A stretch of 63,187 nucleotides of DNA, filler included, from Lenisia limosa (Eukaryota; Protista; Breviatea): assembly GCA_001655205.1 (NCBI GenBank). It is 21 parts of 21 records of this genome, joined end to end, with 100 filler letters (N's around TTAATTAATTAA, not from the genome) between each part and the next. Parts side by side here need not be neighbours in the genome. Positions count along the whole stretch, not along the records: positions 1,357 to 2,636 come from LPNZ01006398.1; positions 2,737 to 4,713 come from LPNZ01009069.1; positions 4,814 to 6,341 come from LPNZ01004274.1; positions 6,442 to 8,312 come from LPNZ01003084.1; positions 8,413 to 10,026 come from LPNZ01002934.1; positions 10,127 to 11,403 come from LPNZ01004834.1; positions 11,504 to 14,365 come from LPNZ01003749.1; positions 14,466 to 16,022 come from LPNZ01003062.1; 13 more parts are not named here. One strand, 5' to 3'. The translations under genes and the position numbers were made by a program. Below are positions 1 to 63,187 of the stretch, piece after piece; the stretch's first letter is position 1; each line of letters opens with the position of its first letter. Below the pieces are notes generated by a model. That model saw only the letters and a program-made list of their open reading frames with translations. It had not been told where the DNA came from and did not search any database.

Positions 1-1256
1 CTAACGGGCACTGTGTAGATGTGCGTTTCGGTAATGCTAGAGTGGTACGCGGGGTGGTCATGGATTAATATTGTCGCAATTCACCTTCATAATGAATAGC
101 AAGTTTTATAACAGAGCTTGTGAGTCCTATTTTGACTCACTCCTTCAGAGCGTAGCGAGGGGCTAGTTTTGAGTGTTTTCTTTTATGGCAGTGATGATGG
201 TTTTCTTTGAGTAGGTATTGTGTGAATGAATGGTTATCCAGGAGAGTGGAGCAGTGTGCATAATAAATCAGAAATAAATCAGATTGAAACATCCCAATTC
301 CCAATGTCTGTCAAATGTTTGTATGTCTGTGCGCTGAAGTCTTGCTGTGAGATCGAAATGGAGATGAAGAAGTGAAACAAAAATAAAAACCGGGAATATA
401 GACTTGAGGCCAAATTAGATCAAAGATCAAAATAAATAACCTGTTGATTTTTTTTTTTTCAGCAATGCTTATGTGCCGAAAAAGGAATAATATATTGTAA
501 AATAGTAATACAATTAAAGAAGATTCAAGAAATAAGTCGTAGGATGAAAAGCAAGTAAAGATGACGAGGGCAGATCGTTTCTGTCCACTCTCAACTCCCT
601 CCTCGCTAGCCATCTCTGAGGTGATATTCGATGAGCCAGAACGTCCTCTTCGCCTTACCAGCGTTGATGGAACGCATCAGATGTCTGTTGGACTCTATCT
701 GTTATTTTCCATTTTCATCTTCTTTTGGAGTAACTTCTTCATCTCCGCAAGACTGGAATATGCTGAATGATTTGAACAAATTACCGAATTACCATTTTCT
801 TTCAGCGAAACATTGGGATTTTATAGAGTTTGAAACATTATGAAATTGATGATTATGATTGATTTTGAGTTTTGTCTTCTGCTTAATTGGCCGACCCCCC
901 GCCCCGCTTTGTGGAGTACTGCCATTCGTACAGACAATTCATGATAATTGAAATGCGTGAACCTTTAACATGTGCCTTTTTTTTTTACCTTTTTTAGATC
1001 AGTAAGGGCATATTTGGGCGTTAGAGTTATGTTTTGGTTGCTTTTTTTATATATATTATTATACATTTATGGCAGTGTTTGGTTTGGGTCGGTGTATTAT
1101 AAGGTAATCAGTAATCTCCCACACAAGAGTTGTAGGGACGGAAGGAGTATGATAATGCTCTCATTCAACGACTCCAATGACCCCATATAGAGTGGGCTTG
1201 GCCAACCCTGACCTGCCGCGGCCTATTGAGGGCGTCGCGTTTAAGGCAAATGCCCC

Positions 1257-1356
1257 NNNNNNNNNNNNNNNNNNNNNNNNNNNNNNNNNNNNNNNNNNNN
1301 TTAATTAATTAANNNNNNNNNNNNNNNNNNNNNNNNNNNNNNNNNNNNNNNNNNNN
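1257..1356. other. Artificial contig-joining linker (first of 20)
   Basis: N44-TTAATTAATTAA-N44 (stops in all six frames). Recurs at 2637, 4714, 6342, 8313, 10027, 11404, 14366, 16023, 17554, 18790, 21051, 23437, 25394, 28875, 31893, 40771, 42074, 59088 and 61302. Confidence 0.98.
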
Positions 1357-1527
1357 ATCCCTCTCCCAGTTATATTTCATATGCTACTATTATTTTCCCC
1401 CCATCCCACCCTCTCGGTTTTCCTCGACTTTAGTGATGGGAAACTGATGTCGGGCTATTCTGTGATGTTAGGGATATAAAGGATGTCGACTATTCTTTGA
1501 TGTTAGGGGCATCGCACGACATATTTA

Positions 1528-1613
1528 GGGCTTCACTTCGGTAAAAAGACCCAAATATCGATAGTTTTCGAGGATTTATCGAGAATTAGGTCTTTTTCGA
1601 ACCGAAGTGAAGC
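1528..1613. mobile_element. Family A palindromic MITE
   Basis: TA-GGGCTTCACTTCGG...core GAGGATTTATCGAGAA...CCGAAGTGAAGC-TA. Confidence 0.85.
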
Positions 1614-1644
1614 TATGGACATATTGTCCTTTCATTTAGAAAAT

Positions 1645-1805
1645 ACAAACAAGAACATCCAACAACAAGAACATCCAGCAACAAGAACATCCACAAGAAC
1701 ATCCAGCAACAAGAACATCCAGCAACAAGAACATCCAGCAACAAGAACATCCAGCAACAAGAACAAGCAACAAGAACAAGCAACAAGAAAAAGCAACAAG
1801 AACAA
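1645..1805. repeat. Minisatellite, 16-bp unit CAACAAGAACATCCAG
   Basis: About 8-10 degenerating units inside a minus-strand intron. Confidence 0.9.
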
Positions 1806-1836
1806 GATACTGAGACACTCTTTCATCCCAACATAC

Positions 1837-2429
1837 GACGACCTCCCGAGCGTGGTTATTTCGTGTCTTGGGGGCTCGTCTTCGTAGGGTATTTCAGGCA
1901 TCCAAGGTAGCCAAACTATGCCACGCTCCTGAATAAAAAATGAACAGTGAAGATCAAGGAAATACAGTAAATTAAACCTGGGGGAGCAAACAAATAGATA
2001 GGTATAAATATATGATCTATGAAACACCTTCAATATTCGCGAACAGACTTCCTGCTAATATCAAACATATTAAAACTCGCAAAAACAAAGGTCGATTTCA
2101 TAAACCCCTCCCATCCTCCCCGTATAGATAGAGATATTGATTAATTCACACAATCATTTGCCATAGCTCTGTGTGTATTTTCACAGCTCTCTGCGTGCAC
2201 CCCCCCCCCTCTCAAGTCCTCCTCATAGCCAGTATTACAGCTTCACTTTTGGTCTCAAAGGTCAGAAAAATATCGAGGATTTATCGAGGATTCAGTCTCT
2301 TTTGGAACCAAAAGTAAAGCTTAAACTGTCTGGTCCCTCTCACGTCCTCCCCATAGCCAGTATGGTCGCCATAAGTCTCCACTTCCAAAACCGTGCGATC
2401 ATCAGCAGGGTGTAACTTCGTGCTGTGAC
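1837..2429 (-). CDS. Two internal exons of an unidentified protein
   Basis: Exons 2429-2344 and 1928-1837 have AG/GT ends and join in phase: HSTKLHPADDRTVLEVETYGDHTGYGED-ERGIVWLPWMPEIPYEDEPPRHEITTLGRS. Confidence 0.55.
2239..2321. mobile_element. Family A MITE
   Basis: TIR remnants plus core. Confidence 0.75.
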
Positions 2430-2840
2430 CTGAGGGGGGAATAAAAAATGCGAAAATTTAACTACCAAAAAAAGCCAAAAATCAACTCTGTTAGCCAACA
2501 ACATACTAAAGCCATATAAGGAACCGACTTGCCAGAATGGAACCGACTTGCAATATAAGGAACCCACGTTTCATCATTGAAGGCGCCTCGTCAAAAAGAC
2601 TGAAAAGCGAGTCCCTATTCCCCAAATGGACCCTGCNNNNNNNNNNNNNNNNNNNNNNNNNNNNNNNNNNNNNNNNNNNNTTAATTAATTAANNNNNNNN
2701 NNNNNNNNNNNNNNNNNNNNNNNNNNNNNNNNNNNNTTATTAGAGATATTGGATTATAGTATAATATTAATTCACCCAATCATTTGCCTTACAACTGTGC
2801 ACACATAATAGTTATATATGACATGATATAATAATGACAC

Positions 2841-4705
2841 CCTGCAAACAGCTCGATAACCGCCAAGAAGCACGTGATAAAGTCTGGAATCGCCTTCAGA
2901 ATGGCCTTGGGCTGGATAGGGGGGGGGGGGTGAAATTGGAAAATTTATGAAGNNNNNNNNNNNNNNNNNNNNNNNNNNNNNNNNNNNNNNNNNNNNNNNN
3001 NNNNNNNNNNNNNNNNNNNNNNNNNNNNNNNNNNNNNNNNNNNNNNNNNNNNNNNNNNNNNNNNNNNNNNNNNNNNNNNNNNNNNNNNCGATATGTTTCA
3101 AGGAATTCAGTCTAATTTTATGACTAAAAGCCTACATTAGCGTTTCCGAGGTGGGAGGTTAGGACAGCCAGAGTTGCCACCAGGGTTGATAGAGAGTAGG
3201 AATGGCTGGCGATGGCAACGGTCTGAGGAGTAAAATTGGAAAATTTCTGAAACAAAAAAAAAGCCCAAATAAACTCTGTTGGCTGACAACACAAGAGGGT
3301 TGATAACAGAGTATAATTGGAAATTTATGATGGTGCTGATTGTAGTGATGATGGTGTTGATGTTAATAATGGTGATTGTTATGATGATGATGGAGATGAT
3401 GTTAGTAATTTTCAAGAACCCAATCAAAATCAGTACAAAAATATCCCGCTTACATGAGACGGCTTGATACTAAGGCAACAGACTCGGGAAATGCCGACAC
3501 AAACGCTCTGAAGTGCAAAAGGCAAGTCATCGACTGCGTTACCAAACTAGACGAGGACGGTGAAGGGAGTAAAATTGGAAAAGTATGAAACAGAAAAAGG
3601 CCAAAATCACCTCTGGCTAGTACAAAAATGACATACCACCCCCCACATGGGCTATAGGCCAGAGAATATCACCCAGGGCTGCAGCAACAGAAGGACCTAT
3701 GAAGTAAGTTTATTCAATGCCATAATAGACATAATTTTTCAAATAGTTTGTTGCACGATAGTTAAGAGAGTTTGTTGTGGTTTATATCATATGTAGTTAT
3801 CTCGGTTTTATTGAGTTATTATGATTCTGTTGAGTTATTGGGCGTTGACACTAGTTATAATAGGTTTTGTTCGATGCATTTCAATATGAGTAAAAGGGTA
3901 CCCTTTGCTAATATTCTGGTTTTTTTGGGTACTTCAGTCTTGGTGTTTTAGGGGGAATTTGGGACCCCCCCCCCTTTTTTTTTTTGGTTCTTAATGGAGA
4001 ACATGTTAGTACCTAAATGCTGGAAAGATATTCGAGTTATGATTCAATTAACAAAAACTACTAAATAGAAAGTTTATGTCCAGAACTTACCGGATAAGGA
4101 AAGTGGAATGGAAGCGGTGGCGGTGGAGACTGAGCGGATGATGTTATGTTGGGCGGGTTTGGGGAGGGTGTCTAAAATGTCAAATGTCTGTTAGCACAAA
4201 TGAGTCCTTATATCCATGCATACAAAGGGGGGTTGCGTTTCTTCGGACGGAAAGAACACGGAGAAACTTGCCAAAAGCGGTTAGCATATTGACTACAAAT
4301 GGTAAGTGCATTCCAGATAAGGCAAGTTAGTTTTCTTCATCAGATAAATTATCTAAATCCTCGACCCTCCCTTTCTTTCTCATTTGTTTTTACACGATAT
4401 TTTATCTTCGCTTCACCCCACTCTGTGAATCGGCAAGAGCGAAAGTCAGGTTCAGCTGCTGAGTATCAGCAACTAGCCGTCTGAGGGAGTAAAATTGGAA
4501 AATATATGAAACAAAAACAAACAATAAGAACCAAAATCAACTCTGTCCAGGGGAGGGAAGTGAATAACACGTTTAAAATATCACCCTTCCCCTCCAATAA
4601 TAGCATAATGTCAATATCATTTAATAATGTCAATAACCCCCCCACGATCGCGAAATAGTCTGGTCATGAGACAGTAGAGGGCCCTGGTAGAGAACTCCGA
4701 GAATC
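2841..4705 (-). CDS. Seven internal exons of an unidentified, probably alpha-helical protein
   Basis: Exons 4705-4646, 4480-4422, 4129-4091, 3696-3647, 3546-3454, 3222-3136 and 2911-2841 are all GT-AG and phase-compatible: ILGVLYQGPLL...RLVADTQQLNLTFAL...GPSVAAALGDILWPIAHFGNAVDDLPFAL...PKAILKAIPDFITCFLAVIELFA. Confidence 0.7.
3223..3310. repeat. Family B interspersed repeat abutting a minus-strand 3' splice site
   Basis: CTGAG-GAGTAAAATTGGAAAATTT...AAATAAACTCTGTTGGCTGACAACACAAGAGGGTTGATAAC. Confidence 0.85.
4481..4547. repeat. Family B repeat abutting a minus-strand 3' splice site
   Basis: CTGAGGGAGTAAAATTGGAAAATATATGAAAC...AAAATCAACTCTGT. Confidence 0.85.
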
Positions 4706-4919
4706 CTGGGGGGNNNNNNNNNNNNNNNNNNNNNNNNNNNNNNNNNNNNNNNNNNNNTTAATTAATTAANNNNNNNNNNNNNNNNNNNNNNNNNNNNNNN
4801 NNNNNNNNNNNNNTAAAACGAAGGAAATTTCGATGGCGTAAAGGAGCGATTTATGAATTCTTACACATCCTTCACACATTTCCAATCTAAGATCCTCTTT
4901 TCACCTCCGCTTCCCCCAG

Positions 4920-5052
4920 TATGCGTACAGCCGAGACCATCCCCATCGAAGTGTTCAAGGACTTTGCGCAATTGGGCCGCTTCATGCTTCGCGCAGACAC
5001 GCGCACTATTGGCGTGGGTGTTGTCATGAAGCTTCTTGACGAGGAAGACTAA
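4920..5052 (+). CDS. SUP35: Terminal exon of eukaryotic release factor 3 (eRF3/GSPT/Sup35)
   Basis: After a CCCCCAG acceptor: MRTAETIPIEVFKDFAQLGRFMLRADTRTIGVGVVMKLLDEED*. This matches the eRF3 C-terminus pattern RTAxTICLExFKDFPQMGRFTLRDEGKTIAIGKVLKL; HBS1 is less likely. Confidence 0.8.
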
Positions 5053-5690
5053 GTGTTTAGGTGCTAATTAATTCTAAATCTATTCGGAATGTGGGGTAGT
5101 GTGGAGCCTATATTGGTACTTCTGGGTGAAGAAGGGCTTTCTAAAGTCACTTGATATCATTTTGTTTTGGTTGATTTAACCAACTTGCGAGGGCTAGTCA
5201 TATTAGTGGGATCGATCCTTAACTAAAAAATGGATTGAAGTCAAAAAGAGGGAAAAGTTGTCCAAAGCACTTCTTCACTTGTTACAAATATAACTAAATT
5301 CTCCAACTTGTAGCCAGTTTATAGTCACCACAACCAAGTTTGGTCTCAGTTTCTAAATTTAGCCAAACCTTTCCCCATATTTATTTTCATATGTCCAGTT
5401 TATGCAGCAAAGAGATAAGTCAAAAAGAAGCAAAAGGACCACAATGGATTATAATCCTGATAAACCATGGTACTTTAACAAGTTGAAGCTGAATCAAAAC
5501 AGCAGAAAATTACTATACAATACCATTAGATCCTCAGAGGTCCGTGTAGAATTCGGGCTGGAGGGAGATATTAGATTGAAAATATGTGAAGGATGTGTAC
5601 TGTTTTATGAGGCGAAACAAAATAAAAGCCAAAACTCTGTGGCTCAATATTAGAGCCACAAGAGGAAGAAAAGAAGCACCTCGAATATTC

Positions 5691-5812
5691 CGTAAGGGGT
5701 GGGGGGGAGTAAAACTGGAAAATTTATGGAAGAAAAAAAACCCCAAATCAACTCATAATAGACTATGATGAAACAAAAAAGCCAGGAATCAACACTGCTA
5801 AACAATTGGGGA
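5691..5812. repeat. Family B repeat
   Basis: GGAGTAAAACTGGAAAATTTATG...AAATCAACTC, directly after a candidate plus-strand GTAAGG donor. Confidence 0.75.
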
Positions 5813-6678
5813 ACACACACGGGTTGAGGGAAATGAAGGGATAAATGAAGAATAGTGCCCCCTCCCCCACGCGCCGGTGTGAGGTACTTTGTTTTTTTTC
5901 TACCGATGTTCATTTGCTTCCCTAGATTTAATGCGTTTTATTCTGGCTCAAAAAACCCCACGCACCTCATTTTCAAGCAATTCAGCCGATTCATCCGTCG
6001 GCCTCTTCTGAACTGCCATATAGCCACCACCTGTTTTTGGTTATTATAATACATCAATATCCCCTCTGGAATTGCCATATAGGCACCGCCTGTCAGATGA
6101 TATGGAGAAATCACACATGTTTGGTTATGGATAAAAATACTCTATGGTTCTGGATATTCTAACTCAGTTATCATACCATACCACTGCATATGTCTTAGAT
6201 CATATAATAGTGTAAAAAAATTTCATCTGAAACAAATTAGAATGATCGGGCTCTTCGGTAGCATATGATATGGAGGAATGGGAAGTAAACAAAGTTGGTT
6301 ATGGACGAATAAAAATGAACAATTAGATTCCCCCCCCCCCCNNNNNNNNNNNNNNNNNNNNNNNNNNNNNNNNNNNNNNNNNNNNTTAATTAATTAANNN
6401 NNNNNNNNNNNNNNNNNNNNNNNNNNNNNNNNNNNNNNNNNTCAACTCTGTTGGCTTAGCACTAGGGAAACACAGTAAACAACAAAAACCCCAATCGCTT
6501 CTTCAGCACCACTCCAGCGTACGTAAAAAAAAAATAATTATCAAACAAACAAAAGTAAAACCAAACAAAACAAGGAGAAATGCCCCACTTGAGAAACAAG
6601 GAGAAATGCCCCACTTGAATCGGATGAAGCTCAGCCCATTGCTGAAAACCATATCAACCTCACTTTCTCCAACACCTA

Positions 6679-6772
6679 AGACTTCACTTCGGTTCGAAAA
6701 TACGGTAAAATATCGATAGTTTTCAAGAATTTATCGAGAAATTCAGCCTTTTTTTGAACCGAAGTGAGTCCC
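6679..6772. mobile_element. Family A MITE
   Basis: Both TIRs plus core. Confidence 0.85.
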
Positions 6773-6797
6773 TAAACATAGCCTGTTTAAATAAAAC

Positions 6798-7002
6798 CAT
6801 GTCCACCGCACTTCTCCAATACCCACTTGCTCTGATCATCAGGCCAGAGCTCGGAACACCCCACAGCGGCGGCAGGGGCAATGGCAATCGCCAAAATCCA
6901 GCCCAGGCCGAGAGGAGTGAATTTGACCGACAAGTAGGCAATAAGGAGGGCGGTGGGTGTGATGAGAATCTCGCATGGGGTGCGCATGTGGTTCATTACG
7001 AC
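6798..7002 (-). CDS. Exon of an unidentified membrane protein
   Basis: CAG...GT bounded exon VVMNHMRTPCEILITPTALLIAYLSVKFTPLGLGWILAIAIAPAAAVGCSELW with two hydrophobic stretches. Confidence 0.5.
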
Positions 7003-7341
7003 CTGGAGTGGTGAGCAGCGGGGGTGGGGGGGCAGATACACCGCACGCGATAAGCACTAACACGATTGACTGGAGATAAAGCTCAAGATCCATGTCAGGA
7101 CTTATCCCGGTCAGTGAAAACAGTATACACTCACCCCACGAACAATTACCTCCCCCCTCTTTTTACTCAATACCCCCTTACCCCCAGTATTCCAGGAGCT
7201 GCGTGTTTATCGACATAACTCTCGAGAAGGAACTAAAAGGATGAAATTGTCTTTTAAAAATAAAGGGGAAAAGAAGAAAAATGAAGAAGGAGAAGAAACT
7301 AAAAGGATGAAAAAAGAGAAGAGAAAAAACACGAAGTAATA

Positions 7342-7424
7342 GCGCTTCACTTCGGTTCGAAAAAAGACTGAATTAATCGATAAATCAAGAACTATCGATA
7401 TTTTCCCGAACCGAAGTGAAACCC
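7342..7424. mobile_element. Family A MITE
   Basis: Both TIRs, core in reverse orientation. Confidence 0.85.
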
Positions 7425-8175
7425 TAGTGTTAACAAACCTGAATGGACTCCATTTTGCGCTCAATTGCAATTGACAAAGGTGACTCATCTAAATCTCAGT
7501 CAGACAGGGAAACGAAAAAAAGCCTTCCACACGATCACGCTCAGAAGAGATATTGGATTATTATATCTGGTCGAAGCCGTCNNNNNNNNNNNNNNNNNNN
7601 NNNNNNNNNNNNNNNNNNNNNNNNNNNNNNNNNNNGCATCATGTTTATGAAGAGATAAGAAATAAAAATGGGTAGTGTCTGGCCGAAGCCGTCCACACTA
7701 AAACCCCATAGTAAAAAACAAAATGTCAACGGCATTCACTTTTCGAGTAAAAACCAATAGAATGTAACGTTCCCCACTTTTCGAGTTGAGAGCACAAGGA
7801 GCAAGCTCGTACTTTGTCATCACCACCACACACGAGTACTTTTGCTGAACCACGGCCCAGTGCTAAAGAGTAATTAATATCCCTTTGTGATAAGTGAAAT
7901 CTCCGAGAAACAGTGTTCGCAGAAGTGGTATATTTGCTTTATCATTCCTATGTATTTTTTTTTGTTTTTGTAATGAAAACTATTGGTCTTCAAAAAACCT
8001 ACCCCCACAAACCAGGGGGGAGTATCCCATTTGGTCCGGGGCAGTCGCACTCATACCAGCATTTAGACAGAACCTGGGTATTTGGTTTAGGGGGGAGTGA
8101 AGATTTATAACTAGGAAAGGGCTGAAAGAAAGGTAATTACGATGCAGTTTATGATATGAACACACCCTACCCTTG

Positions 8176-8312
8176 AAATGTAAATAATGTAGCTAATATG
8201 TAAATAATGTAGCTAATATGTAAATAATGTAGCTAATATGTAAATAATGTATCTAATATGTAAATAATGTAGCTAATATGTAAATAATGTAGCTAATATG
8301 TAAATAATGTGT
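8176..8312. repeat. Minisatellite, 20-bp unit TGTAAATAATGTAGCTAATA
   Basis: About 7 near-identical units running into the contig end. Confidence 0.95.
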
Positions 8313-8430
8313 NNNNNNNNNNNNNNNNNNNNNNNNNNNNNNNNNNNNNNNNNNNNTTAATTAATTAANNNNNNNNNNNNNNNNNNNNNNNNNNNNNNNN
8401 NNNNNNNNNNNNCTGGAAAGTTACAAGTTA

Positions 8431-8516
8431 GTCTTCAATTCGGTTCAGGAAAATATCGATAGTTTCCGAGGATTTATCAAGAAATTCAGTCTTTTTTTTG
8501 AACCGAAGTGAAGCCC
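8431..8516. mobile_element. Family A MITE
   Basis: TIRs plus core. Confidence 0.8.
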
Positions 8517-9289
8517 TAGCCCTAGTTAAAAGGGAGAGGAAATAAAAAAACGAGGTATCTGTGAGAAGCTGTCCACATCATCAAATTAATAAGAGATATT
8601 GAATACCCAATCATTTGCATTACAACTCTATGCACACAGCTTTCCGTACCTCCCCCGTATAGGGGGGAGAGGGGGGGGGGGAGGAGAAGCGAAGACAGAA
8701 AACAAACTGAGCCTACCCGTTTTTCCTAATACAGTCCTCATAGANNNNNNNNNNNNNNNNNNNNNNNNNNNNNNNNNNNNNNNNNNNNNNNNNNNNNNNN
8801 NNNNNNNNNNNNNNNNNNNNNNNNNNNNNNNNNNNNNNNTGATGACAACTCCACCCCTGTATTGTGAAGGAAAATAATAATAAAAAGGATGTAAAGAAGG
8901 AAAATGATGATAAAGAAAAAGCTAATCAAAATTGTATACAGAGATGAGAAATAAAAAAAAGGTTGTATATGGCCGAAACAAATCATCAAAATAATATGAC
9001 ATTTGAAGAAACTTGGGGGATTCTCAAAAATATATAAGGGAATCCCAAGTCGATGCGCCGTAGTATAGTTATGACGCTGAATTTCAGACGATTTATTTCA
9101 AAATAAATAAATCTCATCAAAAAACAAACAAAAGAAAAGCACGGAGTCGTCGGTTCTTGAAATTAATTGAAAAAATAATTGCAAAATTTGAAGTGGGACG
9201 TAGTGTAACCAAAACCCCTTTTCAGATACTTAAATTTCTATTTTTGTCAATAATTCCCACAAAAAATAAGTATCTAGGGGGCCGCCTAC

Positions 9290-9952
9290 CCAATTCAGGA
9301 GTTGACGCCCAAATAGCGTCATATTCCGGAACTGTCATGTAGAGGAATACGCCTTCCATGGCACCTGGGGGTGGGGGATATAATTAGAAAACTTATGAAA
9401 CAAAAAAGCCCAAAATCAACTCTGTTGGCTGACAACGCACGAGGGTTGAGAACAACAAAACAAACAAAGGTCGCTTCTGCAGCACCGTATCCTATCACTC
9501 CAGTGGGGTGGAGGTAAAATGGTGAAACAAATCACAAAATCAACTTGGATGGCTTAATTTGATGTGGTCATTCGGGGTGAAAGGAAACTTGGATGACTAT
9601 TGTGTAAAGACCAACTAATCTGAAACTCCAAACAAAAAACAAAAACAATAATATAACCAATAACAAACATTCATGAGCAACACACTTTAAAACTAAACCA
9701 AGATGACACACACACAGGTCAAATGTCGAGTAATTTACTGACACTCCAAACAGCCAATACAAACCATACCCCACCAGGACTCAAAATTGCATAAAAGACA
9801 ATCAAAACATCACAAAACAACTCAAAAACACCAACCAATACCCCCATACTCTGCAGTAACTGAGCCTCCAGCACCATATCTAGAATAGCTGCGTTCAATG
9901 CTCGGTTTGCCTTGACACCCCCCATTTTTAGACGGCCTAAACGTTCCGTGTC
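9290..9952 (-). CDS. Two internal exons of an unidentified protein
   Basis: 9952-9850 (DTERLGRLKMGGVKANRALNAAILDMVLEAQLLQ) and 9364-9290 (SAMEGVFLYMTVPEYDAIWASTPEL) splice in phase. Confidence 0.6.
9365..9520. repeat. Family B repeat, near full length, abutting a 3' splice site
   Basis: ...GAAACAAAAAAGCCCAAAATCAACTCTGTTGGCTGACAAC...CGCTTCTGCAGCACCG. Confidence 0.9.
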
Positions 9953-10271
9953 CTGGGGGGAGGGGGGATTGGAAATTTTTGAACCAAAAAAGCCCAAAAT
10001 TATCTCTGTTGTCTTAAAACCCATAANNNNNNNNNNNNNNNNNNNNNNNNNNNNNNNNNNNNNNNNNNNNTTAATTAATTAANNNNNNNNNNNNNNNNNN
10101 NNNNNNNNNNNNNNNNNNNNNNNNNNATTACGTTGATAGCAGGAAAATACACAATCTAAGGATACATGGTGAGGAATTATGACGCAATAAAGCACAAAAT
10201 CAACTGTACAAAAACAATGTCCATTATGTTAACAGTTTATGAGGGAAAGGTGCATTATTTTGACTGTTTAG

Positions 10272-11027
10272 AATGTAGTGAAGGTTATGACTGGTGACGT
10301 CTCCTTCAAGCTCCTTGCTTACAATGCTGATACCACTGTTGAGGTTGGTGGTGGTGGTGATGATGATGATGATGATGATGATAATGATGATGGTGGTGGT
10401 GATTGTGATATGACAGGTGATTTGTTGTCTTCACCCCCTCATCATTGTCATTTGTATTTCCTCTTTCACCGCATCCCACCCCTCCACTGGAGCGGTGGGA
10501 TGCGGTGCTGCAGAAGCGACNNNNNNNNNNNNNNNNNNNNNNNNNNNNNNNNNNNNNNNNNNNNNNNNNNNNNNNNNNNNNNNNNNNNNNGATTGTTTTT
10601 TTGTTTGTCCAATTTTACTCCCCCTAAACCCCTAACGTTCCGTGTTACTACCCCTCGATTTCCTTCGTTTTACCTTTAGGACATTTGCTGCTCCGTCGCC
10701 AGCAAGCTGAACCTGTCCGAGGATGAGCAGCCCTATCACATGCTCTTCGAGCCGGCCCCTTCCGATGGTGGGTGAAACATTAGAATATTCCGATTGTTTT
10801 GAGGGCATTATTCGCGTTTTCATTCTGCTCACTGTACAACTTCGTATTGCTCGAAAAAGACGAAATTCAGTCTTTTTTCGAACCAAAGTGAAGCCTTAAT
10901 TGCCAAAATTACGGTCACTCTTATTGCCCCAGGAGAGAGGTTCATGAAAGATGAGGAGAAGATCATCGACACTGTCGGCGGCGTATTTGGGGCCCAGCAT
11001 CTTCTCTATAAGAAGATCCAGTGTTAA
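10272..11027 (+). CDS. Last three exons of a protein ending in a ubiquitin-fold RA / FERM-F1 domain
   Basis: Exons 10272-10343, 10680-10767 and 10933-11027 in phase: NVVKVMTGDVSFKLLAYNADTTVEDICCSVASKLNLSEDEQPYHMLFEPAPSDGERFMKDEEKIIDTVGGVFGAQHLLYKKIQC*. The TTVEDIC..VA.KL.L...LFE...ER...E.I.D pattern is typical of RA/FERM_N. Confidence 0.7.
10465..10679. repeat. Family B/E repeat (reverse) ending at the plus-strand acceptor 10678-10679
   Basis: Hairpin ACCGCATCCCAC..GTGGGATGCGGT, then CCAATTTTACTCCC and ATTTCCTTCGTTTTACCTTTAG. Confidence 0.8.
10838..10896. mobile_element. Family A MITE, partial (intronic)
   Basis: Right TIR GTCTTTTTTCGAACCAAAGTGAAGCC. Confidence 0.65.
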
Positions 11028-11294
11028 CGCTGAGGGAGCTAGGGGTATGTATCTTGTATGTTCATGAGTTAGTGGTTAGTTGCTGTGTTCTGTATTATTT
11101 AATTGTGTGGAATGTATTTATTGATGCTCTAGTAAGGCAAATAATGGTGAATTAATATTATACTCTAATCCAATTTCTCTTATAACCGTGATAATGTGGG
11201 CGGCTTCGGTTAGATACAAGCTTATTATTTTCTCATATCTAATGCCATTGATGCTCTGGCGTTACGGTCTTTGTAAAACCAAAACCAACTCCGT

Positions 11295-11403
11295 GCGGGG
11301 GGGGGGGAGTAAAATTGGAATTTATGAAACAAAAAAAGGCCCAAAATCAACTCTGTTGGCTGACAACACACAAGGGTTGATAACAACAAAATAAACAAAG
11401 CCC
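11295..11403. repeat. Family B repeat
   Basis: G-run followed by the consensus B sequence. Confidence 0.85.
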
Positions 11404-11584
11404 NNNNNNNNNNNNNNNNNNNNNNNNNNNNNNNNNNNNNNNNNNNNTTAATTAATTAANNNNNNNNNNNNNNNNNNNNNNNNNNNNNNNNNNNNNNNNN
11501 NNNATATCTGATATAAACGTGATGGTATGGACGGCTTCGGCCAGATACAACCTTGTTATATTTCTCATCTCTTCATACTACTGA

Positions 11585-11680
11585 GAGCTTCACTTTTGGT
11601 TCTGAAACACCTGTAAAATAGCGATATTTGTCGAGGATTTATCGAGAATTCAGTCTTTTTTGGAACCGAAAGTGAAGCCC
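11585..11680. mobile_element. Family A MITE
   Basis: Both TIRs plus core. Confidence 0.85.
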
Positions 11681-11924
11681 TAAATTAAAAACCCCTCACG
11701 TTCTAACGGAGCATCACATTACCCCCCCCCCCCCNNNNNNNNNNNNNNNNNNNNNNNNNNNNNNNNNNNNNNNNNNNNNNNNNNNNNNNNNNNNNNNNNN
11801 NNNNNNNNNNNNNNNNNNNNNNNNNNNNNNNNNNNNNNNNNNNNNNNNNNATAACAGGGAGGGGTACCAGATACACAAGTAAAACGGAACGAATTCATGG
11901 CAAGAAAAGATCATAATCACATAC

Positions 11925-14289
11925 AGTGATGTTTTCCTTTTTTCTCCCTCCGAGCCTCCTTGACGCGGAGAGTTGGCTCCTTCTTCCGTCGGGTGTTCTT
12001 TTCGGCCTTTAGTTTCCTAATACGGTCGCGCTCCTCTTCCTCAGCGGCAATACGGGCGTCAGCTGCTGCCTAATTTCGTAAGTCATCAAAGTTTAATTTT
12101 TCCTAATATAGTACATGATATTCCTAATATGGTAGATTTCCTTCGAAACAGTTACATCGTCCTTTTCTATTTGGGGTGTTTTTTGTTGAACAACCGTCAA
12201 TGGAGACTGTATTATAAAAAAAATAGAACTTCACTTTCGGTTCCAAAAGACTGACAAAATATCGATATTTATCGAGGATTTATCGAGATTTCAGTCTTTT
12301 TTGGAACCGAAAATCAAGTAAAAAAACAGTCTCATCCACGCACCTGTTTAGCCTCAGCCTCCTGTTTTTTCTTCAGGGACTCCTCCTCGATCTGCTGGTC
12401 AAGTCGCTTCTTCTGCTGCAATCGGATTTCTCGTTTCTGGGACGAGGTAAAATGAAGGACATTTTGATCTAAGCAAAAGGTACTCATCATAATAGTAAGA
12501 GATTAAGGGCGAGGCTATTGAACACAAATCATCGTGGTATGAAGAACACCCCCCCCCCAAGTACCCTCTGTTCATCTTCTCGCTTCTTTTGTCGCTCCGC
12601 TTCAGTGGTTTCCTAATATGGTAATTAATAAGGATTATGAGATGTAAAAGGTAAAATAACAACGATGGCAATACTCCCGGGTGTTAAACTGTAATAACTC
12701 TTTCACCTGTCAAGGTAATCTCGTACCTTGACAGGTTGGACCTTTTTTGTTCGCTTTCGCCGAGATTTTGAGGACTCAACAGGGTCAGCAAGCTAGGCAA
12801 TGAGAACGTTCAAACTGTTCGGAAATATCAAGATACTCTCGCTCAAAGGGTATGGGAATAATTCTGAAAAGAGCATGGTTATTTGGTATGATTGAAATAA
12901 TGTTTTTTTCATATAATACTATATACAAGCCCAAAAACAGAAAATCAGCTTACCTCCGATTTTTCTGGTGTGACCGCCTTCTTTTCCTTGACGGGAATGG
13001 ATTCGGGATCAGCTTTGGGGGGAGACTGGGTGATGCTGGTGAGAAGAAAACTGTACAAGTTGATTGGAGACCAGGGCTCGGAATCCTTAAATTGAACTCA
13101 TAGTATATATGATATAATATAGACATGAGAAATAAAATCTGGCTAGTAATATATAAAACCCAATGGCGCTACTTCGGTTCGAAAAAAGACTGAATTTCTT
13201 GATAAATCCTCGAAAACTATCGATATTTTGCTTTTTTTTTTTCGAACCAAAGTGAAGCCTTAGCGACCATCCATTCCATCCATCCCACTTTAGCTTCGGG
13301 CACGGGTTCTCTTGGCACAGTGGGGGGAGAAACAGGAGTCTTCTGCGGCCTTCTTCCCTTACCAAACTGAGTGGTTAAAAGATTGTCCTGCAATAAAGCT
13401 CTAAAACAAATCCTCCACAAGGTGAGCTGAAGAGAAAAGAAAATCTTTTGTGATTTGAGTATTGAGCAAGTGATATGATGAGGGTTTGAGCAAGTAATAT
13501 AATGAGAGTTTGAGCAAGTGATATGATGAGAGTTTGAGCAAGTGATATGATGAGAGTTTGAGCAAGTGATATGATGAGAGTTTTAGCAAGTGATATGATG
13601 AGAGTTTGAGCAGGTTCGTGAGTTCAGTAATTCTTCCCCCTTGTCCACATTTCTGTCAACCCCCAAAGTCATCGATGTGAGTAGTATGTCTGGCAACCCC
13701 TTTAGCCGTTTCTGAGGGTTGAGTGTTTTACGTCTTGTAAACTTTTTGACAACACCAAATCTATTGGGTCCGTTTTGGTATTGTCAAAAAGTTTGCGGGA
13801 CAAAAACCTTAACACCCAGAAACGGCTGAAAAGGGGTTCACAGATACTATCAAGAGCATAGTGAAATTCTGGAACCCCCCCCCCTCCTGTATGACCCGCA
13901 TACACGAACGGGCGGAAGTTTTTCTTTTTTCTTTTGCCAGCGCTCCTTTGGTGTGGGTTCTGGGGAGGGTCAGGGACAAGAAACAACAGTAATTTTTTTT
14001 TGTCAAAATAACCCCCAGAATGCGCCCTCTCAATATATGAAAAGAAAACTACATCATATTTAGCTAGAGCTTCACTTCGGTTCGAAAAAGACCGGAAAAA
14101 TATGGGTAGTTTTCAAGGATTTATCGAGAAATTCAGTCTTTTTTCGAACCGAAGTGAAGCCCTACATTCAGCTCAGAGACATCCTCTCATACGTGTTTCA
14201 TTGCAATAGCTGTTCAGCATGAGAATGTAGGTCTGGAGTTCGCCGTCAGTAACAGGTCCAAAAAGTGTGTTGGTGGAGGGATTTTGTAG
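11925..14289 (-). CDS. Multi-exon protein with a charged coiled-coil region (partial)
   Basis: GT-AG exons include LQNPSTNTLFGPVTDGELQTYILMLNSYCNET, ETTEAERQKKREDEQR, KREIRLQQKKRLDQQIEEESLKKKQEAEAKQ and AAADARIAAEEEERDRIRKLKAEKNTRRKK. Linking all exons into one gene is inferred. Confidence 0.55.
12226..12318. mobile_element. Family A MITE (intronic)
   Basis: TIRs plus core. Confidence 0.8.
13165..13260. mobile_element. Family A MITE (intronic)
   Basis: TIRs plus reverse core. Confidence 0.85.
13458..13612. repeat. Minisatellite, 24-bp unit GTTTGAGCAAGTGATATGATGAGA
   Basis: About 6 units, intronic. Confidence 0.95.
14067..14162. mobile_element. Family A MITE, near-consensus
   Basis: TA-GAGCTTCACTTCGGTTCGAAAAAGACC...GTCTTTTTTCGAACCGAAGTGAAGCCC-TA. 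Confidence 0.9.
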
Positions 14290-14569
14290 CTAGGAGGGGG
14301 GGAGGTAAAACGAAGGAAATTTAGATGAAGAATATTAGCGTAAAGGTACTAATCACGAACTGAATNNNNNNNNNNNNNNNNNNNNNNNNNNNNNNNNNNN
14401 NNNNNNNNNTTAATTAATTAANNNNNNNNNNNNNNNNNNNNNNNNNNNNNNNNNNNNNNNNNNNNAATAAACTTGTGCCTAGCCTTTTTATTATTATTTT
14501 ATTTTATTGTTTTACACAAATAATTACATGTTTTAGTTATATTTGGCAACTAATTGCCAATTCTTTCTG

Positions 14570-15365
14570 TTAGTCAGGCAATCCATTGGGATAGTATTTA
14601 TTACGTATCATATGCTCCGCGGTCGTAATCACGGCGGTACGCAGGAGGGGACGGACCGCGAGCTGGGGCCTGATGCAAACAGAGACGAATAGCAAGCTGA
14701 GATACCTGGTCGGAGGCGTGGATTCCGATGGAGGCGATGGCAAGGAGTTCTTGTTCCCCGGCGGCCTGGTGAACGGTAATAACATCGGCAAAGAGACAAG
14801 CTAGCTTTTTTTCCTCGAGAGGGGCCTTGCGTATTCAGAAAGGTATGGTTGGCAGACGACTGGGCATTATCCGGAGCCTGCTGGATAACGTGTTCGTGAG
14901 GGACGGCCTAGGGAGCGTTCGCGTTCTGGATCTGGGATTGAGCAAGGGGAGCCTGAAAGACTTGAGCGGGAGCCTGGGGATTCTGTCCTTGGGGATTCTG
15001 TCCTTGGGGATTCTGGGTCCTACTCGGGTCCTTGAAAGTGTTCTTTGTTCCACCTGGAGGCTTTTGGCGTCACTAATGCGCAGAACGAAGCTCCCAAGAT
15101 TCAAGTTCTCACAAATGGCAGTAATGATCTTATTGATGACCAGCTCCTAAATATCAAACTGAGACTCACCAAACCAGAAATTGTTCCTTCATCAAACAAT
15201 AGGCTTAGCGGCGTTGTACGTGACTACAGATTTTGGAGGGGATACTGATATTTAACTTGATATCTTTTTCATAGCATAGTCAACAATCTCCTCCATATTC
15301 TTTGCTCCCTTTGCCATCACGTAATGCCGCAATGTGTTTGGTGCCACATAGATTCCGAAATGAAC
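14570..15365 (-). pseudogene. Degenerate GC-rich coding-like segment with a Gln/Pro-rich repeat
   Basis: One frame reads TQNPQGQNPQGQNPQAPAQVFQAPLAQSQIQNANAP*AVPHEHVIQQAPDNAQ..., interrupted by stops. No family recognised. Confidence 0.25.
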
Positions 15366-16185
15366 CATTATTTCAATTAGCTAGGAAAATGATCTATTCA
15401 GAGTACATATAATATAAGGTCATAATGAAAATTTGGAGGGAAACTGGTTCATACCTGAAATCTCCTCGACAGAAACTTCATTTTAACACATCACATCAAT
15501 AAGACCGAAATCGTTGTTCCTACCTTCAACCCGAATGTTGTCTGCAGGCTCTAGAGAGGACAAAGATGACAATGGGGTTTTCTTGATTCTAGATGAACAT
15601 CAGATATAAGCTTGAGTAAAAGTGCCAAAACAACTCCAAAAAATTCTTACCGCAACAGGGCCTAATTGGTGGAGCAGGAGTGCAAGAGTCGGGCCAAGAT
15701 TGATGGCTCCAAACTAAAGAAATAATAGATAACATAAATTCCTTCACAATTTGATTGTCAGATGCCATACGTTTTGTGTTGTCTGAGGGTGTTAAAAGAT
15801 CAAAACTATGAATAAAACGTTTTTCTCGCCGTTCCACAAACCTCCAGGCGAGCAATCAAAACAAGTCTTCAGCTTTCTGTGTTCAAAAGTAATAGACTTG
15901 CAACTTACTTCTAACTTATAACCTTTCTAAACTGTGAAGAGCGTCAATATAATATTTCAAATCTTGCTCACCCAAAGTATAGCAAAATTTCAAAAAAAAA
16001 ACCCATTTGTGGGGGGGGGGGGNNNNNNNNNNNNNNNNNNNNNNNNNNNNNNNNNNNNNNNNNNNNTTAATTAATTAANNNNNNNNNNNNNNNNNNNNNN
16101 NNNNNNNNNNNNNNNNNNNNNNATAGACTTTATATACTGTGTGTGTATGGGTATGTGTGGGATCATCACATAATTAATCTGCATA

Positions 16186-16263
16186 CAGTGACCGGGATAA
16201 GTCTTGACCGATTTGCTATGTTATTTCCCAAGGGAAGTCGGTCAAGACTTATCCCGGTTACTT
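16186..16263. mobile_element. Family D Tc1/mariner-type MITE
   Basis: TA-CAGTGACCGGGATAAGTCTTGACCGA...TCGGTCAAGACTTATCCCGGTTAC, roughly 26-bp TIRs. Confidence 0.85.
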
Positions 16264-16832
16264 GAGTATGTGGGTGTGGGGTATTAAGCTTATATACATA
16301 GATAACGTATATCTGATACGGTATGGGTGATGTTATTATATTGCTGGTACGTGTGCTACTGGAGCAGGGGGTGACAGAAAACAAAGAATACTTTCACAGA
16401 TTTTAAAATATTTTCATGTTTCAAAAAGAATATTAATGACTTTCTTGTTTTCAAAGAAAGTGAATTGTGACTCCTCTTGTAGACCCGGATTTCTCCTACC
16501 CAGCAAGATGCGGGGTGATGTTACCCCATGTAAACAGGCTAATGGATAAAATATCCATTTCTGGTGGGTGGTTTGGGAGACAAATAATCTCTGATTCATC
16601 TTCGTAAAACAATTAATTACCCTGTATTCTTCCTTTTAAACAATAACTTACCCTGTTTAGAGTTATTTGTCCCCTTTTTGTACAACATTTATTTTCCCTT
16701 TGAAAAATTCAAACATTTTAGTTTTTTCGTTCTTTGAAATATTTTCTTACCCTGTTTAGAGTTTATCTTCCCCTTCCTTTACAACGATAATGGCTCGGTA
16801 AGCTTGGATGCTCTTTATTCGTGTGTCATATA

Positions 16833-17012
16833 CAGTGACCGGGCGAGTCTTGACCTATTTTCAAGACCTTCACTTTTGGTTCCAAATGGCATGAAAAATA
16901 TCGATATTTATCGAGGATTTATCGAGAATTCAGTCTTTTTTGGAACCGAAAGGGAAGCTCTAATATTTTCCGTGGGAAGTTCATTTAGTAAATCGGTCAA
17001 GACTTTTCCGTG
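16833..17012. mobile_element. Family D MITE interrupted by family A
   Basis: Left arm 16833-16858, right arm about 16994-17012. Confidence 0.7.
16866..16960. mobile_element. Family A MITE nested in a family D element
   Basis: TIRs plus core, lying between the two arms of D. Confidence 0.8.
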
Positions 17013-17143
17013 GCATATACAGAAATCTAGATAGTATATATAGTATATACTATTGATATATCTGTACAATAACAATTTGGGGAAATAAACACATATCTGT
17101 GAATATTTTATTGTTTCCTTATATTTTTAACGTATTATATGTA

Positions 17144-17235
17144 GGGCTTTCCTGTTCGAAAAAAGACTGAATTTCTCGATAAATCCACGAAAACTATCGA
17201 AATTTTACTGGTCTTTTTCAACCGAAGTGAAGCCT
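17144..17235. mobile_element. Family A MITE
   Basis: TIRs plus reverse core. Confidence 0.85.
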
Positions 17236-17653
17236 TAATTAATGAAATGATCCTATTTCTTGACCAAAAATATGCTTCCGACATTTCCAGAGATTCGTTT
17301 GGGTGCACCCCCCTTGGTGTGAGCAAATTCTCTCCTTCCGACAAAATGAGCCTTTCGAGGTTGGTGGCAAGACAGTATCAAAATAATATTATGCATAATT
17401 AGATCATATTGGGTCATTTTCATGCGTGGGAACTGTCATTTTGCATAGTAATATGATCAAATTCTCTCCTTCAAACAAACCAAGCCATTCGGAATTGGTT
17501 ACAAAAGAATGTACATATCCGGCGGTGATATTGAAGTTGGTGACAATATACAGNNNNNNNNNNNNNNNNNNNNNNNNNNNNNNNNNNNNNNNNNNNNTTA
17601 ATTAATTAANNNNNNNNNNNNNNNNNNNNNNNNNNNNNNNNNNNNNNNNNNNN

Positions 17654-17922
17654 GTGAAAGGCCAATCAAACTTCGTGATAGCTGGTTCTCTCCGAAATAT
17701 ATTTAGGTATAGCCTCTAGTAGTAGCATGTAGGGGTAGAGCACTGAATGGGCTAGGGCTGCTTACCGCGGTACCAAACCCTATCAAACTTCGAATACTAC
17801 ATGTGCAATCTAGGGAGTCAGGCGTAGGGTGATAAAATCCTATGTCGAGAGGGGAACAACCCAGACTAACAGCTAAGGTCCCAAAGTTACATCTAAGTGG
17901 AAAACGATGTGGAGTTACTGTG

Positions 17923-17971
<49 letters not shown>

Positions 17972-18789
17972 CAGCTCACTGGTCTAGTGATTCTGCGCGG
18001 AAAATATAACGGGGCTAAGATGTACACCGAAGCTTTAGACTCAATTTATTGAGTGGTAGGAGAGCGTTCTATTCAGCGTTGAAGATGTACCGGTAAGGAG
18101 CGTTGGAGCGGATAGAAGTGAGCATGCAGGCATGAGTAGCGATAAAAGAGGTGAGAATCCTCTTCGCCGAAAACCCAAGGTTTCCTACGCGATGCTCGTC
18201 ATCGTAGGGTTAGTCGGGTCCTAAGTCGAGTCCGAAAGGGGTAGACGATGGCAAATTGATTAATATTTCAATACCAACAATTAAGCGCGACGTGGGGACG
18301 CATAGAGTTAATCGAGCTCACTGATGGAATAGTGGGTCGAAGGACGTAGGTCGTATCTTAGGCAAATCCGGGATACACGAGACCGAGATCTTACAGGCTA
18401 TTGACGCCCTTCGGGGAAGATTTAGAATCGATGATACTGTCGTGCCAAGAAAAGCCACTAAGTTTATTAATTGTTGCCCGTACCGTAAACCGACACAGGT
18501 AGGTGGGATGAGTATTCTAAGGCGCGTGGAAGAACCCTGGTTAAGGAACTCTGCAAACTAGCACCGTATCTTCGGTAGAAGGTGTGCCTACTTTTGTATT
18601 AGAGATTTACTCTCGAAAGCGAAAGAGGTTGCAACAAAGAGTCCCTCCCGACTGTTTACCAAAAACACAGCACTTTGCTAACACGTAAGTGGATGTATAA
18701 GGTGTGACGCCTGCCCGGTGCTCGAAGGTTAACTGATGATGTCAGCGCAAGCGAAGCATTTGATTGAAGCCCGAGTAAACGGCGGCCGT
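17654..18789 (+). rRNA. rrl: Bacterial 23S rRNA fragment (domains II-IV), probably Campylobacterota
   Basis: Universal LSU motifs GATAGCTGGTTCTC, GGAGGTTGGCTTAGAAGCAGCCA, CGTACCGTAAACCGACACAGGT and GTAAACGGCGGCCGT. CTTCGTGATAGCTGGTTCTCTCCGAAATATATTTAGGTATAGC and GTGATTCTGCGCGGAAAATATAACGGGGCTAA match Campylobacter/Arcobacter-type 23S as I recall it. It fills a whole contig. Confidence 0.96.
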
Positions 18790-19141
18790 NNNNNNNNNNN
18801 NNNNNNNNNNNNNNNNNNNNNNNNNNNNNNNNNTTAATTAATTAANNNNNNNNNNNNNNNNNNNNNNNNNNNNNNNNNNNNNNNNNNNNCAAGCACAGGT
18901 GCAACAACATCGGAAACTGCGGAGGCCCATCGGAGGCAAATCTAAGGTATGAGTGGAGGTAAATGTCATAAGAGGAGGGTAAATGTCGGCGTGGATGGGA
19001 GGTAAATCTATCTTAAGGCAAATATGAAAAGAAAAGAAGGAAGATAAAAAAGATTAAAAAGAACATTTAATGTTCAAATACCAAGTTCCTCCACCCAAAA
19101 CATTTAAAGAAATCCAAAACGTGTTTCAAAACCCCTCATAC

Positions 19142-20829
19142 AAGTTCCATAGGGGTGGCAATATCCTCATCTAGAACCTCGAGTGTTCCCTCGGCTTCCC
19201 AAAGGCGGTCTTGGCTGTCAACGTACTCCACACTGGGACCCTCTGCTCCAGAGGGCNNNNNNNNNNNNNNNNNNNNNNNNNNNNNNNNNNNNNNNNNNNN
19301 NNNNNNNNNNNNNNNNNNNNNNNNNNNNNNNNNNNNNNNNNNNNNNNNNNNNNNNNNNNNNNNNNNNNNNNNNATACACAAAGAAAGCAAAATGAGATTT
19401 GATCAAGGAAAATTATCATAATAATAATAATATTGAGAAATGATGCAGGAAAGGAACTGAACAATAGAGACATCAAAGGCCACACCTTCAAGGGACCTCC
19501 ATCCTTCATGGTGTTCAACCGCGATTCAATATCGCCAAGCTTCTCAAAGAGGGGCGACTGTCCGAAGAGCTCCATCCATTGGTCATCGGTTCGGCCGATC
19601 GGAACTTCACGCACAACCTCAACCTCACGCACAACCTCCACCTCCTTGACCACCTCACGGACCCCGGCTTCACCAGGAGATGATGAAGTCACCATCCTGC
19701 TCTGACCCGTCGGCAAGCTAGCGGCCTTCCGAGCCTCTTCAGCCTCACGCCTCTCCTCCTCCTGACGGTCCTTGGCCTCCTTCTGCTCCTTAGCCTCCTT
19801 GGCTGCCTGCATAGCCGCTGTCTTCAGAGCCGCCAAACGCTGTTTTCTCTGCTCTTCAGCCTGGCGTTCTTGGGCGTCCGCAAGCTCCTTAGCCTCTTGC
19901 TCAATCTTCCTTGCCTCCAAGTCGGCCTTTTCCTTGGCTTCGCGGATCTGCTTGGCCATGGCTTCCTCTGCTGCCTTAGCCTTCTTCTGCCTCTTCAGCT
20001 CCCTCTTCTTGGCAAGCTTGTCCTTCAGTACGGCCTAAGAGGGAGTGGGAAACAGACTCTTGTTTGATGATGAATACTATTCGAATAATATCGTATCAGA
20101 GTATCATTAAATCAGTGTTATCTCTCTGGAAAACACAAGGTGTTTAAGACAACTTACCAGAAGCAAAGTGAAACCCACAAAACATATCAATAAAAAAAAA
20201 AGCCTCTGACCTGCTGTCTAAACCGCTCATCATCCAGATTGGCTTCAAGTCGCTTGAGCTGTTGGGAGTGTTCCTGGAGGACTGCCGCCTTCTGTTCTTC
20301 ACTGACGTCACCAAGCTTAGCTAATTCTTCCTGGGGGGGGGGGGTAAAGGTAGAATACTTTGATGAAGAATATTGGTGTCAAGGGAGAATGTATATCAAG
20401 TTGAAAACAATACTACATATTCAAACAAGTGAGAGGATATTCATATACACAAAAATTAAGCTTGTTCAAGAATCTCCTCTCTAAGAAGCTGTTAACAGAG
20501 ATAAAATTATAGCGCCACCAACTTGCTGCCGCTGCTTCTTCTCATTCACGAGGGCCTCTTGGCGTTCTTGGAGCTGCAGCATAGCCTGAGTTGGGTAAAC
20601 AAGGGCACAGGAATCAGCAAGTGATGAAGTGGCTCAAAAGAGAATAATAGACTTTCTTGAAAGATTGTTTCTAAACAATGGTGAAGTGAATGTTTTTCTT
20701 CACCCCTCCCCCCACCTTTTCTGCCCGTGCATCTTCCTTCTCCTTATCCTCGGCAATCTGAGCTTCTAGGGCCTTCATCTTCCGCTCGTACTCTGCCTGT
20801 TGCTGCGCCTCAAACACTACCTTCTCCTC
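19142..20829 (-). CDS. Internal exons of a large coiled-coil protein
   Basis: Phase-0 exons EEKVVFEAQQQAEYERKMKALE..., AMLQLQERQEALVNEKKQRQQ, EELAKLGDVSEEQKAAVLQEHSQQLKRLE..., AVLKDKLAKKRELKRQKK...PLK, and VEYVDSQDRLWEAEGTLEVLDEDIATPMEL. Confidence 0.75.
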
Positions 20830-20876
20830 CTGGAACAGGTAATGCTCCAGTCAAATAGAATAATATGTTGAGATAA

Positions 20877-20988
20877 GATGAGAAATAAAAAAAGGTTGTA
20901 TTTGGTAGAAGCCGTCCGTCCACACCATCACGCTCATAAGAGATATTGGATTATAGCATTACATTAATTCACCCAGTCATTTGCCATA
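20877..20988. repeat. Family C interspersed repeat (longest copy)
   Basis: GATGAGAAATAAAAAAAGGTTGTAT.TGG..GAAGCCGTCC..CACCATCACGCTCA.AAGAGATATTGGATTATAG...TTAATTCACCCA.TCATTTGCCATA. Other copies or fragments near 2130, 2745, 7530-7700, 8590, 8945, 11150-11220, 11504-11575, 22230-22315, 23415, 32870, 45510 and 51697. Confidence 0.85.
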
Positions 20989-20989
20989 A

Positions 20990-21049
<60 letters not shown>

Positions 21050-21050
21050 C
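20990..21050. repeat. (CAA)n microsatellite
   Basis: About 20 units to the contig end, directly following the family C copy. Confidence 0.95.
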
Positions 21051-21169
21051 NNNNNNNNNNNNNNNNNNNNNNNNNNNNNNNNNNNNNNNNNNNNTTAATT
21101 AATTAANNNNNNNNNNNNNNNNNNNNNNNNNNNNNNNNNNNNNNNNNNNNGTCTTTAACTGTATGATTA

Positions 21170-21263
21170 GGGCTCACTTCGGTCAGGAAACAGACTGAAT
21201 TTTTCGATAAATCCTCGAAATATATCGATTTTTGCCGGTCTTTTTTGAACCGAAGTGAAGCCC
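21170..21263. mobile_element. Family A MITE
   Basis: TA-flanked, TIRs plus reverse core. Confidence 0.85.
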
Positions 21264-21325
21264 TATGTATGATTGATGTTATCATCAACACTGAGCCTAT
21301 TCTGCAAAAAGTAACCTCAATTCAG

Positions 21326-23374
21326 GTCATTCTTCGACCACAATCCCCACCAGTTCTCGTTCCTGTCTAAATCAACCCGTCGTTGTGGTGGAGGTTGCTG
21401 GGGATTTAGAAGTATATAGTCGACCGCTGGATCTCTATGATCCTAGTTTCAATAGAGACTTTACTGCAAAAAAGAAATATCAAATACAAGACCATCTTGG
21501 GTGACAACATTAAAGTCATAGTGATAGTAATAGTGGTAATTGTTTTTGCAAGAGTAGAAAACGTTTAGTTAGAGAAGAAAAGGTAGCGAAATTTGTGAAA
21601 CACAAGGACTTGGAGAATATTTCCGATTCAAGATTTCAGATTTCCTCCCTATCCTTATATTACCTGTATATTATGTGAATGTGGTGGTTTGTTGTTTTTT
21701 CAAAAATTGTTCAATTTCACACCCCAGGGCCCAATATTCTTTTCGACACCGTGGAGACATGGTCGGAGAAATCGCCGAAATCGCGACCACACTTCTGGCC
21801 CCTCCAAACGGCCCTCCTTGTACGCCCTGGCATTTGGTTTACCTTAGTTGAATTAGCGCGATAATCAAATAAACTTGATTTTTCAAGAAATGTTATAATG
21901 TGCACAGGTTAGAAAATTAGGCAAATGATTGGGTGAATTAGTATTAGAAATAGTATTTGGTTCGAAAAAAGACTGAATTTTTCGATAAAGCCTCGAAAAC
22001 TATCGACATTTAACGAGTCTTTTTCGAACCGGAGTGAAGTTCTACATATCGATATACTCATTCATATATACTTTCATCTGACAATCTAGCTGCTCTGCCC
22101 CGACATCCTGGTGGACTTGATTCTCAAGAAGAACAACCTTGGAGAGACACAAATGAAGGTATTTGGAGGTGAAGATTGTAGTTGCGGTATAACTTGTAAC
22201 ACAAATGTTTGTGAGATTACTATTAGATGTATATAAGATAGTATATCATAATCCAATATCTCTTGATGTCAACGGATTCGGGCAGAAACAATTTTTTCTT
22301 ATCTTGATACTAATCGTATTATTTACATGTATAAATGGATTGTATGTTCATCCAGAGAATAATCCTTGCCTATTCATTCTCACACGTTCACTCTTTAGAA
22401 CAAGTTCCTTCAGGAGCTTCATGATGCCCTTAATGTAAGCCCAAATAGACACCTATTTTAAGTCCATATATGAAAATCATATGATTTGTATAAATAATAT
22501 AATTATATAATACTATGCATGAACAATGCATGATATTGCATATCACAGAGTGTTGTTTGACTTACTTGGTAGTAAATAATTATTGATCTGGATACTTTGT
22601 GAACCAATATGACCAACATGGACTGTAAAATAGCACAAACAGGCCGTATTTGATTTATAAGACCTGAATTACTTTTGAAATTATTCATTTTTGGCTTTTG
22701 TAATTCATTTTCTTGGATGATGGATCTTTAGTTATAATAAATACAACTTCTTCCCGATTGATTTCGTACCACTGTCATCTTTCAGAACCCCAAGAGCCAC
22801 ATGCACAACACTGCTATTGCTTGTTTTACTGATATCGTGCTCGCCGCTGCCCATGTAGAGAAACNNNNNNNNNNNNNNNNNNNNNNNNNNNNNNNNNNNN
22901 NNNNNNNNNNNNNNNNNNNNNNNNNNNNNNNNNNNNNNNNNNNNNNNNNNNNNNNNNNNNNNNNNNNNNNNNNNNNNNCAACTTTTCAAACATGTTAAAC
23001 AAGCTTTCTTGCGGGATATAATATACTGCGATAATTGTAGTGTACAAGCTTTTTTGCCAGATTATGTGTGTCATGACAAATCGCATTTATGACTTCCAGA
23101 CATGTCATCTCTTCGGTTCATTTCTGCTGATGTGGATAATATTCTGACGGTATGAGGGATATTGGTGGTTGTGTTGGAGGTAAGGCTTCACATCGGTTCA
23201 AAAAAGACTGGTAAAATTTGAGGGTTTATTGAGAAATTCGGTCTTTTTTCGGTTGATGTGTTTTTTTGAGCAGTTTTTTTTGGAAATTTCATTTTTCTTT
23301 GGATTAGTTTGACATCTATAGCAACGTTGTATTCTTCACCCTGAATCCCCCCCTTCTCCCAAGCTCATTATCGG
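21326..23374 (+). CDS. NF1: Neurofibromin / IRA-like RasGAP, N-terminal HEAT region (7 internal exons)
   Basis: Exons 21326-21393, 21728-21819, 22090-22158, 22399-22434, 22786-gap, 23100-23149 and 23322-23374 give SFFDHNPHQF...GGPNILFDTVETW...FWPLQTALLLLCPDIL...KFLQELHDAL...AIACFTDIVLAA...ILHPESP. This is collinear with NF1 LFDxVDGF...VWPLQIILLILCPEI...LFLDSLRKAL...AAIACVKLCKA...LLFNPSKP. Confidence 0.82.
21955..22042. mobile_element. Family A MITE in NF1 intron
   Basis: TIRs plus reverse core. Confidence 0.8.
23183..23253. mobile_element. Family A MITE, degenerate, in NF1 intron
   Basis: Left TIR plus partial core. Confidence 0.7.
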
Positions 23375-23540
23375 GTAAGCTGAGTGCAGAGAGTTGTAAG
23401 GAATATGATGGATTATATTATAATCAAATATCTCTTNNNNNNNNNNNNNNNNNNNNNNNNNNNNNNNNNNNNNNNNNNNNTTAATTAATTAANNNNNNNN
23501 NNNNNNNNNNNNNNNNNNNNNNNNNNNNNNNNNNNNTATT

Positions 23541-23618
23541 ATTGACCGGGATAAGTCCTGACAGATTTTCCTTGGGGAAATCACATAGCATATCGGTCAA
23601 GACTTATCCCGGTCACTG
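23541..23618. mobile_element. Family D MITE
   Basis: TGACCGGGATAAGTCCTGAC...GTCAAGACTTATCCCGGTCACTG. Confidence 0.85.
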
Positions 23619-24004
23619 CGTGTATATCATATACTATATGATATATCATGTTAATGTTCCATTTTTACTCCCCTCCCCCCAGAAGTCCCTCCTCCCCGAG
23701 TTCAAGGCGGGTCATGTGCTGAGAACGCCAAGAAAGGNNNNNNNNNNNNNNNNNNNNNNNNNNNNNNNNNNNNNNNNNNNNNNNNNNNNNNNNNNNNNNN
23801 NNNNNNNNNNNNNNNNNNNNNNNNNNNNNNNNNNNNNNNNNNNNNNNNNNNNNNNNNNNNNNNGGTGGAATGTCAGGCAATTGTTAAAGCTTCTTTCGTG
23901 TATATTCCCAAAGAAGCCTAAGTGATACCATGAAGTAGATCATACCACTTTTGGGATCATTTCCCACGTGTGAACTATCATTTTTCAAGCAGTGATATGA
24001 TACT

Positions 24005-24145
24005 TCATATCCACTAATATGATAATGAACCGACAAGTCTCAGTGATACTCTGATTCACTCGGGATGAACGGGTTATCTTCGTTCATCATTTCGACTCAG
24101 AAGTGGTCATAGGATCATATCACTGGTGGATATGGGTAACATATT
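24005..24145. repeat. Family G repeat with imperfect inverted arms (second copy 41700-41832)
   Basis: Both copies share GACAAGTCTCA.TGATACTCTGAT..., TATCTTCGTTCATCATTTCGACT and ATCATATCACTG.TGGATATGGGTAA. Confidence 0.75.
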
Positions 24146-24351
24146 GCGATCAAAATTAGAAGGGAATAAAGAGTACGTCCATGGCACAACACCTTCACGA
24201 TAGTAGTTAGTATAAGACAATTAACGTGATCATTTTCCTTATAATATACTTAGGAAACCCACTGTCGGTGCGTTCACGGGATTCAAACTGAGCACTTTGT
24301 GTACAGTAATTGTAAAGTAGTATATTGTGTTTTGTATTATTATAATTGTTT

Positions 24352-24353
24352 TC

Positions 24354-24391
<38 letters not shown>
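24352..24391. repeat. (TC)n microsatellite
   Basis: Visible perfect tract. Confidence 0.95.
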
Positions 24392-24392
<1 letters not shown>

Positions 24393-25993
24393 AATATATC
24401 ATATGCGATTATTTAAAACGGAGGGAGGCGGCATTTGTTGCAGCCGCTCATTGTGTAAGCGAGGCAGGTACAAGATTTCGTAGCAATACACAATACTATC
24501 ATATAGAGATTGAAGAACTATTTAGTTCTCTCGTATTCAAATCACAACTCTCTAATAGGTACCGAAAATTCCACCTTCTTTTTTATTAACTCCCGCTCAA
24601 TTTTGAAACTTTTTTCAAAAGGCCTCAAAAAATCGAAAAATTGAGGAAGCATTGGTGGGCATTAAAAATGTCCAGTCGGTGGGCCCAATTCGGTGGGACC
24701 TTAACAATGTCACCAAAACCAAAAGCTAATAGCAAAAAAACCATCCCAAGAGCCATAAAAAAGGCGTAACAGGGAACCAAACCCCCTTCCTTCAAATTCG
24801 CAACAAATCCTTCAGATGTGACCATATCATCTAACGGAAGATGGGGGAGAAGCTTTGACAATTGAAACAACCATCAACTCTGTTTAGGGTGGGGGTACCA
24901 TGGGGAAAATACATCTCAAAATAATCTACAAGACAATATCACAAATTAGAAACCTAGAAACAAAAAATACCAATTAACTGAAAACAAGATTTGCCATAGA
25001 GTACAGTGCGTTTGGAGGCTCCAGGTAATTCAAGCTCCGGTCGCGCATGTACTGCCTAAAGCAACTGAGGATCTTCGTCACTGTTGTGCTGAAATGTGAG
25101 AATGGTTTTGGTCTTTTTCATTTGCTCCTTTTTCATTTCATTTTGGCCCTTTTCAGGAAGTTTTGGACTGCGGATATGGAAAGGCTCGCTAACGAGTTGA
25201 CACATCCGTGTTTACCTCAAGGAATTTCAATATTCATATGTGTAGCAGCCCCAATAAATTAAAACGTAACATCATATGATAATATTAATAGATTATAGAT
25301 AGGCATATACTATATATCATATGCATATATAATAAATATATATATTATATATAGTATATCATATATATATTATATATACTATGATACATACATNNNNNNN
25401 NNNNNNNNNNNNNNNNNNNNNNNNNNNNNNNNNNNNNTTAATTAATTAANNNNNNNNNNNNNNNNNNNNNNNNNNNNNNNNNNNNNNNNNNNNCAGTGAT
25501 TATTCCCAGTTTTTTTTTGCAAATAACAATCGGCTGCCAGCGATATGCAGTGGTGGTCTAGCGAAAAACCCGTTGGTAATAGTTGGAATCTCCACAGAAA
25601 ACTGGAAAATAATTTACAAGTTGTTATCAATTTCAGAATCGGGCAGTCCATGCGGCCGGACTTTTTACTACTATTTTTAAAATGGAGCATCTCAAGGGTA
25701 AGTAAATGTGTAAATATTGGTCATTTCCAATTGCATTTTTCATCTTCCGGCCGCATGGAGTTTTGTTTGGAAACAAAAATAAAACCCCAAAGCAACTTTG
25801 ATGGCTGACAACACGCAAAATCAACTCTGATGGCGAAGGGTGTGTATGCCCCCCACATCTTCACTCGAAACAACTCCCATTTTTCAATATTAGTGACCAG
25901 GATAACACCAATTTGCTTTGATTTTTCAAGGAAAATCGGTCAAGCCTAATCCTGGTGACTGTAACATCTCACTATTACTCCCCCCTCCCCCAC

Positions 25994-26962
25994 TATGGGA
26001 TGCAGAGGAGAAGTTGGACGCTAAGGACCGGAGTGACGGGTCTGAGACGATTGTGTCGGCTGCGGGGGGGGGGGGGGNNNNNNNNNNNNNNNNNNNNNNN
26101 NNNNNNNNNNNNNNNNNNNNNNNNNNNNNNNNNNNNNNNNNNNNNNNNNNNNNNNNNNNNNNNNNNNNTGTATTTATTGGTATCCTAACATTGCAGTTAT
26201 CAACAATAATAGAAACACTTGTGTATTTGGGCAACTAATCACATTCCCTCCAACAGAAAGTATTGAAAAAACATTTTATATGAAAAAAATAATAATCAAA
26301 AGCAAAAAAAAAAAAAAAAGAAAGANNNNNNNNNNNNNNNNNNNNNNNNNNNNNNNNNNNNNNNNNNNNNNNNNNNNNNNNNNNNNNNNNNNNNNNNNNN
26401 NNNNNNNNNNNNNNNNNNNNNNNNCCACGTTTTGTAGGTTTTGGAGAGTCACACCAGCGTGCACGTGACCCGGGCCGTGGGGGGGTGTGGGCTGATGCGC
26501 GCGAAATGTTCATTTCTGCGCGTGATTGTGCCACACTTGCGTTTTCAGGCTCTTCTTCAACTGCGGGGGGTGTGTTGGAAAATCGATGAAACATAAAAAA
26601 AGAAGCTCAAAATCAACTTTGTTGGCTGACATCACACGAAGGTTAAGCGCAACAAAATAAACAAAGCCCAGGCCAGTCGCTTCCGCAGCGCATCCCCCCA
26701 CTGAAGTAATGGGAATATTTGAGAAACAAGAAGAAACAAAAACCTCTCCTCACTATATATAGTTCCTCCTCCCTCCATGTCTTCGGTAAAATATCGATAG
26801 GTTTCGAGGATTTATCGAGAAATTCAGTCTTTTTTCGAATCAAAGTGAAGCCCCACATATACCCCCTCCCACCGATATCCTGAGAGGACACGGGCCGGAC
26901 GGGGTGGCCGGATAGTCTGCTACCCGGCCGAGACCCGGGTTTCGGGGTACTTCGCTGCGATC
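25994..26962 (-). CDS. Exons of a Ser/Pro/Arg-rich low-complexity protein
   Basis: SQRSTPKPGSRPGSRLSGHPVRPVSSQDI joins in phase to VEEEPENASVAQSRAEMNISRASAHTPPRPGSRAR. A further exon, ADTIVSDPSLRSLASNFSSASH, lies beyond an N gap. Confidence 0.5.
26561..26702. repeat. Family B repeat abutting a minus-strand 3' splice site
   Basis: CTGCGGGGGG..GGAAAATCGATGAAAC...GTCGCTTCCGCAGCGCATCCC. Confidence 0.85.
26781..26854. mobile_element. Family A MITE, left-truncated
   Basis: Core plus right TIR. Confidence 0.8.
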
Positions 26963-27397
26963 CTGTGAGGGGGGGGGGGTAAAACGAAGGAAATTTCGAT
27001 NNNNNNNNNNNNNNNNNNNNNNNNNNNNNNNNNNNNNNNNNNNNNNNNNNNNNNNNNNNNNNNNNNNNNNNNNNNNNNNNNNNNNNNNNNNNNNNNNNNN
27101 NNNNNNNNNNNNNNNNNNNNNNNNNNNNNNNNNNNNNNNNNNNNNNNNNNNNNNNNNNNNNNNNNNNNNNNNNNNNNNNNNNNNNNNNNNNNNNNNNNNN
27201 NNNNNNNNNNNNNNNNNNNNNNNNNNNNNNNNNNNNNNNNNNNATATACTATATCGAAGTAAATATAGTACATATTATGATATATGATACGTACATATGA
27301 TTCATCACGTATTTATTATGATCTTAATACTTCCTGGGGGGGAGGGGGGATATGAGCGTGGATGCAAGATAAATAAAAAAAATAGTTACTTATCATC

Positions 27398-27572
27398 ACA
27401 GCCACCCCCCTTTTATGTCTGAAAATGTGGTGGCTCTTTAAAAAAAAAGTTTGTAGTTGCAAAATAAACCTGTAATTTTTTTAATTTTGTTTATAAAAAT
27501 ACCACTTTTACCACTTTTTATTTTTTTAACAACAGACGCTGCCACCCCCTTTTTAGATGAGCCCCTTTTATG
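27398..27572. repeat. Family F repeat (inverted copy at 62775-62932)
   Basis: Shared GGGGCTCATCTAAAAAG..GGTGGCA.CGTCTG, AAAAAGTGGTAAAAGTGGTAT and GAGCCACC.CATTTT. Confidence 0.75.
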
Positions 27573-27703
27573 AATCCACCCCTCCCCCCCAACCAGTAGG
27601 GAACTGAACTGACATGGACATTTTCAAAGGGCTGGGCTGTGGAGGGGGCTGCAGGGAGGTAAGTTATAATATATCATAATAATTAACGCTCCGAGCAATT
27701 CTT

Positions 27704-27761
27704 AGGTCCGAAAAAGACCGTTTCAATATTTTTCGAGGATTTATCGAGAAATTCAGTCTTT
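27704..27761. mobile_element. Family A MITE, partial
   Basis: Core plus inner TIR parts. Confidence 0.7.
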
Positions 27762-28194
27762 ATAGCATACTATATCAGTATATTGATCTGATAATATTGA
27801 AACTATGATAATGATGATGGGGATAGCAATAAGAAGGGGTGCTGGGTGGAGTATACCGAATGAAGAATATTGGTGTAGAGTGAGACTTGACTGATTGAAT
27901 AAAACAATGCTGTATCTGGCTGAAGCCTTCCACATCGTATTGGAAATGTTGGATTATAATATCCACTATAAGTAGAGTAGTATAGATTATCTGCATGTAT
28001 TTTATACTATGTAGCCTATATCATATCATATATTATATTATATCGAATACATAACAATATTTATCCAGACGTAAGGAAGCCTTCATGATATACATGGGAT
28101 GGACCGCAGGGGAGTCCTACTCACCAATTCATTGTCGACATGCTGCGGTGAAACCTGAAAAGTCAGAGGTGGGGTGTGAGGGGTGAGATGAAGA

Positions 28195-28290
28195 GGGCTT
28201 CACTTCGGTTTGAAATTTTTTGATAAACTATCGATACTTTTCGAGGATTTATCGAGAAATTCAATCTTTTTTCGAACCGAAGTGAAGCCC
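28195..28290. mobile_element. Family A MITE
   Basis: AGGGCTTCACTTCGG...CCGAAGTGAAGCCCTA. Confidence 0.9.
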
Positions 28291-28411
28291 TAGTTCTTGG
28301 GAGTGGGTAATATTGGAAATTTTATGAAACAGAAAGCTCAAATCCCCCCCTCCCCCATACCAGGACATTATCCGATTGCGAGACTTCTAGAGGGTGGTCA
28401 GGGACGTCTTC

Positions 28412-28462
28412 AGCTGCACAATAAGTCAAAATAAGGCAAAATAAGGCAAAAATAAGGCAAAA
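28412..28462. repeat. Short tandem repeat AAATAAGGCA
   Basis: About 5 units of 10-11 bp. Confidence 0.85.
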
Positions 28463-30036
28463 TAAGGCAAAATAAGTCAAACTGAATGAGGCAATATGAG
28501 GCAGAATGAGGGGATGGAATAGGAATAGAGAAGAGGGATAGGTTGGTAAGAAGGCAAAATGTGCGGCAAAGAGCACCACCAATACAACCTCATTGTGCTA
28601 TGAATGTTTTTTTAAAAAAATATCATATGTACATGTATAGTATATATACATATACGTATATTATTTTTGATAAATCTTATCATATGAGATACCTCCCCCC
28701 CCCCCTTTTCTGAATCCAAGCCGTCTGCACAGAGTTTGGCAGGTGAGCTGTCTCCTTCCCCAAATGATGGATAAATTAATTATTGTCACTAATCATAAAG
28801 CGATATTATTGTAATAAAAATTGTTTTATTATTATTATAATTATTTTTACAAAACTTTGCTTCCCCCCCCCCCCNNNNNNNNNNNNNNNNNNNNNNNNNN
28901 NNNNNNNNNNNNNNNNNNTTAATTAATTAANNNNNNNNNNNNNNNNNNNNNNNNNNNNNNNNNNNNNNNNNNNNCCCCCTTACTTGTGTGTTGTCAGCCA
29001 ACAGGGTTGATTTTGGGTTTTATTTGTTTCATAAATTTTTCAATTCTACTCCCTATATAATCCTTCAGGTTTGTTTGTGAAAACTCCATCCAGCGCCACT
29101 ATGAGGTTATTAACAAGTGGGGGGCGGAGTTAAAAAGTATCACTGAACTCAAGAAAACACTGTAATTGTATCGAAACAGCCCTTTTTAAAGAGAAGGGAC
29201 AGATTCCTTTCCAGTAATTTTTCTGGAACAAATTCAGTAATTTCTGGAAACTCTTCCCAATAGTCGAGAATTCCATATATATATACTAACTCAGTAGATA
29301 TGGAGTCTATGGCTCTTGAGATTCCCGTGGTCCCTTGATTGTTCCTGTTTTACTTGTCTGGTTCCGTTTATGACTATGCCTCTCTTGCGACTTTATCCCG
29401 ATTTTGAAGTGAAGTTTGACACCACAAAATATCATATTATACTCAAGCTACAGCTTCATATTAATTAAGTATGACTACGGTTCGAGGCAGTTTTGCTAGG
29501 CTTTTAACCTGGCTCCTGTGTATTTTAAACACTTTAAGATTTGACTAATGGTGATTACGTGTATTATATAAGATTTTACTCGTATTAACCAGCCAGCTTT
29601 AACTGTCACTCCAGAGTTGAAGAAATCCCAACATTGCATAAAACTAAACTAAAACATTCCTAAATTGCTACTTATTCCTCCGCCTCCACACAGACCTAAA
29701 ATTGTGAACCGTGTGATAATGTCACAATCACGCTTTGAGATCTTTTACCAAATCATTTGCATTCTACATAATTACACTATTGTATTGTTACATAAAGCAA
29801 AACATACTCTCCCCCGCAAACCTCCTCCATTACATGAGTTGGTGCATCTGAAGAAGTGTGAAAAATGAAAAAGAGTGTAAAATGTTCAGTGTGGAAAATG
29901 AATAAGTGTGGAAAATGGAGTGAGGAAATAAAGCAAATACAAAAAAAAAAATCTTAAAATTGAGAGACCACCCCTTATAACTCGGTTCGACACATTGTTA
30001 TCAACTTTATCAGTTTATTATCAACAAAGAGCTTAC

Positions 30037-30532
30037 CCGCTTTCTCTTGTTCTTCAGTTTTCACTTCTTCCTTTTCCTCTTCAACCTTTTCCTCTTCCTT
30101 CTTTTCTTCCTTTTCCTCTTCCTCTTCTTCCTTCTCCTCCAACACAACAGCAGTTTGCTCTTCTACTCCCATACTTTCTTGTACAACAGCAGTTTGCTCT
30201 TCAACAACAACACTTTCTTGTACAGCAGCAGTTTGCTCTTCAACCACAACACTTTCTTGTACAGCAGCAGTTTGCTCTTCAACCACAACACTTTCTTGTA
30301 CAGCAACAGTTTGCTCTTCAACCACAACACTTTCTTGTACAACAGCAGTTTGCTCTTCCACCACTGCTTCAGAAACTTCAACAACCTCAACCACTGCCTC
30401 TGCAATCTGTGGGGGTAAAAAAATAATAAAATAACAGGTGATTGTAACTAATATTCAAAATACCAACCTGGGGGGCCGCGATTTCCTCCTCCTGCGCCAC
30501 AGCCACCTCCAGCTCCTCCTCCATGGGGGCTT
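30037..30532 (-). CDS. Acidic Glu/Val-rich protein with 13-aa tandem repeats (two exons)
   Basis: 30532-30468 and 30406-30037 splice in phase: EAPMEEELEVAVAQEEEIAAPQ-IAEAVVEVVEVSEA-(VVVEEQTAAVQES)x~5-EEKEEEEEEKEEKK. Confidence 0.7.
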
Positions 30533-30663
30533 CTGAAAGGTCACAAATAGTAGGGCTCCGTGCAATACGTTGATGAATAAATTGCAAAATTTGGATAAAT
30601 TCTTCAAAGTATTAATTTCACAGAGTCCTACAAAATAGATTGTTTGTTCAATATTTGTTTTTC

Positions 30664-30741
30664 CATAACTTGACTAAAAGCGATGAGAACCACACTTTTG
30701 CAATAACTTGACTAAAAGCGATGAGAACCACACTTTTGCAA
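30664..30741. repeat. Direct duplication of about 40 bp
   Basis: ATAACTTGACTAAAAGCGATGAGAACCACACTTTTGCAA twice. Confidence 0.9.
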
Positions 30742-30819
30742 CAAAATCGTGTTTTACACAAATATTCTAACTTCCTTCAATGTGATACTGTGGTGGTGAC
30801 GTAATATGAAGTGTGCATA

Positions 30820-30888
30820 CAGTGACGATGACAACGGATATTGAGCTTTATCTTATGTTTATCGAGTCAGGACTTATCGCGGTCACTG
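30820..30888. mobile_element. Family D MITE with TA on both sides
   Basis: TA-CAGTGAC...GTCAGGACTTATCGCGGTCACTG-TA. Confidence 0.7.
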
Positions 30889-30997
30889 TAAAGGACATCG
30901 AACAACTACATACTGGTAAAGGTCTAAAAACTCGCTTTGATCTTTGATCCTGTTTGCCCCCTTTTCCCCGGTATTGAACTTTTGGTGTTGTGTACTA

Positions 30998-31058
30998 GAG
31001 CTTCACTTACGATCCGATTTTCCTAAATTCAGTCTTTTTTGGAACCGATATTGAGGCT
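30998..31058. mobile_element. Family A MITE, internally deleted
   Basis: Both TIR ends, core mostly lost. Confidence 0.65.
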
Positions 31059-31644
31059 CAAGTATGGATGTACCCACTATATATTATTTCACAAATTGGC
31101 CAGTTTGATTTCGATAAAAACTAAATGAAAAGCAAGTTGGCATTCTATGAAAGTAAAATGAAAAATTTTAAAATACAAATGTAAATTCACCCCCAACACT
31201 ATGTTTGTTCTTGCTTGTTTTTTGTTTTATGTTTGTTTTTGGGTTTATTATTCGGTTCGTGATTCTTTACGCCAATATTCTTCATCGAATACTCTGGATC
31301 TGGCCTGGGCTATGTTTGTTTTGTCGTTTTCAACACTCATGCGTTGCTGGCAAACAGAATTGATTTTGGCCTTATTTTTTTTTAAATAATTTTCAAATTT
31401 TACCCCCCCCTCCCCGCACCAATCACGCCAAAAGCGACTTCGACGCCATCAACGATCTTGACCTCTTCCTCCGTGTACTGGGGGGAGNNNNNNNNNNNNN
31501 NNNNNNNNNNNNNNNNNNNNNNNNNNNNNNNNNNNNNNNNNNNNNNNNNNNNNNNNNNNNNNNNNNNNNNNNNNNNNNNNNNNNNNNNNNNNNNNNNNNN
31601 NNNNNNNNNNNNNNNNNNNNNNNNNNNNNNNNNNNNNNNNNNNN

Positions 31645-31818
31645 TGGAGGGCGTAAAACGAAGGAGGTTTTGATGAAGAATATTGGTGTAAAGGTACTAA
31701 TCGTCAAATGGGAAAATTTATGAAAAAAAACAAAGAAGCCAAAATCAACTCTGACAACACAAGAGGGTTGATAACAACAAAACAAATTGAGCCCACACCA
31801 GTCGCTTCTGCAGCACCC
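31645..31818. repeat. Composite E+B repeat showing the two families are contiguous
   Basis: GTAAAACGAAGGA..GATGAAGAATATTGGTGTAAAGGTACTAATC runs straight into GGAAAATTTATGAAA...CGCTTCTGCAGCAC. Confidence 0.8.
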
Positions 31819-34462
31819 GTATTATTTCGAACATAGTGACGAGGCAAAAAAACCTACCATTTCCTCGACCTCTTCCGCCTCTCTCTCAACAANNNNNNNN
31901 NNNNNNNNNNNNNNNNNNNNNNNNNNNNNNNNNNNNTTAATTAATTAANNNNNNNNNNNNNNNNNNNNNNNNNNNNNNNNNNNNNNNNNNNNTATATGTA
32001 TAATGTATAATACATACTATCTATATAGATACGTATTATACATTTAAGGAATAAAGGTATGATGGAACACTTGCTATATATTTTAAGATACAGTCAGTGG
32101 CGACTCCTTCTTATCCAAGACGTGGAGCTATGACGAAGGTCCATAAAAGGCAGCGCAACCAGGTGAGATTAGAAGGAGAACATCAAGGTATCTTCGGTAA
32201 GAAACGTTATTCCCCTCAAGTATTCCTGATGCCTTGGCCTGTTAAACCTTGATGCAGGGTGGAACAGTGATATAGTGCTTTTATGGCTGAAATCTCTCAT
32301 TTCTAACGCAGAGTCAAGCACAAGATGAGCAGCTCCCTCTTCAGACTCACGAAATACACAGCTGATAAGCGTGTTGTACNNNNNNNNNNNNNNNNNNNNN
32401 NNNNNNNNNNNNNNNNNNNNNNNNNNNNNNNNNNNNNNNNNNNNNNNNNNNNNNNNNNNNNNNNNNNNNNNNNNNNNNNNNNNNNNNNNNNNNNNNNNNN
32501 NNNNNNNNNNNNNNNCCATGGGTAACAAGACGACCTGCTGTTTAAGCCACGCTCCAAAGGTCTACCACGCAGTCTTCCACGATTGTAGAATACAACGCTA
32601 GACCATGTAAACTCTCTAAGGATCTACGAGATACTCTAGATTTCACTAAAGGTACGGATTCTCATTGTATATAAGCAACGAAGGTGTAAAGAAGACAAGA
32701 GGGGGAAGCCGAAAGTCTGCACCAGGGAATTTCTTAGTAAACTGTGGGATCGTTTGGTACTTGTCTGTGTTTGCCTTTTTTTCTCCTCCTCATCTTCTTT
32801 CAGATTTAGACTTTTCAGTTAACCTAAATAGAGACCGCAAAAGGTAAAGATGTGTAGTACAATATGTACAAATGAGAAATAAAAAAAAAGGCTTGGTATA
32901 AAATATTGAGAATAACTCCTTAAAAGAGTGTAAATAAAAGAAATACTAGATACCTTTGATTGACCTGCAGCAATATAAACCGTCAGCAAAATTGAATACT
33001 CAGATAAACGAACTGTACACTTTTGGTTCATTATAAATTATGTTGAAAAAACATCTGTATATGCATTGGGGATACAAGACTGAATCGGCATGGTTTCTGA
33101 AATGCCATCCTAAACCATGTGAATTTTAACATTATTTACATCTATTGCGATTGGGTCTTCTACTGAATTTGGAAATAATACTCTTGTTCCAACAACCTGA
33201 GAATCAATAAACTGAAAAACTATTAAATGCTCAAAATCTGGCTGGAATGGGTTCAACTTCTTAAAGATGTTGCTCAGCTGATGAGAACGTAATTGCATGT
33301 AACTGCTGTTTCGCCAAGTTGTTCTCTGCTAATAACTTCTAGAAAAAAACCTGGCTAACTGTGTTGACAGGCGATCCAGGCTTCCCAATCTGCAATATGC
33401 TAAAAAGTAAATTGTGCTTAATCACAAAAAACAAACGAAAAAAAAATACCCTGAATGTTTATTCTGTTATTCGTTAGGAACTTGTAATTAAGCACTGTTG
33501 CAAATGGAGTTTTTAATGTTAGTTTATTCAGCAAAATAGGGATTGTTCCACAAATGACACACAAAAATATATATATAGTATATAGGTAGTTTCTGTAATA
33601 ACTAATACCATGAAACACATGCTAAAAATCAATGAAGCCCCAATAACAACTAAAAAAAAGCATCCTGTTGGCAGCAGCGACAGAGAGGGAGAAATGAGAA
33701 AAAATGTACTTGATTTACCTATTATTTGTCACCAATAGAACCAATCAAACCTGCTGAAATTGAGAAATTGAACACCAGATTTTCATTCAAAGTCTGGCAA
33801 GAGCAAGCGCCTCTTGGTCACAGATTGAACAAAACCATGAAGTTAAAATTATCATAAAAGTAAAGCTATTTCATTAATAACTCGTGGATGAAGGGTCCAC
33901 TTTCAAAAAACCCTAGTGATCTTGTTTGTAAGAAAAGGATGAAGGGCCGAGAAAGGTAAAGATAACTCAGAATCATTAGAAAGTCAGTCTTCGTGAGGAG
34001 ATGGGAGAATGAGTGAAAGGCGAACTCGAGTTAAGATGATAAGTAAAGAAAAGTAGCTGAGATTTCTTCGTTTTATCCACTAATACACCAACCTTTGGGT
34101 TTGTTAACTAAGGTAGCTTCTCAATAAGGAGTAACAGCAAGCCTTGAAAAGGACTCATAATAAACTACTTCTTCCTGAGCTTATTGAAGGAGTTAGCGCT
34201 CTAAAAATAAAAAAAGAGAGANNNNNNNNNNNNNNNNNNNNNNNNNNNNNNNNNNNNNNNNNNNNNNNNNNNNNNNNNNNNNNNNNNNNNNNNNNNNNNN
34301 NNNNNNNNNNNNNNNNNNNNNNNNNNNNNNNNNNNNNNNNNNNNNNNNNNNNNNNNNNCTCCAATTAAGTTCACCCAAGTGTTTTTCTGGTCTTTTGCGA
34401 TAAAAACTCATATTATTATTCATTCAAAAAACATACATTTTCAAACTCAAAAGTTAATCACA

Positions 34463-35453
34463 TCAAATGCCAAACATTAACCACATCAAGCCTTGAAAAG
34501 AATGAACATTGTAAGAACAAGATGGGCAAAGAAAAACACCATAAAGAACTGCAATGACCCGCGCGTTGCCAGTGGGGAGAGGCTTGGGGAAGTGCTTAGT
34601 GACGTCACCAGCAAGAGCACGAATTGAAGGAGGTTGATGGAGTGTTGCTATCTGAGAGGGGTGCGACGAGGCTGTTAACATGGCAAGACAAGTGAATAAA
34701 TACGATCAAGTAACTTAATCAAAAGACAAACTCACGGTATCGTAATAATAATAATAATAATATCAAAATAATGTGAAATTAATCACACAATTTTAGAATC
34801 AGTAACCATTCCAACCTTACATGGGTGAAAGGATACAGCTGTTGGTGGTTGAGAAGGGGGCATGCCGACAAGGGCCTCGGTAACGCGCATGTGGAAGCTC
34901 TTGTGGTCAATAGCTGGGCGTCCAGCAGAGGAGAGGAAGTCGTAGGCAATATGTGAATTGATCATGGACTGGTCAATGAGGTAGTGCACAATGCACATCT
35001 GCCAGCGCCGTGTTTGGCGGTGTGAGGTGGTGCTAAAGAATCAAATTGNNNNNNNNNNACAGAGGGACAGGAAACGGTCTAAAATGATGAAATTTGAACC
35101 AAGCCATAATCATAGAAATGTTCAAGTATCCCTCATACTCGTGACGCTTGACAGATGTGGGGCAGATGTCATCGCCAGAAGTGGCCATCATGGTTGCGGG
35201 CCCACCATCCAACCAGCAGCTCCAGCGGATATCATCAGACCACATCTTTCTTATCGAGGAATGAGCTGGCTTCTTCTTTGGTGTAGGGGGCGCCTCTTCC
35301 GTTGCGGTTCGTACCATGCGTTGATGCCTTGAGCCTTGAGGGTCTTGAAGAGCGTAGTTGATGTAAACAGATTGTGAAGAGCAATGATGAGGCCTTCAGC
35401 GGTGAGGGTCTTGACAAGCTTAAGCACGTGCTCGTTGATTTTGGTACCGTCGG
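34463..35453 (-). mobile_element. Degenerate piggyBac-family transposase with spliceosomal introns
   Basis: VLKLVKTLTAEGLIIALHNLFTS (DNxFTS motif with D>H), GINA-GT-RNGRG, WSCWLDGGPATMMATS..VKR, TTSHRQTRRWQMCIVHYLIDQSMINSHIAY, HFP plus C-terminal Cys. Frameshifted, with GT-AG introns (e.g. about 34820-34672). Confidence 0.8.
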
Positions 35454-35842
35454 CTAGGTGGAAACATTTGTGGAAAAGTTAAAAATTTGAATGATTTTTT
35501 TGCTCTTTTACAAGCTTGAACCTTATAGTGATTTCGAAAGTTATTTTTCAACGCAAGGTTTCTGTGAGTTACAATAACCTCACCAAAGCGGTAAATTATG
35601 TTCGTTTTCACCGGACCAAGACGATTTTACGACAATACTTAGCTGGTTTGTGGGTGGAGTTGACCAATCATTTCTGATTACAAGATATTTGAAGTATATT
35701 GCTCTTTAAATGAATTCATATTTCCTGGGTGTGGATACAAAGGCAACTATAACATTGTATGGACAGTTTTACAAGCCATTCAATAAACAGCGTAAATTTC
35801 ATGAAATATTATGATTACTTATTTTTTTGGGAGAGAAGTGAA

Positions 35843-38374
35843 ATGGTCAGAGGAAGAAAACCAGCCCGAAAGTTTAACTCAGCCAAAGAACTTGACCCAA
35901 AAGGGTGGGGATATGTGCTTGTTCAGCATGGCATAATAGGGATGATGCTATTTGGACAGAAATGACGTCTTTTATTTTGTTTGATTCTGCAAGTGATGAC
36001 TCTTTTCGGATCCCAAAGTCAACCTTTCTTGAGAGCTATGACAGATATGTTCATTTTTTTAGAACAACGAGTTTTGAATCAAATTGAAAAGAAAGGACTA
36101 TTTCAATTGGTTGATGTCAAAGTGGGAAGAAAACTAATTCCGGAAGTTGTTAAGGAAACTGTTGTGGATGTTGCTAAAGGAATGAAAAAGGTTTGCTAAA
36201 TTTTGTCTTGACACTTTCAGCATGGACTAAAACCTCCCAGCTTGCTCTTACGCAAAATGAAACAAGTTAACCTTCCACCAGCTGCTCAATGGGCATATCC
36301 TTTCATGAAGGCAAATGATTGTGTGCAACGGAGTGAATGGGCATTTCCACCATGAAGGCAAATGATTGGGTGGTGCAATGGAATGAATGGGCATATCCTA
36401 TCATGAAGGCAAATAATTGGGTGTAATTAACAATGATCCGTCAACAGTTGAAAAGAATTAAAGAGCCACGGGATCTCGACGTCAACAGGCAAATGGCATC
36501 TCAGGTTTGAATCTCTCATGTTCTTACACTTTCAGCCTAAAAACTGCATGATGTTGGCCAGATCTTGGAATTCCGGCACTCGCTTATTTAAGTCGATATT
36601 AGCAAAAGTGAAGATGAAAAAAGCCACCACATTCGCAAAAGATAAGGAAGCTTTGGCTACTTTCATGTTGGTGAGAGCTAAAGAAGAAATTGATACCAGG
36701 TAGAAAATGGTATGCTGAGATACTGAGTTCTCCTTACCATATCTCTTTAGCACAAAGAGCTTTTGATGAGACTATTGATCCATGTATTCAAAGTTTGTCC
36801 CACTGGCAAAAAAGGTACTGAGCATGAATGAATCAAATATTAAAAACGTTTGTTATCTCACTAATATATTCCAGATTTTAAGTACAAGATTGGATGAAAA
36901 TAATAGCGAAACAGCTTACTGAAAGTGCGTCAATACTTTGAGGAAGAAATTGACTGCACAACATGTCACGCTTTTTGATAAAATTGCATTTATGAGCGGC
37001 AAGTGGCGAGTGAAAAGCAGACCACTGGCATCAGCTATTTCAATATCTAACTTGGCCGGACAGATTGTGAAGTCAACGATCATTGTTGAACATTGTTTCC
37101 AAAAAGTCTCTACAAATGAAAAGACAACCTTTGATCCTGTCAAAATTCCATTGGCTTTTGGAATGAATACAGAATTAAGATCAATGATTCAAGAAGTAAA
37201 TCCGTGTGCTATCTCCAAAAGAACTGTTTCGTGCGTCGGATGAGGCCATAAGAGCTGCAAGAAATGTTGGCATGGAAGTTCTTGGCGTCAATATGAGTGC
37301 ATATTATACCACGGACATTCATGATTACTTTGGAATCTCTCTATAAAACACACCAATCATCACCCTCCAACCCTATCATGGCAATTATTGATAATGCTAG
37401 AACTCATGTCACACCTGAGGTTTGATTCAAGTTATTGCCTCACAACTTTTAGGTCATCTGTACATGCTTTATAGATATGGGGTTATTATTGTGCTGGAGC
37501 CTCCGTTTACTTCTCATATCCGCCGTTTACTTAAAAAATGGTTGCAGACAGTTATTATCATTACTTCTCATATGCTTCAGGTTTGTCTCCGCTGTTAACT
37601 TAAAAAAATAGGTTGCAGACAATTATTATCATGCCAAAGTGAACACGAAGCAGCAGTCTGAACTCGCTAAATTCCTCGCTGTCAATTCAAAAAAGTGAAT
37701 ACACCAAACTGTATGTGTAATTATCAAGGGATATGAAAGATTATGAAGTGAGAATGTTGCTGTGTCTTTAAAAGAACCATCATTTTCTGTTACCCGTGCC
37801 TCCCAAAAAGATTGTGGCTACAGTGCAAAAGGATTTGATGCCTCTTCAGTCAATATCAAAAAAGGAGCTAGTTTTCGTCAGACAGAAAGCGACCGCTACC
37901 CAAAAGTCTCATCTCTTTATTTCCCACCTATTAGTGTTCTCCAGTTTCTGCCCCAAATGTGTGCCCATTAGGAACCAGAAAGACCTACTTTTCGTCAAAC
38001 CTTCTATGATGGAAACTATTGAATTCAGAAAATCAGTTCAGATTATGGGGTCTGGCGAAGACCATGAGCTTTTGAACGATACACTATTTTCTGTAAATTC
38101 AATTGGTCCTGCTTCCTTGACGTAACCAGTACAATTCTTTGTTTTGGAAAAGGGAGAACAGGTTGCGACTCTACATCCAGGACAGGTATGATGCTAATTA
38201 CTGTAACTAACATACAATAAAGGATTTCGCCAATCAAGAGGAAATAAAAGGAAAGGACCAAAGGAAAAAAATTATGTTTCTCAAGGTGGTGTATTATCAC
38301 CCAATACTGTTGTTATTGAAAAACTCACGAAAATGAATCAGAAGAAGAAAATGCTCATCAAGGCCAAGAACTAG
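35843..38374 (+). mobile_element. Degenerate pogo/Fot1/CENP-B-type DDE_1 transposase (about DD35D) with introns
   Basis: HTH-like GRKLIPE..QWAYPFMK, AFDET, SAISISNLAGQIVKSTII, PIMAIIDNARTH, GVIIVLEPPFTSHMLQ|VADNYY. There are about 35 residues between the second and third Asp, several frameshifts and short GT-AG introns. Confidence 0.72.
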
Positions 38375-39382
38375 TGTGATAATGATTTCATATAATTCTT
38401 CCGTCTTCAAAAATAGATGGTTTTTCAGCTTATTTTGATCTGAACGGGGTGTTTTTTTTATTTTCACTGCATTTTAAAAAAAACAGAAACAAGATATTTA
38501 AAGCAATTTATTATTTAATTATCAGCACCCTCCAAAAATGCAGCATCATAAACTGCTGCATGACCAAAATATTGAAAGAAAAACCTTCAAAACACCCACG
38601 GCTCTTCAAAAAACAATTTAGATTGAACAGATAAACCACTTAACGGATTCCCAATGATAGATGCTTGTCTCCAAAATGAAGCACTCTCTGGAACACTCAA
38701 TGCAGTTTATAGACATTACACTTATTGTATCTATAATAAATATCATTTATCTCACCCTCCCATAGTTAGCCAGCTTAAGGTGTTGGTTCCATCAGGATTT
38801 CTCCATCTCTGACCATTTTGAATTATTTTGAAATGTTTTCATTTTTTGGAAAAAAAAATCTTGAAAAAAAACAAAAGAAGGAATACGTTAAACTAGCGTA
38901 TATAGACATCATCAAGGTACTAACTATCCTCTACATCAATCACAATGGAGATAATTTATCCCCGCCTACGTGAGGGCTGTTCTGCGCCAAAAAACTCAAC
39001 CTTTTGAATGATGTTATCGTAGAAATTGTCAATGGAGATCACAGCTATTTTGAAACAAAAGGTTTCTATCTCCATTCTGTTAATAGTATAGGTCCAACAA
39101 ACAGAAGAGCGAAGAAGAAAATGATACGTTTTGTAAATAGGCACTACCGAAGGGCATTTTGAGGTAAGGTGGCGCCATATAAAATTGTAGTACCAGTGTA
39201 TATCATATGATATGATATATTATATCAATTAATTTTTATTTTTTTCTCTCTTTTCCCCCCCTTTTTACAATACAATGAGTGGAACCGTTTTGGGGAAGAG
39301 CACCCTTGATTTAATGGAGAGGCAGCCGCCAAGTAAGGGAAAGAGCAAGACCGAATGCTGATCTACCCTGCTCTATAAGTAC

Positions 39383-39525
39383 TAGTGGTTCTACGGTCCG
39401 GTTCGGACCGGACTAGACCGGTCAATCGAACGGTCCGGTCTGGTCCGGTCTTTTGAGATATTTAAATGAGCGGTCCGGGCCGGTCCGGTCTTTTTGGAAA
39501 CTATGAACGGTCGGGTCCGATCTGG
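39383..39525 (+). mobile_element. Probable DNA-transposon terminus (hAT-like) with subterminal GACCG/CGGTC repeats
   Basis: Begins TAGTGGTTCTA, followed by more than 10 direct or inverted (G)GACCG(G) motifs. A remnant CGGTCCGGTCC lies at about 39985. No matching second TIR was seen. Confidence 0.45.
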
Positions 39526-40169
39526 AGAGTGGGTAAAGAAAAAAGAAAAAAATCAAGAAAAAAAGAGTACCAAGAGGTGTTAACAATAGTTTAAACTGTT
39601 GTTTATCCCATTCAGCCAAATGGAATATATAATTGAACACAATTAACCCAGACACTGTTTTTTGGAATTCCCAGGCCTGGTTGTTTTCCAATTGTAAAAA
39701 ATGAAGATATAGCTACATGTAAAAAAAAAATGGAAGAAAACAATTTTGTCCTCTCTGAAAACTGTTCAGTCACCTTGAAAGTGCTCAAGGAGGAAAAGGT
39801 AAAATGAAAGTGGCCTATGGTGTTGTTGCCAGCACTACGAGAGAGGAGTGTTTTTTTTTTGTTTAGTTTGATGGATGGATGAGAAGAATATTTTGGTAAT
39901 CTCTTCCAAAATGTTTCTCAGGACCAATTCAAATATTACAAAACGAAACAATGTAAAAAATACTTGATACACTACAACTATTAAACGGTCCGGTCCAAGT
40001 ATTCTCCAAGTGGCGTTATTGAGTGTGGGTGCTCGCGTAAGACCTCACGGATGCACCAAGCTCTGAGTTCATCATTCTAAACTTTTCTCGTTGTTTAAAA
40101 AACCTCTAGAGCCTTCCTTTTGTTTATCAGATCGACTACTGCACTAAGGAAGTATTTCTTAATCAGATT

Positions 40170-40711
40170 GTAAGCTCAGCTTGTTGAGAACTCTTATCCC
40201 TTTCTCCCCCCTCTTGTGCCTCTCGATCCTCTTGCTATCAAGTCCCCCCCCCNNNNNNNNNNNNNNNNNNNNNNNNNNNNNNNNNNNNNNNNNNNNNNNN
40301 NNNNNNNNNNNNNNNNNNNNNNNNNNNNNNNNNNNNNNNNNNNNNNNNNNNNNNNNNNNNNNNNNNNNNNNNNNNNNNTTCGTCTCCCGTTCAGAAGGAT
40401 CTTCGCTCCTCCAACCAGTCCCTTCATAAGAAGCTTGACATGGATGCCGCCCCACTTTCACGGTATGAATGATTTTGATTGTAAAGTTGTCTTTTGTGTA
40501 GTGTTACAATGTTGTGTAAGGTTGCGTTCTCTTTGTTTTTTGTTTTTAAATATTTTTGAGACATCGGGTAAACACCCTTGGTACTGTCCTCTCCGGTACT
40601 CCTGTGAAGACCGCTGTACTTGGCAACATTTGCAAGCCTGTTGACGAGATTACCTCTGAGAGCACCATGAACCGCATCATCAAGGATGAGATTCTTCCAT
40701 CTGCGAGAAAA
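40170..40711 (+). CDS. Exons of an unidentified protein
   Basis: SPVQKDLRSSNQSLHKKLDMDAAPLS|gtatga and GTVLSGTPVKTAVLGNICKPVDEITSESTMNRIIKDEILPSARK|gtatgt. Confidence 0.45.
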
Positions 40712-41337
40712 GTATGTTCATATTGTAGTATTCTTCTTTTATTCTTCTATTTTTTATTAATTATTTATTANNNNNNNNNNNNNNNNNNNNNNNNNNNNNN
40801 NNNNNNNNNNNNNNTTAATTAATTAANNNNNNNNNNNNNNNNNNNNNNNNNNNNNNNNNNNNNNNNNNNNATAGTAGAATGTAATGGGACATAGACCGGT
40901 CAGATCGATATTTATCGAGGCTTCCTCGAGACATTCCGTCTTTATTGATCATTTTATTGAATCAATAAATAATCAGTAGTTGTTAATCTGATAATCAGTT
41001 CAGTTAATCAAGTAATGTTATTTACCAGTGGGGTGGCGGCTTATTCTGTTTTAGTTCATCATTTCCACTCGAAAGTTGATCATATGATAGTATTATCACG
41101 TGTGGATATAGGTCAACATTTTTTTTACCTTGTCTTTATACTGATGACTGTCATTTTTATTTTACCTTAACATATTTCTTTGGCTTTTCCATGGGAACTT
41201 TTTTTCCTGGTACTTAACATTACATATTGAAGAACACTGACAACCTTTTTATACCTAGTCCTTAAGCTACAGAGATACCTTTGCATATTACTTAGTCTTT
41301 CAGTGACATACCTTATTACCCGGTCCTTACGCTGCAG

Positions 41338-42056
41338 GTGGACCTGACCGCCGCCCTCAACGCGGGATGTTCAGCTGGAACTGCTCGGGACACCATGAGA
41401 ATCAATCACTTTGGAGCTGCTTTCTTTGGCTGTGGGGAGGGGGGGGGGTTGATTTGGTATAATAAACTGGGGCGAGAATATGGGGCTTCACTTTGGTTAG
41501 AAATGAACATCGATAGTTTTCGGGGATATATCGAAATATTCACCCTTTTTGTCGAACCAAAGTGAAGCCCAAGGAGCATGATGAGCGGGGAAATATTCAA
41601 TGCGGTTATTTTCTTTTTTTGAATTATGTCAAATCACTTTTTTGATCAAATTAACGTGTGAGCTATCATATCACTTTTTGGATTTTTTACACACAGTGTC
41701 GTATGATAATTGACCGACAAGTCTCATGATACTCTGATACTCGTGATAAACCCTCGTGCTATCTTCGTTCATCATTTCGACTTGAAAGTCGGTCATATAA
41801 TCATATCACTGATGGATATGGGTAAACATAATATAAGAAATTATTTGTATAATCACAATCCCCCACCATCCATTTCTTCACTTGGGTTCGAAAAAAGACT
41901 GAATTTCTCGATAAATCCTCGATATTTTACCAGTCTTTTTCGAATCGAAGTGAAGTCCCATCCATACCCCTTTACGCCACTCCAGCATGCCCGGCAGCTT
42001 ACGGAATCGGATTCCAGTCCCCAATAACCATGTGCAAATCCACTCTCGCTCTCAAG
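41338..42056 (+). CDS. Two internal exons of an unidentified protein
   Basis: 41338-41431 and 41986-42056 in phase: VDLTAALNAGCSAGTARDTMRINHFGAAFFGSCPAAYGIGFQSPITMCKSTLALK. Confidence 0.6.
41482..41570. mobile_element. Family A MITE (intronic)
   Basis: TIRs plus degenerate core. Confidence 0.75.
41876..41959. mobile_element. Family A MITE (intronic)
   Basis: TIRs plus reverse core. Confidence 0.85.
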
Positions 42057-42392
42057 GTGAGTGGTGAAGTAGCNNNNNNNNNNNNNNNNNNNNNNNNNNN
42101 NNNNNNNNNNNNNNNNNTTAATTAATTAANNNNNNNNNNNNNNNNNNNNNNNNNNNNNNNNNNNNNNNNNNNNAATTCAGACAAAGAGGGGGATCAAAAC
42201 AAAAGGATAGCACAAGTATCCAACAGCACAAAACATCATCAAGAAGCCAGTCCGACGTTGAGGGAAAGAGTTTATGCGACACAATAAAAATGAAAGATGC
42301 CGGCGGAATAGAGAAGGGGAAGAGAGTTGTAGATATATAAATAAGAGAAGAAAACGGGACCGAAATCAAAACGCAATATGATATCAGTGGTT

Positions 42393-43459
42393 CTATGGAA
42401 AGCTCAGACCTGCGGGGGGGGGGGGNNNNNNNNNNNNNNNNNNNNNNNNNNNNNNNNNNNNNNNNNNNNNNNNNNNNNNNNNNNNNNNNNNNNNNNNNNN
42501 NNNNNNNNNNNNNNNNNNNNNNNNNNNNNNNNNNNNNNNNNNNNNNNNNNNNNNNNNNNNNNNNNNNNNNNNNNNNNTGATGTTTGTGGTAGTCGAAGGT
42601 TTCACCCTCGGGATTGATCTGAACAACACCCTGATCGGCCAGACCCTTGATGAACATAGTATGTGTCATAGCAACACCGTCATGGAAGGTCTTGAGAAGG
42701 GACTCGGATGAAAGCTCTTCCTCGGGTACTGATGCAATAGCCATGTCCTGGAATGGTTAATGAACGCATTACTTTCAGAATTGGCAAAGAATCGTGATTC
42801 TATAATACAGAAAAAAAAATCATCAGTACCCACAAACCAGAGTATCGACAACATCCAGTAAGCTCTTTGCCATTTTCTCTCCTCCATACTTCTTTGTGTC
42901 AGTAACCTGATAGATAAGTAAATAAATCATCAGACCCTTAGTTTATGTATTTTACCTCCTAAGAGTTTGATATACACGAAGTCAAGAACCCAAGAACACA
43001 GATGAATGCAACAGACCTCTTTCCTCCAGCGGAGTCTGACGTTTTCTGTCTCAGCCAAAGCCCTCATGAGACGATCTTTTGTGTCTTTCAACTATAGCAT
43101 TCAGTGGGATTCGAAAAAAATGTAACAGTTCTGCGGGATCCCTTTGTGAATACAAAATAAATAAAAAATAGACAGGCTGGACAAGAACAGGGTTTAGAAT
43201 GACAAACGATAGGATCATACCTCATTGCGAATGTGGTCGACATCATTACTGGCCTGTTGCTTCTTTAGTTCACCAACAATAGGTGAGGATACCTCCTTGA
43301 CTGAGGGGATGAGAGTGGCTGCTGCAGCCTGGGAGATGAGAAAGCATGTTCACCAAAAAAACAAAAGCTATTGGACCACCCCCGTCTCCTTACTCCAGTG
43401 TATAGCCGTGTAGAGCTCAGAGAAAGTCTACCAATTGCCCGCAGGGTGACAGAGAACAT
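42393..43459 (-). CDS. MGE1: Mitochondrial-type GrpE (Mge1) nucleotide exchange factor with N-terminal presequence
   Basis: Exons 43459-43394, 43328-43221, 43091-43017, 42906-42838 and 42747-gap are all phase 0: MFSVTLRAIGRLSLSSTRLYTG...LKDTKDRLMRALAETENVRLR...KYGGEKMAKSLLDVVDTL...LKTFHDGVAMT...INPEGETFD. The last exon (42409-42393) is tentative. Confidence 0.93.
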
Positions 43460-43736
43460 TGTACTCAAATAAGACTTAGATCTTTCAAACTAAAGACTAT
43501 CCACAAAGGACGGTGAATCAAGAAAGACACAAAAAAATGCTTTCACACAATAAAAAGGAACCCCTAGTCCAGATGAAACTGCCTTTATAAGAGGCTCTTT
43601 ACCGCATTCCCAGGAGAATTAAATTTTAGTGTTCTTTATTAATATAGTTTAGTAGTGATTTTATCTATTAACGTGCTCTCCCCCCCCCCCTCATTGATGC
43701 TGCGGCAGGCCACAACTTGTCTCCAGTAATGAGACA

Positions 43737-46700
43737 ATGGCGACACACTCGATCGCATCAACATCTTCCATTTTGGTGGATTATACAGCAGCCGAATCCG
43801 CAAGAAGCAGGTCAGTGACCAGTGAACAAGCTTTTTCTCTTCAAATCTTATCAATTGTCTAGGCTTTCAGTTGTTGTCCCTCCTCTGACACAATGGGCCA
43901 CATTTGAAGATATTGAACTTGAACAGGAGTATAGATACTTTCATTTTGTATGATTTCTGAGTATGCTCACTGTTTAGGAAGATCGTATTCGCCTCAGCTA
44001 CCTAACTGCAAGGGGTTTTCTTATCATCACCACAATAGCGCTCTTGTTCTTTATAATTGGATCGGCAATTCTCGGCTTTTCCCCTGTTTGGCCAATTGGC
44101 ATGTTCGTCGCCGTTTTGTTTTTGGCGTGGATTAACTACGAACAAATTCACCCCACAAATACTTTCAGTATGTGAGAACCTGAACATTATCAGTGTACAT
44201 ATTGTGTTCGTTTTCTGAGGACTGAGACTTGCCTTTTTTGGAAAGTCTCATGGCTCGATATCCGATTTCCTATTTTATTTATGTTCGAATTGCTCCAATC
44301 TCTATTCCCAGTTCCTTGCTTTTATTTCTACTTGTATTTGACGTTAACGCAGTCCTGACCTTTTCCGACATCCAGTCTGGACTTTTCCCTTGTTTTTTTA
44401 GTCCGGACTTTATTATTATTATATTGTTTCTTTTCTTTCTTCTTTTATTGTAACCCAAGATATGGACTTAGTTTGGTTGAACCATCATGAAAACACCACC
44501 TAATTCAATTTGTGTTAGCAATTTTTCTTTGATTATAAATAAATATCACCTATATTGCAAGATCAAGCCTCATTTCTAAGACAATTTTGAAAAAGTCTGA
44601 ACTGTATGTCACTATTCGAACATGGAAAAAAAGTATCGAAAATTTCCCAAAAATTGTTAATACACTAAAAATGGACAAAAACTGCTTATTGAAAAAAAGT
44701 TTGGACTGGATGTCGAAAAAGTCCGGATTGCGTTGTCTCTCCCCTTGCAGTTGAACAATATTTGAGAATATGTTGATGGGCACTCATCAAAATTGTAGGA
44801 TTATATCGTTTCGGTTGGACAGTTGCCTTTTTTCCTTATATTGTTTTAATGATAGGTATGTAGAACACAACTTCTCATGATTGAATTCCAATTCAATGTT
44901 GTGTCTAAAAAGACAGGTATTTACATCCCTGCTCTTTTAGATGATGATGCGTTTTTTATCAAACCAGTCAGGTTGGTGGTTTGATACAATTTTATTATTG
45001 TTACAATTGAGACCGCTTCTTAGCATTTCTAAGCATTTTTTCAGGGTTGCTCTCATTGCAATTGTTCTCATCGTACCTTTTTTGGCTGGCGGATCATACT
45101 ACAAATGCGTTTTCTTTTCAAATTGGGCAACCATTGTTTCTATCTGCATTATCTATACAGCTATTGGTGAGGGTTATATTCTTTTTTGTATTGTTTTACA
45201 GTTCAGGTCAGACAAAGATCTGGTTTGATGATGGTGCTGGGTTTATGACTGTCTTTATTGCGGTCAATTTACTTTTGCTGTGAGTAGTTCTGTTTAAGAT
45301 TAGCTTCTTTTCTTACTTTCCAAGGAAGGAGTTTCGACAGTTTGATACCGACAGAAGGAAAGGATTTTTCTACCAAATGATTATTTATCGAGAGAATGAA
45401 AGGCTTCGAAATAGATTATCAGCACTCAGTGTTTTGACAGACAATCAGGTTCGGGTGTAACATTTACCAGCCCCTTTCATACGTAATGGTCCTATATATA
45501 TACATATACAAGATGAGAAATAAAAGCAAGGTTGCATCTGGCTATAATTACAATTCAGATCGCTGACCAAGAAACACAAGATTGGATGATGGAAAACTAC
45601 AGTTCTAGAAAAGAACTCCAGGTGGTGTAAGGCTGATTAGTGCGGTTAAATTTATCATTTTAGGTATTACCTCCCGCCTCCTCGTCTCTTTCCAGGGAAT
45701 CTCATTTTGGAATAGTCTATAAATCTGAAAGCCAAGGTATGAATTCAACTTTATTCTTTTAATATTTCTAGGAGACACACCCATACATAAGAGCTATACA
45801 GAAAACTATTCCCTTGATCTAGATCATATTGTAAATTTTGCTGTTGATGTGAGATGGGGTTCACACTTAGGTTCACAAACTACATGAATTCAACTTTTTA
45901 GGTTGGGTCTATTAATAGTGACATCTTTTTGGTTCAGCAAATCACATCTGGCTGCCCGCTTGTGTACACTGTGGGTCTTGGAAGACATTTCTGTGATTTC
46001 ACACTTTATGAACAAACACTTATCAAAACAGGCAGTTCATATAGTCCATCACAAGCACAATCTTATTAATTTACTTGATCTGAACCTTGAGACATTTGTG
46101 TACTGGGTGGACTATATGCAAGGTGGGTGCTATGAAAAATTAGATCTTGAATTCGGGAAATATATTCATCATATGGTGTGGGTAACTTCGGCCTAGATTA
46201 TGTAACTTGAAAGTTAATTGAATGAAGTGTTTTTTATTGATTGACTGCCAATTTTGAATTTATTTCTAATAGTGTAGAGTTCTAATTATATTTAGGGCTT
46301 TATCACGACAACCCATATCACAATGCTATTCATGCTGCTGACGTGCTATCTACACTAAACGGGCTGCTTTGTGCATCAAACTTGGTTTCTGAAATTCCTC
46401 CTGTTGAATGTGAGTTAGTGGAAACAGTTTATTTAAACGGTGTCAGTTGTCATACTATTTAGTGTTTGCAGCCTTTATGGCAGCCATTATGCACGATGTT
46501 GATCATCCGGGGGTAAATAATGCCTTTTTAACAACTGCAAATCACCCACTTGGTAAGTAAAACTTGAATTATTTGATATTATTGGGCGTAATTTTTTAGA
46601 TGCCCCATCCTTTGGATTTTAGTGACTAAAACTGTAGCATGTGTATTCAGTGATAGAAGTGTTTTGGAGAACTACCATGCTTCGGTGAGAATGCAAAGGT

Positions 46701-48375
46701 TGCTTACTGTTGGCAGTGAAATAGCAAAATCGCACTATTTTACTTCACCGTTAGGTTGGATTGAAGTATCTACGACCTGATTCGAGATGTGTTTTGGCAG
46801 GAATGTCACCAGACGACATGCAGACAGTGGGATGTTTATTGTAGCTTTTGAATTGTAACCTGCCTATTATTACGTAGTTTGCCATTATCGTATCAAAAAT
46901 ATAAATTCATTCATCGTTCAGGTACGAGATGTGGCATACGAAATGGTTCTTGCAACAGGTTTGTCTCAGTAAATTACAAAATCATATCAATATACTTCAT
47001 CAGATATGAAAAGCCACTTCAAATACATCAACAACTGGAAGGACTTGGCTCAAGAACCTAATATTGATCTCAAGAATAACAGACAGGTGAGATTTTTTGT
47101 ATTCAACTTTTGATTCATTTGGTCTATTTTACAATCAAGGATAGAGAGACGCTCCTCTGCTTTTTAATGAAAGTTTCGGACATTAGCCATGTAGCAAAAG
47201 CAAAACATTTAACGTTAAACTGGACAACTGTTTGGGAGGGAGGGTGATAGTAACATTCCATTGTCTTGAATTGAATTTAGTTACACTCTAGCGCATCAAC
47301 AATGAATTCTTTTGCCAAGGTGACAAAGAGGTTTGCGGTTTTCATCGCTCAGCGTTAATGACAAGAATCATGCTCTTCTATGATTTTCTGACCAAGTCGT
47401 CTTCTAGCTTGAGGTGTAACACATTTACCTCCGCTAATATTTGATTTGAGTATGGGAATATATGATATGATGATATTGTGAATTGACCCATGATTTAACC
47501 AAAACCAGAGGGCCCTTGGAAACACGGTTTCGGCTTTCATGGACAGGACCAAAATGAACCTTCCAAAATCACAACTGGGCTTTATTAATTTCATTGTTGA
47601 GGTTGGTAATCAAAACGAGTATTATGATATTTTTTGAAAATTTGTTAACAGATATCTCACGAGATAGCCGATGATACAAGAGTGGTCTAAGATTGCACCG
47701 AATGACAACATGCTGGATACTCTTTTGAAGAACAGAAAATTCTGGGAGGAGTGAGGGGAGGGGGGTAGAAAGTGCAGGCTGTGCCCTTTTGAAGTTCGAA
47801 CTGATTTTGGTAGAATGAGTCGCAATGAGGATTTCAAAATGGTTGGTCTAAGTTCCGAATTGCCATTGGTCAATGTGACAGAAGTTCAGTTCAATGCCCA
47901 TTTGCCTTCTTTGAATGTCCAAGCAAAGGTTGGAAATTCAAAAGCACCATGACCACGGCTTTGACCAGATATACAATGATACTTGTACTTAATTGATTTG
48001 GTTTAGAACAAAGAAAAGGACGTATCTCCGTTTATTTCCCCTGAAATTGTAAGGGTATTCATTTTTGCATACCGTTTAGTGAAATAACATCATAGTATTC
48101 TCCCAATCACAGGAACTTAACCAAACTGTAGGCGTCACAGGTGCCAAATGATTTCCCTTCTGGCTTTTCACCCCCTCCTCTAAATCACGAGGATTTTGCT
48201 CCAATCGAAAAAGCATACAGTACTGCCTCCCTTGGATCAAGCGTAAGTCCATGTACAACCTTTGTATTTGTCACAAATCATTCTCATGTAATTCTACAAT
48301 ATTTCCGTTTAAAAACAATAGATTAATTATCTGTTTGTTTTAATCCATTAGATGGTCGAAGTTACGATTGATTAG
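43737..48375 (+). CDS. Class I 3',5'-cyclic nucleotide phosphodiesterase with an N-terminal multi-TM region (>20 exons)
   Basis: Catalytic motifs across exons at 46.3-47.75 kb: YHDNPYHNAIHAADV, HDVDHPGVNN, SVLENYH, LATDMKSHF, KVSDISH, EFFCQGDKE, SQLGFINFIV. Hydrophobic exons at 43.9-45.3 kb. The start codon and the 3' extension beyond 47754 are inferred. Confidence 0.92.
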
Positions 48376-48669
48376 ACTTATATTTTTTTTTAGTGTACTG
48401 ATGTACACAACATTTGTAAACTAAGGTATTATTTAGTTCTGTTTTATTGTGATCTGAATATATTATCTGATATAGTTGTGATACTAAGTGATTGTCATTA
48501 AAAATCATAAACAAGATGAAAGATAGCATTGGAATACATTAAAAATACAATAGAAAAGTAGACTAGGAAACCCTTTTTATACAACCTCAATAAAACCGCG
48601 ATACATTACAAACCTTCATGATTCCTACAACACTTAGATAAATCTATTTTTTATTTTTTTTTTCGGACT

Positions 48670-50615
48670 CTATATTAGAATGAAAGGTTGTTTTCCGCTT
48701 ACTATTTCCATATCTTCACATTTCACGTCCTCTATCACCTTATACGAATCTCCCATCTAAAGATTAATTGCAAAAGAAACGCTGTTATACAAGTTAACTC
48801 TGGTTTTTTAAAAAAAAGAGGGGGGGGGGGAGAACGGATTTCAATAATATAAATCAATTGGCAGATATCTTTTTCGAACTGAAGTGAAGTGACCAAAACA
48901 AACGGAATGTTTCTTGAATTCCAAAACAACCCACATCTTCCAAGACCACGAACTGGTCGTTTGCCTTATTTTTTGCTTTGACTACGGGTTTGAAGCCAAG
49001 ACCATCCAATTTCGCATCAGGATCTTTAACCAAATCTTTTGTGAGGAATGTGCCTTCAGGAAAGCTGGAACGTTAAGGTGTATGTATGTGTGTGGCCTTG
49101 AAGTATAAGTAAATGAATTTCAACAACAGTGATGAGCTCAAACCAATTTCACAAAGAAGTTAGATATTCCCCATCCCTGCTCTCCCCTCATTTCATTCAT
49201 CAAGACCACGGTAACAAATCAAACCTTCTGGAAGGGGGACATGCTAGAATAGTGAGAAAAACATGGAACCGTTGAGATTAGGTGTTGAAAGCTCTCGAAA
49301 AAAATGAATATGAGGCTGCAGAAACAGGCTGCATACGAAGAGGGTCGAAGAGTGAACGTGGCGGCAACGTTCGATAGGAGTCAGCAATAAGGGTCTTGAT
49401 CATGTTATCAACGCACCAAGCCAGGGCCTGGACGGCAGGCTTTGACACGGTTGTTACGTGGTCTTCAATGAAGGTCTCTTCAAGTCGCTTGATTACTCGA
49501 TTTCTGGAGAGACGGTGAGCTCCATTATGATGGGAATAGCATAGAGTCGTATGAACATTTCCTTCCTATTTAACTGGAAACAAACGCAAAGATCTGCCCC
49601 AAACCACTACTCAAAACACTACTAAGTAGCTCAAGCAATCTCCAAACAATGTGAATAATAAAGATTGGTGTAGGAAGAGCTTGAACAGATCACAAAGGTC
49701 AATGAATCTCGGTAACCAATAACACTAAGAGACTGCCAAACCTGACAGCAAGCAAAGACACCGTACAGCGAGGAAGCGGTGTAGGCACAAACTGGTCCAT
49801 CAGTCGGCCATCTTTGATAGGCATGGGTGGCTTCTTGCTCTTTGGCGGTGACGGCGGCTTCACATCAGCAGGTAGAGGGGCAAGGGGAGGGATCAGGGGA
49901 GTGGGTTGGGGAAGGAGGGATGGGTCAGCGTTGGGGTATTGTTTGGCAACAAGTTCAGTTCTGAAGTTGTCCACGGTAGTAAAGCCTGTGTAGACCCCCT
50001 GGTTCCAGAGATATTCAACCAACTCAAGCTGGAAGGCGTCCACTTCTTTTGATTCAGCATTTGCGATTTGTTGAACACATTTTTCCTATAGAAAATAAGA
50101 AAATCAGGCCCCAATCCAAGAACAAACTGGTAGTTGCTCAGGAACCACTGCATAGTTTCCAGTTTCCATATTGCTGACGGTGGTTTTGAGGATCACTGCC
50201 ATAACAAAGTTGTGAAAGCTTACTAGAAACTGTTAGAAAACCATAATTTGCATTCACAAAAAAATGAAAACGCATTCGAACTGCTTACCATCTCCATTAA
50301 ATAATTCTCTAATGGTGATATCCAACTCATCATGCGAACGCTTCCCCTAGAGCATATAAGAGGAGAATATCAACAGATCGGTACACAACTGCATATTCAG
50401 ACACATACTCTAATATAAAGGCTAAGAAACCTCCAGTAAAGGCTTGCGAGCTTATCTCCCAAAAGGTGAAACACTAATGGCTTTAAATCTTTAATGTGGG
50501 GCAGTGTATGTAATTTAGGTGCACTATATTTTGGTCTGCGCGGGTTAAGTGTGTTGACATTGCTCTTAGGCGGCTTTTTGACCGAGGACTTTGGTGGTCC
50601 TTTGTATTTGGCCAT
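48670..50615 (-). CDS. TADA1: SAGA subunit TADA1/Ada1/Hfi1-like
   Basis: IKDLKPLVFHLLGDKLASLYWRFLSLYIR|GKRSHDELDITIRELFNGD|VSFHNFVMAVILK fits the SAGA-Tad1 N-terminus. RNRVIKRLEETFIEDHVTTVSKPAVQALAWCVDNMIKTLI fits its histone fold. The 3' end is approximate. Confidence 0.68.
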
Positions 50616-50973
50616 TTAAGCTGTTTGCAATTATGTAATTATTTTTCTTCTATTCTTTTTAGTTTTTTTTCTTCACTTTTTTTTCATCAATTTTTTCATT
50701 TTTATATAGGTTAATATTAGGGGTTTATATGAATTGTGTTTTTTTGTTTTTGCTTTTTTGCTCTTTCTTTTCTGTTTTTCTGCATTGTTGTTTGTTTGTT
50801 TTTTAAGAGGAAATATACTGACACTTGTTTCTCTTGACAGTGTTGCCACTTTTTTTTATACTGCTGAAGTTCTGCGTCAACCCACAACTCGATGGTATGC
50901 GCTGACTGCTTTATCTTTTAAAAACCACACACACAGAAATAACACACCTCGAGCCCAGCGGTTATTTTTGAGC

Positions 50974-53900
50974 ATGATTTCCTCTTCTTCTAAGCTGATT
51001 ATAGGACGCCCTTAACCCTGTCCTTTTTTTTGAGGCGGCAGTGGAGTCTATCCATGGAGCATTAGGCCTTCCGGTACGGAACTATGCATTATCTGCAGAT
51101 CACCATCAGTCACTGCTGTATATCATCGGTCTAGAATGATCAGATCCGCTTTGTCGTGTGCCTGCTCTTTTCGTTGCCTCTTGGTGCTGTATTTCGTTTT
51201 CTTCCCAAGAATGAGACCCTTAGAGTTTGGGGGTATGATTCCATGGCAACTCCCCGTCAGTTTTACCATAAACTGTTGTGGTGGTGAACTATTCCAGAAT
51301 AATGTAAATGCGCAATTTCACTAAATATCAATGAAGACGTTGATTTTTTTTTGTTTTTTCAATATTGACAACATTTTAAATTTTCAAGTCAGTCTTTTTT
51401 GTTTTTGCTTTGTTTGATTTTACTTGTGCTCTTATCACAGCTTTTGGAAAGAGGTCTTCTAACCGAGTAGCATTGGTATACTATGTGTTCTGGAGCCTTT
51501 CTGGGTTACCTTGTTTTCGGCCCCACCCTGTTTCATAGTGCTCTCACCACCATTGTCACGTACGTTGGGCATATGAATGAGACGAATCATAATGATATAA
51601 ACCAGCATACCGTATAGGAGGGGAGTGTTTAAGCATTTTGATAAAATCTTGTCCAATAGAGGGGGTTTTTTGGGTGGGCATAATACATACATAGCAATGA
51701 GAAATAAAAATTAAGGTTGTATCTGGCGGAAGCCGTCCACACCATCANNNNNNNNNNNNNNNNNNNNNNNNNNNNNNNNNNNNNNNNNNNNNNNNNNNNN
51801 NNNNNNNNNNNNNNNNNNNNNNNNNNNNNNNNNNNNNNNNNNNNNNNNNNNNNNNNNNNNNNNNNNNNNNNNNNNNNNNNNNNNNNNNNNNNNNNNNNNN
51901 NNNNNNNNNNNNNNNNNNNNNNNNNNNNNNNNNNNNNNNNNNNNNNNNNNNNNTACCTCCCAGCCAAATGGGCTCTTCTTACTTCTGTCCCCTTCGTTTT
52001 CTTCTACCTCTGTACTGCGTGAGTAAGGCTGAAAACTGCAATGACGACCGCTTTCCATACTCTTTATCAACTAAGTGTTGTTCTTACGATTTAGGCATAT
52101 TTATCGCCTTATTTTCGACTATGGTTCATGGACAATGGACTGGTCATCTCCCCAGGTTTGTGAACAATTCTTTGGACACATGGAGTCGTTAACAATTCAT
52201 TGTTTTAGATGATCGTTACCATTAAACTGACCTCTATTGTGTGGAACTACTACGATGGTGTTACCAAGAGCAAAGTTTGTTGTTAAGGACTTCATTTCAT
52301 TTCCAATTTAATAAATAAAGAAATCTCATTAGTTTTCTGACAATATTATTACTTTTGGAGTATCACCGTTTACAGTGAAGTGCTTATAAACAACTAACCA
52401 AATATATGTAGACATTGCCAAAGGAAATGCTACCCTTTGCCATCACCAGTGCACCTTCTCTCCTTGCTCTTCTCGGCCATATCTACTCATTCTTCAACTT
52501 TCTTGCCGGACCCGCGATTGAGTTTACCGAATACCAGCGCTTCATTTCTGGAGATCTTCACAAGGAGGTAAGTCAATAAGATTGTTTCTCCTAAGAGGGG
52601 ATTAACTCATATTGTTTGTTTTTTTCTCGCCACTTTTCAGATGTTACTCTAACATTGTAGTTTAAGGGAACTGGCATGCCGTTCTCCCTTCGCCATTTCC
52701 TCCAATGCATCATTTTTGCTTTCTTCAACTGTGGTATGGGGGTAGTATCTTGGTCATGTTTAAGGCGTTACTCATCTAAATTAGGACTTACTATGATGTC
52801 GGATATTTACGTCCCCGTGACTTACATCACGACAACTGACTTTGCCCTCCAGCCTTTTATCTACAGGTTAGTGACTGATCCAGTTTTCAGTTTCGTTTTG
52901 TTCGTATTTGGATTGATGAACAAGATATGAACCTCCACGTGTGTTATGTAACATTAGGTCGTTAGAACAATAAAACTATATCATATAATATATATAGTAT
53001 ATTATATATATTCCAATGCTTTGACCCCTTCAGGTTTAGTTTCACGTGGGTCGCTTCGATTCTCAACAGATGCAAATACTACTTTGGATGGTTCCTTGCT
53101 GGTGGGTAGGGAACTCTTTGCAAATGAGAAGGAACAGCAGTGAAAATGAACGTATCCTAACCATGACATTCAGAGGCATCGTGTTCATGCTGTGGCCTTT
53201 CGTTCAACGGATACAACGCTGAGGGTGAAGAGCAATGGTGGGTGTATTGCCTTTATTGGTATTGAAACGGGCACATTGATTGTTTTGCAGGGACCGCTGT
53301 CAGAACGTCCAGGTTCTCTCCATCGAGACATCTCAGTCAATGAAGCAGCTCACTGCATCCTGGAATATTGGTGAGCAAAGGGACTGGCAACAAGTAGGGG
53401 TGTTGCTTGATGCCATTTTTGGAACTACGAACTGTCCTCACCTCATAGCAACATCAAGGTGGTTGAGACGCTACGTGTACTACCGTTTCGGTCTTGACAG
53501 CCAAGGCAAGTCGACTGGGTGGAGTACCTTTGCTACTTTCGCTGTGTCTGCATTCTGGCATGGCTTCTACCCTGTAAGCTGTTACCTAAGACTACCTGGT
53601 GCTGTTAACACCATGTACTTTGTTGTGACCATCACGTCTGACCAAACAGGGCTACTACATCATGTTCTTGACGGCCGCTCTTTATGTGGAAACTTCGAAG
53701 GCCCTTCGTCGTCGTCTGCATTGGACTGTCGAGAGCAACGGGGTGAGCTATTGGGAACATTGGCTCATATATTGTTATTTCTCTTTACCTAATTTCATCC
53801 CCAGCCCTTTGCTGCATACAAGCCGATTTATGACGCTATTGGCTCTTTCGGTATCTCCTTCATGGTCAACTATTTCACTCTTCCTTTCGTGGTTGGAGGG

Positions 53901-54110
53901 AAACCCGGGCTTGGCTTTGCTATGTTGAGAGGATTCTTCCGTTGACTTCTTTTTAGCTCCTTTCATTTGAGGCGACATGGACGCACTTTTGTAACGTCTT
54001 TTTCAGTGGACACATCTTCTGGATTGGCGTGTATCTTCTTCTCCTGTATGTTGCGTGCCATGCTCATCAACCTGGTCTCTAATTCCACTCACTCCTTAGG
54101 TCCCCTCTGA
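50974..54110 (+). CDS. MBOAT-family lysophospholipid acyltransferase (LPCAT3/Ale1/MBOAT1-2 type)
   Basis: HIYRLIFDYGSWTMD, MIVTIKLTSIVWNYYD, PSLLALLGHIYSFFNFLAGP, WNI...SRWLRRYVYYR, SAFWHGFYP. The start is approximate. Confidence 0.92.
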
Positions 54111-54585
54111 GTAACCTTTATATCCCTACCAAACCCAAAATCAAGCATGCTTGATTGAAATTTGTTATAATGGAATATTACTTTTCATGTGGACTACATA
54201 TTTCAATTCCCCTCACAAAGGGGGGGGGGGGNNNNNNNNNNNNNNNNNNNNNNNNNNNNNNNNNNNNNNNNNNNNNNNNNNNNNNNNNNNNNNNNNNNNN
54301 NNNNNNNNNNNNNNNNNNNGATAACAACAAAACAAAGCCCAGGCCAGTGGCTTCTGCAGCACCGCATCCCATCACTTTGAAACGCTATCATTAAGCTCCA
54401 TCACTCAAAATAAAAGCAGCAAAACAAAGTAAAAGATGCAAAAATAATCATAAATAAAGAATTATTGATAAAAGCAGCTGTCTTAGAAATAAAAAAATGA
54501 TGAAAAACGTCGCCCTACGCCATGATAAAAAAACATATCTAGTGTACATCAAGAAAAAGAAAATAGACCATAGACCACGTTACAC

Positions 54586-54907
54586 TTAAGAACTAGGGGT
54601 GGGGGCAGCACCTTGCTCGTTGAGAAGGTTCTGTTCCTGGAACCTCTGGCTAACACGAGCAGAGTGCTTCAGAAACTTCTGAACACAACGCTGCACGCAA
54701 ACTGACTCCTAAAAATGTGAGAGAAGATGGAGGGAGGCTTAGACAAACTCTAGAATCAAGAGAACGAATCTTAAAGTTGAAAACGCATGTTTTAAAGCAG
54801 TTTTCCACAAGTCCGTTGTACATATTGAGGGAATCTTCAACAGATTTGACTTCCATTACTTCCATCATAGCTTGCTCTTGAGCAGTGGGTCCTGAACTTC
54901 CAAACAT
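54586..54907 (-). CDS. TIM9: Small Tim chaperone Tim9 (complete, 2 exons)
   Basis: Exons 54907-54749 and 54708-54586 with a 40-nt intron. Twin CX3C motifs (CFKTC, CVQRC) plus [17 protein letters not shown], the Tim9 signature. Confidence 0.95.
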
Positions 54908-55156
54908 TGTGTTTACTGTATTAAAAAGAGATATATAATCTCGAAAAAAGAACGATAGAACGATTTTGCTGTGTTTTGGCCAAAAACCATTGAAATGACA
55001 AGATCCTGTTGATCAGCTATCTTGAGATACTAACCAAAGGGCAGGGATTTTACACCACTTGCCTCCTTTAATGATTAAATAAATGATTAATGATTCATTG
55101 CCGTACCTTATTGATCAGTTTTCGAGAATGTGATTCCCATTCTTCTTAGAGCCGCC

Positions 55157-57078
55157 ATGAATACCCTTCATGCCTTCTCAGTCTTCCCATGTTTTGAAGA
55201 AAGCAGTAACAATGCTGAAAACAGCCCATTACTCACAAATGATGCAGTGACCACTCTCCTCAACCCCAACCATCCAAGTCGTCTATCAGTAGTAACTACC
55301 CTCTCAAAGTAAGTTGTGACAGTGTCTTTTGGGTTAAAATGTCTTGATAATGATGAATTGAAAATATGTGTTTCATAAATTGAATGTTACAAGTGCAGTG
55401 CTATTTTGATATCAACATAATATTGTGTTGTGGTATTGCATAAACCTTTTTCTTATTTCTTTTACGACACTCTCATTTTTTGTGTTTCATGACATTGAAT
55501 AGGTCGCAACCAGCGCATGTGACGTCGTCAGCTTTGTGCGGTACATTTGGGGCTTCACCAACCCCATGTTCCCCTGCCCATGATTGGTGTGCTGGTGTTG
55601 TGGGGGGGGGGGGGTTCTTGGNNNNNNNNNNNNNNNNNNNNNNNNNNNNNNNNNNNNNNNNNNNNNNNNNNNNNNNNNNNNNNNNNNNNNNNNNNNNNNN
55701 NNNATAATAGCATTTTTAAGATCTTTCAAAATAGGCATTATTTCATAAGGTATCATATTAAGGTAGCTAGAGTACGAACATCTCTTATCCCTTTTTTGGG
55801 ATGAGTAGCTTCTTTTTCTAGACTGACCAGATTCATAAAACCATTGTATATACTGACCAAATAGTGCGATGATCTTTTCAGTTTCAAGGTTTAATGTTGG
55901 AAATATAAAAGTCCAAATTGAGCTGATGCTAACCATCACAGGACTGGCGGTACCGCCATTGAAGTAACTGCTTGTGAGCCTGCTTCCAATATCCTTGCAC
56001 TCTCAGTATCATCACCCCTGGATTTTGAAGGAGTTGAGGCTTTGAAAGAGCGCCAACTTCTTGGCCATGATCAGGAAGTTTGGGGGGGGGGTGATTTCAA
56101 TGCAGATGTCAATTTTGACCATATTAGGCGATTTCTACGATTATTGAGGAATCAGAGGCATCGTTCCTCCGAGCTGCACTCATAGCCTCTGTTCTTTCCA
56201 ATATGCTCATTCTAGTTTCAGAAACAACATCATTCGGTTTGTGTTGGTTTGCTTTGGTATCTTTTTACACTCATTAGACCGATATTGGTCCGAACTACTC
56301 ACGCGACTGGAGGAGGTGCGACAAATGCTCAACCCTTCCCTGAACCGTTTCATGAAAAACCAGCTCAAAGGGCCTGTGAGGGGGTTTCAGCTGTTGTTGA
56401 AGTGGGAAGTATGATGTAGCGAGAGTTAAGGAAATGTCTGCTCTAATTTTGATTTAAATGTGTTTTGATGCCTAGCAAATACAGTGTTTGGTTGTATTTC
56501 ACAACAATAGCTCCGGTCAGCGCTCCCTGGGCTGCCGAAAAACGTGAACCGCGACCGACCTACCACAACATGGGGCGGGTCGGGTCTTCTTGTCGGCGCT
56601 GTTTCGTGGTCCGAAAGTAAGATTACCGGGAAGGGGGGTTGGGCTCGGAAAGCTATCNNNNNNNNNNNNNNNNNNNNNNNNNNNNNNNNNNNNNNNNNNN
56701 NNNNNNNNNNNNNNNNNNNNNNNNNNNNNNNNNNNNNNNNNNNNNNNNNNNNNNNNNNNNNNNNNAGCATATCCATTCATTTCTTATTGTTTCAGAAACA
56801 ACCACGCATCGAGGCAATATGACGCGCAACATTCTGAGCGACATATCGGGACTGGGCATCACCTGCGCCAACCCCTTCCTCTATGTTGCATCCCCGGATG
56901 ATCCTGGTTTGTTTAACTAAGTCATTAATATGAACCGCATGTTGGGTTTTTTTTTTATAAAAGAGATTCCTCCTCATAGACATATTTAGAGCCGATTTCA
57001 CACCTCCGAGACCTGGTGCTGTCCCAGAAAGACCACTCAAAACCAGTGTGTTCGTCAGGTCCTTGGCCAGGAGCAGTT
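55157..57078 (+). CDS. SMG8: SMG8-like nonsense-mediated decay factor (pseudo-G domain), partial
   Basis: Starts GCCGCCATG. In-phase exons give NILALSVSSPLD...FLRAALIASVLSNMLILVSETTSFDRYWSELLTRLEEVRQMLNPSL, resembling SMG8 LLYLFSVCHILLLVHPTCSFDITYDRVFRALDGLRQKVLPLL. No intact P-loop. Confidence 0.58.
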
Positions 57079-58295
57079 GTTCTTCTCAATATTTGGGCAA
57101 AACAAGGTGCGTCTAGATGTGGTTTCTTTAAATAATGTGATAGTGTTCAGGAGTACACGTTTTTTACAGCTTGGGACGGTCTCTTATTACTCATTGCTTT
57201 TTTAGAGTTCTCAAACATTCTTGATGCATGTAAACAAGTTATTAAGACTTCGTGAGGGAGGGGGGGGGGGCTAATACAATTTTACTAAACGAAATGTATT
57301 TGTGGCTTCGTTCTGATTGTTATATTTCTTATTTAGCTATANNNNNNNNNNNNNNNNNNNNNNNNNNNNNNNNNNNNNNNNNNNNNNNNNNNNNNNNNNN
57401 NNNNNNNNNNNNNNNNATTTAGGAGTTAACTCACCCCAGGATTGAACGTCGTGTGTCTGCCACTGCGGCGACAGAGGTTCAGATACCCCAGCCAACCCAG
57501 CCAAAGACACAACTTGAAAATGATTCCCTGAAGACCAGGAACTGGATGCCCCGCACGGACTCCCGACAGAGGGCCAACCAGAGGCAACCGTCACGCTATG
57601 AACAATCCAGCAGACAAGTCGCCCCGGGCCAGGTACCTCAGGGCCCAAGACAGCTTTATGTGGTCTGATGGGGGGGGGGGGGGNNNNNNNNNNNNNNNNN
57701 NNNNNNNNNNNNNNNNNNNNNNNNNNNNNNNNNNNNNNNNNNNNNNNNNNNNNNNNNNNNNNNNNNNNNNNNNNNNNNNNNNNNNNNNNNNNNNNNNNNN
57801 NNNCTCATCAAGACAATTGGGGTGAAGGCAGAGGGAGAAGAAGAATACAGCGCTGAGTGGTTTGTTTGGGTGGGTAAGAGACTATTTTGACGATGACCCA
57901 TAACTGTTCAGGTTTCTCTGTTCAAAGAGATTGCTTTTGGAACCACCAGAAAGCCAGCTAAGGAAAACCCATCTTCCACTACTATGATAATACTGTTTTT
58001 GTTTTGTTATTACGTTCTGTTAATACAGACAGGCTTACGTTTTGTTTTTTCCGAACTTGTTACTTTTTTTTTACTTTTAAAATTGTTTGCCAATAATGGC
58101 TCCTGTTGCTACATATTCTTGGAGTAAGAAACATTGGAGTTGCATTGAAGGAATTCCCCCACCCCCAATACACATAAACTGGGGGTATAAACATGGGGTG
58201 AACAGTTTTCTAAAGGAATAGTGAATAATTGGAGGCCTCTTTTGCCTTCTTTTGGCCGTGTACTTGTATAGATTATTGTGGAATTATAGGACTAG

Positions 58296-59064
58296 AAGTG
58301 GGAGCATCGAGGATTCTTGAGTGAGGGTACTATCGCGGATAAACCGGTATTTTCTACCGTTAAAGCGCTCGATAGTCGTTAGTTCAGGATCAGATTGATA
58401 CGAAGATGTCAAGGGAAGTCCAAGATGATGAAAAAGGTTGGACAGTGTTCTAATCCCCCCTTTTCCCCGAAGGAAGAGGATATTTGCTTTTATAACCCCG
58501 TAACTAACATTTTATGACATAATTATTACGCAAGGATTTGTATTACTCCAAGTTTCCTTCTCTTTTGTTTGGAAATCATTGTTGTTGACCCTCTCTTGTC
58601 CCTTAGCGCAGTATTTTTGTTTATTTAAAAGGTATAGATCTGTGAAGGGTGTCTCCTCTTTATTCCCCCTTTTGACTCTTTTCACCCACCCCACTCGTCT
58701 CACTTCTCTTCTTACCAGCTGAAGGCCTATTATATTTCAAATTTTCTAATAGCGGTCAAATGGTGAAATTTTGCATGAGAATCTTTGAGTTCCTCTTGAA
58801 TGGGTCCGTTCTAATTACTTCAGACTTCGTGTCCACCTTGGTGTTCCCTTTCGAACAAATCATCTTTCAGTGTAGGAGGGAATATGTTGATCTTTCAGTA
58901 TCTGGTTGCTTCCCTCTATTCCTCCCCTCCCCCCTCCCCCCAAAAAAAAAAGTCCAAAAAAGGAATGTCACAGTCGCACCTTAATGCACTCATCACTCAG
59001 CATGGATCAAGAAGACTAAGAGGCAGAAGGTAGATGAGAGATTGCTCGTTATCACAGAATACAG
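58296..59064 (+). CDS. N-terminal exons of a CARMIL/LRRC16-like PH-domain protein
   Basis: FEQIIFQ|SWIKKTKRQKVDERLLVITEYR resembles the CARMIL PH pattern W.xK...K.xxRxLVxTxxR. Confidence 0.4.
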
Positions 59065-59202
59065 GTTTGCACAGGAAGAGAGGGCCGNNNNNNNNNNNNN
59101 NNNNNNNNNNNNNNNNNNNNNNNNNNNNNNNTTAATTAATTAANNNNNNNNNNNNNNNNNNNNNNNNNNNNNNNNNNNNNNNNNNNNGGGGGGGGGGGGG
59201 CA

Positions 59203-59823
59203 TACCAGTGTCAGAAGTGGTACGGCCGACAGCAAGGGAAGACGAGTGTGTTTCACATCTGAACGTGGGATTGGCGCCCGAGGTGCTCAGCCGTCTCTTA
59301 GACTTGGCAGCTGTTCCTGACGACGCTCTTCCTGTTGCCGTACCTTCGGTTATTGACTTGGAGACTAAAAGGTTAGTAACAATACAAACAACGGGAAGAC
59401 ATGATTTAAGTCCTTCATTTGATCTTTTCTTCCATCATACGAGCTTCTCCCCTGGACAAGTCAGTTTTAAACAGAGGCATGAAATATACCCACTTTGTGT
59501 ATCCCTTAGCCGTCGGGAACCGCTCGTTGTCCTCAACCGTGGCTCCAAGGTCGAGAAGATATCTGATTGTCAGAAACTCTGCAAAAACAAACTCCTTGAA
59601 AAACTCCAGATCAGGATCTTGAAGCAGTGCTGGTTGCTTTCTTAAAAGCTACAAAGTTAGATCGTAGGAATAAGTGCCATAACATACCGCGGTGACATCC
59701 TCCAAGACCTGGGTCAATTTCCCGCGGGGAACCCAAGGTTCAACTTCTTCGGGGCTCTGAACAATATTAGACGGCAAATGGCACAGTAGGGAAAGGTGAA
59801 TCAGTCAAAAAGCTTACCGTCAT
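59203..59823 (-). CDS. Protein with an Hsc70-interacting protein N-terminal (HipN-like) dimerisation domain, partial
   Basis: LEDVTA|LLRKQPALLQDPDLEFFKE|YLLDLGATV matches the HipN pattern LLKxxPxLLxxPxLxFFKxYLxxLGAxxP. It requires a 30-nt intron. Confidence 0.55.
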
Positions 59824-60298
59824 TTTTACAATCCGCGCAGTTCAGTGAATGTGTATAAATATATCTGTATAGCCGTGATCCAGTGGCAAAATCCCTCCTG
59901 AAAGGAAAACAATAATTCCCTAAATAATCTAGCGCTCCAATTTCTAATATCTCCCAAAAATATGTACTATAATTAAACAACCTTTTAAAAGCCGATTAAA
60001 AGAGGGCCAAATTTCAAAACACAAATTTCATAAAAGGTCCCCGTCCCGTGAAAGAAGAAAAACGGAATTTTGTGAACGACAATTTGTGGTTATAAGGGTA
60101 GATTTAGCTGTAGTTTTTGACATAAGCATATTTAGAGTAGCTAGTAGTTTTAATCTCAATTTGGTTAATTTATATGGTTCGCTAACAGAAACACCTAGCA
60201 TGCTTTAAAGGTCTTTCAAAAGCTAGATAGGTGTAATTTTTTGTTTGTTGTAGTCTTCGATTGAATATACGGCCTGCTGGCCGAGCTAGTGTTTCATA

Positions 60299-61301
60299 AT
60301 GTCAACACAACGGGATTCAAAGTTAGAATGGAATTTTATGCAAGTATTTGGCGACAAAGGTGCTGTCGATGATGTTACAGAAGGTTTGGCTTTCGGAGTT
60401 TCTCTTTTTGTGATTCCCAACCAGCGGATATTATCTCCACTGTCGAATTTGACCATACGGGAGACTTTCTAGCGACTGGAGACAAAGGAGGACGAGTTGT
60501 TTTCTTTCAAAGGGTAAGCTTGCCAACTAAAGCTGAATAATACTCTTCAATATTGTTATTTCTAATAATATTCATGGGACTAAAGACTACCTGAGGGGTT
60601 TTGGCTGGTTTCTTTTGTTTTTTTTTACAGTTATTCCGCGCAGTGAGGGTGAAATCGGGTCAGATTACGCTTAACTGCTATTCTAGGTGCAACCCAGCAC
60701 AGTTAAGAAACCTGGAGGACGTCGCGCTGATGCCCCTCCTCCCGAGTTTCGCTTTTACACTGAATTCCAGTCCCATGAACCAGAGTTTGATTATTTGAAG
60801 AGTTTGGAAATCGAGGAAAAAGTAAACAAAGTCAAATGGCTTAAGTCTACGAACTCTGCTCGCCTTGTTTTAACCACTAATGGTGAGTCTACTCAAGATA
60901 TACTTCAAACAGGCTATTCTTTCCTTTCAGGACATTTTTCTTTTCGCTTCCACGTCACCTTTCACCCTCTCTCACCCTGTAGACAAAACTGTTAAGCTCT
61001 GGAAAGTCTATGACAAACAAGTCAAGAACGTCAGCTCCACAAATCTCGATGGTTGGTACTTTTTCTGATCTCCTTATGGCACAGATTCCTCCGTCTCTCG
61101 CCCAATGTCTTCCTCCGCCCTCCGCTTCCCCACGCTCTCCTCCCCTGAATCAATGGTTTGTGATTTGTGGAAACGCTTATTTGCCCAAGATTGCCACCGT
61201 TCCCCGTCGCGTCTACGGTAACGCCCACGCCTACCATATTTACTCCATTTCACTCAACTCCGATGGCGAGACCTACCTCTCTGCTGATGATCTTCGCATC
61301 A
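60299..61301 (+). CDS. CDC55: PP2A regulatory subunit B55 (PPP2R2/Cdc55), 5' part, truncated by contig end
   Basis: [103 protein letters not shown]. Confidence 0.98.
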
Positions 61302-61401
61302 NNNNNNNNNNNNNNNNNNNNNNNNNNNNNNNNNNNNNNNNNNNNTTAATTAATTAANNNNNNNNNNNNNNNNNNNNNNNNNNNNNNNNNNNNNNNNNNN
61401 N

Positions 61402-63030
61402 CCAGAGATTGGTGAGGGTTCCGTCCGCTGCCACTGTCCATTGACCGGTCGGTAAGTTAGGCGTGTTGATGTCTTTGCCCTGTATAATGATATAATGTTG
61501 CAAGGGCTTCACTAAGGTACGAAAAAGACCGGTAAAATATTGATATTTAGCGAGGGTTTATCAAGAAATTTAGTCTTTTTGGGACCGAAGGAAATCCCAA
61601 GTTGCAAATAAGCAATATTAGGGCTCCGTGTAATTAATCAATAATATAATATCAGCAATTAAAGAGGGAGTACTGCAAGTTATGCAGTCCTTCAATAAAG
61701 CTAATTATTGGATAAACAAAAAGAGGGCGTGAAGGGGGAGGGGTGAATTGGACAATAGACGAAACAAAAAAAGCTCAAAATCAGAAGGAGGCCACGACGG
61801 ATATGTGCATTAGGTAAGTCAGAGTAAAGAAAGGACTAAAGGATTAAATCCAAATTGGGCCTGAAATGAATTGCCTACCTTCTTGGATGCTTCTAGCTGC
61901 TGCTTCAGATCCTCGTCATCGGGGTCGGCTCCGAAATGCACAGGCGGTTCTACCACCTGAAGGAAATGGCATTAATGTCAATTGAAACAAGGAGCATAAA
62001 GAGTATTGGAGTAAAGTCTGTATTGAAACTAGGATCATAAAGAGTAAAGCCTTTATTGTAACTTGGGTCATAAAGATACGGCGTTTCAACACCCGTATTA
62101 ATACGTTAACTACGCTACTCCACTGTATATTCAGGGTGATCTCTTCTTGTGCTCAGGTTTATACATCGTAATTAAAAGGGGAAACAAGAAAACCACCATC
62201 ATAAGAGGTAAAAGAGAAAAGCAATATGCCCCAGGGCCCCAAAACAAGATAACAACACACACACACACACAAAAAAAACAAAAACAAAAAAAAAANNNNN
62301 NNNNNNNNNNNNNNNNNNNNNNNNNNNNNNNNNNNNNNNNNNNNNNNNNNNNNNNNNNNNNNNNNNNNNNNNNNNNNNNNNNNNNNNNNNNNNNNTAGCT
62401 CACGACTTCAGCAATCTGCACCTGGAACAGTAAATTATGACCCCAATTAATTGGAAAATTAATTGCGAAATTTGAGACATATTGCATGGTAATTTGTTCA
62501 TGGCATCCCAATGTATTCATTTGTTTCCCTAGATTTCTAATGTAGTATATCTTTCCTCTTGTCAAACAAAATTGTAACTAGAACGACACTTCAAATGAAA
62601 TTCAAATTTTCCCAAATAATTTATCATCACATTTTCACAGTGAGTCCCAAACCCGACCCCTAAACCCTTCGTAACAATAGGGCTTTTTTACGCTCCGAAA
62701 AAGACCGTTAAAATATCGATTTTATCGAGGATTTATCGAGAAATTGGGACGGTAGAGAAGCCTTAGTAACAATTAAAGGGGCTCATCTAAAAAGAGGGTG
62801 GCATCGTCTGTAGAAAAAAAGAAAACATTAAAAAGTGGTAAAAGTGGTATCTTTATGAACAAAATTAAAAAATAAAAGGTGAATTTTTGCATATAGTACA
62901 CATACTTTTTTTAATGAGCCACCCCATTTTGAGACAAACTATTACAGATTCCACTAACCTTCAGCGCCATGGGTTCCATCGCCGCCATAAGATCACGCGA
63001 ATACGCAGACAAAACGTCAAATTTCAGAGT
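61402..63030 (-). CDS. Internal exons of an unidentified protein
   Basis: Phase-0 exons TLKFDVLSAYSRDLMAAMEPMALK, VQIAEVVS.., VVEPPVHFGADPDDEDLKQQLEASKK and GKDINTPNLPTGQWTVAADGTLTNLW. Confidence 0.55.
61503..61598. mobile_element. Family A MITE (intronic)
   Basis: TIRs plus degenerate core. Confidence 0.75.
62680..62763. mobile_element. Family A MITE (intronic)
   Basis: TIR remnants plus core. Confidence 0.7.
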
Positions 63031-63187
63031 CTAGGATGATAAAACGATAATTGGCACAAAGTGGAAGATAGAGTGAAAGAGAGCAAAGAGAGTAACTGAA
63101 CGGAATGTGGGAGTTTCTCTTAAATAAATATATAGGTGACCCCACATAACCGTACCCAGCCACATAACCGTACCCACTTTTTAAAAA

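Follow-up and report, generated by a model that had tools for sequence, protein, structure and literature searches.

Two interspersed repeats of Lenisia limosa lie at splice acceptors and are best read as mobile modules

Introduction

Does a repeat that ends again and again at 3′ splice sites make introns, or does it settle in introns that are already there? The question arises in Lenisia limosa, an intron-rich microbial eukaryote, from a window of 63,187 nucleotides, filler included (the whole stretch of DNA analysed), in which 21 short scaffolds of assembly GCA_001655205.1 are joined by linkers. From the sequence of this window, an element designated B/E had been proposed to lie antisense against acceptors and to form their pyrimidine tract, either as an introner-like element or as a mobile element that is either directed to acceptors or retained there. 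The 3′ splice signal is normally kept free of mobile DNA; if the second proposal is true, B/E would land in this signal genome-wide and take it over.

Two repeat families with a common fixed end

Alignment of the window copies separates B (~140 nt) from E (at least 65 nt), both non-coding and high-copy, which have in common only a terminal hexamer and a C-run; the original prediction had missed that these are two families, as well as the donor-facing copies and the head-to-tail stacking described below. In the same alignment B/E have one fixed end, formed by the hexamer and a C-run whose length varies between copies, and another that is variably truncated, and such a fixed 3′ end with a simple-sequence tail and variable 5′ truncation is a hallmark of retroposons. 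The far end of B is one defined end common to many copies. DNA depth suggests thousands of copies in the genome. Recent mobility is suggested by copy number; no allele with an empty site was found. Pattern searches in the JGI metagenomes gave no match to B/E. No small-RNA head (tRNA, 5S or 7SL) was detected, the sole Rfam result for the window at gathering scores being bacterial LSU rRNA, and a Pfam search of 25 window ORFs brought up neither a reverse transcriptase nor another autonomous partner, LINE included, only a weak piggyBac-like match.

Copies are stacked head to tail at 6442-6560 and in ORFs with two modules, and C-rich sequence flanks many copies on both sides. The near copy scores above the far copy in 4/5 stacked pairs against a consensus built from near copies; this makes the scoring circular, and a polarity with the newest copy nearest the exon was not counted. 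Some tandem junctions have no C-run (6442-6560; P0010, P0014, P0035, P0172) and therefore suit rolling-circle or recombination copying as well. Head-to-tail arrays are typical of Helitrons and HINEs. Together with the one variable end, the arrays speak for a reading of B/E as non-autonomous DNA elements, either rolling-circle and HINE-like or simple-repeat-targeting transposons like the microsatellite-targeting MITEs, which would find their target by chance in the C-run ahead of acceptors; such MITEs cluster with the target repeat between them, according to the accessible text of PMC8449440. The ends of B speak against this reading, being unlike each other and without terminal inverted repeats, as does its folding, which is no better than that of shuffles (z 0.19, -1.15, -0.97). 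The fixed-length target duplication of MITEs was likewise not seen in B, in contrast to a true TIR MITE in the window. Nor were the subterminal inverted repeats, the 3′ hairpin or the target between A and T or between T and T that mark Helitrons and HINEs found in B/E: their flanks are C-runs and YAG, as against the TT or T-rich sites of HINEs in the available part of PMC4067079. We regard a DNA element as distinctly unlikely.

Adjacency to acceptors inside the window

The window count comprises the 22 B/E copies with a visible G-rich end (sites in Table 1). Copies that run into a gap at that end (4814, 6442, 31646, 54320) were excluded from it, as were degenerate copies in inner positions and weak matches. 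A reverse-strand YAG lies within 6 nt of the C-run in 13 of the 22, against 19% in random flanks (p = 4e-5), and within 3 nt in 11, against 13% expected (p = 3e-5); beyond the 13, three sites (3547, 12437 and 29068) have a YAG 9-20 nt from the run by inspection. All 13 sites originally named (2430, 2912, 3223, 3547, 4481, 9365, 9953, 10679, 12437, 14290, 20330, 26561 and 26963) were recovered, and acceptors 21727, 23682 and 29068 were added to them. The 45 nt past the B/E-adjacent AGs have a coding score above that of random YAG sites (p = 1e-5), with 9953 poor (-3.4) and 2430 and 26963 near zero.

RNA support among these sites covers one acceptor, 4481, which is used, since 4422-4480 and 4646-4707 lie directly side by side in RNA contig 15 of run X2; the repeat-bearing intron 4481-4645 is spliced. 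Most exons of this gene have no RNA cover, a lack that is uninformative either way. For the gene around it, two exons of which were scanned without a Pfam match, the predicted association of B with four introns stands, and the count of seven exons and six introns does not: an extra exon at 4224-4292 makes eight exons, so B marks 4/7 introns.

Table 1. B/E copies and associated features in the window
Position	Strand	Feature	Remark
2430-2508	-	B with its end at acceptor 2430 of intron 2430-2567	frame joins across intron
2841-4705	-	host gene fragment, 8 exons	single open frame; junction 4646/4480 in RNA contig
4705-4646, 4480-4422, 4292-4224, 4171-4091, 3696-3647, 3546-3454, 3222-3136, 2911-2842	-	exons of the host gene	
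2912-2951	-	B end at acceptor 2912, gap-cut	
3223-3321	-	B at acceptor 3223; degenerate second B end behind, near 3308	
3547-3620	-	truncated B ~17 nt from acceptor 3547; 100-nt intron, G-run donor	
4481-4548	-	truncated B at RNA-confirmed acceptor, intron 4481-4645; C-rich stretch upstream too	
4706-4713	-	acceptor and C-run cut by scaffold end; element not visible	
4814-4848	-	donor-facing E in intron before last exon of plus-strand eRF3/EF1A-like gene	
5691-5754	-	B, probably facing plus-strand GT donor; exon putative	
6442-6560	-	B far end head to tail with degenerate B start, no C-run between	by eye
9365-9555	-	full-length B (9369-9507) at acceptor 9365; degenerate B behind (9517-9555)	
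9953-10026	-	B at putative acceptor, weakest site	frame joins, coding score -3.4
10605-10679	+	B stub then E, ending at plus-strand acceptor	
11295-11403	-	near-consensus B; GT precedes G-run, no exon established	
12437-12493	-	E at acceptor of intron 12437-12564; G-run after donor	
14290-14362	-	E at acceptor 14290	
20331-20398	-	diverged E at acceptor of intron 20331-20522	
21686-21727	+	B stub at plus-strand acceptor	absent from original prediction
23655-23682	+	B stub at plus-strand acceptor	absent from original prediction
25970-25993	+	B-like stub, G-run after minus-strand GT; probably donor-facing	assigned to B by eye
26561-26704	-	full-length B at acceptor of intron 26561-26872, G-rich donor	
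26963-27000	-	E at acceptor 26963, gap-cut	
28299-28344	-	truncated B without adjoining AG; TIR MITE beside its C-run end	
28982-29068	+	B ~17 nt before plus-strand acceptor; G-run donor after short exon	
31253-31419	+	donor-facing B (31284-31411) and E remnant	frame joins, three exons
31478-31829	-	acceptor with C-run, gap, then E then B	
54220-54381	-	far part of B beyond a G-run and a gap, downstream of MBOAT gene	probable copy away from splice sites
61735-61783	-	truncated B	

Orientation mostly agrees with the sense of the host gene, as had been claimed, but a minority of copies face a GT donor: 31419 (predicted, in a joining frame), the E at 4814, and probably 5691 and 25992. At the first of these, the G-run of the B follows the GT of a predicted intron, 30533-31419, in a minus-strand gene. 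The short exon beside the stub at 25970-25993 also has a C-run acceptor, gap-cut, at about 26061.

C-runs alone are an insufficient explanation, because B/E lies on 7/42 AG-adjacent runs in the window and on 8/251 other runs (p = 0.002). Poly-C as the ordinary acceptor of this genome was ruled out, at least five C being present in one of 55 control acceptors; the control introns are predictions from a region-wise gene parse of the window, some of them probably wrong. The last bases before the AG differ from site to site, as fits a host origin of those bases. A rival route would need no dedicated element: breaks at fragile C/G runs would be repaired by copying another intron end that starts with such a run, through templated repair or through gene conversion between acceptors, a few acceptor modules spreading from run to run. 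This would suit the C-runs on both sides of B, the likeness of B and E in hexamer and run only, the assembly gaps that fall on the G/C runs of B/E sites and the lack of a partner enzyme in the scanned window ORFs; however, B/E is present on only 15/293 G/C runs of at least 4 in the window and favours those next to an AG six-fold, many copies have one defined far end, and run-less junctions exist. We consider repair copying unlikely.

Introns with B/E are 100-485 nt long, against a median of 72, and G-run donors occur in 5/9 B/E-ended introns but in 3/55 predicted control introns (p = 8e-4), a link that may be regional. Both features could be explained if insertion were free of preference and selection kept the copies able to restore an acceptor or make it stronger, for example by pairing of C-run and G-run donor across the lengthened intron; end-to-end pairing helps splicing in zebrafish, as far as the available text of PMC4691745 describes. 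Purifying selection should, however, leave most copies in harmless places. The TIR MITE of the window has 9/34 ends near YAG, many from its own terminus, mammalian elements are scarcest near acceptors (PMC3088655, in the part available), and the predicted folding of two whole introns does not exceed that of shuffled sequence (z -0.72, 0.14). Selection as the sole source of the pattern is, in our judgement, decidedly improbable.

Copies outside the window

A second sample, drawn from other contigs, consists of 126 ORFs whose frame stays open across the C-run of B. The residue after the run is AG-compatible in 86 of them (42% expected, p = 4e-9) and glutamine follows the proline run in 29 (7.9% expected, p = 1e-7); the predicted proximity to AG is borne out here as it is inside the window. 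A mixture fit places 68% at acceptors (bootstrap 53-80%; an upper estimate) and 7% (0-17%) facing donors, with about one quarter fitting neither splice site; the donor signature itself, histidine or threonine after the C-run, is not above chance (15/126). The acceptor share is 47% of 24 short-tailed versus 75% of 101 long-tailed ORFs; the sample favours long ORFs and therefore exons. In kinesin, phosphatase, ankyrin, galactokinase and thymidylate-kinase ORFs the C-run is directly followed by the start of a conserved domain. Human kinesin-1, GALK2 and DTYMK presumably have introns that correspond in position to three of the B sites; two were looked up without result, and none is counted. Proline stands just before full-length B in 18/32 ORFs versus 4/32 further upstream (p = 5e-4), representing a C-run or the end of an earlier module, an excess that splitting or duplication of the target would produce. 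Of 214 B-containing ORFs, 18 also have E modules and six have two B modules.

Probable insertion into existing introns rather than creation of new ones

Introners create introns and are similar up to both splice boundaries, as described in the accessible portions of 10.1101/2022.06.06.494994, PMC12130899 and the review PMC11282704; the introner survey of Gozashti et al., to the extent of its available text, set other cases aside as secondary insertions into pre-existing introns. That B/E make up only the 3′ part of longer introns, as first proposed, is confirmed by nine introns with both ends visible, in which the acceptor sides align and the donor sides do not: the twelve best acceptor-side pairs score 26-45, whereas donor-side 35-mers have no likeness beyond G-runs and a best local score of 22. 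Under the introner option, B/E-ended introns would occupy positions absent from relatives; this was not so at the one locus checked. At the codon of the thymidylate-kinase host intron, 54/149 homologues from other organisms are broken, 50 of the 54 with a YAG-compatible residue, and this one intron, judged by its homologues, occupies an old, shared position.

One-ended similarity and an old host intron at one locus leave the introner-like option unsupported; as far as sequence can tell, B/E, covering only the 3′ end of introns whose 5′ parts are unrelated, is not an introner. The signature could still descend from introners with eroded or replaced 5′ parts, given one 100-nt intron (3547-3646) that is mostly B and the resemblance of G-run donor and C-run acceptor to inverted ends. 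Near-identical B copies should, however, have kept their 5′ ends, the donor-side comparison offers no trace of them, and the thymidylate-kinase intron, common to many other organisms, contradicts such an origin at that locus, making it very improbable.

A model for the spread of B/E

The other option of the original prediction, a mobile element targeting or retained at acceptors and forming their pyrimidine tract, finds support both within the window and beyond it. Given what was observed directly (position, orientation, splicing at one acceptor, the old position of one host intron, fixed and truncated ends, and stacking), the best reading is that B/E are non-autonomous mobile modules, with retroposition, DNA repair copying and rolling circle as candidate routes. 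They likely copy into already existing introns rather than making new ones, as found for one intron. The account we favour, to which we give a little less than an even chance, holds that B/E, whose fixed end lies mostly within a few bases of an acceptor AG in host-gene sense, likely arrive by copying into existing intron ends, likely primed by pairing at the C-run and most likely through retroposition with a reverse transcriptase from elsewhere. Weighing against it are the lack of such an enzyme among the scanned window ORFs, the run-less tandem junctions, the quarter of outside copies that fit neither splice site, and target-site duplications, of which no clean case could be demonstrated.

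Under this account, a module would insert into the last nucleotides of an existing intron, primed by pairing at the C-run, while the reverse transcriptase would be supplied from elsewhere. The C tract and branch-point-like motif of the module would take the place of the former 3′ signals, so that insertion would be tolerated; B/E would supply the new pyrimidine tract and probably a branch point. Since the intron ends with the module, splicing would release an RNA whose 3′ end is the C-run and AG, and the best pairing partners of this RNA would be other C-run-AG sites. A G-run donor would be the same target on the other strand and would account for the donor-facing minority. A more specific version, which we put forward as possible but doubtful, is a splice-site parasite: the retroposon RNA would be the spliceosome-cut 3′ end of the excised intron, pairing by C-run and AG with other acceptors and spreading from acceptor to acceptor, so that thousands of old introns would have had their branch point and pyrimidine tract rewritten. 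Literature searches found no published precedent for such acceptor-bound repeats.

A family that takes over the 3′ splice signal genome-wide would offer a route for replacing the splice code of a lineage, here from T-rich to poly-C tracts, without intron gain or loss, and thousands of natural replicates would be available for splice-signal turnover and for adaptation of U2AF or of a poly(C)-binding protein. One-ended similarity is the class that surveys of repeat-derived introns, in their accessible text, set aside as secondary insertion.

Comparison with known systems

The likenesses that follow are limited to the accessible portions of the papers cited. Zebrafish AC/GT bridged introns (PMC4691745) have complementary end runs, as do 5/9 B/E introns with G after the donor and C before the acceptor; there they are simple-repeat expansions, whereas B/E is a dispersed element for which end pairing is hypothetical. 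The pineapple mt-MITEs (PMC8449440, where rice Micron appears beside them, by reference title) are likewise short, non-coding, flanked by simple repeats and stacked in clusters, but they have terminal inverted repeats and a (TA)n target, with no link to splice sites in the text available. DINE-1 and other HINEs, non-autonomous Helentrons (PMC4067079), are also short, very abundant and non-coding and have no clear target duplication, yet B/E showed no sign of their TT target, 3′ stem-loop or inverted repeats in subterminal position. In introners, too, the repeat reaches the splice site and contributes splice signals; they are similar at both ends and make new introns, whereas B/E is similar at one end and the tested intron is old. 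Antisense Alu, finally, is a short repeat with a homopolymer end that can serve as a pyrimidine tract, whereas the tract of B/E is poly-C at apparently constitutive acceptors and the exon is host sequence. Mobile elements are depleted near acceptors in mammals, where a cryptic acceptor from an antisense Alu is harmful (PMC3088655); in Lenisia limosa, in contrast, B/E copies sit beside acceptors.

Structure and abundance of B and E

Profiles made from the window copies resolved two repeat families, B (about 140 nt) and E (at least 65 nt), which have in common only the terminal hexamer TTTTAC, read on the C-rich strand, and the C-run of variable length that follows it. Most copies keep the hexamer and C-run end whole; truncation is frequent at the opposite end. 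The reads matching the window come from a single study and comprise X1, a DNA-like run that may be the assembly's own source and is not independent of it, and X2, a poly(A) RNA run. Contig depth in X1 sums to 242,730 for part of B, compared with 35 for the single-copy flanks; such sums give no copy number and are usable only as an order of abundance, and read only as such they put B in the thousands. B-B and B-E arrays occur both in the window and in protein ORFs from other contigs, and some of their junctions lack the run.

Position relative to splice sites

The window consists of 21 short, linker-joined scaffolds from an intron-rich eukaryote, with Pfam matches to MBOAT, GrpE, a phosphodiesterase and an eRF3/EF1A-like C-terminus. 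The run can be seen in 22 copies; in 13 of these a YAG acceptor motif lies at most 6 nt from it (19% expected, p 4e-5), and in three others within 20 nt. The remaining six include one that sits behind E at the same acceptor, one that is intron-internal and away from an AG, two without an assigned splice context, one that lies after a donor and joins the frame (31419), and one that probably follows a donor (5691). In controls, YAG is found near 9 of 34 TIR MITE ends (p 0.02 versus B/E), and one of 55 predicted ordinary introns carries a C-run of at least 5 at its acceptor; among 293 G/C runs of at least 4, B/E occupies 7 of the 42 adjacent to an AG versus 8 of the 251 others. Sequence downstream of B/E-adjacent AGs scores as coding (p 1e-5, under a model trained in part on exons of the very genes scored), reading frames join across the B/E introns tested save in one trial, at 28154, and a shallow RNA contig (depth 3.5) links 4480 to 4646. 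The predicted adjacency of B/E to acceptors is thus borne out. The further claim that orientation tracks the gene strand holds in plus-strand genes, where the arrangement is mirrored, and does not extend to the copies behind donors. B/E copies are few on long scaffolds, partly because the assembly breaks at G/C runs.

The last bases ahead of the AG differ between B/E sites, which suggests that they belong to the host. A putative branch-like motif, YTNAY, lies 8-14 nt from the intron end in 36 of 55 ordinary introns and at 9-20 nt in 13 of 16 B/E acceptors (a raw count), where it is as a rule the terminal hexamer itself. Donors with G-runs accompany 5 of 9 B/E acceptors versus 3 of 55 controls, and whole-intron folds, computed for two introns, are no better than shuffles.

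Copies outside the window

Because the C-rich strand of B keeps open frames, gene callers have placed spurious ORFs through B in the databases. Searching three times with aligned translations of B retrieved 9, 85 and the best 120 of 344 such ORFs, every one sourced from ENA and lying on a contig 0.6 to 64 kb long; these contigs are assumed to belong to the same organism. In 126 of these 214 ORFs the B anchor is followed by a proline run; 52 have no run, 30 end earlier and 6 lack the anchor. Directly behind the run stands glutamine in 29 of the 126 (7.9% expected) and an AG-compatible residue in 86 (42% expected). A four-class mixture fitted to 125 ORFs gives 68% acceptors (53-80%), 7% donors (0-17%) and 26% neither; the first figure is an upper estimate because the sample favours long ORFs, and the acceptor share is 47% among 24 ORFs with short tails. 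Pfam gave no match in most of the outside ORFs scanned; in five, a conserved domain starts directly after the run: kinesin (P0097), ankyrin (P0170), dual-specificity phosphatase (P0003), galactokinase (P0043) and thymidylate kinase (P0145). Full-length B also has a proline just before it in 18 of 32 ORFs, compared with 4 of 32 at positions further upstream; such a proline stands for a C-run or for the end of a preceding module. Window copies and outside ORFs together support the option of a mobile element that targets acceptors or is retained at them.

Age of a host intron and the introner question

The 37-residue thymidylate-kinase exon of P0145 was compared with cluster representatives. Among 149 homologues (the best 150 of 522 matches, less P0145 itself), 87 run on upstream without a break, 54 break off at the same codon and have unrelated sequence before it, and 8 are too short to be classified. 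The residue before the break fits a YAG acceptor in 50 of the 54 (46% background, p 6e-13), and six homologues seem to show an upstream exon end and intron read-through; none of the listed upstream stretches contains B-like sequence. At this one locus the intron position is therefore widely shared and B was added at its end, and the new position expected of an introner, checked here only, is not borne out. Many of the homologues P0215-P0363 likewise end or lose similarity where this exon ends downstream, and the intron there, left out of the counts, looks shared as well.

An introner survey defines these elements by similarity at both intron ends and sets secondary insertions aside (10.1101/2022.06.06.494994). 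B/E introns differ, in that the donor sides of nine are unrelated save for G-runs. On this ground, and given the shared position at thymidylate kinase, the introner-like reading was rejected.

Mechanism

The acceptor association of B/E is real and genome-wide, and B/E is a target-specific repeat, of unassigned mobility class, that acts on pre-existing 3′ splice sites. Retroposition primed at a C-run fits best, given the fixed homopolymer end, the variable truncation opposite and the target-like sequence on both sides; we give it about an even chance. In a bolder, hypothetical version, splicing itself would release the template RNA. Less likely alternatives are that repair copies the modules from run to run, that B/E is a DNA element of rolling-circle or repeat-targeting type, or that insertion is random and selection acts on the copies.

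Features of the window
Positions	Strand	Feature	Remark
10679, 21727, 23682, 29068	+	B/E at acceptors	Mirror-image arrangement
10470-10520		Near-perfect palindrome at B far end, about 14 bp	Perhaps an inverted duplication of the B end
4706, 26061, 31478, 42411, 57665		Acceptor-like YAG abutting a G/C run cut off by an assembly gap	Gaps may hide B/E
27334, 41430		C-run adjoining YAG, then sequence neither B nor E	Candidate additional families that share the acceptor habit
14068-14162, 28195-28290		97-nt MITE with long terminal inverted repeats	Examples of 24 copies; served as control; ends look hAT-like
16188-16262, 7070-7113, 23543-23578, 16835-17010		Second small inverted-repeat element	
16864-16963		97-nt MITE	Appears nested in the second element
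2130-2180, 2742-2796, 7545-7581, 20880-20985, 22250-22300, 51690-51747		Two more dispersed repeats, often together	X1 depth at 2737-2802 as high as over B; copies also in X2
34545-35454	-	Disrupted remnant of a piggyBac-like transposase	Weak DDE_Tnp_1_7 match, E 7e-4
35800-38400		Apparently decayed mobile DNA, following the remnant	No Pfam match
17654-18789		Bacterial LSU rRNA scaffold in the eukaryote bin	Contaminant or associated bacterium
29995-30406	-	Exon with 39-nt tandem repeat	Encodes 13-residue E/Q/V-rich unit

Comparison with known systems

Searches of mostly open-access full text yielded no description of a repeat colonising existing acceptors; a genome paper on Lenisia limosa may mention it. 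In human and mouse, elements are depleted near exons, most strongly near acceptors (PMC3088655). The systems described in PMC12130899, PMC11282704, PMC8449440, PMC4067079 and PMC4691745 are related to B/E and different from it.
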